In this document: positions 1-64,000 of the stretch, piece after piece
Numbering within the stretch: the first letter of the stretch is position 1
How the letters are laid out: every line of letters begins with the position of its first letter
From: Thalia democratica
Taxonomy: Eukaryota
Direction: 5' to 3'
NCBI GenBank assembly: GCA_965202585.1
Contig: OZ241832.1
Coordinates: forward strand, 56,978,001 to 57,042,000
Length of the DNA: 64,000 nucleotides
Translations under genes and position numbers: made by a program
Notes under the pieces: generated by a model
The model's input: the letters and a program-made list of their open reading frames with translations, nothing else
Database searches by the model: none
Told to the model about the DNA's origin: nothing

Positions 1-722
1 TAACACTTAACACTTTTCTTTTATTTTTAAGAAATATATAGTAAACTTCAAATTACTATAGCAAATTTATTTAAAAATTTTAAAGTTAGTCTGTTAAAAA
101 AACATTATTAGTTTACAGCCATTCAAACGAACTTTCATAACACACTAGTTTTTTTTTACACAGTGTTTATGCTGTTTTGCATATATATTACTCAAATGTG
201 GAAAGGCAAAAAATACACTAGCGCAATAGAGGTAAAATAAATAATGTTTGTCAGTCTAACTGAAAAATTTCAAAAATTAAAAAAAAAATATATATATACA
301 CATAAACTTATTTTTTAGCTAAACCATGGAATTGGTTAATACAAAGTTTAAAACTAAACAAGTAGTCGTTAAACTAAAATTAAAAAAAAAAAACCTTTTG
401 AATATTAAAAGAAAAAAACTAAAGTTAAGAACTTTGACTTTTTAAAATAAACTTTTAATAAAAGTCAACTTGACTTTTTATAACGTTTACAAAACAATAT
501 TTTTAAACAAAATGGTAGCACTATTGTCTTTAAGTTCATTAGAATAAAAAACCACATAAAACAAAGCTTAAAGTTGCTCAGTCTGTGAATACAACCATTT
601 GCGAAACTAATTTCAAACTTAAAAGTTATTAAATCAGTGATTTTTTAGCTTAAACTAGCAAAATCAGTTAAAAGCACGTTTATTCAACTGCCACTTTTTT
701 TCCACATCTATGTTTAACCTTT

Positions 723-3700
723 TCATTCTACTTCGACGAAATCTGCAAATGATATTTTTTTTTTAAAGTTGGTTAATATTTTGTAATAAGGTACTCTTTA
801 GAAGACTAGTGAGTAAAATATCGTTTTAAATAATGAATAAAAACCTACTAAAGACAGAAATTGTTTTTAAAATATATAATAAAATAGCTTAAGGTCAATA
901 GAGTTTCTTATTAATAACTGTAAATTAAAACGTTATAACTGTTAATAAATTTAATGTATCATAATTTCTTTTAATGTATAGCAAAGCTAAAAAGTGAACT
1001 ATTCTCTTAAAGTTAAGTTTTAAACCTGAAACAAAAAAAAAATTGAATAATGAATATCATACAACTTACTTTCGTTTATAGATTTTCAACAAACGCAAAA
1101 CATTAAAAGCGTTCTTTTGAAAATCCTTTATTTAAGTTTCATTAACAGATTTTCAATATACAAAAAATTCAACATAGGTTAATAATTTGTAAATGTGTAT
1201 TGTTAAAGAGAATTAAAAGATATTTCTAGATAATAAATAAAAACCTATTAAGGTAACAAACAATTCTAACATATATAACAAAAAAAGCTTTATCTCGTTT
1301 AAAAATGTTTTACTTTTAACTGAAATTTAAACCAATAAAACTATTAGTAAGTTTAAATTTCTTATAATTTTTATTCAAATGTATAGTAAAGCTAACAAGA
1401 AAATTTTTTCTGTCAAGTTTAAACTTTCAAACTGACTTACAAAACATCTAATACTTTATAACAAAAGTAAAACAACTTGTTTCCAACAACAGATATTCAA
1501 CATTCAAAAAATTCAACTCACCACAGCCGACGAACACGATGTTCTCCAACGACACGTTTTCCGGGTATCCCCCGAACTCGGAACTGGCGAACTCGAGCAC
1601 GAAGGGAACTCCGTCATCGACCAGATTCAGCTCGACCTCCACCGTTCCGCTTCGTCGCCTTTTCCACAATATCTTCTTGTTCGACATTCGCTCGTTCGGT
1701 GTTCGGCCGTACTTCTGCTCCAAGCGGATCGTCACAACGCCACGAATCAGGTTCTGTGATTGGTTGGTTGTTTTGCTTTGGACTCTTTTTGAATATTACT
1801 TTACATTCAACTGAGGATTTCGTTTGGTTTATTTCAAACGAGTGAAACATTGTTTTTATAATAAAATTAAAAAATTGAGTTTTACTTTGGTATTTGAATT
1901 TTTCTTTAATGGTAATAACTGCCCAGTAGACTTTCTCCATATTACTCTAGTCTAGTGTGTTAAATAACTGCTATATTCTATAATACAATTTAATGTTAAA
2001 CAACTATTAGTTTTAGATATTTCCGTTAAGAAAGGTAACAAATTTTTTTTGCTATAAATTGAACTATCTACAAAGATTTTATAGTTCAAAAAATTGTGCT
2101 TTTTTGTCGAAAAAAAAACTTTATATATAGTTAAAAAAATGCTAACATTATTCGTGAATTCGAATGTAACTTTGCACGAGCAATTATTGGTTGATTTCAA
2201 AAGTCCAGTGCTCAGGGCTGAAGGTGAAGTATAGTTTTCTAGTTGCCAACTTTCTTCTGAGAAAAATAAACAGTCATTTAATTTAATTTTCTTCGATTTT
2301 TACTTTAAAAAGTTGAGCTAACAAGCAAGAATAAAAGGATGGATTTTTATAAGAAAAAGCAATAAAAACTGTTTAAACATTGTTAAATTAAAAGACTTAA
2401 GTTTTACGAAAAAAGTCTTATGATTCATATAATTAGTAATTGGTGTCTTTGACAACCACAATTAAACAAAAATAGTTTTAGTTATTATTGTACTGGTAGT
2501 GTTTAGTTATTGTATAATACTTCCAGTCTCTTTTAAAAGAAAATTTTCAATATTTCATACATTTCAATCTACTTTTATAACTTTTAAACAAAAAATTTTT
2601 CATAACTTTAAATTAAAAACTATATACCATAGTTGAAATTGTTTTGTCATAAAATACTAAAAAACCTTACTTGAAAACCAGTTTGTTAAAAAAAAAATTA
2701 AAACCTAAAAGTTTTTAGCAATGAAAAGCTCACCTTACACAATCATATTGAAAATAAATCAAAAAAATAAAGTTTTAGTGATCAATAATGAAAATAAGAT
2801 AAAAAAAAGCTTTTTGCTGACTCGGCAAATATGACTTGCCACATTATGCTAATGATTTGCACAATTATCAAGTCACCAAACTTTAGCTTACGGTCAAAGT
2901 TTGTAAGCAAAATAAGTTATAGTAAAAATGTGTTATGTAGTTTGAAAACAAAAATATAGTTTTGTTTATAAACAATGCCAAACTTCAACTGTCTTTCTTT
3001 CAATATATATTTAGTAAAAGTTTCATGATAATAAATTTTTACAGACAAACTTGCTTAAGTTTTTTTGTCTCTATTTTTAATTTAAATAAAAAAATACTGG
3101 ATTAGTTCTTGTTAGTTAAATGTAAAGAAGCAATTGAAAAATATTTCCAAAATAAACGAACAAATTTCACAGTAACAAAATGAACACAACAATTACAATC
3201 ACGAGATAAATACTTTACTCTCCACGGAGCACGAATATAATAAACTTTTACCTTCGTTGCTTGTCTTCTCCCACCTATCAGGAGCGTTCTCGTTTGTATT
3301 TGAAAATGAAAGTTTGACACTTCTCGCGGAACCTGAATGTTTTTCACTTTAGTTTGAAAGAAAAAAATTCCGAATTTATACAGATTTATAGGTTTAATAT
3401 TGAAACAAAACAAAAAACTCTATTAAAACGTTTTAAACTTAAGCTTACATAACATACTTAACTTTCAAATATGTTGAATAGTTTAAGTTGTTGTACTTAA
3501 CAGATCAACATATTTTTAATCCATAGAAAAAAAAGTTAGTTTTTGATAACAAATAGCTTTTTTAGTTTATTTGTTTTTGAATATACTATAAGCTGTTCAC
3601 AAATTATCCTGAACTATACACATGTAGATTTCAGACTTGCATAAACAACTTTAAAATAATTGTATATATTTATAATTTTAAGACTTTTGGACTCAAACAA

Positions 3701-6098
3701 ACTTATCAATGTACCATTGTTGCACTTGAGTCCTCCATCGATGACAATTTCGTCGATGTTGATTGTCGGTCCAACTCCGCAATACTTGGTGTCACCTTTG
3801 CACGTTTGGTTGTTAAGCACACTTGCTTTCAAAACAACCTAAGCGTTAAAGTTTATATTTATTGCAAGTTTGTTTAGTAGTTGTAAACGTATTGTGCACT
3901 TAAATTTTGATTTTCAGTTACATATAAATTACACGTAAGTTTAATTTTTAAAAAGCTAATTATATGTAAAAACTGAATTAAAAGTTATTGAAAACAAACA
4001 TGCTAAAATATTTAGTGGTTCAAAACAGTAGTTTTTACTTGGTTTGATAATTATTTTGTGTGATTTTCTAACGCTATAGCTTATTTTAATTAATATAGAA
4101 AATTCTTTATACTTAGTGAATTAAAAAAAAAATGTTAAAATTTTAAATTGTTGTCATATGATTTTTATAACATCTAAAAGTTTGTAAGCGCTTTAAAACT
4201 TTTACGCAATGTTCTTTCTTGGAAACTTCATTTAACAGTTTGAAAAGCTAGTTTTGCTAAATTTCGAATATACTAAATGACGTTTTAAATAAATTATACA
4301 ATGAAGTATTTAGTGTTTGTAAGTACTGCTATCATAAAAAAATTTAAAACAAGAATAAAAGTTGCAATCGCTTCAAAACTTCAACATTTTCACTCAATAA
4401 ACCGAACACTTTACAAACACGCTGCAAACCGACCCTGTATTCACCGGCGAGGGTGGAAACGTCGAAATTGAACTTCTCCATCTTCCACCCGAACACGGCG
4501 TGGTCGACCTCGAAAAAACTCTCCGCGCCTTCCACCTCCTCCAACTCGTCATTGCTGGCCGGTATGACGTAACCTCTCAAGCTCGACCCGTCGCAGTGGA
4601 TCGCCGAGTGCATCGAGAAAGTCACGTGGTCCAGTTCCGTGACGTCAAAGGTCGGTGACGTCATGTAGGCGGTGGTGAACTTCTCCCCGCTGTCAGGGTC
4701 GCCGACCACTTTGGCGAAGAACTGGTTCTGAACGTTCTCCTTTTCCTGCACGCCTTGGAAAGCGGCGCAGTTTACAGGGACTTTCTTTGAATTTTCCCGC
4801 CTCTTCTCGTGATCAACTGAGGGGAGTTTCCCGTCCGGAATTATTTCCCGCCAGTTGCAGTTGACCCTCGAATCGACATGCTCGAAATCGCACTTGTCAC
4901 GCTTGAGCAAGTCCACGTGATCAGCTGTCGTAGTGTTTCGGCTGAAGTAGCCGAGGATCGGTAGAAGCTGGTTGCACGACTCGTGGAACGCTACTGTGAC
5001 GTCATCGTCATTTACGACGTCATTATCAGGATTTATTGTTACGTGATTGTTATTTGTGACGTAATCTTTTTTGTATAACATTTTCAATACTACATTATTA
5101 TTTGCATCAGGTCTGACGATGTTCTTCAGAGAAATCCATTTTTCTCCGGTGAACTTTTCTTTTTCGGTTTGAAAGAAATCATCAAAAAATTTCTTGTTCA
5201 AAATTATTTCCTTCACTTGGAACTCTTTCGACTTGCTGCTGATCGTGAGACTGCAGGTGTTTTTCGGGACTGCAAGGTTTTTGGTGGAAACCAATTTTTC
5301 GTCAATTTTAGATTCGTTGTTGTGAAATAAACCTGGAAAAATAAACAGCTGAGAAACATCGTAGAACTAAATCGTTTGGTGCTTTTGGTGTTAGTATTTT
5401 CTGAGTTTCTTAAAAACTCTTTTAATTTTTGTAAAATAAAGTTGATTTAAAAAAATAATTGTTTGTTTAAAATATTAATAGGGATATAACGTTTTAATTT
5501 TCAATTTAACTACGAAACTCAATAAAAGTCTCAAACAGAAATGTTATTTTTAAATATTTACAGGGAAACAAATGTTTTAAATGCTTATCATAAACTTTAA
5601 ACAAAACTCACCTCGATTTTTCAGCAAGATGAAAGTGCACGCCAGCGCGACGATGAGGAAGATGGCGATGAAGACGATCAGCGTCCTCTTCTTCTTGAAG
5701 CAGTAGGAGCATATATTGCTCATCTTGCGCTTCTTGCGCTTCTTGCGCTTCTTGCTCTCCTTGATGCTCACAGCGATCAGCTGGTCGCAGTCTTTCGGCG
5801 TCTGATCTTTTTCTGAAAAAATAAAAATTAATAAAACTTATAATTAAATGAGTATGATGCTAAAGCTTCTAAAAGCAAAGTTTTGAACTAAATCTACTGA
5901 AACAGTATATAAAACTTTTATTGTATTGTAAAAAGTCAAAAAATAGTAAAAACTTTATTATACTCCGTAATGAAATTCAAAATAAAAAAATTATACTTAA
6001 TTAAACTTTTAAGCAAATAAAAAATAAATAAAAAACTCAATCAGTAACTTACGTGTTTTTTGTTGCATTACGTACGTTTCCTTAATTACTTTTGGCAT
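723..6098 (-). CDS. Type II single-pass membrane protein with tandem MAM-like domains, copy 1 (intact; ~581 aa, or ~570 aa with the short exon 5)
   Basis: Coding exons on the minus strand: 6098-6053, 5812-5612, 5332-4434, 3838-3715, 3332-3219 (or -3252), 2256-2147, 1753-1522, 742-723. All introns are GT..AG with matching phases, total 1746 nt, and exon lengths recur in copies 2 and 3 except for 3n indels and the copy-3 exon-2 frameshift. Translation: MPKVIKETYVMQQKT, then KKRKKRKKRK-MSNICSYC-FKKKR, a hydrophobic TLIVFIAIFLIVALACTFILL, then CDFEHVDSRVNCNW...AYMTSPTF...GWKMEKF...YRVVLKA...INIDEIVIDGGLKC (MAM consensus CxFE..CxW..LxSP..W..FxVxFxA..IAIDDI...C) and a second MAM-like end PFVLEFA...NVSLENIVFVGC. 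The 20-nt last exon (DFVEVE*) is the least certain part, though its TGA is at the same position in all copies. Confidence 0.85.
5723..5755 (-). repeat. 9-bp coding repeat (KKR)n in the N-terminal tail
   Basis: TCTTGCGCT x3.7 in copy 1, and x2.7 in copy 2 (25314-25337) and copy 3. Confidence 0.9.
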
Positions 6099-6151
6099 AA
6101 CACTTTTTCACTTCAAACACTTTTTCAGAAATTAATATTAACAACTACTAT

Positions 6152-6165
6152 CTGTAAGTTTCTTT
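6152..6165 (-). promoter_or_regulatory. Splice acceptor (AAACTTACAG) 53 nt upstream of the start ATG
   Basis: Present in all copies (AG at 6153-6152, 25903-25902, 44666-44665). In-frame stops lie between it and the ATG in copies 1 and 2, so the segment is 5' UTR. Confidence 0.5.
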
Positions 6166-9100
6166 ATTGATAGCTAAATCAGCAAAATTATTTGTAAAAC
6201 TTTTGATAATAATTTTGTTAATGCTAGAAACGTATGCAAACTAAACTGTATACATTTTTTTATCGAGCAAAACATCTCTCAAAAATTCTGAGTTAAATTT
6301 AAAGAAAAAACAAATCGATAACAAATAAACTCGTCTTAGAATGATTTAAAAAGTCGACTTGCAGAAATTTAACTATTATAAAATTATCAGTTATCACAAA
6401 CTAACAAAACTCATTTAAAGTAAGTCTAAATAACCTTACTTTTATTCCCAAACCAACTATATTATCTTTTAAAAAAAGAAATAACTTAACCTCAATATAA
6501 TTAGAAACTGTTGATTACCTGTTGAGCATACAAGCAACTCTTAAGTTAAAAACAGTTCTAAAATTTTTAGTACAAGTTAAACTGTATTAAGACATATCGA
6601 TTTACAAAAGTGTATAGTCTCTTGAAAATTAACATTTCATTTCCTCAATTCTCAAAAGAGCTTTACTTGTATAAGTTACAACTTTCTTTAGAAGTTATTA
6701 AACCTAGTGTCAATACTTCTGACATTTATACCACCATGCTTCCAGAAGAGCACAAAAAAAATTACCGAAAAAAAGGATATTTGTAGAAAAATAAATCCAC
6801 TAAAAGTCTGCTTAAAGTTCAAAGACTTCTTACACTGTTTATTGAACTTGGTGTTATTTCAAGTTATAGTCGTAAAATAATTATTACAAAATTTTATTTT
6901 TCTTTGATTTTTAATAAATGCTGAACTTTCTCAATCAGGAACAATTATTTATTTATTTTGTTACGCAATTATTTTTTATCGTAGTTTTTGAAATTTTCTT
7001 CTTTTTATTGTTCAATGCTAACTTTTGTATTTAAAAAACGTGCTTTAGAACTAAAATACTTACGGCTATTGAAAGCTTTAAATAACAAAGAATTTATAAT
7101 AGACAGAAGTTTTAATATTAAAAACAAGAAAAAAATTGTAAATCTAAAAGAATAAAAAAGCCTAAATTTAATACAATGAAAACGATTATTTATAAAACTA
7201 GTTTAAAAAATAAAAGCATGCTTTTTAAGTTGTGTTTTACAACTTTTTTTGACTGTACTCTACTAATTGTAAATACGTTTTATTTGCTGAATCAAAATAC
7301 AGACAAAATTGAATTTTTTATGCAGCTTAGTTTTAGCTGTAAAATAAATAACTAAAAGTAAATAAACAACTGGTACACAGCTTAAAAGTTTTTTGTTTTA
7401 ACCTCAAGTTTCTTAGTGATTTTAAACAATCATAATTTTTTATTAGCTCTTTAATATTTATATATTTATACATATAAAACCATTCCAATTTTAACTGAAA
7501 ATAATAAAACACATTTAAAATTTATACTAATTTAATTCAAACTTTACTTTGTCAATCATATTAAGATGTAAGTTATTCTTTTCATTAAAAAATGAAAATA
7601 ATATCTATCCAAGTAAAAAAAAATCAAAATTTAAAACAATCTTTAAAAAAAAACAACTTTTCTTAACATAAACAAAATCAAAGTTATTTTTACGGCACAA
7701 CCAACTAGCAGCTACACGCAAAACTGCAAATAAAAAATTGTCACGAAAACCCAACACAAATTTTCGTTACTTGATACTTTTATTTTTGTAATGGAATCAC
7801 TATGTGATAGCATGACTAAAAAACTATCGATTTTAGCGCAATAAATTCAAGTCCCATGATGATATTATTGTTAAAATGCAAACACAAATTTACTTGTATG
7901 TATCTCATGAATTAATGAGTGAAATTTCTTTAATGTTTATATTAACTCGGTTTAGAACTTTTATAAAAAGTGTGTATTTTTAAACTGTTTAAAGTATTTT
8001 TAGTGTATCAAAAATTCATGTGATTAGACTGCGTTCTGTGATTTACAGCTTGAAAATTCCGCAATTTACTTTAAAAACAATAAAAGTAATAAACGCGTAA
8101 AGATATTGAAATAAAACCAGAGACCTGTTTCATTGATGTACTGATTTTGTTAGATAAGCTTTTATAACATGGTTATGCCTCTAGTACATAATGTTTTGAT
8201 AAATAATTTTGCAAATATGAGAAAAAAAAATTAATAAACAAAGCTTTAAGATTTATGACTGGAAGTACCTCGTAAAGGGTTGAAATTCAAATATTTTTAT
8301 TTTTTATTTCAAAGTATTCAAAAGTGTTAGTAAGCAAGAACTAAAATAATAATGAACATTGAAAAAAACAGATTTAAAAACTTTAGGTATACTGAAAAAG
8401 TATAGTCAAAAGTTAACTAAAAAATTAAAAAAATACGTTTTCAAGAAAAATCAACGCTTAAACAATACTGCCTACGTGATTTACAATTGAAAATCGTTAA
8501 AGGTTATAAAACATATTTTACGAAAGAAACACGGATATCAACATAGCATGTGATTTTATATTATCAACTGTAAAATCTGTTATCCAATATTGCAACATTA
8601 ATGCAAAAGTTGTGTTTTATTTTTTGACATTTTCAGCTTTCCTTAACAAGTTAAAGACGACATTCGCAACTTAAAGGCACCTGTTGCTCGTGAATAACAC
8701 ATAAAATTTAAATGCGTCAGCTGCAGTTCTAAGTGGCTTCTGATTGGTTAATATTTTACTTATTTTTATTTTTAGTTTTAAGTAATAACTTTTTTTGGTT
8801 AGTTTTTCACATATTTGGCTAAGGTGGGTTAGGGATAAGTGTATAGATAAAAAATTTTGGGTAAGGTTGGTTGGAGAAAAGGATGTTTTTAATATTCTGT
8901 TGTATTATAACTTTACCGCAATCGTATAAAGTTATGAATTTACTGCTTGAATGAAATTATTTCCAAAACCTTACAACTGCAGCCAACGCTATTTAGTATT
9001 CATTTCAAAACAACGTTACTAAAAGTCAGTACGAACTTTTTCGCGTTTTAAACTAAATAATTTTTGAATAATAGCGAAAACAAAAAATACTTAAAAGAGT

Positions 9101-12100
9101 TTTTTGGAAGTAACCTAGCAGCAAAAAAATATTAGCTTGATCATTGTGGTTTTTTGGTAACTTTTATTTAGCAGTTCGTTTTCTTTTCAAGTTGCAAAAC
9201 ATTTTCAAACAAACATAAGAAATGATTTCATAAAAAAAATTAAAACTTTATTAAAATTTTAACAACATGTGTTGTTAATTTTACTTTTAGGTGTTAGTTT
9301 TGATGCAAATCAAAGCTGTTTTTACATGTCTTATTAACACTTGAAGGTAATACTCCATTAAGTAATGATATATTAGAAATTAGAGTATTTTAAAAAATAT
9401 ATTCATCAAAAAAATTCCGTCTAACCCATCTGACTTACACATTATTAAAAAATCTAAAACAGTAATAATCTCAAAGATAATTTCTGCATCTGTCAAAACG
9501 TCTTTTGATGTCAACGTTTTCTTATCATATGTTTTTAAATTTTTTTATAAATTTGTCATAACAACAGTTTCATGATTGACAACAAAAAAAAACAAAATAC
9601 TGACCCTTTTTAGTTTCAACAACAAATATAAAGCAATATTTATCCATGACCTTAAATATAGATACAATATTAAGAAAAATATATTGACTTGCTTTTGTTT
9701 ATTGCTATAAATGCTTACAACATTTTTTTTTAGTTTAGTTATTGATAAAAACAAACAATAAGCTGATATTTTTTTGAACTTAATTCACAATCGTATAAGT
9801 AAAAATATTTTATTCGGTTACTGGGTTAATCAAGGTCTAAATAAAATAATAATTTAATATCAGTAATTTGTAAACAAACTTTCAAGTTTTATTTAAAGGT
9901 AAGAGTTTTAATTTTTTACATTAAAACGTTTATAACAGTCAGATAAATATTAAATAAGTAATAAGAGTAAATACAATTTAACAGAATTATGATGTACTAC
10001 TAAATAACCTTCAAAAAAAAATTTAAAAGTAAAATGTACAAACTTTTAAAACATAGTTAAACTGAAACAATAATTTTAAATTTAAATTTTTACATTTAAC
10101 AAAGTACTTTAGTAGACATAATTGACTTGTTTTGAAGCTGCCATGTAAAGGTAACAAAAACAATAATGAGATTAACACAAAACTAACAGCTGTTTAAATT
10201 ATACTTAAAATAACCAAGAGTAATGGCGTTTCGCAAAACTTGATTTTTTTTAATACTAGTTAGACTTTTCCCATAATATTGCTACGAAACTGCTGTTAAC
10301 AATACAACATCATTCGATTGAGGAAGTGTTCAAACTTAGCTTATCATTTAAATACTGCATAAAGCAATTTACTGCTGAGTTTATCAAAATAAAAGCATTG
10401 TTTTTCAAGCTCTAAAACATTTATGTACTATTTAAAGATAGTAAGTATATGAGTTTAGGAAGTTTATAAATAAAACTATGATTAAATAAATTAAATAAAG
10501 TATCTGCATTTAAATTATAAGCGAATTTTCACAGCATTTCAAATGCTAAATTTAAAAATCTAATTAAAGTATGTATTGTAATTTGAATAGCCTAAAACTC
10601 AATGAACTAACTTAGCTATTAAGTAAACTAGTTATAAACTTGCTAAACTTGTTAAAATATAAAATGTCTGAAATTTCTAATCAGACATTTATTAATTATT
10701 GTTAATGGTTAATTTGAATAATAGTTTTTCAAATGAGTCGAGCTGTTTTAAAAAGATTCCTAACTCCACTTATTAGGCGAAATTAAATAAAAACTGTTTT
10801 GTTATAACAAAAACACTGAGATTTAAAAAAAAAGAACTAAGCATGCTGTAAAGATAATCAGTAAATGAAAAAAAATTAACTTTTAAAAAATAATATTCAA
10901 AAATAATATTCACATTTTCTTAAGCAAAACAGGAAATCTTTAACGTTTGCATACGAACTTCATTTGATGCTTTACCGGTTGCCAAACCCATCAAAACTTT
11001 TTTTACTTCTTGAAGTTTTCTTTTAAAATCACTTTTTAACATTATACCAAGCATGTCACGAGTTTTTTGACTGTCAACTAAAAAAAGTACAGGAGGTGTT
11101 GACTTTTTGAAATTTTAAAATAATATAAGCGAAGGAAGTTAAAATCAAGTTTGAATAGACACCTCAATCAAATACGATACAGTTAGTCACGAAATTTATG
11201 ACTGTTAGTTTTTTTGAATGAACTGACTTTTAGGACTAAAAGAACTCAAGCATTATTGAAGAAGTTTAGTTTCAAAATTGGACTTTGGAGCCATACAAAT
11301 TTGTCACGATCTTTTTTGGCTGCTAAATTTAAACTTCCTTTGCAGAGTAGTGTAAATATTATACATTGTAGTAGCCTAATAGAAGGTTTATTTAATTCAA
11401 CCTTTATTAAGCATTAAACTTTATAGAAAAAATTATATAAATAGTACAACAAGTGCAAATTAAGTTTTTTATTTATTACCAGATTTCGTTGGTAAAAAAA
11501 ATAACGACGTTTACAAGTATAATAAATATATTTGCACTTTTATAATCATTTATATAAGATCTTTACATTCCACTATATTGAGCAATATGTTTAAGTTAAG
11601 AAAAAATACTGTATAAAAAAAACGTACAAATCTCTTTCAAATACTTACTATAACCGTTGTATCATGACTAATATACATATTTGATAAGCCATGGCATTTA
11701 TAATTTAAAATGATATGTTTGTATGTTAAAACATCGTAAATTAAAGGACTTATCCTAACTCAAAACATAAATTAGAAAAAAAAAACATTCAAATATGTAA
11801 ATATTGTTTTATAAACCAAATAGTACTATTAGTAATAAGTAAAAAAAAGCTAGAGATAAAAAAATAAAAGTATTTACACTTAATTTGAAACAAGAAAATA
11901 ATAACTTGAAAGCTTCGAGCAACTAACAAATTTGAAAACAAATTTGCTTAACAAATATTTTAACATTTTTTCACAATTAATTAGCTTAAAATCTTTACAA
12001 AATAACTTACTTTTTCTGTACCAACTGGGTTTGAAATAGACTTTTGGAGCATAAAAGAAACTTTAAGAGACATAATTAAATTTGTTAACGCTTTAAAACA

Positions 12101-15100
12101 TTTTATCTATTAATTAAACAACAAATAAATTTGTTGAGATCAAATACGCATGCTAGACGGAATCATTAACAGATAAAAATTAAATTAATACTTTAAAAAC
12201 AAAACTAACTTTTTAAAACTGTCTTAAACTAAATTTTCAAAGTAAACTCTAGCTCATAATTACGAATTCAAACTAAAAACAGTTCGAAAAGTGTGTATTT
12301 ATTATTTACTTTACATCAGAATATTTATTTTTAAAAATACAAGTAATACTAATACTCAGATAAAAAAAAAACTTTTAGTTCTCTACTGAAGACTAAATCT
12401 TGTTTGTGTTATGACACAGAGTGCTTCAAAATAAAACAAAGCTGTATGACAATGATTTATAATCTTTAAATGTGTTTTTTCACATATTTATTATAAACTT
12501 ACATTTCATTTTGAAGATTAATGTATTTTTCTACTCACGCAACCGAAATTGTGCATAGTATCCAGCTTCAATAAATTTGGCTTTCGATCAATTTCAGTTT
12601 ATCAATTATGTTTTCGTTTTTATTGCACGTGATTTTGGCAAGGTTACTTGAAAATATGTAAATGCTTTGGTCAATTGTTTCAACGAACTTTTAAATATCA
12701 ATAACGCAAGAATTACCTCACAAGTAGTAACTACTGTTGGTGTTTATAAAAATCTTTTTTTTTTAATATTAACGGGTATTTGTTATGTAACTACACTTTA
12801 GATTTCAACAACCGATGAAAATTTAGCTGTTGAAAAAAAAAGCGACGAAAAAAGTTAGCATGTAACTGAAACTGTAAAGTTTTTTTTAAATATAATAAAC
12901 ACTACAAAAATATCGAAGAATTTTATTAACAAATAAGAAGTTTAGTTTAAGTTGTCAAATGTAAAAAACACAGTGTTTTACTGTTTTATTTCTAACTTTC
13001 TTCTACGTTTTTATTTGAAATATTTAAAAAACTGTGTGAAAAAATTTTTCAACTATTTTTAATTATATCAATTTGTTGATGCTTTTTTAATGATAACTTA
13101 ACAATTATCTACATAAATTTGTTTGAAAACAAACTAATTTTCAAAAAACAATTATAAAATAGTGTTTTGTAAATGCTAACACTTAAGTACTTAAAAACTG
13201 TCAAATTCAATTAATTTGTTTTATAACAGCACTTGTAAAACATAAAAATAAAAACCTGTTTTTGTGAAAAAACTATCTTACAATATTAGGCTAAACAAAA
13301 ATGATAAAAAACTACAAATATTTTCAACGTATATGCTAATAAAGTTATTCTGCAAAGCGTTAGCCTAATGAAACATAAGCTATTAAAAACACAGTACAGT
13401 CCGTCTATAGCGATAAGATATTTAAAAACTTTTAATTTTTAATGTAGTTTGACGTCGACTGTTGTTTAATCGTTTTCCATCGTAATGATGATACATTATA
13501 ATCGTATAGAGAGTTTAGTATTCTTTAAAATGCGTAAATAATTTATTTATTTTTTGCTTATCGCTAGTTTATTCTAAAAATGATAAATGTTCAGTTTTTA
13601 ATACGAAAATTTTGAGTAAGCTATGGTGCAATTGTACATTTTTAAACAAATATTCAGTCAACGTTGTTTTAGTCTTAAAATATTTTTAGGCTTTTTTCAA
13701 AAGCACTTTTAAAAACTGGATAAAATTAAAAATAAAGCTAAAGCATTGAGTTCTTCTTAGCTTGGAAAAGTGTTATGAATAGGTGTAATGCTCAAAGAAA
13801 TCAATTGATATTCAAACTTAATTTTTTCTGATTATTTTAAAGCTTTAAAGACGCCTGCTCGATTCCGTCAAAGTGACTTTCTGTTAAGTATACTTGTTTA
13901 ACTGAAAAAATTAAAATTAAATCATAAGCTGAATATAAGAGGACTTAAAAGGTCTCACAATGCTAAAGCTTTAAATCTATCGATATTGTTATGTAACGCA
14001 GAATATGCAAAACACTTTTTTAATTTTTGTTGATGTCAAACAAATGTTATAAGTTTTAGTTATCACAAAAATAATATACAAACACAAGTTTGAGATTTTA
14101 TACATAGTAAACCATAAATTTGCATGCTAAATCATTGATATTAAGATATGGTTTGTTATACAAAGATCAAACTTAAAGTACTAAAAAAATACGTACTTAG
14201 TTTTTACCTTATAAGTGAGTGTTAAATCAATTAAATGTTATAAAATGCTTTAAACAACCAAGCAAGAAAGTAAAAATTATATGTTATACAATTTAGCCCT
14301 GTATATATAATTATACAATCTAGTACGATGTTAAGTAATTTTTAACAACCTTATATAAGCAGCAACATAAAAACTGTATTGTTTTATTACACGAAAACCC
14401 CAAAAAAGTCAGTAATAAACATCAGGTATCATACAATGCTATATATCTAATGCAAATGTTATATTATTTAGATAAAACCTTTTCACACACGCATCAATAT
14501 AATTAGGTAATCGTATACTAAAATGCTTTGTATCAAATTATTAATTTCACAAAGTATTTGTACTGTTTTTTATCATTTATCATATTTGACATTTGTTTCA
14601 TTTATGTAACAACTTTTCTTGATGATTTATTTAAAAACTCTACTGAACTCTCGAAAATAAACTTGTTTTTTGTTTAAAGTGAATGTGTTTGTCTAGTCAA
14701 AAATTTTACTTTTGTTTGAAAAACTTTCTGGAACAAAAGTCACACTTTGTAAACTTTAACTGAGATTTTTTAAGTCGTGAAAAGTTCATTTATTTGAAAA
14801 ATAACTGTTTGTCACTTGGTATTGTGCTAACATGACTGTTATCTTCAGCTTGGCTTGTTATGACAAGTAATGAAAAGATACTAAAATTGAATGAAATTCT
14901 TAGTGCTGCTAAAAGTTAAAAATAAATAACGCTAAAATTTGAAGAAATTTAGTTGTGACTTAATTTTCTAGAATTAGTATTTTATAATAACCATAAGTAG
15001 TGTATTTAAAGACGTTTAGTTTGAAAATTCATTAATAAAAAATAAACTTGTAAAAATTTTCTTTACTTAAGCTTATACTTTATACTGAATAAATTTTAAT

Positions 15101-18100
15101 AAATTCACATCAAATACTTGAATATAAACTTTATTTAACTGCGTAGTTTTAAGTTCGTTTTGTTTTAAAATAAATTTTCATAGTCAAGATGTTACTTAAT
15201 AGTTCTTTAACTTACATTATTAGCATAAGATAATTTCCTTATAAATAAAAATATATTTAAACAAAGTTGTTTTCTTGTTGAGCTTTAACAAGATGTAAAT
15301 AATTTCACATACTCTATAAAGATAGTATTGCTATTCAAGGTTTTAAAAAGGTCAAGCTAGATTTAGAATACAAAGAAAGTATGGTTTTTTATTATTTTAT
15401 TAACAACATAAATTATTGATCTATTTATGTATGTTTATACATACATCATATAGTTTAAAAAGAAAATGTTTTTTTAAGTTTAAGTCTAATAAATCAAGTT
15501 CACGTAAATTTTTGGTGAAAAATTAATATATATTAAAATCGCGTAGTTTTTAACTTTTAAGTTTTTTACAATAAATTCTAAAAGTATAATTTGTTTTTTG
15601 AACTTTCAACTACATGTTAGTGCGTTTGGTTTTAAGAAATATATAATATTTATGAGGCAATATTATTATTAAATACGTAATTTAAAAGTTTTTATTTTTT
15701 GATAACACTCAACTTTAAACTCAAATACGTTCAAGGACGTACAAAAATTTTATCATTCCGATTTTTTTTAAACTCTAAAGAAAGCCAGTTTGATTTTTTC
15801 TACTTAATAATAAAACGATATTATTTTATTTTAGTTGAAATAAACTGAGTTAAATAGTAATGTATAATACAAGCTAAAAATATCACTGCTAACAAAGTTG
15901 TAATTAGTTAGATTTGGTAAAACTTAAATTAAACTTAAAGTTAATTTCAAATTTAAAAAAACGATAAATATTGCAACCTTAAATTAATATAAGTAAAATG
16001 AATTGACTCTTTATACTACAAATTAAACCAGAAAAACTCCTTTTTTTTAAATCAGATCAATTTTCAAATTTTTGTTTAACTTAAAGTTTACTTTGAAAAT
16101 AGTATAATTTTGATATGTTTTATTAATTCAAAGTGCGCGATTGTGACATATCAAAACTAAAATAAGTTCGAGTGCTTATAGAAAAGTGAGACACGATTTT
16201 TAAAAAACTACAAATTTTTCGCTGTAAAATGAAACATTTTTAAAGAAATATAAAACAAGCAGGGGTTTTTAAAATAAACTAAAAACGAGTAAAACTCTTA
16301 AACAAATTTTAATTCTAAAAAAATCGTACACTTTTTAGATTTAGACACTTTTAAATTAAATTTAATTTGTAATTTTACGTCAAATTTACAACTTCTCAAA
16401 AAATATTTAGAAATTGTGCCAGCTAAATATTTAGCAAGATTATATTAGTTTTGCAATGACTTGAGTTAAAAGACAAGACAAATTAATATGATATACTTTT
16501 AATCTTAAAAAGTATTTGAAACTTGTTTGTTTGGTAAATCCAATCGAACACAGTGTTTTTTGATTAACTTTGCGAACTTTTGTTTAATTTTTAAGCAAAG
16601 CTTTGCCCAACTTACTAGCCGTAAAAAGCTTGTTTAAAAAGCACACATATTGTAAAACTATTTTTAATATTTTATTTATTTAAATTCTTTTGTCTAATTA
16701 CATGGTTTTGGTAAAACAAAACAACCTTGTACTATTAATAAAGCAGTTTTATAACTGGAAAAGTTCGCTTTATCAGAACTAGGTAATTGAATAAAACAGT
16801 AACAAAACGAACAAAAGTGTAAGAAATATTTTGATTATGTAAACTAAAATAGTAGATGTAAATTTAAAATAAAAACAAGTTAACATAACTATTTACAAAA
16901 AAGTAATAAACAGCATGCATTTTACATTTTTGTAGAGAACAACAACCTCTTTTTGTAGTATCAATGTATTTCGATTCTTATTAAAAATCTCGTATCGATT
17001 TACATTTGTAGGATGAATTTGATCCAGTTTAACCGCAATCATAGTTTACATTTATTTTATTTATTTTGAATGGTATTTTTATTGAAAATTATACTTATCT
17101 CGTGATGGTAGAACTTTATTTTAAGTAAATTTCAGCAAAGTTTAAAGTTGGTGCTTATTATATATGTCAAAAATGTGGTTTTTGTTAAAAAACATTTTGT
17201 AGAGCAATTGTCACAAAACTTTTTTTTAGTCTTTAGATTGGGAAATAACCTTTCTTTAAGGCACAATTTAGTTTCTACAAGCTTATTTTACTACTATAAG
17301 CAGTTAAAGTTTTAATTGTTTTATATTAAATTATAAACTGAAGAAAAACAAGTGATGATTTTGATGGATGTTGTTGTTTTCTATACGTAATAGAGTTTCA
17401 CAATAAATATAAAAGTAGCGGAAGTTTATAAACAAAGAATAAAATCTCCATACATATGTTGATATTTAATTCTTTACTTTTTAATAATCGTATTTTGTAA
17501 TGACTTAAGTTAAAAGACAAAACAATTTAATATCATAAGTTAAAAAGGTATATTGTTTCGTATCAGAACAAGAAACATTATCGAAAACGAGTCGCTCAAT
17601 CGTATTCTTCATGTAACGTTTTTATTTCAAGTACAAAATAACATGTAAAAAAAGTTCCATGCAAACTTTAAAAGTGCGAACACGTTTCGTTACAGAAAAA
17701 TATGTTTCGCCCATTTTTAAAATCTTTAAACTTGTACAGGTAGCAGATATATGGGTACTGTTACTACAAAAATCAAAATTTCAAGCTGTCCTTTGAAGTC
17801 TTGTTATTAAACCAATGGTTAAAACTGCTCCTAAAGTAAGCAAAAAGAGACTTTTTTGGTACAACTTGCATTAAACAACAAAAACATTTTGTTTAAACAG
17901 AATTATTTTTTAACACGAGTTCAAATTTGATGATTTGTTCTGCGGTAAAACTTAGTAGTTGCAAAAGTTTGTTGTAAACACTTTAAATATTATTAAGTTT
18001 TCAGTTGTTCATAAAAAATACTACAGGTATTATAGAAAATATAGTTAGTACTAATATTTTTTATCTACGTAATCAACTGCAAAACATAGAAAATGAAACA

Positions 18101-20001
18101 CAAGTTACAGTAGCATGCTCTGTTTGGTTGCATAACAATTCAAATTAAAAAAAAAATTGTTCAAAAGACCATATCTCAAAAAGTAATGTATACTGGAAAA
18201 AAGTTTAAAATACATGTTTTAGTGTTGTTAATATCTACAAACCTTTTTCTATTTTTTGCAAATTTCTAAATATTTTTAAAGAAGTTTTAGAAGTGTTAAA
18301 TATTTATATATTTTCGAAATAATGCATTACTTTTTCAGAACTGTCAAAATTTCAACAGTCTTGCAACCGCACTTACTATCTGTTTATTAAATAAAATTAA
18401 AAACAAAAACTCTAAACTTTTAAACTTTCAGTAAATACTTTAAATTTCAAGGTTAGTAGAGCTTTAATGGAACACTACAAGTTTAGTTTTTTTTTTTGAG
18501 TAGCTGTTAAGTTTTTTAAAGATCAAACAGTTTCGCAGAATTTATAAATTGATAAATCAAACTTTTACATCATTTTTGACCAGAAGCTAAATTTTAAATG
18601 TAAGTCAGTGCAGTTGCTCTGCCTATTTTTACTCTTTTTTCACTCTTGAAAATAACAAATTTATGCTTTTCACCAAGATACTTGCCATAACAAATGCTGC
18701 TTGCAATAGCGGACTTGTTGACATTCGTTTATGAGTAAACAAAAATGGCGTTTTGGTCGTCAGAAAGTATTTTGACATTTAAATGTCTGATTTTAATGGG
18801 CAGAGGTTGGTGGTGATGGAATAACATATAATTTAACATATATACATGCTTTTGATGTATTATGACGTCATCATCACTCTAAACATGCAAATTTTGTCTG
18901 TAATTTTTTGCTTTTTGGAAAATTAAAAAGCATAGCTTGTATGTGATTTTAATAAAATGATTTATCGTAAAACAAAAAATTTTAGGTATACAAACTTACC
19001 TTTAAATATTTAGTTGATGTGATATGTATATTAGCGGGATGTTTGATGTCATATTTCATTTAGCCTTAAGTGTTTAAAAAACCCTTAAGTAATATTCAAT
19101 TAGCATTACAACAAATTAACGAAATATTAAAAAGTCACCATTTATTATAGGCAAAATAATGCTTTATAGCATTAAACATTAAGTGAAAGATTGCAAAATA
19201 AAGAACAATGCAAAATAAAACGACCATTGAACTGCATCATTTAGTATTAATACTTAACATTAATTGTTTAGAAAGATACAATGAATTTAAATTTACTGCA
19301 GTAAATTTTACTAAATCTTTTTAAAGCCAGTCCAACAAAAACATTATAAGTTTATAACCATTTAAACGCATTTTCATACCACACTAGTATTTTATTTTTA
19401 TTTTTTACACAGTGTTTATGCTGTTTTGCATATAAATTACTAAAACGTGAAAAGGCAAAAAATACAATAGCGCTACAGAGGTAAAATAAAATAATGTTTG
19501 TCAGTATAACTGAAAAATTTTATTTATTTCTATAAAAGAAGTTAAGTTTTAACTCGTAAACTTATTTTTTAGCTGAACCATGTAATTGGTTAATACAAAG
19601 TTTAAAACTAAACAACTAGAATTCACTAAACAAAAAAAAAAAAGAAAAATAAGACAGCAAACCTTTTGAAAATTAAAAAGAAAATACAAAAGCTAAGAAC
19701 TTTAACTTTTAAAAATAAACTTTTATAGCATTTACAAAACAAAATTTTCAAACAAAATGATAGTACTATTGTTTTTTGTAAGTTTTGAATTCATTAGAAA
19801 AAGCAAATCACATAAATCAAAGCTTAAGACTGCTCAGTCTGTGAATACAACCATTTGCACAACACTTTACATAGCTGTTTGAAACACTCATTTTTAAGCT
19901 TAAAACTTCTTAAATTAGTGAATTTGCGCTTAAACCAGCAAAAAAAGTTAAAAGCACGTTTTTTCAACTGGCACTTTCTTTCCACATCGATGCTTAACTT
20001 T

Positions 20002-22513
20002 TCATTTTATCTCGACGAAATCTGAAAAGTATCATTTTTTCTTTAAAAATTGGTTAATATTTTGTAATAAGGTACTCTTTAGAAGACTATTAAAGAAAAA
20101 TACCTTTTTAAATACAGAATGAAAATCAACTAAAGACAGAAAATATTTTGAAACAAATAATAAATAGCTTAAGGTCAATAGAAGTGTCTTATAAATACTG
20201 TAAATTAGATCATTATAACTGTTAATAAATTTAATGTGTCATAACTTCTTTTAATGTATAGTAAAGCTAATTAGTAAACTAATTCTCTTAAAGTTTTTAA
20301 CAAAAAACAAACAAAATTTAAATTTTTCGAGCAATAAATATCATTTATACAACTAATTTTCGTTTACTGATTTTCAACACACATGACATTAAAAGTGTAC
20401 TTTAAAAAATCCTTAAACTGAGTTTAATAAACAGACTTTCAATAAAGAGAAAATTCAACATAGGTTTATAGTTTGTAAAGACATATTGATTAGGTAAAGT
20501 AAAATAAAATTTTAAATAATGAGTAACAACCTTATGAAGTAAAAAATACTTTAAACATGCGTAATAAAAAATTGCTTTAGGTCATATAAATTTTTTTTAT
20601 TCTAAACACCAAATTAAATCAATAAAACTGTAAAAATATTTAAATTTTGAATAACATTTTTTATTGTATAGTAAGGCTAACAAGAAAATTTATTTTGTCA
20701 AGTTTAAACTTTCAAACTGACTCACAAAACGTCTAATACTTTATAAGAAAAGTAAAACAACTTGTTTCCAACAACAGATATTCAACATTCAAAAAATTCA
20801 ACTCACCACAGCCGACGAACACGATGTTCTCCAACGACACGTTTTCCGGGTATCCCCCGTACTCGGAACTGGCGAACTCGAGCACGAAGGGAACTCCGTC
20901 ATCGACCAGATTCAGCTCGACCTCTACCGTTCCGCTTCGTCGCGTTTTCCACAATATCTTCTTGTTCGACATTCGCTCGTTCGGTGTTCGGCCGTACTTC
21001 TGCTCCAAGCGGATCGTCACAACGCCACGAATCAGGTTCTGTGATTGGTTGGTTGTTTTATTTTGAATTCTTTTTGAATAATACTTTACATTCAAACATT
21101 GTTTTGACAATTAAATTAAAAAAATTGAGTTATACATTGGTATTTGAATTTATAAGTTGTTGTTATTGTGATAACTGTCCAATAGGCTTTATCCGCATTA
21201 CTCTAGTGTGTTAAATTACTGCTATGTTCTATAATACATTTTAATGTTAAGCAAATATTAGTTTTAAATATTTTAATTCAGCAAAGCTAACAATTTTTTT
21301 CCTACAAATTGAACTATCTGCGCATAATTTAAATTTTTAAAAGTTGTGTTTTTTGTAGAAAAAAAACATTATTTATAGTTATAAAATACTTACATTATTT
21401 GTGAATTCGAAAGTAACTTTGCACGAGCAATTTTTGGTTGATTTCAAAAGTCCAGTGCTCAGGGCTGAAGGTGAACGTGTGCTAACTTCTAGTTGCCAAC
21501 TTTCTTCTGAAAAAACAAACAGCCTGTTAATTTCAGTTTCTTCTATTGTTAGGAAATAAACTGTTTTATACAGTCCATAAAAGAAGCGTGAAAAATGATA
21601 TTCTCTAAATTTGTACGGAAAATTTAGAGAATATCATTAAGGCACATAACCAAAAAATTTTAAATCAAAACTCAGGAATTCAGAGTCAATGTGGCTGCGC
21701 TGGTAGCTGTAAATATAATTTGAAAGGGGTAATTGCCGTTCAGAGAACATCGTCTACAAGGCCACAGTTAACTCTGGCGTTGAGACGAGGTTCTATGTCT
21801 GCTTGTGCTCGACTCAGTTTAGATTCAGGTATGCCAATCATAAAAAATCTTTCAAAGGCGGCATATATGAAAATGACACTGAACTTTCGAAGTATGTTTG
21901 TGGCTTAAAGCGCAGCGACATTGACTTCGAAATATTCTGGGAAGTTATAAAAAGAGCACAGCCTATAGCCGACGGCAATAGCCCAATATGTAGGCTGTGT
22001 CTCAAAGAAGCATCAGCCGTTGTATATGCACTGAAAGACAAGAGATGCCTAAACAAAAGAAGCGAGTTTGTATCGTCTTGTAGACATATAAAAAAGTCGC
22101 TTTTAAAGTTTAACAAGTTTTAATTTCATCTTAAAATAACCTAAATTTCAATTTCCATCTTAATTTTATCTTTATCTCTTTCAATTATCTGTCCTAATAT
22201 ATAGTTACTCACTAAAGTTATATGAAATTTTGCTAGTTTATTGTCGATTGGTAAATTAATTTTTGCACAAGCCGTTTTGCATGGTTTTTGATAGTTTCAA
22301 AATTACGTCATAATCTATTTATGCAAAAAAAAATTAACTTTCATTGGTGATTTTGTTTTGTGCTTTATTTTAAACTTGTTTTGAAGCTGATGAGTGAATA
22401 GTCACGAAACTCGAGTCCTTTGAGTTTTGCATCTTTAAATAATCCTTTTTAATAATAAAGCCCTCAAGGTGAGCTCAGTGTGAAAAATTTAATTTATTAA
22501 GTTAAATAACTTA

Positions 22514-22552
<39 letters not shown>

Positions 22553-25500
22553 GAAGTTTCATGATAATAAATTTTTACAGACAAGCTTTCCTAAGTTTTT
22601 TTGTCCCTATTTTTAATTCAATAATAAAATACTGGATTAATTCTTGTTAGCTAAATATAAAGAAGCACTTGAAAAATATTTTCAAAAAAAACGAACAAAT
22701 TTTAAGAAAATGAACACAACAATTTCAATCACGAGATAAATACTTCACTCTCCACGGAGCACGAGTATAATAAATTTTTACCTTCGTTGCTCGTCTTCTC
22801 CCACCTATCAGGAGCGTTCTCGTTTGCGTTTGAAAAAGAATGTTTGACGCTTCTCGCAAAACCTGAATGTATTTCACTTTAGTTTAAACAAGAAGCAAAT
22901 AGTTCTATTAAAACGAATTAAACTTAAGCTTACATAACATACTTAACTTTCAAAATATGTTGAATAGATTAAGTTGTTGTACTCTACAGATCAACATATT
23001 TTTAATCAATAAAAAAAAGTTAATTTTCTTATTCTAAATAGTTCATTTTGATTTATTTTTTGAAAATACTATAAGCTTTTCACAAACTATCCTGAACTAT
23101 ATACATGTAGATTTTAGACTTGCGTAAACAACTTTAAAATATGTAATTGTATTTATTTTTAATTGTTAGACTTAAGTACTCAAACAAACTTATAAATGTA
23201 CCATTGTTGCACTTGAGTCCTCCATCGATGACAATTTCGTCGATGTTGATTGTCGGTCCAACTCCGCAATACTTGGTGTCACCTTTGCACGTTTGGTTGT
23301 TAAGCACACTTGCTTTCAAAACAACCTAAGCGTTAAAGTTTACATTTATTTTGAATTTGTTTAGTAGTTGTAAATGTATTGTACACTTCTATTTAGATTT
23401 TCAGTTACATATAGATTACACAAAAGATTAATTTGAATAAAAGATAATTTAATGTTCAAACTAAATTAAAAGTTAATGAATTACAAACATGCTTAAATAT
23501 TTAGTGGTCCGAAGCAGTAACTTGTACTTGGATTGTAGAATAAGACAATTATTTTTTGTGTTTTATCTAACACTATAGCTTATTTTATTTAATATTGAAA
23601 AATTCTTTATACTTAGTTAATTTTAAAAAAAAAGTTATACTTTCAAACTGTTGAAATATGATTTTTTATAACATACAAACGTTTGTAAGCGCTTCAAATC
23701 TTTTACGCAATATTCTTTATTCATCTAACAGTTTGAAAAACTAGTTTTGCTAAATTTCGAATCTAATAATTGACATTTTAAATAAATTATGAAAAAAAAA
23801 TTTAGTGTTTGTAAGTGTACTATATGCCTGTTTAAACATTTTTAATAACATGCAGATCGCAAAAAAGTTTTCGAATTTTTATAAACTATGTTCACTATTA
23901 ACGTTACACTGGTATCATAAAACGTCTTCAAAACAAGAATAAAAGTTGCAAGCGCTTCAAAAACTTCAACATTTTCACTCAATAAACCGAACACTTTACA
24001 AACACGCTGCAAACCGACCCTGTATTCACCGGCGAGGGTGGAAACGTCGAAATTGAACTTCTCCATCTTCCACCCGAACACGGCGTGGTCGACCTCGAAA
24101 AAACTCTCCGCGCTTTCCACCTCCTCCAACACGTCATTGCTGGCCGGTATGACGTAACCTCTCAAGCTCGACCCGTCGCAGTGGATCGCCGAGTGCATCG
24201 AGAAAGTCACGTGGTCCAGTTCCGTGACGTCAAAGGTCGGTGACGTCATGTAGGCGGTGGTGAACTTCTCCCCACTGTCAGGGTTGCCGACCACTTTGGC
24301 GAAGAACTGGTTCTGAACGTTCTCCTTTTCTTGCACGCCTTGGAAAGCGGCGCAGTTTACAGGGACTTCCTTTGAACTTTCCCGCCTCTTCTCGTGATCA
24401 ACTGAGGGGAGTTTCCCGTTCGGAACTATTTCCCGCCAGTTGCAGTTGACCCTCGCATTGACATGCTCGAAATCGCACTTGTCACGCTTGAGCAAGTCCA
24501 CGTTATCAGCTGTTGTAGTGTTTCGGCTGAAGTAACCGAGGATCGGTAGAAGCTGGTTGCACGACTCGTGGAACGCTACTGTGACGTCATCGTCATTTAC
24601 GACGTCATTATCAGGATTTATTGTTACGTAATTGTTTCTTGTGACGAAATCTTTTTTGTATAATATTTTTAATACTACATTATTATTTTCATCAGGATTG
24701 ACGATGTTCTTCAGAGAAATCCATTTTTTGCCGGTGAACTTTTCTTTTTCGGTTTGAAAGAAATCATCAAAAGTTTTCTTCTTCAAGATTATTTCCTTCA
24801 CTTGGAACTCTTTCGACTTGCTGCTGATCGTGAGGCTGCAGGTGTTTTTCGGAACTGCAAGGTTTTTGGTGGAAACCAATTCGTCGTCAGTTTTAGATGC
24901 GTTGTTGTAGAACAAACCTGTAAAAACAGTTGAACTTCGTAGAATAAAAGTGTTTGATGCATTTGGTGTTAGTATTTTTCGAAATTCTTAAAAGCTGTTT
25001 TAATTTTTATGAAATAAAGTTGATTTAAAAAACAATTGTTGTAAGAAATTTATAGAGATATAACTTTTTAATTCCGAATTTAACTACGAAATTAAATGAA
25101 ACCAAGAAACATTTGTATCATACATGTAAACGAGATATTTTCAAATATTCATAGAGACACAAACGTTTCAAATGCTTATCATAAACTTTAAACAAAACCC
25201 ACCTCGATTTTTTAGCAAAACAAAGGTGCACGCCAGCGCGACGATAAGGAAGATGGCGATGAAGACGATCAGCGTCCTCTTCTTCTTGAAGCAGTAGGAG
25301 CAGATCTTGTTCATCTTGCGCTTCTTGCGCTTCTTGCTCTCCTTGATGCTCACATCGATCAGCTGGTCGCAGTCTTTCGGTGTCTGATCTTTTTCTGAAA
25401 AAATAAGAAAAATAATCAAAAAAGTAAAATATTATTAAATGAATATGATACTAAAGCTTCTAAAGACAAAATTCAAAACTATATGTAATAAAACAGTATA

Positions 25501-25855
25501 TGAAACTTTTATTGCATCATAAAAAGTCAAAAGGTACTAAAAAGTTATAATAAATTCAATTAAGAACATCAAAAAAAATTATACTTAAATAAACTTTTAG
25601 TAAAAATAAATATTTAAAAATTAAAAGATACAAGGTAAAAGATTTAGCAGCTAACTCTACCAAAACAGCTAATAATATTTTATTTTTTTATAAAAAAAAA
25701 AGGTACAAAACTAAGACGAGGTCTTTATAAAACTGAAATATAAAATTAAAACTTGTATAAAATTTTAGTAAAATAAACAAATAAAAAAAAAACTCAATCA
25801 GTAACTTACGTGTTTTTTGTTGCATTACGTACGTTTCGTTAATTACTTTTGGCAT
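20002..25855 (-). CDS. Type II membrane protein with tandem MAM-like domains, copy 2 (intact)
   Basis: Exons 25855-25810, 25394-25203 (192 nt, one KKR unit shorter), 24917-24019, 23325-23202, 22862-22749 (or -22782), 21506-21394 (113 nt, +1 codon), 21038-20807, 20021-20002. Splice sites and phases match copy 1, and the ORF track independently recovers exons 2, 3, 4 and 7. Confidence 0.85.
21612..22123 (+). pseudogene. Penelope-like GIY-YIG endonuclease fragment (degenerate)
   Basis: Reads CTENLENIIKAHNQKIL...QCGCAGSCKYNLKG, then a 1-nt frameshift near 21728, then NCRSENIVYKATVNSGVETRFYVCLCSTQFRFRYANHKKSF...TELSKYVCGLK...IFWEVI...CRLCLKEA...LNKRSEFVSSCRH. This matches the PLE pattern VY..Y(I/V)G...F..R...H..SF...LS...LK...W...C.LC..E...LN.R.E...CRH; the YVG position reads YVC here. 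Confidence 0.85.
22380..22424 (+). ncRNA. Minimal type I hammerhead ribozyme motif in the PLE tail
   Basis: CTGATGA core 22387-22393; helix II GTGA-atag-TCAC; GAAA 22406-22409; palindromic helix III ACTCGAGT; GUC cleavage triplet with C at 22417; helix I TTTGAAG/CTTTGAG (4 Watson-Crick pairs plus 3 G-U). Confidence 0.8.
22518..22549. repeat. (TA)16 microsatellite at the PLE 3' junction
   Basis: Read directly. The equivalent sites carry shorter AT runs (40294-40306 in copy 3, ~3003-3010 in copy 1). Confidence 0.95.
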
Positions 25856-28800
25856 AACTTCTTCAAACACTTTTTCTGAAATTAATATTAGCAACTACTA
25901 TCTGTAAGTTTATTTGTTGTAAGCTAAATCATCAAAAATATCGGTTTTGTGAAACTCTTGAAAATACTTTTGTTAATGCTAGAAATGTATGCAAACTAAA
26001 TTACCAACCTCTATACATTTTTTATCGAGCAAAATATCTCTTGAAAATTCTGTGTTGAATTTAAAGAAAAAAACAAATCGATAATAAATAAACTCGTGTT
26101 AGAATGATATTAAAAATAAGTCGACTTGCAGAAATTTAACTATTATAATATTATCACAAACTAACAAAACTCATTTAAAGTGTATCTAAATAATCTAACA
26201 TGTTTTTTTTTTGCCAAACCAACAATACAAGGTTAGGTTATCTTTAAATAAAATAAATAGCTTATTTTCCTATTTTAATTAATCAATAATGATCACATGT
26301 TTAGTATACAAGTCGTTCTTAAAGTTAAAAACAGTTTTAAAATTTTTAGAACAAGTTAAACTGTATTAACAAATATCGATTTATTAAAGTATATAGTCTC
26401 TTGAAGTTTAACATTTCATTTCCTCAATTCTCAAAAGAGCTTTACTTGTATAGGTTACAACTTTCTTGAGAAGTTATTAATCCTAGTGTCAACATAGTTA
26501 TTAAGCCTTATGACATTTATACCACCATGCTTCCAGAAGAGCACAAAAAAAGCTTGCCGAAGAAAAAAGGATATTTGTAGAAAAATAAATCCACTAAAAG
26601 TCTGCTTAAAGTTCAAAGACTCCTTATTTGAACTTTATATTATTGCAAGTTCTTATCGAAAAAAATTATTACAAGATTTATTTTTTTTATAACTTTTAAG
26701 AAATGCTGAACTTGCTCAATCAGGAACAATTATAAATTTACTTTGTTACGCAATTATCATGTATCGTAGTTTTTGGACTTTCTACTTTTTATTGTTCAAT
26801 GCTAACTTTTGTATTTACAAAAAGTGCTTTAGAACTAAAACAGTTATTGTTATTAAGAGATTTAAGTAACATTTTATTTATAATACACAGAAGTTTTAAT
26901 ATTAAAAACAAAAAAACTGGAATCTTAAAAGAATAAAAATGTTCAAATTTAATGCTTTAAAATGTGTTTTACAACTGTTTTTGACTGTACTATACTTATT
27001 GTAAATACGTTTTATTTGCTGAATGAAAATACATACAAAGTTGAACTTTTATATAAGAATTATGCACCTTAGTTTTAGCTGTAGATCAAATAACTAAAAG
27101 TAAATAAACAACTGGTACAGAGCTTTAAAGTTTTTTGTTTTAACCTCAAGTTTATTAGTGATTTAAACCAATCACAATTGTCTATTAATTATTTAATATA
27201 GATATATATATATACATATTGAAACATTCTAATTTTAACTAAAAATAATCTAACACTTTAACATCTTCAACTAATTTAATTCAATCTTAACTTTGTCAAT
27301 CATTTTTGAAAGTAAATTATTATTTTCATTAAAAAATGAAACTAACATCTAATCATGTAAAAAAATATCAAAATATAAAACAATCTTAAAAAAAAAATTT
27401 CTTAATATAAACAAAATCAAAGTTATTTTTACGGCACAACCAACTAGCAGCTACACACAAAATTGTAATTAAAAATTATCACGAAAATCCAACACAAATT
27501 TTCGCTATTTGATACTTTTATTTTTGTAATGAAATCACTATGTGATAGCATGACTAATAAAACTATCGATTTTAGCGCAATAAATTAAAGTCCCATGATG
27601 ATATTATTGTTAAAATGCAAACACAAATTTACTTGTATGTATCTCATAAATTAATGAGTGAAATTTATTAAATGTATATAAATCGTTTAGAATTTGTTTA
27701 GATTGAGTGAATTTTTAAACTGTTTAAAGTATTTTTAGTGTATAAAAAATTCATGTGATTAGACTGCATTCTTTGATTTACAGCTTGAAAATTCCGCAAT
27801 TTACTTTAAAAACAATAAAAGTAATAAACGAGTAATAGTTATAAAATAAAACCAGATACCTGTTTTATTGATGTACTGATTTTGTTAGATAAGCTTTTAA
27901 AACATGGTTATCCCTCTAAAATACAAAATTTTTAATAAAAAAAAATTTTGTGGTAAATTATTTTGAAAATCTGAGAAAAGCTTTAACAAACAAAGCTTCA
28001 AGCTTTATGATTGAAATTATCTCGTAAAGGGTTGAGATTAATATATTGTTTTATTTTTCAATTCAAAGTAATTAAAAAGAGTTTGTTAGAGAAAACAAAA
28101 AGAAAAAAAATATTTTTTTTTATTAAAAGTAATTGAAAAGTGTTTGTAATAAAAAACAAAAACAATGAAAAACATTGAAACAAAACACAGATTTAAAAAA
28201 CTTCAAGTATACTGAAAAAGTATAGTCCAAAGTTAATTAAAAATTAAATTAATACGTTTTTAAGAAAAATCAACGCTTAAGCAATACTGCCTACGTGCTT
28301 TACAATTGAAAATCGTTAAAGGTCATAAAACATATTTTACGAAAAAAAACACGGATATCAACATAGCATGTGATTTTGTATTGTCAATTGTAAAATAATC
28401 TGTTATCCAATATTGCAACATTATTGCAAAAGTTGAGTTTTATTTTTTGACAGTTTCAGCTTTCCTTAAAAATTTAAAGACGACATTTACAACTTAATGG
28501 TACCTGTTGCTCAAGAATAACACATGAAATTTAAATGCGTCAGCTGCAGTTCCAAGGTCGCTTCTGATTGGTTAATATCTTATTTATTTTTATTATAAGT
28601 TTTAAGTAATAAAGCTATTTTTCAGATTATTTTTTTACATATTTGGGTAAAGTGGATTAGGGAAAGGGTATTCTTAATATTCTGCTTTTTTATCGCTTTA
28701 TCTTTGCACAATGTTATGAATTTACTGCTCGAATGGAAATGTTTCCAAGTCCTTACAACTGCAGCCGACCCGTTTTAAATATCATTTTAGAAAAACGTTA

Positions 28801-31800
28801 CTAAGTGTCAGTAAGAGCATTTTTCGTGTTTTAAGTTAATTAATGTTTGAATAAAAGCGAAAACAACAAAATATTTAAAAGAGCGTTTTGGAGGTAATCT
28901 AGCAGTAGAAAATGTTAATTTGTTCATTTTGGTTTTTTGGAAACTTTTATTTAGCAGTTCGCGTTCCTCACTAGTTTTGAAATACTTTCAAACATACGTA
29001 AGAAATTATTCTGTAAAAAAAAACTTCATTAAAAATTTAGCAATATTTGTCGTTAATTCTACACTTAGGTGTTAATTTTAATGCAAATAAAAGCTGTTTT
29101 TACATGTCTTATTAACACTTCTACGTAATACTTTATTAAACAATAATATAATAGTGAATTATTAAATATATATTCATCAAAATAAATTCCGTCTAACCCA
29201 TCTGACTTACATATTATTGAAAAATCTGAAACAGTTCTAATTTCAAAGGTAATTTCTGCATCTGTCAAAACGTCTTTTGATGTCAACTTTTTCTTTTCAT
29301 ATGTTTTTCAATTTTTTCAGAAATTTTTCATAATAATAGTTTCATGATTGACAACGAAAAACAAAATACTGACCCCATTTAGTTTCAACAACAAATAGTT
29401 AACAATGTTTTTCCTTGACCTTAAACATAGATACAATATTAAAAACATATGTTGACTTGTTTTTGTTTGTTGCTATAAATGTTTACAACATTTTTTTTAG
29501 TTTAGTTTTTGATAAAAACAAACAATAAATTGATTTTATTTTCGAACTTAACTCACAATCCTATTATTAAAAATGTTTTATTCGGTTAATGGGTTAATCA
29601 AAGTCTAAAAAAATAGTAACTTGATGTCAGTAATTTGTAAACAAGTTTTCAAGTTTTATTTAAAAGTAATAATTTTAATCTTATACTCAGAACAATTTTT
29701 AAGAGTCAGAATAATATTAAAAAAGTAATAAGATTATAAATTACTTAATAGAATTATAATGTACTACTAAATAATTTTCCAAAAAGCATTGATATAAAAG
29801 TAAAATGTACAAACTTTTAAAACATAGTTAAACTGAAACAATAATTTTAAATTTTAATTTTTACATTTTACAAAGTACTTTAGTAGACATAATTGACTTG
29901 TTTTGATAATGCCGTGTAAATGTAACAAAAAATAGTATTGAGATTAATAAAAAACTAACAACTGTTTAAATTATACTTATAATAGCAAAGAGTAATGAAA
30001 ATTTGCAATACTTGAACTTTTTTAATACTAGTTAGACTTTTCCCATAATGTTGCTACGAAACTGCTGTAAACAATACAACATCATTTGATTGAGTAAGTG
30101 TTCAAACTTAACTTATCATTTAAATACTGCATGAAGCAATTTACTGCTGAGTTTTTAAAAAAAAACAAAGCACTGTTTTCAAGCACCAAAACAATTACGT
30201 ACTATTTAAAGGTAGTGCGTATATGAGTTTGGGAAGTTTATAAATAAATCTTTAAATAAAATAATTTAAAAGATTATCTGCATAAAATTTTAATTTAAAT
30301 TATAAGCGAACACTCACAAAGTTTTGAATGCTAGATTTGAAAATATAATTTGAGTATGCACTGTAATTTGAACAGTATAAAACTTTTTAAACTAAATTAG
30401 CTATTAAGTAAACTAGTTAAAAACTTAAAATTTGAAGTGTATGAAATTTCTAATACACTTATTTATTACTGTCAATGAGTTATTACTATTTTTTCCAGCC
30501 AGTTATGCTGATTTAAAAATATACCTTGTTCTTAATATTAGGCAAAATTTAAATCAAAACTGTTTTAATATATTTGAAAATTTGTTTTAAAAAAAAAGTG
30601 CTGTAAACATAATCAGTAAATAAAAAAACTAATTTTCAAATATTCATTTCGACAAAAACATCTTATTCACACTTTCTTAAGCAAAGCAAGAAATCTTTAA
30701 CATTTGCATATAAACTTCATTTGATGCTTTACCGGTTGCACAACCGGTCAAAACTTTTTTTATTTTTGAAGTTTTCTTCTGAAATCACTTTTCAACACCA
30801 TACCAAGCGAGTTTGTTGACTGTCAATTAAAAAAAAAGTACTGGTGGTGTTGATGTATTGATTTTTATGAAACAATTTAAGCGGAGGAAGTTAAACTCAA
30901 CTTTGAATAGACACCTTAATCAAATACGATACAGTTAGTCACGAAATTTATGACTGTTAGTTTTTTTGAATTAATAGACTTTTAGGATTAAAAGAACTCA
31001 AGCATTCTTGAGGAAGTCTAGTTTCAAAATCGGACTTTGGACCATACAAATTTGTCACGATCTTTTTTGGCTGCTAAATTTAAACTTCCTTTGCAGAGTA
31101 GCTTCTAGCAGCCTAAAAACTAAATAGAGAGTTTATCTAGTTCAAATTTAAGATAATATTGAGTTGTTTAGAAAAAACATACAAATCTCAATAAAATACT
31201 TGTTTGGTTAGTCAAGGCTTTTATAAATTAAAAAGATACGTTTATATGTTTAAGCATTGTAAGATAAAGGACAAATTATCCTAAGTCATAACATAAATCA
31301 AAAAAAAAACTTTCAAACGGGTTAGTAATGGTTTTTAAACTAACTAGTACTATAAACTAAGAAGTAAAAAAACTGTATATGTAAAACAAAAAATATACTT
31401 AATTTAAAACAAGAAAATAATAACTCAAAAGCTGAACACAAATTTGCTTAATATATATTTCAGCATTTTTTTCATGATTGATTAGCTTAAAAGCTTTTAC
31501 AAAATAACTTACTTTTTCTGTAACAACTAGGTTTCAAACTAGTTTGAAATAAACTTTTGGAGCATAAAGAGAACTTTTAGAGGAATAACTAAGTTTGTTA
31601 ATAAACAAATATTATTTTATTTTTTTCAAGTTGTCTTAAACTTTATTTTCAAAGTAAAGTCTAGTTCATAATTACGAATTCAAACTAAAAACAGTTCGAA
31701 AAGTGTGTATTTATTATTTACTTTACATCAGAATATTTATTTTTAAACATACAAGTAATAATACTCAGATAAAAACAAGCTTATAGTTCTCTACTGAAGA

Positions 31801-34800
31801 CTAAACTTTGTTTGTGTTTTGACACAGAGTGCTTCAAAATAAAACAAAGCTGTATGACGATGACTTATAATTCTTAAATGTGTTTTTCCATATAATTAAT
31901 ATAAACTTATATTTCATTTTAAAGACTAATGTATTTTTCTATTCACGCAACAGAAATTGTGCATAGTATCCAGCTTCAATAACTTTGGCTTTCGATCAAT
32001 TTCAGTTTATCAATTATGTTTTCGTTTTCACTTGAACGTGATTGTAGCAAGATTTCTTGAAAATATGTTAACGCTTTGGTCGATTTTTGAGACGAACTTT
32101 CAAATATCAATAACGCAAGAATCGCCTCACAAGTAGTAACTACTGTTGGTGTTTAAAAAATTTCTTCTTAATATTAAAGCGTATTTGTTATGTAACTAAC
32201 TTTTAGATTTCTCAACTGATGAACATTTAGTTATTTAAAAAAAGCGACAAAAACAGTTAGCATATAACTGAAACTGTAAAGTTTTTTGATATAAAATAAA
32301 CACTACATCAACTTCAAAGAATTTTATTAACAAATTATGAATTTAATTTAAGTTGACAAATATAAAATTACAGTTTTTACTGCTTAATTTCTAACTTTCT
32401 TCTACGTTTTTATTTGAAATACTTAAAAAAATCTGAGAAAAAAAATTTCAACTACTTTTAATCATATTAGTTTATTGATGCTTATTTTTTCAATAACTCA
32501 AAAAAAACTTACATTAATTTGTTCGAAAACAAATTACTTTTCAAAAAACAAATATAAAAACTTTTACCAAAATTGTATTGTAAATCGTAAAACCTAACTA
32601 CTTAAAAACTGTCAAACTCAATTAATTTTTTATTAAACAGTACTTGTAAAACATAAAAATGAAATAAATAACCTGCTTTGATGAGAAAACTATCTTATAA
32701 TATTAGGCTAAACAAAAATGATAAAAAACTACGAATATTTTCAACGTATATGCTCATGAAGTTGTTCCGCAAAGTGTTAGCTTAATGAGACATAAGCTAT
32801 TAAAAACACAGTACAGTCCGTTTATAGCGATAAGATATTTAAAAACTTTTAATTTTTTTACGCTTTAAATGTACTTTGTAGTATAATTGTTTACCATCGT
32901 AAAGGTAAGACGTCATGAATGAATTAGAGAGTTTAGTATTCTTTTAAAATGCGTAAATAATTTATTTATTTTTTGCATATCGGTAGTTTGTTCTAAAAAT
33001 GATAAATATTCAGTTTTTAATTTAAAAGCTTTTTAGTAAGTTATGGTGCAAGTAAATAGTTTTAAACAAATATTCAATCAACGTTGTTTTAGTCTTGAAA
33101 GGTTTTAGACTTTTTTTAATTGGCAAGCACTTTTAAAAAGTGGATAAACTCAAAAATTAAACTAAAGCATTGAGTTCTTCTGAGCTTGGAAAAGTGTTAT
33201 GAATAGGTTTAATGCTCAAAGAAATCAATTGATGTTAAAACTTAAATACACTTTTATTTTTTTCTGATTATTTTAAAACTTTAAAGACGTCTACTAGGTA
33301 CCGACAAACTGACTTTCGGTTAAGTACACTTGTTTAAGTGGAAAATATAAACTAAAACATGAAACTTAAATTATGGTTTTAAAGCTCTCACAATGCTAAA
33401 GTTGTAAATCTATAAACCTTGTTATGTGACGCAGAAAATGCAAAATAATTTTTGAGTTTTTGTTGATGTCAAACAAATCTATTAGTTAACACGAAAATAA
33501 TATATAAACACAAATTTGAAATTTTATAGGTAGTAATCTATAGATTTGCACGCTTAATCATTGATACTAAAATATAACTTGTTTTACAAAATTCAAACTT
33601 GAAATACTAAAAAAATAAGTACTTAAGTTTTACCTTATAACTGAATGCTTTTCTCATTTGTTTAAGGTTTTCATTGAAAATACTTAAAAGTTCTCCAAAA
33701 ATAAATTAATTTAAATATATTAGATGTAATAAAATGGTTTAAACACCCAAGCAAGAAAGCTACAAATAATTTTTACACAGTTAAACCATGTATATATATT
33801 TATATAATTTATTACGATATTAAGTAATTTTTAACAACCTTATATAAGCAGCAACATTAAAACTTTATTGTTTTATTACACAAAAACCCCAAAACAATTA
33901 GAAATAAGCAGCAGGTATCATACAATGCTATTTATCTTATGCAAATGTTATATAATTTAGATAAAACCATTTCACATACGCATCAATATAATTAGGTAAT
34001 CGTATACTAAAATGCTTTTTATCAAATTATTAATTGCACAAAGTATTTGTACTGTTTTTGAGCATTAATCATATTTGACATTTATTTTTACTTATGTAAA
34101 AGTTTTTCTTGATGATTTATCTAAAGTCTTTACTGAACTGTCGAAAATAAGCTTGTTTTTTGTTTAAAGTGAATTCAGAAAAAATAGTGTTTGTCTAATC
34201 AAAATATTTACTTTTGTTTGAAAAACTTACTGGAACAAAAGTCACACTTTGTAAACTTTAACTGAGATTTTTTAAGTCGTGAAAAGTTCATTTATTTAAA
34301 AAATCACTGTTTGTTACTGTTTGGTATTGTGTTAATATTATTATTTGCTTCAGCTTGGTTTGTTATGACAAGTAATGAAAAGATACTAAAATTGAATAGA
34401 ATTTCTATTGCTGATAAAAGTAAAAAATAAAATACGCTAAAATTTGTAGAAATTTAGTTATGACTGAACTTTATAGAATTAGTATTTCATAATAACCATA
34501 AGTAACATATTTAAAGACGTTTAGTTTAAAAACTAATTAATCAAAAACAAACTTGTAAAAATTTTCTTTACTTGAGTTCGTACATTATACTGACTAAAGT
34601 TTGACAAACTCACATCAAATACTTGATAATAAATTTTTTAAACTGTGTAGTTTTAAGTTTAAACTTATTTTTTAATAAATTTTTATAAGTAAAATTTTAG
34701 TTAATGACTTTTTAACTTACATGAAAAGTAAATGATACTTTCCATATAATTAAAAATAAATTTAAACATAGTTATTTTCTTGTTGAGCTTTAACAAGATG

Positions 34801-36490
34801 TTAATAATTACACATACTGTAAAAAATAATATGCTACTCAATGTTAAAAAACATCAAGCTAAATTTTGAAAACAAAAAAAGTATGGTTTTTTTTTGCTCA
34901 AACTATAATTTTATTAAAGGCATAAATTTTAGATCCATTTATGTACGTTTATACATGAATTAAGTAGTTAAAAAAGAAAATGTTTTATTTAAATTAAAGT
35001 CTAATAAATAAGTTCACGTAAAACTTAGGTAAAAAATAATATATATTAAATTCGCGTAGTTTTTGATTTTATTTTTAATTAGATTCAAAAATTATAAATT
35101 TATTTATTTACTTTTAACTACATGTTCTTGCGTCATGTGTTAGAAAATATAATTTTTTTATGAAGCAATTATATTATTAAATACGTAGATTAAAAAATTT
35201 TTGTTTTGATATCACTCAACTTTAAACTCAAATAAGTTCAAAGATGCACAAAAATGTTATCATTCCAATTTTTTAAAACTCTAAAGAAAGCCAACTTAAG
35301 TTTTTTACTAAAGTTAAAAACACAATCGTTTTACTTTAGTTAAAAATAAACTGATTTAAATAGTAGTGTATAATACTAGTAAAAAATATCACTGCTAACA
35401 AAGTTGTATTTAAGTTAGACTTTATAAAACTTAAACTAAACTTAAAGCTAATTTTTAGTTAAAAACAAACGATACATATTCGAGCCTCAAAACAAATATA
35501 ACTAAATGAGTTTACTGGTTACACTATAAATTTTACAGTCTTATCAGAATTAGTCTTTATTTAGAAATAAATCAATTTTCAAATTTTTGTTTAATTTAAA
35601 GTTTACTTTAAACTAATATAATTTTGTTAGGTTTTATTAATCTAAAGTGCACGATTGCAACATATCAAAACTAAAACAATTTTGAGTGTTTATAGAAAAG
35701 TGAGACAGGATTTAAAAATGTCAATTACATTTTTTTCGCTGTAAAATCGAAGTATTTTTAAAGAAATTTAAAGCAAGCAGGGGTTTTTAAAGATGTTTAA
35801 AACGAGTAAGACTTTTAAACAAATTTGAATTATAAAAAAATCGTACACTTTTTAGATCTTGACAATTTTAACTTAGATTTAATTTGTAATTTTACGACAA
35901 TTATGCTTTTATTGAACTTTGTGTCAATTCAATAACAAAATTATGCTTTTCACCCTGATACTTGCCATAACAAGTGCTGCTTGTGGTAGCGGACTTGATG
36001 ACATTCGTTTATAAGTAAACTAAATTGTGTTTTTGTTCGTCAGAAAATTTTTTGACATTTCAATATCTTATTTTAATAAATAAAAATAATCAAAGCATCT
36101 TTCATCATGCTACATTATCATTTTGTTTATGTAGTAGTTGTTATTTTCTTAAACAAAACGTTAAACTGTAACCAATAAAGATACAAGTCGATAGCCGAAA
36201 GTTTCTTATGTACACCAGGTCCCATAAACAACTATTTTATTTCTTTTTTTGGTCGTTTATAAACAATATTTTAAAAAAAGGTGACAATAGACAATAAGAT
36301 ATACAAAAACAACTTAACTGTGTTAAATGTTTGAACTTTTTTATTGATTCTATACATTTGTATAAAAAGTACTTTTAAAAAAGTAAATTCGTGAAGATCA
36401 ACTAAAAATCCTCAACTTAATTTATTAATTAATTTAAAACTGCAACAACTGCTTAAAATAACTTTAATTCGACAACTAGCTAAATAAACC

Positions 36491-36735
36491 TAAATTGCGA
36501 GGGCAATAAAAGTTAAATAGTAATACACCGCTTTTATGTACAAAAATTAATAAACATTTTAACACAAAAAAAAATAAAATCACAAAAAATTAATTTTTTC
36601 TTACATTTGAAATCAAAAATGAATCCCATAACAAAAAAAATTGGTGCAGTCAATCAATTAAATTGCTAGGGGAACAAAAAAATAGGAATACACTGCTTTT
36701 ATGTACCAAAAATTTAAGTAAAGTTTTAACACTAA
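36491..36735. repeat. Two degenerate direct repeats ~168 bp apart in the spacer between units 2 and 3
   Basis: TAAATTGC.AGGG...AATACAC.GCTTTTATGTAC.AAAA...TTTTAACAC starts at 36491 and again at 36659. Confidence 0.6.
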
Positions 36736-38174
36736 TCTCAAAACAAAATTTGAAATATAGGAAACTAGATTTATACTAGGGGTAGGGAGGAACTCTAACT
36801 AGTACAGACATTTTTTGGTCATATTATAAAATTCATATGAGTTTTTATGATTTGGATGTGTTTTTGCTTCACTAGGAAGAATCTTAAAAGGATTAAAATA
36901 TTTGAAAAAAAAAAGTATGCCGCCCAAAAAAACTAATTTCAAACCCAAAAATCACATATCTTTCGATTTTTTGACTTAAACAGTAGACTTATAATTTATA
37001 CCTTAAGTGAAAGTTTATATTTTTTGATATAGATTTAAAGGCATATTACCTGCTTTGGATATATTATGACGTCATAATCTCCCTAAATGGGCAAGTTTTG
37101 TCTGGAAAATTGTGCTTTTTGGAAAATTAAAAAGCATAGCTTGTTAGGAATTTTAATAAAACAATTTATCGTATACTTACTTACCTAAAAATATTAAGAT
37201 GATGTGATATGTATATTAGCGGAATATTTGCTTTCAAGTTCACTTAGCCTTAAGTGTTTAAAAAACCTTATATAATTTATCAATTAGCATTACAACAAAT
37301 TAACGAAGTATTAAATAGTCATGATTTAATTATTGGCAACATAATGTTGTATGGCATTAAAAATTAAGTTAATGATTGCAAAATAAAGTACATTGCAAAA
37401 TAAAACGAACATTGTACTATATCATTTAGTATTAATACTTGATACTTTATTTTTAAGAAAGATATAATAAATTTAGATTTACTATAGCAAATGTATTAAA
37501 AATTTTTAAAGTTAATCTGTTAAAAAAACATTATTAGTTTACAGCCATTCAAACGAACTTTCATAACACACTAGTATTTTATTTTTATTTTTTACACAGT
37601 GTTTATGCTATTTTGCATATAAATTACTGAAACGTGAAAAGGCAAAAAATACAATAGCGCGACAGAGGTAAAATAAAATAATGTATCAGTATAACAGAAA
37701 ATTTTTAAATATTTATATAAAATAATTTAAGTTTCAACTCGTAAAATTATTTTTTAGCTAAACCATGTAATTGGTTAATACAAACTTTAAAACTAAACAT
37801 ATAGTTATTAAATGAAAATTAAAAACAAGACAACAAAACTTTTAGAAATTTTAAATAAAATACTAAAGTTAGATCAGTAAACTTTTAAAAATAAACTTTT
37901 ATTAAAAGTCAATTTGACCTTTTATAACGTTTACAGACAATATTTTAAACCAAAATGGTAATACTAGCGTTTTTCACAATTTTTAAGTTCATTAGAGTAA
38001 ACAAACCACATTAAACAAAGCAAAAAATTTCTCAGTCTGTGAATATTACCATTGCAACACTAAATTTCAAACTTAAAACTTCTTAAGATAGTGAATTTTA
38101 GCTTAAACCAGCAAAATCAGTTAAAAGCACGTTTTTTCAACTGGCACTTTCTTTCCACATCGATGTACAACCTT

Positions 38175-41100
38175 TCATTTTACTTTGACAAAATCTGAAA
38201 AGTATTACTTTTCTTTAAAAATTGGTTAATATTTTGTAATAAGGTACTCTTTAGAAAACTAGTGGGTAAAAGACCTTTTTAAATAATGAATAAAAACCTG
38301 CTTAAGACAGAAAATATTTTTGAAATTTATACTTAAAAAACTTAAGGTCAATAGAAATGTCTTATAAATACTGTAAGTTAAACCATTATAACTGTTAATA
38401 AATTTAATGTGTTATAACTTTTTTTAATGTATCATAAAGCTAACTAGTAAACTAATTCTTTTAAAGTTAAGTTTTAAACCTGAAACAAAAAAAAAAAGAA
38501 TAATACAACATATCATACAACTTATTTTCGTTTATAAATTTTCAACACACGCAAAACATTAAAAGCGTTCTTTTAAAAATCATCAATTTAAGTTTCATTA
38601 ACAGATTTTCATTATACAAAAATATAATAATTTGTAAATGTGTATTGTTGAAGAGAATTAAAAAATCTTTCTAGATAATGAATAAAAGCTTATTAAAGTA
38701 ACAAACACTTTTAACATATATAACAAAAAAAGCTTTAGGTCGTTTAAAAATGTTTTACTTTTAATTGAAATTTATACCAACAAAACTATTAGTAAATTTA
38801 AATTGCTTATAATTTTTATTTTATTGTATAGTAAAGCTAACAAGAAAATTTATTCTGTCAAGTTTAAATTTTCAAACTGACTCACAAAACATCTAAAAAG
38901 TTACAACAAAAGTAAAACAACTTGTTTCAACTAAAACACACAATTCAACTCACCACAGCCGACGAACACGATGTTCTCCAACGACACGTTTTCCGGGTAT
39001 CCCCCGTACTCGGAACTGGCGAACTCGAGCACGAAGGGAACTCCGTCATCGACCAGATTCAGCTCCACCTCCACCGTTCCGCTCCGTCGCGTTTTCCACA
39101 AAATCTTCTTGTTCGACATTCGCTCGTTCGGTGTTCGGCCGTACTTCTGCTCCAAGCGGATCGTCGCAACGCCACGAATAAGGTTCTGTGATTGGTTGGT
39201 TGTTTACTTTGGCTTCTTTTTGAATAATATTTTACATTCAACTTAGGTTCTCGTTTGGTTTATTTTAAACGAGTGAAACATTGTTTTGGTAACAAAATTA
39301 AAACTATTAAGTTTTACTTTGGTATTTAAATTTATAAGTTGTTTTTATTGTGATTACTGTCAAATAGACTTTCTACACATTGCTCTAGTGTGTTAAATTA
39401 CTATTATATTCTATAATACAGTTTAATGTAAAGCAACTACATATTAGTTTTAAATAATTCAGTTCAGAAAAGCTAACAAACGTTTTTTGCTACAAATTGA
39501 ACTATCTGCAAAGACTTTGCATTTAAAAAATTGTGCTTTTTAGTCGAAAAAAAAATTATAATTAAATATAAAAATACTTACATTATTCGTGAATTTGAAT
39601 GTAACTTTGCACGAGCAATTTTTGGTTGATTTCAAAAGTCCAGTGCTCAGGGCTGAAGGTGAACGTGTGCTAACTTCTAATTGCCAACTTTCTTCTGAAA
39701 AAATAAACAGTCTGTAAATTTCAGTTTCTTCGATTGTTAGGAAATAAACTGTTTTATACAGTTCATAAAAGAAGCGTGAAAAAAAACAAAATTTTATAAC
39801 AACAAAACTAGAGTTACTAAACTTAATATCTGTTTAATTTTTAATATTTATTAAAAATTACATTTAATTTACGTAAATCATCAAAAAAATATGTGACTAA
39901 CAGCTTGAGAAATGTGCAAATCATTAGCATAATGTAGCAAATCATTTACATGTTTGATGAGTTGGCAACTTTCTTAATGCTTTTTTATTATTTATACCCT
40001 TATCCCTAACCCACTATACAAATCATATTGGAAATAAGTCAAAGAATAAAATTTGGTGGTCAATATTAGAAATAACATACATAAAAAGCTTTTTTTGCTG
40101 ACTAGGCAAATACGATTTGCCACATCGTGTCAATGATTTGCATAATTCTCAAGTCACCCACTCCAAAATATGATCAAAGTTAAAGTTCAAAATTTGTAAG
40201 AAAAATAAGTTTTAGTAAAAATATGTTATGTAGTTTGAAAACAAAAATATACTTTATTTATAAAAAGGCCAAACTTCGACTGTCTTTCTTTCAATATATA
40301 TATATAGTAGAAGTTTTAGGATAATGAATTTTTACAGACAAACTTTCCAAAGTTTTTTTATCTATATTTTTAATTCAATAAAAAAATACTGGATTAGTTC
40401 TTGTTAGTTAAATACAACGAAGCAATTAAAAAATATTTCCAAAATTCACATTAACGAAATGAATGCAACAACTTAAATCTTGAGATAAATACTTCACTCT
40501 CCACTAAACACGAGTATAATAAACTTTTACCTTCGTTGCTCGTCTTCTCCCACCTATCAGGAGCGTTCTCGTTTGCGTTTGAAAAAGAATGTTTGACGCT
40601 TCTCGCGGAATCTAAATATATTTCACTTAAGTTTAAAAAAAAAACAGTTCTATAAAAAGAAAATAAAATGAAGTTGACGTAAGATACTTCACTTTCAAGA
40701 AACGTTGAATAAATTTAGTTGTTGTACTCAACATATCAATTCAAAATTTTTAATTTTATTTACATAACAATGTTTCTCACGCTTGAACCAAATCAAACGA
40801 GATTATTAGTTTATTAAAATCTGAAAAAAATTTACAAAAACATGCAAGAAGACATTACGCTAAACTTGAAATAAAATACAAAAAAAAAACAAATAAAACT
40901 TCTAGTTTAAAGCTATAAACTTCGGATAATCATAATGTCTTTAGGTTGGTTTATGTTATTTTTTGAAAAATACTCAACATATCAACAAACTTATAAATAC
41001 TTAAAATAAAAGTAAATTTTATCATCATACGTAGTTCTTTTTTTTAAATACTATAAGCTGCACACAAATTATCCTGAACTATATACAGTAACCTCTCACT

Positions 41101-44100
41101 AATTTACGCACATTGTGTCCACAGAAAAAGTGCGTAAAAATGCGAAAGATCGTAAAGATACGAGAGGTATCAAATATACTTACTATAATGGTTGTTTTAT
41201 GATATTGGTTCTAGTTAAAAGCAGACTGGGGACTTTCCCACTTTTAACAATTTGTTTACTTAATTTATTAATATGAAAACAAAAGACAAAACTATAGACA
41301 CATTAAAAAAGGATTTAGATTTATAAAAAATAGTAATACTTGTAGAAAAATTTTACTAGTTTTAATAATAAGTAGATTTTATTCTTATCTTTATTTATAT
41401 GTGACTTAAATGGTACTTGACATTTATATTCTATTCTACTTAGCAAATTCAACTTATAGTTAAGCATTTGTTTACAATTAATAAATGGTTTGGTGTCTAT
41501 ATCAAAATTTGTTTCTATAGCCTTTTACAAAAATATGCATTTGGTGCTGTAATGGATTTCTTCTTTTGAACAAAAATATATAAAGTATAAGAAAAATTTT
41601 AATACTGAGGTATAACTAAATGTTTATCAATTAGTCAAGAAACATAAGTTTACAAATTCTGAAGATATAGAGAGGTGAGTTAGTATTTAAAAACATATTT
41701 TAAATTAAAAATATACAATACACCTAATTAATGTAATATTAAAAAATATATATATTTACTTTTTTAATTTTTTAGAATTCTAAAATGCGTAACTAAACGA
41801 GAGTGCGTAACGTCACGAGTGCGTAAAGATTCGAGAGGTTACTGTACATGTAGGTTTCAGACTTGCATAAACAACTTTAAACTAATTTTTTTTTTTAAGT
41901 TTTAGACTTAAGTACTCTAACAAACTTATCAATGTACCATTGTTGCACTTGAGTCCTCCATCGATGACAATTTCGTCGATGTTTATTGTCGGTCCAACTC
42001 CGCAATACTTGGTGTCACCTTCGCACGTTTGGTTGTTAAGCACACTTGCTTTCAAAACAACCTAAGCGTTAAAGTTTATATTTATTGCAAGTTTGTTTAG
42101 TAGTTGTAAATAAATTCTACACTTGTACTTGATTTTCAGTTACATATATATATTACACAAAAGATTAATTTTAATAAAAGCTAAATTAATGTTTAAACTA
42201 AATTAAATATTAATGAATTACAAACATTTTTAAATGTTTAGTGGTCCAAAGTTGTAGCTTGTACTTGGATCAGAGAAAAAGACAATTTTTTTTTGCGTTT
42301 TTCTAACACTTAAGCTTATTTTTTTTAATATTGAAAAATTCTTTATACGTAGTGAATTATAAAAAAAAGTTAAACTTTTAAACTGTTGTCATATGATTTT
42401 TTATAACAAATGAATGTATGTAAGCGCTTCAAATCTTTAACGCAATATTCTTTATTCATCTAACAGTTTGAAAAACTAGTTTTGCTAAACTTTGAATCTA
42501 CCAAATGAAATTTTAGATAAATCATGCAAAGAAATACTTAGTGTTTGTAAGTATATTGTAAGCCCGTATAAACATTTTCAATAACATGCAGATCACAAAA
42601 AAGTTTTCGAATTTTTATAAACTATGTTCACTTTTAATGTTACACTGCTATCATAAAAAGTCTTCAAAACAAGGATAAAAGTTGCAAGCGCTTAAAAAAC
42701 TTCAATTTTTTCACTTGATAAACCAAACACTTTACAAACACGCTGCAAACCGACCCTGTATTCACCGGCGAGGGTGGAAACGTCGAAATTGAACTTCTCC
42801 ATCTTCCACCCGAACACGGCGTGGTCGACCTCGAAAAAACTCTCCGCACCTTCCACCTCCTCCAACACGTCATTGCTGGCCGGTATGACGTAACCTCTCA
42901 AGCTCGACCCGTCGCAGTGGATCGCCGAGTGCATCGAGAAAGTCACGTGGTCCAGTTCCGTGACGTCAAAGGTCGGTGACGTCATGTAGGCGGTGGTGAA
43001 CTTCTCCCCGCTGTCAGGGTCGCCGATCACTTTGGCGAAAAACTGGTTCTGAACGTTCTCTTTTTCCTGAACGCCTTGGAAAGCGGCGCAGCTTACAGGG
43101 ACTTTCTTTGAAGTTTCCCGCCTCTTCTCGTGATAAACTGAGGAGAGTTTCCCGTTCGGAACTATTTCCCGCCAGTTGCAGTTGACCCTCGAATCGACGT
43201 GCTCGAAATCGCACTTGTCACGCTTGAGCAAGTCCACGTGATCAGCTGTTGTAGTGTTCCGGCTGAAGTAGCCGAGGATCGGTAGAAGCTGGTTGCACGA
43301 CTCGTGGAATACTACTGTGACGTCATCGTCATTTGCGACGTCACTATCAGGATTTATTGTTACGCGATTCTTACTTGTGAAGAAATCTTTTTTGTATAAC
43401 ATTTTCAATACTACATTATTATTTGCATCAGGTTTGACGATGTTCTTCAGAGAAATCCATTTTTCTCCGGTGAACTTTTCTTTTTCGGTTTGAAAGAAAT
43501 CATCATAAGTTTTTTTGTTTAAGATTATTTCCTTCACTTTGAACTCTTTCGACTTGCTGCTGATCGTGAGGCTGCAGGTGTTTTTCGGGACTGCAAGTTT
43601 TTTGGTGGAAACCGATTTTTCGTCAATTTTAGATGCGTTGTTGTGAAATAAACCTGGAAAAAAATAGTTAAAAAAGCTTCGAAGAACTAAATTGTTTGGT
43701 TCTTATCGTGTTATTGTTTTTCAAATATCATAAAAAATCATATAATTTTTCTAGAATAAAATTGTTTAAAAAAAGAATTGTTGTGAAACATTGATAGAGA
43801 TATAACGTTTTTATTTCCAGTTCATTTACGAAACTAAATAAAAGTCAGAAACAGAAATGTTATTATTAATCATTTATAGAGGCACTAATAACTCAACAAA
43901 ACTCACCTCTGTTTTTAACAAGATGAATATTTATATTTAAGTCAACAAAACTCACCTCGATTTTTCAGCAAAACAAAGGTGCACGCCAGCGCGACGATCA
44001 GGAAGATGACAATGAAGACGATCAGCGTCCTCTTCTTCTTGAAGCAGTAGGAGCAGATTTATTCATTTTGCTCATCTTGCGCTTCTTGCGTTTCTTGCTC

Positions 44101-44618
44101 TCCTTGATGCTCACGGCGATCAGCTGGTCGCAGTCTTTCGGCATCTGATCTTTTTCTGGAAAAACAATAAAAATAATTAAAAAAACTAATAATTAAATGA
44201 GTATGAGGCTAAAGCTTTTTAAGACAAAATTAAGAACTAATACTACTAAAACGGTAAATGAAACTTTTATTGTATTGTAAGAAGTCAAAAAATTGTAAAA
44301 ATTATAACAAAATCCCTTATGAACATCAAAAAAAATTATACTTAATTAAAATTTTAAGCAAATAAAAAGTTTAAAAAATACAAGATAAAAGCTAAAAGAT
44401 TTGACAATTAATTCTATCAATACAGCTGATAATACTTTAACGTCGAGTAAATAACTAATAAAAATAAAGTATAAAACTATGATGAGGTCTTTATAAAACT
44501 AAATTTAAAAATTAAAACTTAAATAAACTTTTAGTAAAATAAACAATTATAAAAACTCAATGAGTAACTTACGTATTTTTTGTTGCATTACGTACGCTTC
44601 GTTAATTACTTTTGGCAT
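38175..44618 (-). pseudogene. Type II MAM-like membrane protein, copy 3, frameshifted in exon 2 (young pseudogene or a base-call error)
   Basis: Exons 44618-44573, 44155-43956 (200 nt, not 3n), 43653-42755, 42061-41938, 40611-40498 (or -40531), 39694-39582, 39185-38954, 38194-38175. Exon 2 reads ATG AAT AAA TCT GCT where copy 2 has ATG AAC AAG ATC TGC, giving SAPTASRRRGR* before the TM helix. All other exons are open with intact splice sites. Confidence 0.7.
41086..41844. mobile_element. Non-autonomous Tc1/mariner/pogo-type MITE, 759 bp
   Basis: TA target duplication at 41084-41085 and 41845-41846. 26-bp imperfect TIRs CAGTAACCTCTC-ACTAAT-TTACGCAC and CAGTAACCTCTC-GAATCT-TTACGCAC. The empty site GAACTATATACATGTAG is present in copy 2 (~23095-23110). 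Subterminal GTGCGTAA repeats; no transposase ORF. Confidence 0.92.
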
Positions 44619-47600
44619 AACTTCTTTCAAATTTTTTTCATAAGTTAATATTAGCAATTATTAACTGTAAGTTTATTTATTGCAAGCTAAATCAGCAAAA
44701 TATATCGGTTTTGTGAAACTCTTGAAAATACTTTTGTTAATGCTGGAAATGTATGCAAACTAAATTACCAACCTCTATACATTTTTTTTATTGAGCAAAG
44801 TATCTCTCAAAAATTCTGAGCTAAATTTAAAGAAAAAGACAAATCGATAATGAATCAACTCGTGTTAGAATGATTAAAAAAAATAAGTCGACTTGCAGAC
44901 ATTTAACTATTATAACACTATCACAAACTAACAAAACTCATTAAAAGTAAGTTTAAATAACCTTAGTTTTTTTTTTCCAAACCAATAATATAAGCTTCAA
45001 GTTATCTTTGAATAAAATAAATGGCTTAATTTCCTATTTTAATTAATCAGTAATAAATCAGTAAATGTTTAGTATACAAGTAGTTATTAAAGTTAAAAAC
45101 AGTTTTAAAATTTTGGAACAATTTAAACTGTACTAACGCATATCGATTTACAAAAGTGTATAGTCTCTTGAAGTTTAACATTTCATTTACTCAATTCTCA
45201 AAAGAGCTTTACTTATATAGGTTACAACTTTCTTTAGAAGTTATTAATACTTCTGACATTTATACCACCATGCATCCAGAAGAGCACAAAAAAAGCTTAC
45301 CAAAAAAAAAGGATATTTGTAGAAAAATAAATCCACCAAAAGTCTGCTTAAAGTTCAAAGATTTCTTACATTGTTTATTGAACTTGATATTATTGCAAGT
45401 TATAGTCGTAAAATAATTATTACAAAATATTATTTTTCTTTAATTTTTAATACTTAACTTCCTCAATCAGGAACAATTATTCATTTGTTTTGTTATGCAA
45501 TTATTTTCTATCGCAGTCTTATTTTCTACGTTGTATTGTTCAATGCTAACATTTGTATTAAAGAAATGCTTAAAAACTAAAAAACTTACTTCTATTAAGA
45601 AATTTAAGTAACACAGAGTTTATCATATACAGTAGTTTTAATATTGAAAACTAGAGAAATTGTAAACTTAAAAGAATAAAAACGCTTTAATTTACTATAA
45701 TGAAATGATTATTTATAAAACTAGTTTAAAAAATAAAAGCATGCTTTTTAAATCGTGTTTTACAACTGTTTTTGACTGTACTCTACTAACTGTAAATACG
45801 TTTTTTTTTTGCTTAATGACAAAATAGATAAAGTTGTTCTTATTACACAGATTAGTTTTAGCTGTAAAACAAATAATTTTTGTTAAACCAATTTGATTTT
45901 AACCAATCACTATCATCTAATAGTAAATAAAAATGAAAACCAAAACATTCCAATTTTAACTGAGAATAATTTAACACTTTAAAATCTTCAACTTATTTAA
46001 TTTAAACTTAACTTTGTCAATCATTTTTGAAAGTAAACTATTGTTTTCATTAAAAAAGTGTAACTAACATCTAATCATGTAAAAAAATATCAAAATATAA
46101 AACAATCTTAAAAAAAAAAAATTTCTTAATATAAACAAAATCAAAGTTATTTTTACGGCACAACCAACTAGCAGCCACACGCGAAATTGCAAATAAAAAA
46201 TTGTCACCAAAACCCAACACAAATTTTCGTTACTTTTATTTTTGTAATGGAATCACTATGTCGTAGCATGCCTAAAAAAAACTATCGATTTTAATGCAGT
46301 AAATTAAAGTCCCATGATGATATTATTGTTAAAATGCGAACATAAATTTATTTGTATGTGTTTCATGAATGAATGAACGAAATTTCTTAAATATATTTAA
46401 ATATATTTAGAATTTGTATAGAATGGTTTTAAACTGTTTAAAACACTTTTAGTGTATAAAAAATTCATGTGATTAGACTGCGTTCTGTGATTTACAGCTC
46501 AAAAATTCCGCAACTTATTTAAAAAACAATAAAAGTAACAAACCCTTAAAAGAATTAAAAAAAACAGATACCTGTTTTAATGATGTACTGACTTTGCTAG
46601 ATAAGCTTTTATAACATGGTTATGCCTCTAAAACATAATGTTTTTGATAAATAAAATTTTATGTTAAATAACTTTGAAATTATGAGAAAAACATTAATAA
46701 ACAAAGCTTTAAGATTTATGACTGTAAGTATCTCGTATATGGTTGAGGTTAAAATATTTTTTATTTTTTTTATTTCAAAGTATAAATTGTTTTATAAGAA
46801 AAAATAAAAAGAATAAAAAACATTGAAATAAAGATATAAAAAAATTCAAGTATACTGAAAAAGTATAGTCAAAAGTTAATTAAAAAACTAAATCAATACG
46901 TTTTTAAGAAAAATCAACGCTTAAGCAATACTACCTACGTGATTTACAATTGAAAATCGTTAAAGGTTATAAAACATATTTTACGAAAGAAACACGGATA
47001 TCAACATAACATGTGATTTTATATTATCAACTGTAAAATAATCTGTTATCAAATATGGCAACATTAATGCAAAAGTTGAGTTTTATTTTTTGACATTTGC
47101 ATCTTCACTTAACAAGTTAAAGACGACATTCACAACTTAATAGCACCTGTTGCTCAAGAATAACACATGAAATTTAAATGCGTCGGCTGCAGTTCTAAGT
47201 TGCTTTTGATTGGTTAATATTTTACTTATTATTATTTTTAGCTTTAACTAATAACTTTTTTTTGGTAATTTTTTTCACATATTTGGGTAAGGTGGTTTAG
47301 GGATAAGTGTACAGCTTAAAAATTTTTTGGTAAGGTAGTTTGGGAAAAAGGATGTTCTTAATATTCTGATGTATTATCACTTTACCTCAATCACATAACG
47401 TTATGAATTTACTGCTTGAATGAAAATATTTCCAAATCCTTACAATTGCAGCCGACGATTTTTAAATTTCATTTCAGAACAACATTACTAAAGGTCAGTA
47501 CGAACTTTTTTGCGTTTTAAGCTAATTAATGTTTGAATAATAGCGAAAACAAAAAATACTTAAAAGAGTTTTTTGGAAGTAACCTAGCAGCAAAAAAATA

Positions 47601-50600
47601 TTAGCTTGATCATTGTGGTTTTTTGGTAACTTTTATTTAGCAGTTCGTTTTCTTTTCTAGTTGCAAAACATTTTCAAACAAACATAAGAAATGATTTCAT
47701 AAAAAAAATTAAAACTTTTTTAAAAATTTAACATCATGTGTTGTTAATTTTACTTTTAGGTGTTAGTTTTGATGCAAATCAAAGCTGTTTTTACATGTCT
47801 TATTAACACTTGAACGTAATACTCCATTAAGTAATGATATATTAGAAATTAGAGTATTTTAAAAAATATATTCATCAAAACAAATTCCGTCTAACCCATC
47901 TGACTTACACATTATTGAAAAATCTGAAACAGTAATAATTTCAAAGATAAGTTCTGCATCTGTCAAAACGTCTTTTGATGTCAACGTTTTCTTTTCATAT
48001 GTTTTTCAATTTTTTTAGAAATTTGTCATAACAACAGTTTCATGATTGACAACAAAAAAAAAATACTGACCCTTTTTAGTTTCAACAACAAATATAAAGC
48101 AATATTTATCCATGACCTTAAACATAGATACAATATTTAAAAAAATATATTGACTTGTTTTTGTTTATTGCTATAAATGCTTACAAAATTTTTTTTTAGT
48201 TTAGTTTTTGATACAAACAAACAATAAGTTAGTTTTTTTTTTAACTTAACTCACAATCGTATTATTAAAAAAATTTTATTCGGTTACTGGGTTAATCAAG
48301 GTCTAAATAAGATAATAATTTAATACCAGTAATTTGTAAACAAATTTTCAAGTTTTATTTAAAATCAATAATCTTAATATTTTACGTCAAATAAATATTA
48401 AAAAAGTAATAAGTATATATAGAATTTAATAGAATCATAATCTTCTTCTAAATAACCATCCAAAAAAAATTGATGTAAAAATAAAATGTACAAACTTTTA
48501 AAACATAATTAGACTGAAACAATAATTTAAATTTTAATTTTTTCATCCAACAAAGTACTTTATTAGACTAAAATTGACTTGTTTTGAAACAGCCGTGTAA
48601 AATAAAGGTAACAAAAAAATTAATGAGATTAACACAAAACTAACAACTGTTTAAAAATTATAGTTAAAATAACCAAGAGTAATGGCGTTTCGCAAAACTT
48701 GTACTTTTCTATTATTACTTAGACTTTTCCCATAATATTTCTACAAAACTGCTGTAAACAATACAACATCAATTGATTGAGGAAGTGTTCAAACTTAACT
48801 TATCATTTAAATACTGCATTAAGCAATTTACTGCTGAGTTTATAAAAACAAATCTTTGTTTTTCAAGCTGTAAAACAATTACGTACTATTTAAAGATAGT
48901 GCGTATATGAGTTTAGGAAGTTTATAAATAAAACTTTGAATAAATAAATTAAATAAAGTAATTTAAATAGTAATCTGCATTTAAATTATAAGCGAATTTT
49001 CACAGCATTTCGAATGCTAAAATTAAAAATCTATTTTAAGTATGTATTGTAATTTGAACAGTCTAAAACTCTTCTAACTAACTTAGCTATTAAGTAAACT
49101 AGTTAAAAACTTAAAATTTAAAATATCTGAAGTTTTTAATCAGACACTTATTAATTATTTTCAATGAATAAATTTGAATAATATTTTTTCAATTGAGTCG
49201 AGCTGTTTTAAAAAGATTCCTAACTTCACTTATTAGGCAAAATTAAATAAAGACTGTTTTGTTATAACAAAAATACTGAGATTAAAAAAAAAAAAAAGAA
49301 CTACCAAAGCATGCTGTAAAGATAATCAGTAAATAAAAAAATTTAAATTTTAAGTATTCATTTTGACAGAAATATCATATTCACATTTTCTTGAGCAAAA
49401 CAGGAAATCTTTAACATTTGCATACTAACTTCATTTGATGTTTTACCGGTTGCCCAACCCATCAAAACTTTTTTTACTTTTTGAAGTTTTCTTCTAAAAT
49501 CACTTTTCAACACCATACCAAGCGAGTTTTTTGACTGTCAATTTAAAAAAAATACAGTAGGTGTTAATTTTTTGTAATTTTTAAATAATTCAAGCGAAGG
49601 AAGTTAAACTAAACTTTGAATAGACACCTCAATCGAATACGATACATTCAGTCAGGAAATCTATGACTGGTGGTTTTTTAAATGAACTGACTTTTAGGAC
49701 TAAAAGAACTCAAGTATTCTTGATGTAGTTTAGTTTCAAAATCGGACTTTGGAGCCATACAAATTTGTCACGATCTTTTTTAAAGGCTAAAGTTAAACTT
49801 CTTTTGCAGAGTAGTAAAATTAGTATATATTCTAGCAACTTAATAGAAGGTTTATCTAATTTAAACTTTATTAAGCATTAAACTTGATAAAAAAAATTAT
49901 ATAAATAGTACAACAAGTGCAAATTAAGTTTTTTATTTATTACCAGATTTCGTTGGTAAATAAATAACGACCTTTAAAAGTATAATAAATATATTTGTAC
50001 TTTTATAATCATTTATATAAGATCTTTACATTACAGTATATTGAGCAATATTTTTTAATTAAGAAAAAATTCTGTATAAAAAAAATGTACGAATCTCTTT
50101 CAAGTACTTACTATAACCGTTGTATCATGACTAATATACATATTTTATAAGCCATGGCATTTATAAATTAAAAAGATATGTTTGTATGTTAAAACATCGT
50201 AAATCAAAATTAACTCAAAACATAAGTTTAAAAAGTTTTTAAAATGTATTAATATTGTTTTATAAACTAACTAGTACTATAAAATAAGAAGTAAAAAAAC
50301 TGTAGATGTAAAACGAAAAAAATACTTAATTTAAAACAAGAAAATAATAACTTAAAAACCTTCGAGCAACTAACAAGTTTGAATACAAATTTGCTTAATA
50401 AATATTTCAGCGTTTTTTTCATGATCGATTAGCTTAAAAGCTTTACAAAATAACTTACTTTTTCTGCAGGAACTAATTTGAAATAAACTTTTGAAGCATA
50501 AAAGAAAATTAAAGAGGTATAATTAAATTTGTTAACGCTTTAAAACATTTCTTCTACATTTATTAAACTAGAAATAAAGTTGTTGAGATCAAATACGCAT

Positions 50601-52436
50601 GCTAGACGGAATCATTAACAAACAAAAACCGTTTTTATTTTTTCTAACTGTCTTAAACTTATTTAATCTTGAAGTAAAGTCTAGCTCATAATTACGAAAT
50701 AAAACTAATATTTATTTTCAAACATACAAGTAATACCAATATATGGACGAAACAAACTTATAATTCTCTACTGAAGACTAAACTTCGTTTGTGTTTTGAC
50801 ACGGAGTGCTTCAAACAAAACAAAGCTGTATGACGATGATTTATAGTTTTCAAATGTGGTTTTCCACATATTTATTATAAAATTACATTTCATTTTAAAG
50901 ACTAATATGTTTTTCCATTCACGCAACAGGAATTGTGCATAGTATCCAGCTTCAATAAATTTTGCTTTCGATCAATTTCAGTTTATCAATTATGTTTTCG
51001 TTTTCACTTGAACGTGATTGTGGCAAGGTTACTTGAAAATATGTTAACGATTTGGTCAATTGTTTCAACGAACTTTCAAATATCAATAACGTAAGAATTA
51101 CCTCACAAGTAGTAACTACTGTTGGTGTTTATAAAATTTCTTTTTTAATGTTAAAGCGTATTTGTTATAGACCTAAACACTTTTGATTTCAACAACTGAT
51201 TAACATTTAGCTATTTAAAAAAAAGCGACGAAAAAAGTTAGCATATAACTTAAAATGTAGAGTTTTTTAGATAAAGTAAACACTACATCAGCTTCAAAGA
51301 ATGTTATCAACAAATTAAAAATCTAGTTTAAGTTGTCAAGTTAAAAAAAATCAATTTTTTTTACTGTTTTGTTTCTAACTTTTTTCTACGTTTTTATTTG
51401 AAATATTTAAAAAACTGTGTGAAAAGAAATTTAATTTATCTTTAATTATATCAATTTTCTTATGCTCTTTTAATGATAGCTCAGTAAAAATCTACATTAA
51501 TTTGTTTGAAAACGAATTACTTTTCAAAAACCAATTATATAGTAGTGAATTGTAAATCCTAACACTTAACTACTTAAAAACTGTTAAATTTAATTAATTT
51601 GTTATATAACATTACTTGTAAAACATAGAAATAAAATAAAAACCTGCTTTGGTGAAAAAACTATCTTACAATATTAGGCTAAACAAAAATAATAAAAACT
51701 ACGAATATTTATAAAATATATGCTTGCTTATGAAGTTATTCTGCAAAGCGTTAGCTTAATGAGACAGAAGCTATTTAAAACACAGTACAGTCCGTCTATA
51801 GCGATAAGATATTTAAAAACTTTTAATTTTTCTTAGCTTTAAATGTAGTTTGATATCGACCGTTGTCTAAGTTTTCCATCGTAATGATGATACATTATAA
51901 ATGTATAGAGAGATTAGTATTTTTTTAAATGCGTATATAAATTATTTATTTTTTTTACCGGTAGTTTATTCTAAAAATGATAAAAGTTCAGTTTTTAATA
52001 CAAAAATTTTGAGTAAGCTATGGTGCAAGTATATAGTTTTAAACAAATATTTAATCAACGTTGTTTTAGTCTTGAAAGGTTTTTAGGCCTTTTCCAAGTG
52101 GATGAAAAGTGCATTTTAAAACGTGGATAAAATTTAAAATAAAACTAAAGCATTGAGTTCTTTTAGGCCTAACAAGTGTTACAAATAGGTTTAATGCTCA
52201 AAGAAATCAATTGATGTTAAACTTGAATACACTTTCATTTTTTCTGATTATTTTAAAACTTCAAAGACATCTGCTCGGTTGCGACAAAGTGACTTTCGGT
52301 TAAAAAATACTTGTTTAACTAAAAAAATATAAATTAAATAAATTGAAAACTTAAATTAATATGGTTTTAAAGCTCTCACAATGCTAAAGCTGTAAATCTA
52401 TTAACCTTGTTATGTAACGCAGAATATGCAAAATAT

Positions 52437-55400
52437 ATTTTGAGTTTTTGTTGATGTCAAACAAATGTTATAAGTTTTAGTAAACACAAAAATAATATAT
52501 GAACACAAATTTGAGGTGTTATACATAGTAAACCATTAATTTGCATGCTATATGATTGATACTAAAATATGATTTGTTTTACAAAAATCAAACTTAAAAT
52601 ACTAAAAAAATAAGTCCTTAGTTTTTACCTTATAAGTGAGTGTTAAATCAATTAGATGTTATAAAATGCTTTAAACAACCAAGCAAGAAAGCTACAAATA
52701 CATTTTACACAGTTAAGCCCTGTATATATAATTATATAATTTAGTACGATATTAAGTAACTTTTAACAACCTTATATAAGCAGCAAAATTAAAACTAAAT
52801 TGATTTATTACACAAAAAAAACCAAAACAATCAGTAATAAACAGCAGGTATCATACAATGCTATATATCTAATGCAAATGTTATATTATTTAGATAAAAC
52901 CTTTTCACACACGCATCAATATAATTAGGTAATGGTTTACTAAAATCCTTTGTATCAAATTATTAATTGCACAAAGTATTTGTACTGTTTTTTAGCATTT
53001 ATCATACTTGACATTTGTTTCATTTATGTAACAACTTTTCTTGATGATTTATTTAAAAGCTCTACTGAACTCTCGAAAATAAACTTGTTTTTTGTTTAAA
53101 GTGAATATGTTTGTCTAGTCAAAAATTTTACTTTTGTTTGAAAAGTTTTCTGGAACAAAAGTTACACTTTGTGAGCTGTAACCGAGATTTTTGAAGTAGT
53201 GAAAAGTTCATTTATTTGAAAAATAAATGTTTGTCGCTGGTCGGTATTGTGCTAACATGACTATTTGCTTCATCTTGGCTTGTTATGACAAGTAATGAAA
53301 GGATATTAAAATCGAATGGAGTTCTTAGTTCTGATAAAAATTAAAAATAAATAATGCTAAAATTTAAAGAAATTTAGTTATGACTTAATTTTTTTGAATT
53401 AGCATGTCATAATAACCATAAGTAACATATTTAAAGACGTTTAGTTTAAAAATTCATTTATCAAAAACAAACATGTAAAAATGTTCTTTACTTGAGCTCG
53501 TACATTGTACTGACTGTATTTTGACAAATTTACATCAAATACTTGATAATGTTCTTTTTTAACTGCGTAATTTTAAGTTCGTTTTTTTTTAATAAATTTT
53601 TATAAGTAAAATATTAGTTAATAACTTTTTAACTTACATGAAAAGTAAATGAAAATTTCCTTATAAAAAAGATAAAATTAAACAAAGTTATTTACTAGTT
53701 GAGCTTTAACAAGATGTAAACAATTTTACATACTGTATAAAATTAATATTGCTACTCAAAGTTAGAAACTAACTTAGTTTAACAAAGCTAAACTTTTAAA
53801 AACAAAGTTTTCAATGTTTAATTTGTTCAAACTATTCCTTATTAACAATATAAATTGTTGATTTATTTATGTACGTTTATACATCAGGTAGTTAATAAAG
53901 AATTTTTTTTTATTTAAATTTCAGTCTAATAAAACAAGTTAACGTAAATTTTTGGTGAAAAATGATATTTATTAAAATTGCGTAGTTTTTAACTTTTAAG
54001 TTTTTTAAAATAAATTCAAAAATAAAAAATAATTTTTTAATTTTCAACTACATGTCCATGCGTCTGGTTTTAAGAAATAAAAAATATTTAAGAGGAAATA
54101 TTTTTAAATACTAAATTTAAGGAATTTTTTGATAACACTCAACTTTAAACTCAAATACTTTCAAGGACGTACAATAATTTTATCATTTCCATTTTTTTTT
54201 TTAACTCTAAAGAAAGCCAGCTTGATTTTTTCTACTAAAGTAAAAAACGGTATTATTTTATTTTAGTTGAAATAAACTGAGTTAAATATTAATGTATAAT
54301 ACAAGCAAAAAATATCACTGCTAACAAAGTTGTAACTAGTTAGATTTTGTAAAACTTAAATTAAACTTAAGGTTAATATTTACTTAGCAAAAAAAAACGA
54401 TAAATAATCCAGCCCTAAATGAATATAACTAAAAACTTGACTGTTTACTCTACAAATTAAACAGAAAAAATATTTATTTATAAAACAGACCAATTTTCAA
54501 TTTTTTTTTAACTTTAAGTTAACTTTTAAACTAGTATAATTCTGTTAGGTTTTGTTAATTTTAAGTGCACGATTGCAACATATTTAAACAAAAATAAGCT
54601 CGAGTTTTTATTGAAAAGTGAAAAAGCATTTTTTAAATGTCAACTACAAGTTTTTCGCTGTAAAATGAAGCATTTTTAAAGAAATTTAAAACGAGTAAGA
54701 CTTTTAAACAAATTTGAATTCTAAAAAGCTGCAAACTTTTCAGATTTTGACACTTTCAATTTCAAGTTTTTTAATTTTTGTTAATGTTAAACAAATTTCA
54801 TAAGTTTTAGTAAACTAAAAATTAAACATAAACACAAATTTGAGATGTTATACATAGTAAACCATAAATTTGCATGCTAAACTTAAAATACTGAAAAAAT
54901 AAGTATTAAATTTTCACCTTATTAATGAGTGTTAAATATATTGGATGTAATAAAGTGCTTCAAACAACCTAGAATGAATGCAACAAAATAATTGTTATAC
55001 AATTTAGCCCTGTATATATAATTGTACAATCTAGTACGATATTAAGTAATTTTTAACAACCTTATATAAGCAGCAACATTAAAACTATATTATTGTTTTA
55101 TTATACAAAAACCCCAAAAAAGTCAGTAATAAACAGCGGGTATCATACAATGCTATTGATCTTATGCAAATTTTATATGATTTAGATAGACCTTTTCACA
55201 TACGCATCAATATAATTAGGTAATGGTTTACTAAAATCCTTTGTATCAAATTATTAATTGCACAAAGTATTTGCACTGTATTTTAGCATTTATCATACTT
55301 GACATTTGTTTCATTTATGTAACAGGTTTTCTTGATGATTTATCTAAAAGCTCTACTGAGCTCTCGAAAATAAACTTTTTTTTGTTTAAAGTGAATATGT

Positions 55401-57090
55401 GTGTCTAGTGAAAAATTTTAATTTTGTTTGAAAAACTTTCTAGAACAAAAGTCACACTTTGTAAACTTTAACCGAGATTTTTTAAGTCGTGAAAAGTTCA
55501 TTTATTTGAAAAATAATTGTTTGTTACTTGGTATTGTGCTAACATGACTATTTGCTTCAGCATGGCTTGTTATGACAAGTAATGAAAAGATATTAAAATC
55601 GAATGGAATTCTTATTGCTGCTAAGAGTTAAAAATAAATAACGCTAAAATTTGAAGAAATTTAGTTGTGATTTAATTTTCTAGAATTAGTATTTTATAAT
55701 AATCATAAGTAGTGTATTTAAAGACGTTTAGTTTGAAAAATTCGTTAATAAAAAATAAACTTGCAAAAGTTTTTCTTTACTTAAGCTTATACTTTATACT
55801 GACTAAATTTTAATAAACTCACATCAAATACTTGTATATAAATCTTATTTAACTGCGTAGTTTTAAGTTCGTTTTGTTTTAAAACAAATTTTCATAGTCA
55901 AGATTTTACTTAATAACTTTTTAACGTACATAAAAGTAAACGACAATTTCCTTAAAAATAAAAATAGATTTAAACATAGTTATTTACTAGTTGAGCTTTA
56001 ACAAGATGTAAATAATTTTACATATTGTATAAAAATAATATTGCTACTCAAGGTATAAAAAACTATCAAGCTAAATTTTGAAAAACAAAGTAATCAAGGT
56101 TTATTTTGTTCAAACTATATTTTTGTTACAGACATAAACTTTAGATCTATTTATGTGTGTTTATACATACGTCAAATAGTTAAAAAAGAAAATGTTTTAT
56201 TTAAATTAAAGTCTAATAAAACAAGTTCACGTAAAACTTTGTGAAAAAATTATATTTATTAAAATCGCGTAGTTTTTGGATTTTTAAGTTTTTTACATTA
56301 AATTCAAAAAGCTTAATTTATTTTTTGAATTTTCAAATACATGTTCATGCGTCTGGTTTTAAGAAATATAAAATTTTTTTGAAGCAATATTATTCTTTAC
56401 CTAATTTAAAAAATTTTGTGTTTTGATAACACTTAACTTTAAAATCAAATACTTTCAAGGACATACAAAAATTTTATCATTCCCATTTTTTTCAAACTCT
56501 AAAGAAAGCCAATTTGATTTTTTCTACTAAAGTAAAAAACGATATTATTTTATTCTAGTTGAAATAAACTGAATTAATTAGTAATGTATAATACAAGCAA
56601 AAAATATCACTGCTAAGAAAGTTGTAATTAGTTAGATTTGGTAAAACTTAAATTAAACTTAAACCTAATTTTTAATTAACAAAAAACGATAAATATTGCA
56701 GTCTTAAATTAATATAAGTAAAAACAATTGGCTGTTTACACTACAAATTAAACCAAAAAAACTCTTTATTTAGAAATAGATCAATTTTCAAATTTTTGTT
56801 TAACTTAAAGTTTACTTTGAAAATAGTTTAATTTTGATATGTTTTATTAATTCAAAGTGCGCGATTGTGACATATTAAAACTAAAACAAGTTCGAGTGTT
56901 TATAGAAAAGTTAGACAGGATTTTTTTTAAACTACAAATTTTTCGCTGTAAAATGAAGCATTTTTGAAGATATTTAAAACAAGCAGGGGTTTTTATAGAA
57001 ATTAAAAATAAGTAAAGCTCTTAAACAAATTTGAATTCTAAAAAAATCGTACACTTTTTAGATTTAGACACTTTTAACTTAAATTTAATT
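52437..57090. repeat. ~2.3 kb tandem duplication inside unit 3 (about 52437-54765 and 54766-57090)
   Basis: After the equivalent of copy-1 position ~16355 the sequence restarts at the equivalent of ~14017 (TTTTTTAATTTTTGTT.ATGT.AAACAAAT at 54766). Confidence 0.88.
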
Positions 57091-58871
57091 TGTAATTTTA
57101 AGTCAAATTTACAAGTTCTCAAAAAATATTTAGAAATTGTGCCAACTAAATATTTTGCAAGATTATATTTCGTGTTTTGTAATGACTTAAGTTAAAAGAC
57201 AAGAAAAATTAATATGATATACTTTTAATTTTAAAAGTATTTGAAACTTGTTTGTTTGGTAAATCCAATCGAACACAGTGTTTTTTGATTAACTTTTAGA
57301 ACTTTTGTTTAATTTTTAAGCAAAGTTTTGCTGAACTTACTAGCCGTAAAAAGCTTGTTTAAAAAGCACACATAGTGTGAAATTAGTTTTAATATTTTTT
57401 TTATTTAATTTTTTTGTTTAATTACCTGGTTTCGGTAGAACAAATCAAACTTTTGCTATTTTCAAAGCAGTTTTATAACTGGAAAAGTTCGCTTTATTAA
57501 AGCAGATTGAATGAAACAGTAACAAAACCAACAAAAGTGTAAGAAATATTTTGAATTTGTAAACTAAAATAGTAGTGTAAATAAAAAAAAAACTAATAAA
57601 CATAACTATTTACAAAAAAATAATAAACAGCATGCATTTTACATTTTTGTATACAAGAACAACTTCTCTTTGTAGTATCAATGTATTTCGATTCTTATTA
57701 AAAAATCTCGTATCGATTTACACTTATAGGATGAATTTGCACCTAGTTTAACATTAATCACGGTTTACATTAATTCTATTTATTTTGCATTTGGTATTTT
57801 TTTTGAAAGTTATACTAATCTCGTGATACCTGTTTCTTTAAAGTAAATGTCAGCAAAATCAAACTTAGTGCTTTTTGATTTTGTAAAAATGTGATTCTTG
57901 TTCAAAACATTTTGTAGAGCAATTGTCATAAAACTTTCTTTAACCTTTCTTTATAACACATTTTTAGTTTCTACAAGCTTAGTTTCTTACTAAAAGCAGT
58001 TAAAGTTTTAATTGTTTTATATTAAATTATAAACTGAAGAAAAACAAGTGATTATTTTGATAGAAGTTGTTTTTTATACGTAATAATATTTCACAATTAG
58101 CATAATGACAGCGGAAGTTATATAAACAAAGAATAAAATATCCATACATATGTTGATGTTTTATTCTTGACTTTTTAATACTCGTGTTTTGTAATGATTT
58201 AAGTTAAAAGACAAATTAATATGATAAATTAAAAAGGTATGTTGTTTCGTATCAGAACAAGAAATACTATCGAAAACGAATGGCTCAATCGTATTCTTCA
58301 TGCAACGTTTTTATTTCAAGTACAAAATAACATGTAAAAAAGGTTCCATGCAAACTTTGAAAGTACGAACACCTTTCATTACATGAAAATATATTTTGCC
58401 CATTTTTAATATCTTTAAACTTGTACAGTTAGTAGAACTGTTGGTGCTGTTACCACGAAAACCAAGACTTGCATGCTGTTCTTTGAAGTCTTGTTATTAT
58501 TTCAATGGTTGAAACCACTCCTAAAGTAAGTAAGAAGCGATTTTTTTTTTGGTAAAACTTGCATTAAACAACAAAAAAATTTGTTCAAACAAAAATTGCA
58601 ATGTGATAAATCGTTCTGCGTTAAAACTTAGTAGTTGCAAAAGTTTGTTGTAAACACTTTAAATATCAATAAGTGTTCACTTGTTCATGATAAATACTAC
58701 AGGTAACATTTAAAATATAGTTAGTACTTTTTTTTTGTTCTACGTAATCAACTGCAAAACACATAAAATAAAACACAAGCTACAGTAGCATGCTCTGTTT
58801 GGTTGCATGACAAATCAAATTTTAACAATTTAAACTAGGAAAGTTCAAATTATTTAAAAAGTTATTTAAGA

Positions 58872-59133
58872 GACCATATCTAAAAAATTTTATATATATA
58901 TAAAAAAATTTAAATACGTGTGTTGGTTTTTATAATATCTACAAACTATTTCTTTTAGTTTCATATATTTTTAAAGATACTTTAAAACTACTAAAAATGT
59001 ATATATTCTAATATTCATTTTAGCCATACCTCAAAATGTATTGAAAATTTTGCAATAAAAGAAAAATAGCTTGTGTATAATAAGATCTACATATCCTTTT
59101 TTTTTAATATACATTACTTTTTGAGTTGTGGCC
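58872..59133. mobile_element. Old degenerate inverted-repeat element (MITE-like relic)
   Basis: GACCATATCTCAAAAAGTAATGTAT in unit 1 (18167-18191) is close to the reverse complement of ATACATTACTTTTTGAGTTGTGGCC in unit 3 (59109-59133). Both units keep decayed versions of both arms. No target duplication identified. Confidence 0.35.
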
Positions 59134-62100
59134 CTTATTTTTGTTTACTTTAAACTGTCGGAATTTGAATAGACGTGCAACCGAACTTACTACCGATTTA
59201 TTAAATAAATTAAAAAAATAACTCTAAATTTAAAAATTTTCAGTAAATTCTATAAATTCTAAGGTTAATAGAGCTTTAATAAAACATCACAAGTTTATAT
59301 TTTTCTTAAATAGTTATTAAGTCATATAAAGTTCACACAGTTTCGCAGAATTTATAAATTAACAAATCAAACTTTTACATCATTTTTGACCAGAACCCAA
59401 ATTTTAAATTTAAGTCAGTGCAATTGCTCTGCCTATTTTTACTGGTTTTTTATTCTAGAAAATAACAAAAAAATGCTTTTCACCCAGATACTTGCCATAA
59501 CAAATGCTGCTTTCAATAGCGGACTTGCTGACATTCGTTTATGAGTAAACAAAAACGGCGTTTTTGGTCGTCAGAAAACTTTATGACATTTACACATCTG
59601 ATTTTAATGAGCAGAGGTTGGTGGTGATGGAAAGTTCTGAGGAGATTCATCAAGATCACCTTTACGATTGTTCATACGCTCTGCGAAGTAGAGGCACGTT
59701 GCAGCTGGTTGTTTGAAATGTGACGATTTCACGCGTTTCAGCGTTGATAAAAGTTGTTTGAAAACATTAGTGGTTGTTGTGAGTTTTTATGTTTACTGTA
59801 CGGTTAAATTATTATACTGATAACCAGTTTGACAAGTGGTATTGAACTGTAGAAAATAAGTTTAGTTGAGGCCTAAAGATTAACTGACCAAGATTAACAT
59901 GTATACTTATACTATACAAATTTTAATAATCTTTCAGATGCTTTTTAGATTAAGAAAGCATTTAGCAACTTTTCATATTTGAGCAGTTATATAAAGGGGT
60001 GTCGGGTTGTAAACATCTTTTCAGAACCAACCAAAGAAGAAATAAATTATGTTTAAGTATTTTAAACTTACAAATTTAAATAAAACTTTTTTATTTAACC
60101 AAACAACGTGGAGAAAATACTAATTTAAACGTAGTTTTTAAAATCAGTTAGCTTATAAACGTTTTAGTGTTATTGATACATCCGAAACATGTTTACCTAT
60201 ATATACATATCAAGTATTGGAACTTGTAAACTTTATTTAAAACTTTAAGTTTTAAATTATATACAACAAATTTACAATTTAGACCAAGAAAAATTAGCTC
60301 AGTATTTGGATACGAAGCTTTTGTGAAGTTTATATTAATTGTACAATAAAAAAAAAATTGAAGCGTTTTTTAATTTGTTAAACAGGAGTTTGAAAATCCA
60401 TTTTGTCAACAAAAAAATATTACACAACATCAGACAACCTTAAAAAGAACAATTTTTTATTTTAGAAATTTTTCAATTAAACTGCTCTTTTATCATTAAT
60501 TTCTGAATGTCAATGCCAATTAAAGCCTTGTTGGGCGATTTTATTTGTTCTCAATCTTACATAAACTTCAATTATTGTTTACCAAAAAAAAAATAAAGAA
60601 ACGACTCTCTATCCTGAGTTCGTATTTTTTACTTGTTGTACTTTTACCAAAATCAAAAACTATATTTTTAAACATCTGCGCGCACGAGGAATGAAAAATT
60701 TCCACACTGTTGTTAAAAATTAGACTCTTTGCATAAGATCATTTTGTTTCCAATAATTAAGTTTGACGTGTACTGCTTTGCTCGTTTGCTGACGTTTTTT
60801 CTTTTTGTTTTTTTTTTGTCAATTACGTGTTTGCCTCCGTTTGTGACGAACAGCAAAACCGTTTGTGACGTTTGTGCTGCTTCAAGGTTATTGTTTGCAA
60901 ACACAAGCCGCTTTAATATTAATAGAACATTCTAATTTCTTAATTTGCTTTATTTTTTCTGATTTCCAAAACATAACTTTATAAGAATACTTTGCCTTAA
61001 ATGTGTAGCAGAAGTTACTTTAAAAAGATATCAATTTAACAAGAGCAAAACTAAACATAAATAGTTCTCAAGTTTACTTTTTATACTAATTATTTAAACT
61101 GTTTTTTTTTAATCATTTAAATATTTCTGTCAACCTCAAAGAAATCACATACCTCTTTGAATTTTCAATATCGATCAACTTTTAGCTGCAAACAATATAT
61201 TAATCTTTGTATGTTTATACTGGTTGACATAAAGTTATCGATCAAATTAGATACGTAGTAAAATCAAGTTTGTATTGATAATTGCAGAGAAAAATAGATT
61301 TAAAAAAGTCGTAAAAACAACGACATCGCCAGAAATAGAACTTACTGAAAATTAAAATAAACTTAGAGATTTATTTTGAATTAGAAATGGTTCTAAACAC
61401 GTTTAAAGTTTGAATTTAGACTAAGAGTACCTTATCACATATATTTTATATATATATATATATCAATCTAGATAAGGTACACATAAGTATACTTGATCTA
61501 GATTGATGCATACACAGTGTATTGATTAAATAAAAAAAAAGTTTTTAATTTTTTTAAACTAAAACTTTCAAGTAGTTGTTTTAGATAAACTACTAAATTA
61601 TTTAGGTAAAATTCTACAATTATTAACCACAGATAATGAAAGGCCTTTGCAAGTTAGTTTAAATCTACTAAAAAGTTTATAGTAATAAAAAATCTTAACT
61701 TATATCATAACAGTAATTAAGATTTTAAGACTCGATAACAAAAATCATTAATGATGAATTATTTAAAATACTAAAAAAACTTTAAAAACTACTCTTTAAT
61801 ATAGCCTAGCCCGAAAGTTTCAAATGTAAGGTTTGTTTAATCATTTATCAATATACTTATTGTTCATTCTAACGATTAAACATTTCTAACTTATGTTTTA
61901 AATTGTTACCATGTAATGTGTAGTAATTTATTCATAAGTAAAATTTTGCTGAACATTTGGGCGCTAATATTTATCTAAGTTTATAATCAGTAATTTTTTT
62001 TTGTACTTTTAAACAAAGTTTCTAAAGTTTTCTATCTTTATCTTTTTATAACTTTTATAACAAAATTATAAAGTTAAAGGTTATTTTGAACATTTTACAG

Positions 62101-64000
62101 TTTAATACACTGCTAAAGAGTATTATTTGCAACGTTCGTTGTTTATTTAATTGAACGTAATAGAAAATGAACTTCTGTAAAAAATGTTAAAAGGTAATCA
62201 GGTGGTGTACGACTCGATAACCGAAAGGTTTTTTCGTACACCAGGTCCTAGTACCAAACATTTTGAGCGCTTATTATTTTCGTTCAATAAAAAATGTTAC
62301 TTTAACTTTTTATTTTACACTTTATTTGAATAAGTTCTAAATATGTATTTATTTTAGTTAGAACTCAAATGTTTGTCGTTTTACTTCTAATTTAAACTTA
62401 CCAGAGCCTTTAGATTTATCTTTAAGCTAAGTTTAAAACTAATTAAAAGTGTAAAAATATATTACTATTTGTTCAGATTTTTTTTCTTAAAAAGGGCGAC
62501 ATCATTAATCTGAAGATGCCATACAAGTATGAACATCGAAAAACTTAAAATAAAGTTTTTATTTGAAAACACTTAAAAACTTTCATTAATAAATACAGAG
62601 ATATCCTTTAGAAGTTTGGTTTGTTTTTTGATTCAAAACACTTTTAAACCAAAAGAAAAAAAAATATTGATACTATATATTTTTAGAAGTTTTCAACCCT
62701 TAAAACACTTTTACTGAAAAAAAATATTTTTTATTAAGCATATTAAAAGTATGAGAGTACAATAACAAATTTTTTGTGTATCGTTTTTTGTAACCAGTTC
62801 ATTTAAAAATCTAAAAGTAAAAGAAAAATTTCATAAGATTTAAAACATTTACAGAACCTTATTGTCTTTTTTTATTAGTGTAGTTTTACCTGAAATTAAA
62901 GTTTATTTAACAACACATATAAAAATTTATAAAAAAAAGCTAAAATCATCGACTTTTTCTAGTTACTAAAATTCATGTTTTAAAATAATGTAAAAAAGAA
63001 CGAGGTTATCAATTTATTACCAATTTGGAACCATTTAAGAAGGTAAGTACTAAAGTTGCTATGTCCTTAAGTACTTACATTTTGAAAAATGTTTAAAAAA
63101 ACTAAATTTGTTAACCTACGATGTTTATAAAAGTAGTAAAACATGAGCGTGAATTTAAATTTGTTTTTATTTACACAAAGTTGTCATAAAAACAATTCTA
63201 AAGCTCTATATGGTGTAAACATTGTTTGAAAAAACTAAAAACACATATATTAAGCTTAAGTTCATACAAACGTACACTATGACCAAAAATAGTTTATACT
63301 TCATTTTTATTTTTAGATGTTGATAAGTCGTCAAATTTCATTTCATAGTTTATAAATATTGATAATAAAACTTTTTAGCAGCTTAATATCACTTAAAAAA
63401 TAAGAAAAATAAGTAAAAATATAAAACTTTATCAAACTTTAAAAAGAAGTTTACTGTTTTATGTGTTATGAAATAAACTTACTTCTTAAAAATTATAAGT
63501 GTAAAAACAACGTAAAACTTCAACTAAAAACTTTTAAATTTTAACGTTGATATTTAAGTTAATTTTAGATAGACAAATATATCATAATAAGTGAAAATAA
63601 TGTAATAATTTAGCTAAAAACTTTAATTATAAGAATATCGATAAATTTTTTTGAAAGAAACGACTTATTTTTTAAGAAAAAGTCAAGTATTTTTCTTACT
63701 CTTTATAAATCAGTCGGCAAATTACGAACCATTAACCAAAATCTACAAACAACAGCTTAACTTTCGTCAAAGCAATATGTGCAAAATATCTTATGTAAAG
63801 TTTTTATTGTAGCAAACTTCTATTCATTTATTTATGAGTAAGTAGTGGTGGTAATTTAATCAAAGAAGTTTTTTGTGTCAGTTCTTATTAACGATAACCT
63901 CGCAGGTCAGTAACAATTTTATATTTTTAATCCCGAAAGTTATATGCAAAAGGATTGTTCCAACAATAATTAATCTTTAAAAACAGAAAATAATTGTAAT

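What the first reader, a model, noticed from the sequence alone, without database searches (positions are those of the whole stretch)
723..44618. Expanding tandem family of type II membrane proteins with a multi-MAM ectodomain and no catalytic or signalling domain
Seen: three colinear 8-exon genes with N-terminal tail, one TM helix and NxS/T sequons in the C-terminal part (NES/NAS, NTT, NQT, NCS, NVS). There is a full MAM-like domain across exons 3-4, a second across exons 5-7, and a possible partial one just after the TM (…KWISL…NVVLKML…NDDDVTVAFHESC). Known: MAM domains are adhesion/recognition modules in meprin, PTPmu, neuropilin, zonadhesin, ALK and enteropeptidase; those are mostly type I, secreted, or carry a protease domain. 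Inference: a type II, MAM-only architecture in a birth-and-death tandem array is not one I recognise and is a candidate lineage-specific recognition system (gamete, allo- or microbial recognition). Function cannot be read from the sequence.
Basis: partly seen in the sequence, partly recalled or inferred. Interest (0 to 1): 0.72.

Follow-up and report, generated by a model that had tools for sequence, protein, structure and literature searches.

The report
Tunicate type II membrane double-MAM gene array
The window holds three tandem copies of a real eight-exon gene for a membrane-anchored surface protein with two very diverged MAM adhesion-type domains and nothing else; it belongs to a small, uncharacterised family found so far only in tunicates, and nothing in the sequence shows it to be a fast-evolving recognition system.

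Summary
Three colinear eight-exon genes lie on the minus strand, inside ~19.5-kb tandem units. All seven introns have AG/GT borders in every copy. Copy 1 gives 570 aa (not 581), with one TM helix (residues 59-79), a basic N-side flank that implies type II topology, and seven sequons, all on the C-terminal side. Copy 3 has a 1-nt frameshift in exon 2, at an A-run, so it may be an assembly error.

The MAM reading holds only indirectly. No exon reaches Pfam MAM. Support comes from:
- Full-length homologues (Clavelina lepadiformis XP_076825277.1 and marine mRNA-like contigs), whose C-terminal domain hits Pfam MAM at 1e-16 to 1e-17.
- A paralogue on C2, which passes Pfam MAM in the first-domain region.
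- Fold and language-model searches, which put MAM first.

Homologues end 7-15 residues after the second MAM, so there is no protease domain. The membrane-proximal ~130-aa domain is a beta-sandwich of unresolved type, and "partial MAM" is not supported.

The genome holds five copies here, three on C6 and about six distant loci. Pairwise dN/dS is 0.1-0.6, lowest in the distal MAM, and exon-level gene conversion is likely. This argues against a diversifying recognition system. No RNA data were available. I judge it a new variant of a known kind, of modest interest.

The parts
723..6098 (-). Gene copy 1, intact, 8 exons, 570 aa: 6098-6053, 5812-5612, 5332-4434, 3838-3715, 3332-3252, 2256-2147, 1753-1522, 742-723
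   Evidence: Splice sites, phases and open frame. Conservation with L009 and the C6 paralogues.
5612..5812 (-). Exon 2: cytoplasmic tail with a polybasic K/R run, a CxxC next to the membrane, and the TM helix (5684-5622)
   Evidence: Hydropathy and flank charges. The K/R run varies by 9 nt between copies.
4893..5332 (-). First half of exon 3: membrane-proximal domain of about 130 aa, an all-beta sandwich of unresolved type
   Evidence: AF2 model with pLDDT about 60-70, strands only. Best structural matches Z 5.7 or below. No language-model hit. hhalign against the MAM profiles is not significant.
4434..4892 (-). Second half of exon 3: first MAM-type domain, from the CDFE...C.W start up to a phase-0 intron
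   Evidence: A profile built from distant homologues only hits it at E 2e-20. The language-model search puts a MAM cluster first, score 0.93. VIA top hit is a MAM domain, 8yt7, Z 7.4. The C2 paralogue passes Pfam MAM over the same region.
3715..3838 (-). Exon 4: last strands of the first MAM-type domain (...INIDEIVIDGGLKC)
   Evidence: Aligns with the ...ALDEIS...C end of the first MAM-like domain of P0010, P0011 and P0012. Conserved in L009 and the C6 copies.
1522..3332 (-). Exons 5 (3332-3252), 6 (2256-2147) and 7 (1753-1522): second MAM-type domain
   Evidence: Exon 7 against the Pfam-MAM region of P0011: BLASTP 5e-10. A profile of Pfam-certified MAM2 domains hits the three exon-7 pieces of the window, and nothing else in it, at 3e-7 to 1.5e-6. 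Exon 6 aligns on the S.NCSC...(F/Y) core.
20002..25855 (-). Gene copy 2, intact, 568 aa: 25855-25810, 25394-25203, 24917-24019, 23325-23202, 22862-22782, 21506-21394, 21038-20807, 20021-20002
   Evidence: Coordinates transferred by alignment. All sites are AG/GT and there are no stops.
38175..44618 (-). Gene copy 3: all 8 exons and splice sites are kept, but 1 nt is missing in exon 2 near 44059/44058 (an A-run), so the frame from the ATG is lost. Exons: 44618-44573, 44155-43956, 43653-42755, 42061-41938, 40611-40531, 39694-39582, 39185-38954, 38194-38175
   Evidence: Exon 3 is intact. dN/dS of this copy is like that of the others.

Best explanation
Each unit encodes a single-pass type II membrane glycoprotein. 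It has about 58 cytoplasmic residues with a polybasic run and juxtamembrane cysteines, then one TM helix. The extracellular or luminal part is made of three beta-sandwich domains: a membrane-proximal domain of unknown type, then two strongly diverged MAM domains, ending 6 residues after the second one.

Shown: the gene structure, the domain identity and the lack of any further domain.

Inferred: the protein sits at the cell surface and works as a non-enzymatic binding or adhesion module. The membrane-distal MAM pair would engage a conserved partner, either a ligand or the same protein on another molecule, as MAM domains do in RPTPmu, meprin and neuropilin. The basic, probably lipid-modified tail would hold it to the inner leaflet.

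The copies are kept alike by purifying selection and by patchy gene conversion between exons. They are not driven apart.

The family is a small one, seen so far only in tunicates: this pelagic species and its plankton relatives, and the ascidian Clavelina.
For: - Gene model and topology.
- Family is rare: a profile search of 1.84 billion representatives gave only 11 hits. Among them are full-length proteins of 637-644 aa with the same order of tail, TM, N-domain, MAM-like domain and MAM.
- Pfam MAM on the C-terminal domain of homologues: 3.5e-16 (P0010), 5.1e-17 (P0012), 5.9e-8 (P0011), 2.5e-7 (P0026).
- Pfam MAM on the first domain: 1.2e-5, 25.6 bits against a cut-off of 26.4, in P0012. It is over the cut-off (34.6-37.2 bits) in this genome's own C2 paralogue.
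- Profiles built without any window-family sequence hit the window's exon 3 at 2e-20 and exon 7 at 3e-7.
- Fold: for the window's exon 3, the first of 48,161 chains is a MAM domain (Z 7.4), and enteropeptidase-MAM, RPTPmu and NRP1 MAM are in the top 11. For the homologue P0010, the five best are all MAM domains or MAM regions, Z 13.0-11.0, and they cover both domains.
- Language-model features of exon 3, residues 143-299: a MAM cluster is first, at 0.93 with 178 shared features, and 24 of 30 hits are MAM.
- Ends right after MAM2: P0010, P0011 and P0012 stop 9-13 residues after the final Cys, and a 2,634-nt contig carries the uninterrupted 638-codon ORF plus about 700 nt of trailer.
- Shared intron positions with the Clavelina gene.
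- Selection: dN/dS is 0.4-0.6 in the N-domain, 0.2-0.6 in MAM1 and 0.1-0.4 in MAM2. dS is 0.02-0.15 while introns differ by 12-23%, and the closest pair changes from region to region.
Against: - No exon of this gene reaches Pfam MAM, either by itself or in a six-frame scan of the genome that finds 90 other MAM pieces.
- A PDB sequence-profile search was blank.
- The exon-3 model is of low confidence (pLDDT 60). Its best Z of 7.4 is within the range the tool quotes for common folds, and carbohydrate-binding modules and Eph domains score close behind.
- No RNA run holds this locus. Expression, the first exon and the splice pattern are therefore inferred from conservation only.
- Surface localisation, binding partner and lipid modification are all inference.
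- A type II protein with a short basic tail could equally be a Golgi or ER resident.
Confidence: 0.6

Rival explanations
1. One reading: a lineage-specific recognition system (gamete, allo- or microbial recognition), whose tandem copies diversify by birth and death.
For: - Tandem arrays of 5 (C8) and 3 (C6) copies, plus distant loci.
- One copy carries a frameshift.
- Distribution is narrow, tunicates only.
- MAM domains are recognition modules elsewhere.
Against: - Pairwise dN/dS is below 1 in 28 of 30 comparisons. The two above 1 rest on 2-3 synonymous differences.
- The membrane-distal domain, where a variable binding face would be expected, is the most conserved, at 0.1-0.4.
- Exons are homogenised rather than diversified: dS is far below intron divergence.
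- There are no polymorphism or expression data.
Confidence: 0.12
2. The membrane anchor is only a delivery device. The ectodomain is shed or built into an extracellular material, such as the mucous feeding net or the tunic, as a structural or glycan-binding component.
For: - The MAM fold is close to carbohydrate-binding modules in the fold searches, Z about 10 for the homologue.
- Exons are GC-rich islands (44-56% GC in 25% GC DNA), which could reflect codon bias of a highly expressed gene.
- Multi-copy arrays are common for bulk secretory products.
Against: - I identified no cleavage motif between the TM and the first domain, though no systematic motif scan was run.
- The polybasic tail and the juxtamembrane cysteines are conserved within this family's copies and in L009, though the distant homologues have different tails. 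That suggests the anchored form matters.
- The GC richness can equally come from biased gene conversion.
Confidence: 0.15
3. It is an intracellular type II resident of the ER or Golgi, a luminal lectin-like or cargo-handling protein, and not a surface protein.
For: - A short N-terminal cytoplasmic tail plus a signal anchor is the usual build of Golgi residents.
- The tail is rich in K/R.
- The luminal domains are lectin-like jelly rolls.
Against: - Known MAM domains are extracellular.
- There are seven sequons and 11 luminal cysteines, as in surface glycoproteins.
- No known retention motif was tested or recognised.
Confidence: 0.08
4. The copies are decaying, non-functional duplicates, and only look like genes.
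For: - Copy 3 has a frameshift.
- No RNA evidence exists.
Against: - Four of the five local copies have fully open frames of 568-570 codons, and all 35 splice-site pairs are intact.
- dN/dS is well below 1.
- Exons are 91-100% identical, introns 77-88%.
- Orthologous exons are conserved in other species.
Confidence: 0.05

Closest known systems
Clavelina lepadiformis LOC143470875 (XP_076825277.1 / CAK8687842.1, 644 aa) and its 661-aa tandem neighbour, annotated 'uncharacterized protein' / 'MAM domain-containing protein'
   Same: Same order of parts: hydrophilic tail, one TM, a beta-sandwich domain, a MAM-like domain, then a MAM domain, ending a few residues later. The two genes lie in tandem. 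At least four intron positions are shared, including the phase-0 intron inside the first MAM and the intron right after the last Cys.
   Different: Only 17-25% identity. The Clavelina proteins have about 50-60 extra residues between the TM and the first domain. Their C-terminal MAM passes Pfam, and this gene's does not. Neither is characterised.
Enteropeptidase (TMPRSS15) and other type II transmembrane serine proteases
   Same: Type II anchor with a MAM domain in the ectodomain. The enteropeptidase MAM region (chain residues 340-500) is among the best structural matches.
   Different: Enteropeptidase also carries SEA, LDLa, CUB and SRCR domains and a C-terminal protease. Here there is nothing after the second MAM.
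RPTPmu/kappa, neuropilins, meprins, MDGAs, insect scavenger receptor C (MAM-bearing surface proteins)
   Same: MAM jelly-roll fold. The best structural matches are 8yt7, 2v5y/2c9a, 5l73 and 7uab. The expected role is protein-protein binding or oligomerisation outside the cell.
   Different: Those proteins are type I, GPI-anchored or secreted, and they combine MAM with Ig, FN3, CUB, astacin, phosphatase or other domains. This family is type II and has only MAM plus one unknown sandwich.

Membership tests
MAM domain (Pfam PF00629) | The sequence itself matches the Pfam profile at or above the curated cut-off (26.4 bits) | tested here: not met
   No MAM hit on any exon piece at E up to 1-10. The six-frame scan of the whole genome finds 90 MAM pieces, none at this locus or at the C6 array.
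MAM domain (Pfam PF00629) | Significant homology to sequences that do pass the Pfam profile, over the same region | tested here: met
   MAM2: exon 7 against P0011, 5e-10. A profile of Pfam-positive domains against the window gives 3e-7. Pfam on P0010, P0012, P0011 and P0026 gives 1e-16 to 1e-7. MAM1: a profile of distant homologues against exon 3 gives 2e-20. The C2 paralogue is hit by the family profile at 3e-25 and passes Pfam MAM at 34.6-37.2 bits. P0012's first domain scores 25.6 bits.
MAM domain (Pfam PF00629) | Jelly-roll beta-sandwich fold closest to solved MAM domains | tested here: met
   Window exon 3, residues 144-299: rank 1 of 48,161 is the MAM domain 8yt7 (Z 7.4, 134 aligned, rmsd 3.8), and four more MAM entries are in the top 11. 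The model is weak (pLDDT 60, last strands missing). In the homologue P0010, ranks 1-5 are all MAM, Z 13.0-11.0, for both domains. The margin over CBM and Eph domains is small.
MAM domain (Pfam PF00629) | Conserved cysteine pattern, with a C-x-F-E ... C-x-W start and an SP...C...(F/Y) core | tested here: inconclusive
   MAM1 has CDFE, NCNW, SPTF and HC invariant across the family. MAM2 of this gene keeps the NCSC...F core and the final ...VGC, but the first Cys pair seen in P0010 and P0012 is absent. Disulfides cannot be tested here.
Type II (N-in) single-pass membrane protein | One internal hydrophobic helix, no cleavable N-terminal signal, and positive charge on the N-terminal flank | tested here: met
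   There is a single hydrophobic region, with Kyte-Doolittle above 1.6 over residues 53-85; the helix is placed at 59-79 from the sequence. Flank charge is +6 before it and 0 after. 58 hydrophilic residues precede it, and all sequons are C-terminal. Homologues and the C6 and C5 paralogues have the same layout. No experimental topology.
Type II transmembrane serine proteases / enteropeptidase | C-terminal trypsin-like protease domain | tested here: not met
   The reading frame stops 6 codons after the last MAM cysteine, in a 20-nt final exon conserved in all copies. Full-length homologues and an mRNA-like contig end at the same point.
Meprin / astacin-MAM proteases | Astacin catalytic domain and a MATH domain next to the MAM | tested here: not met
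   No Pfam domain other than MAM in any full-length family member.

The most novel reading that the evidence does not exclude
The family is a tunicate-only cell-cell recognition device. The conserved distal MAM pair would make the contact, and the faster-changing membrane-proximal domain and the variable basic tail would set copy-specific behaviour. Arrays kept in step by gene conversion would supply several receptor types per animal, for example for colony, chain or gamete recognition in pelagic tunicates.
Probability: 0.1. Interest if true: 0.65.

Novelty: new variant of a known kind. Interest (0 to 1): 0.35.

Why it matters
MAM domains are known as parts of larger type I or secreted proteins. 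Here they make up almost the whole ectodomain of a type II protein, in a family so diverged that standard domain scans miss it. It is a clean example of an undescribed, tunicate-restricted surface protein family.

It gives a concrete target for expression and binding studies in tunicates, the closest invertebrate relatives of vertebrates. It also shows exon-focused homogenisation inside a tandem array. No function is known yet, so its weight is modest.

Tried and rejected
- Pfam on single exon pieces and on all 13 members of the exon-3 alignment: no MAM hit, only noise.
- PDB sequence-profile search with the exon-3 alignment: only two chance hits, E 0.26-0.58.
- Foldseek on the exon-3 model: nothing at E 0.001 or better. 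Tandem CBMs and enteropeptidase appear at E 0.05-0.2.
- Foldseek on the 637-aa homologue model: many 'significant' multi-domain jelly-roll hits (reelin, enteropeptidase, Vip3, Cry) with TM about 0.2, so not specific.
- RNA evidence: the run search returned only three runs of unrecorded type. When laid on the locus, their contigs covered introns and exons alike and showed no exon-to-exon joints.
- N-domain as a truncated MAM: hhalign E 0.06 and 0.13. Only the short (S/T)P...C motif lines up, and the language-model search gave no hit. Left open, not accepted.
- MAM1 against MAM2 within the family: hhalign E 0.001, probability 22%. The register is consistent but weak.
- GH6 (tunicate cellulose synthase part) as a test of the organism: nothing rang anywhere, controls included, so it was uninformative.
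- Rfam over the window: no family at gathering score.
- Literature: no paper on a type II MAM-only protein or on this tunicate family.
It was assembled only inside scripts, to check frame, length, hydropathy and sequons. Searches were done exon by exon, by reference, and a natural full-length homologue (P0010) was folded instead.
Full report
**What is there**

The window is AT-rich DNA (about 25% GC) from contig C8 of an 802-Mb eukaryotic genome. It contains three tandem units of about 19.5 kb. In a three-way alignment of the units, short islands are 90-100% identical, while the sequence between them is 60-85% identical or unalignable. These islands lie on the minus strand.

**Gene model**

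The islands have open frames, AG/GT borders and compatible phases. They are also the only parts conserved with two independent references: a 6,978-nt marine-metagenome contig of a related species (L009, 74% identical in exon 3) and three 35%-identical paralogues on contig C6.

Copy 1 has exons 6098-6053, 5812-5612, 5332-4434, 3838-3715, 3332-3252, 2256-2147, 1753-1522 and 742-723.

The spliced length is 1713 nt, which gives 570 aa, not 581. Copy 2 gives 568 aa, because it has a shorter K/R run and one extra codon in exon 6.

Two more copies lie just upstream of the window, one of them inverted. All five keep every splice site, and four are fully open. Copy 3 lacks one base in an A-run of exon 2, near 44059/44058. 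This destroys the frame from the ATG. I could not check raw reads there, so an assembly error is possible. Its substitution pattern looks no more relaxed than that of the other copies.

**Topology**

The product has 58 hydrophilic residues, including a KKR-type run and a CxxC next to the membrane. It has one hydrophobic helix (residues 59-79). Net charge is +6 before the helix and 0 after it. All seven N-x-S/T sequons are on the C-terminal side. This is the signature of a type II signal anchor. The C6 and C5 paralogues and the distant full-length homologues have the same layout.

**Is it MAM?**

Direct sequence tests are negative:
- Pfam finds nothing on any exon.
- A six-frame Pfam MAM scan of the genome finds 90 MAM pieces elsewhere but none here.
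- A PDB sequence-profile search is blank.

The case rests on four independent lines.

1. Full-length homologues.
   - A profile of exon 3, searched against 1.84 billion representatives, found only 11 proteins.
   - Among them are full-length homologues of 637-644 aa. P0012 is Clavelina lepadiformis CAK8687842.1 / XP_076825277.1. The P0010 cluster comes from marine contigs of 2-2.6 kb, one of which carries an uninterrupted 638-codon ORF plus trailer, as an mRNA would.
   - Their C-terminal domain hits Pfam MAM at 3.5e-16 and 5.1e-17. P0011 and P0026 hit at 6e-8 and 2.5e-7.
   - The window's exon 7 aligns to that region of P0011 at 5e-10, sharing the motif NLVDDGVPF.
   - A profile made only from these Pfam-positive domains picks out the three exon-7 pieces, and nothing else, among 1,862 ORF pieces of the window, at 3e-7 to 1.5e-6.

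2. The first domain.
   - A profile made only from distant homologues hits the window's exon 3 at 2e-20.
   - The same domain of P0012 scores 25.6 bits on Pfam MAM, against a cut-off of 26.4.
   - A paralogue on C2 of this genome is hit by the family profile at 3e-25 and passes Pfam MAM with 34.6-37.2 bits over the homologous stretch.

3. Fold.
   - The AF2 model of exon 3 is weak (pLDDT 60).
   - Even so, for residues 144-299 the first of 48,161 PDB representatives is a MAM domain (8yt7, Z 7.4). The enteropeptidase MAM region, RPTPmu (twice) and the neuropilin-1 MAM are all in the top 11.
   - In the model of the natural homologue P0010 (domains at pLDDT 70-90), ranks 1-5 are all MAM domains or MAM regions, Z 13.0-11.0, and they cover both domains.
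   - Carbohydrate-binding modules and Eph ligand-binding domains follow closely. The fold evidence alone would therefore say only 'MAM/CBM-type jelly roll'.

4. Language-model features. A search on exon 3, residues 143-299, puts a MAM cluster first (0.93, 178 of 256 features shared). 24 of 30 hits are MAM.

**The membrane-proximal domain**

This domain covers about 130 aa, the first half of exon 3. It is predicted as all-beta and is the fastest-changing part. It has no structural match above Z 5.7 and no language-model hit. It is not significantly similar to either MAM profile (E 0.06 and 0.13). A short (S/T)P...C motif does line up with the MAM core. I leave it as a beta-sandwich of unresolved type.

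**Nothing follows the second MAM**

In all copies the frame ends 6 codons after the last cysteine, in a conserved 20-nt exon. P0010, P0011 and P0012 end 9-13 residues after the same cysteine. The Clavelina gene shares the intron positions, including the one right after that cysteine.

**Family and evolution**

The genome has five copies at this locus, three in tandem on C6, and about six more distant loci on C5, C2, C8, C4 and C236. Clavelina has two in tandem. The only named relatives are tunicate. The close relatives come from Tara Oceans plankton assemblies. Earlier notes of this scan also call the genome a pelagic tunicate.

Among the five local copies:

| Region | dN/dS |
|---|---|
| N-domain | 0.4-0.6 |
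| MAM1 | 0.2-0.6 |
| MAM2 | 0.1-0.4 |

Synonymous divergence (0.02-0.15) is much lower than intron divergence (12-23% mismatches). The most similar pair also differs by region: copies 1 and 2 in MAM1, copy 1 and its upstream neighbour in the N-domain, and other pairs in MAM2. Exons are 44-56% GC in 25% GC DNA.

Together this points to purifying selection plus patchy exon gene conversion, possibly GC-biased. It does not point to diversification.

**Function**

Function is inferred, not shown. The most likely role is a non-enzymatic surface binding or adhesion protein, whose conserved distal MAM pair meets a conserved partner. The rivals are a shed structural or glycan-binding component, an ER or Golgi resident, a diversifying recognition system, and dead duplicates. 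They are weighed in the rival explanations; the last two are disfavoured by the data.

No RNA run covers the locus. I found no paper describing this family or a type II MAM-only protein.

**Verdict**

The recognition-system idea is unsupported. The family is an uncharacterised, tunicate-restricted variant of MAM surface proteins, already present in databases as unnamed models.

The reads tool was given 5,501 letters.

Noticed in passing
window 1805-1880 (intron 6 of copy 1; also in copy 3 and in the inverted upstream copy): A dispersed repeat of about 75 nt lies just upstream of exon 7. Summed contig depth there is 17,000-25,000, against 100-600 in the neighbouring bins. The genome search found 560 first-look candidates, with 81-93% identical copies on many contigs, some as close inverted pairs. 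It looks like a MITE or SINE end.
   Followed up: partly
window 21400-22500 (intron 5 of copy 2): An insertion of about 1 kb is present only in copy 2. It carries ORFs of 62 and 106 aa on the plus strand, and Pfam gives no hit on them. Rfam at gathering score finds no family anywhere in the window.
   Followed up: partly
window 52640-56700: In the spacer upstream of copy 3, a stretch of about 2.29 kb is duplicated in tandem. Repeat families D1, D2, D8, D12 and D16 each have a fourth copy 2,290-2,292 nt after the third.
   Followed up: no
all exons of the three genes, e.g. 4434-5332 and 1522-1753: Coding exons are sharp GC islands (44-56% GC) in 22-27% GC surroundings. Their synonymous sites differ less between copies than introns do. 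Either codon selection or GC-biased gene conversion could explain this.
   Followed up: partly
G000:C9:30.78-30.89 Mb (outside the window): Dozens of canonical Pfam MAM exon hits lie on one strand within about 110 kb. This looks like one giant multi-MAM gene or a dense array, and it is unrelated to this family.
   Followed up: no
L017 413-14932 (Clavelina lepadiformis CAUIVY010000132.1): The two Clavelina family members (661 and 644 aa, 42% identical) lie head-to-tail, 3.6 kb apart. Tandem arrangement is therefore shared between an ascidian and this pelagic species.
   Followed up: partly
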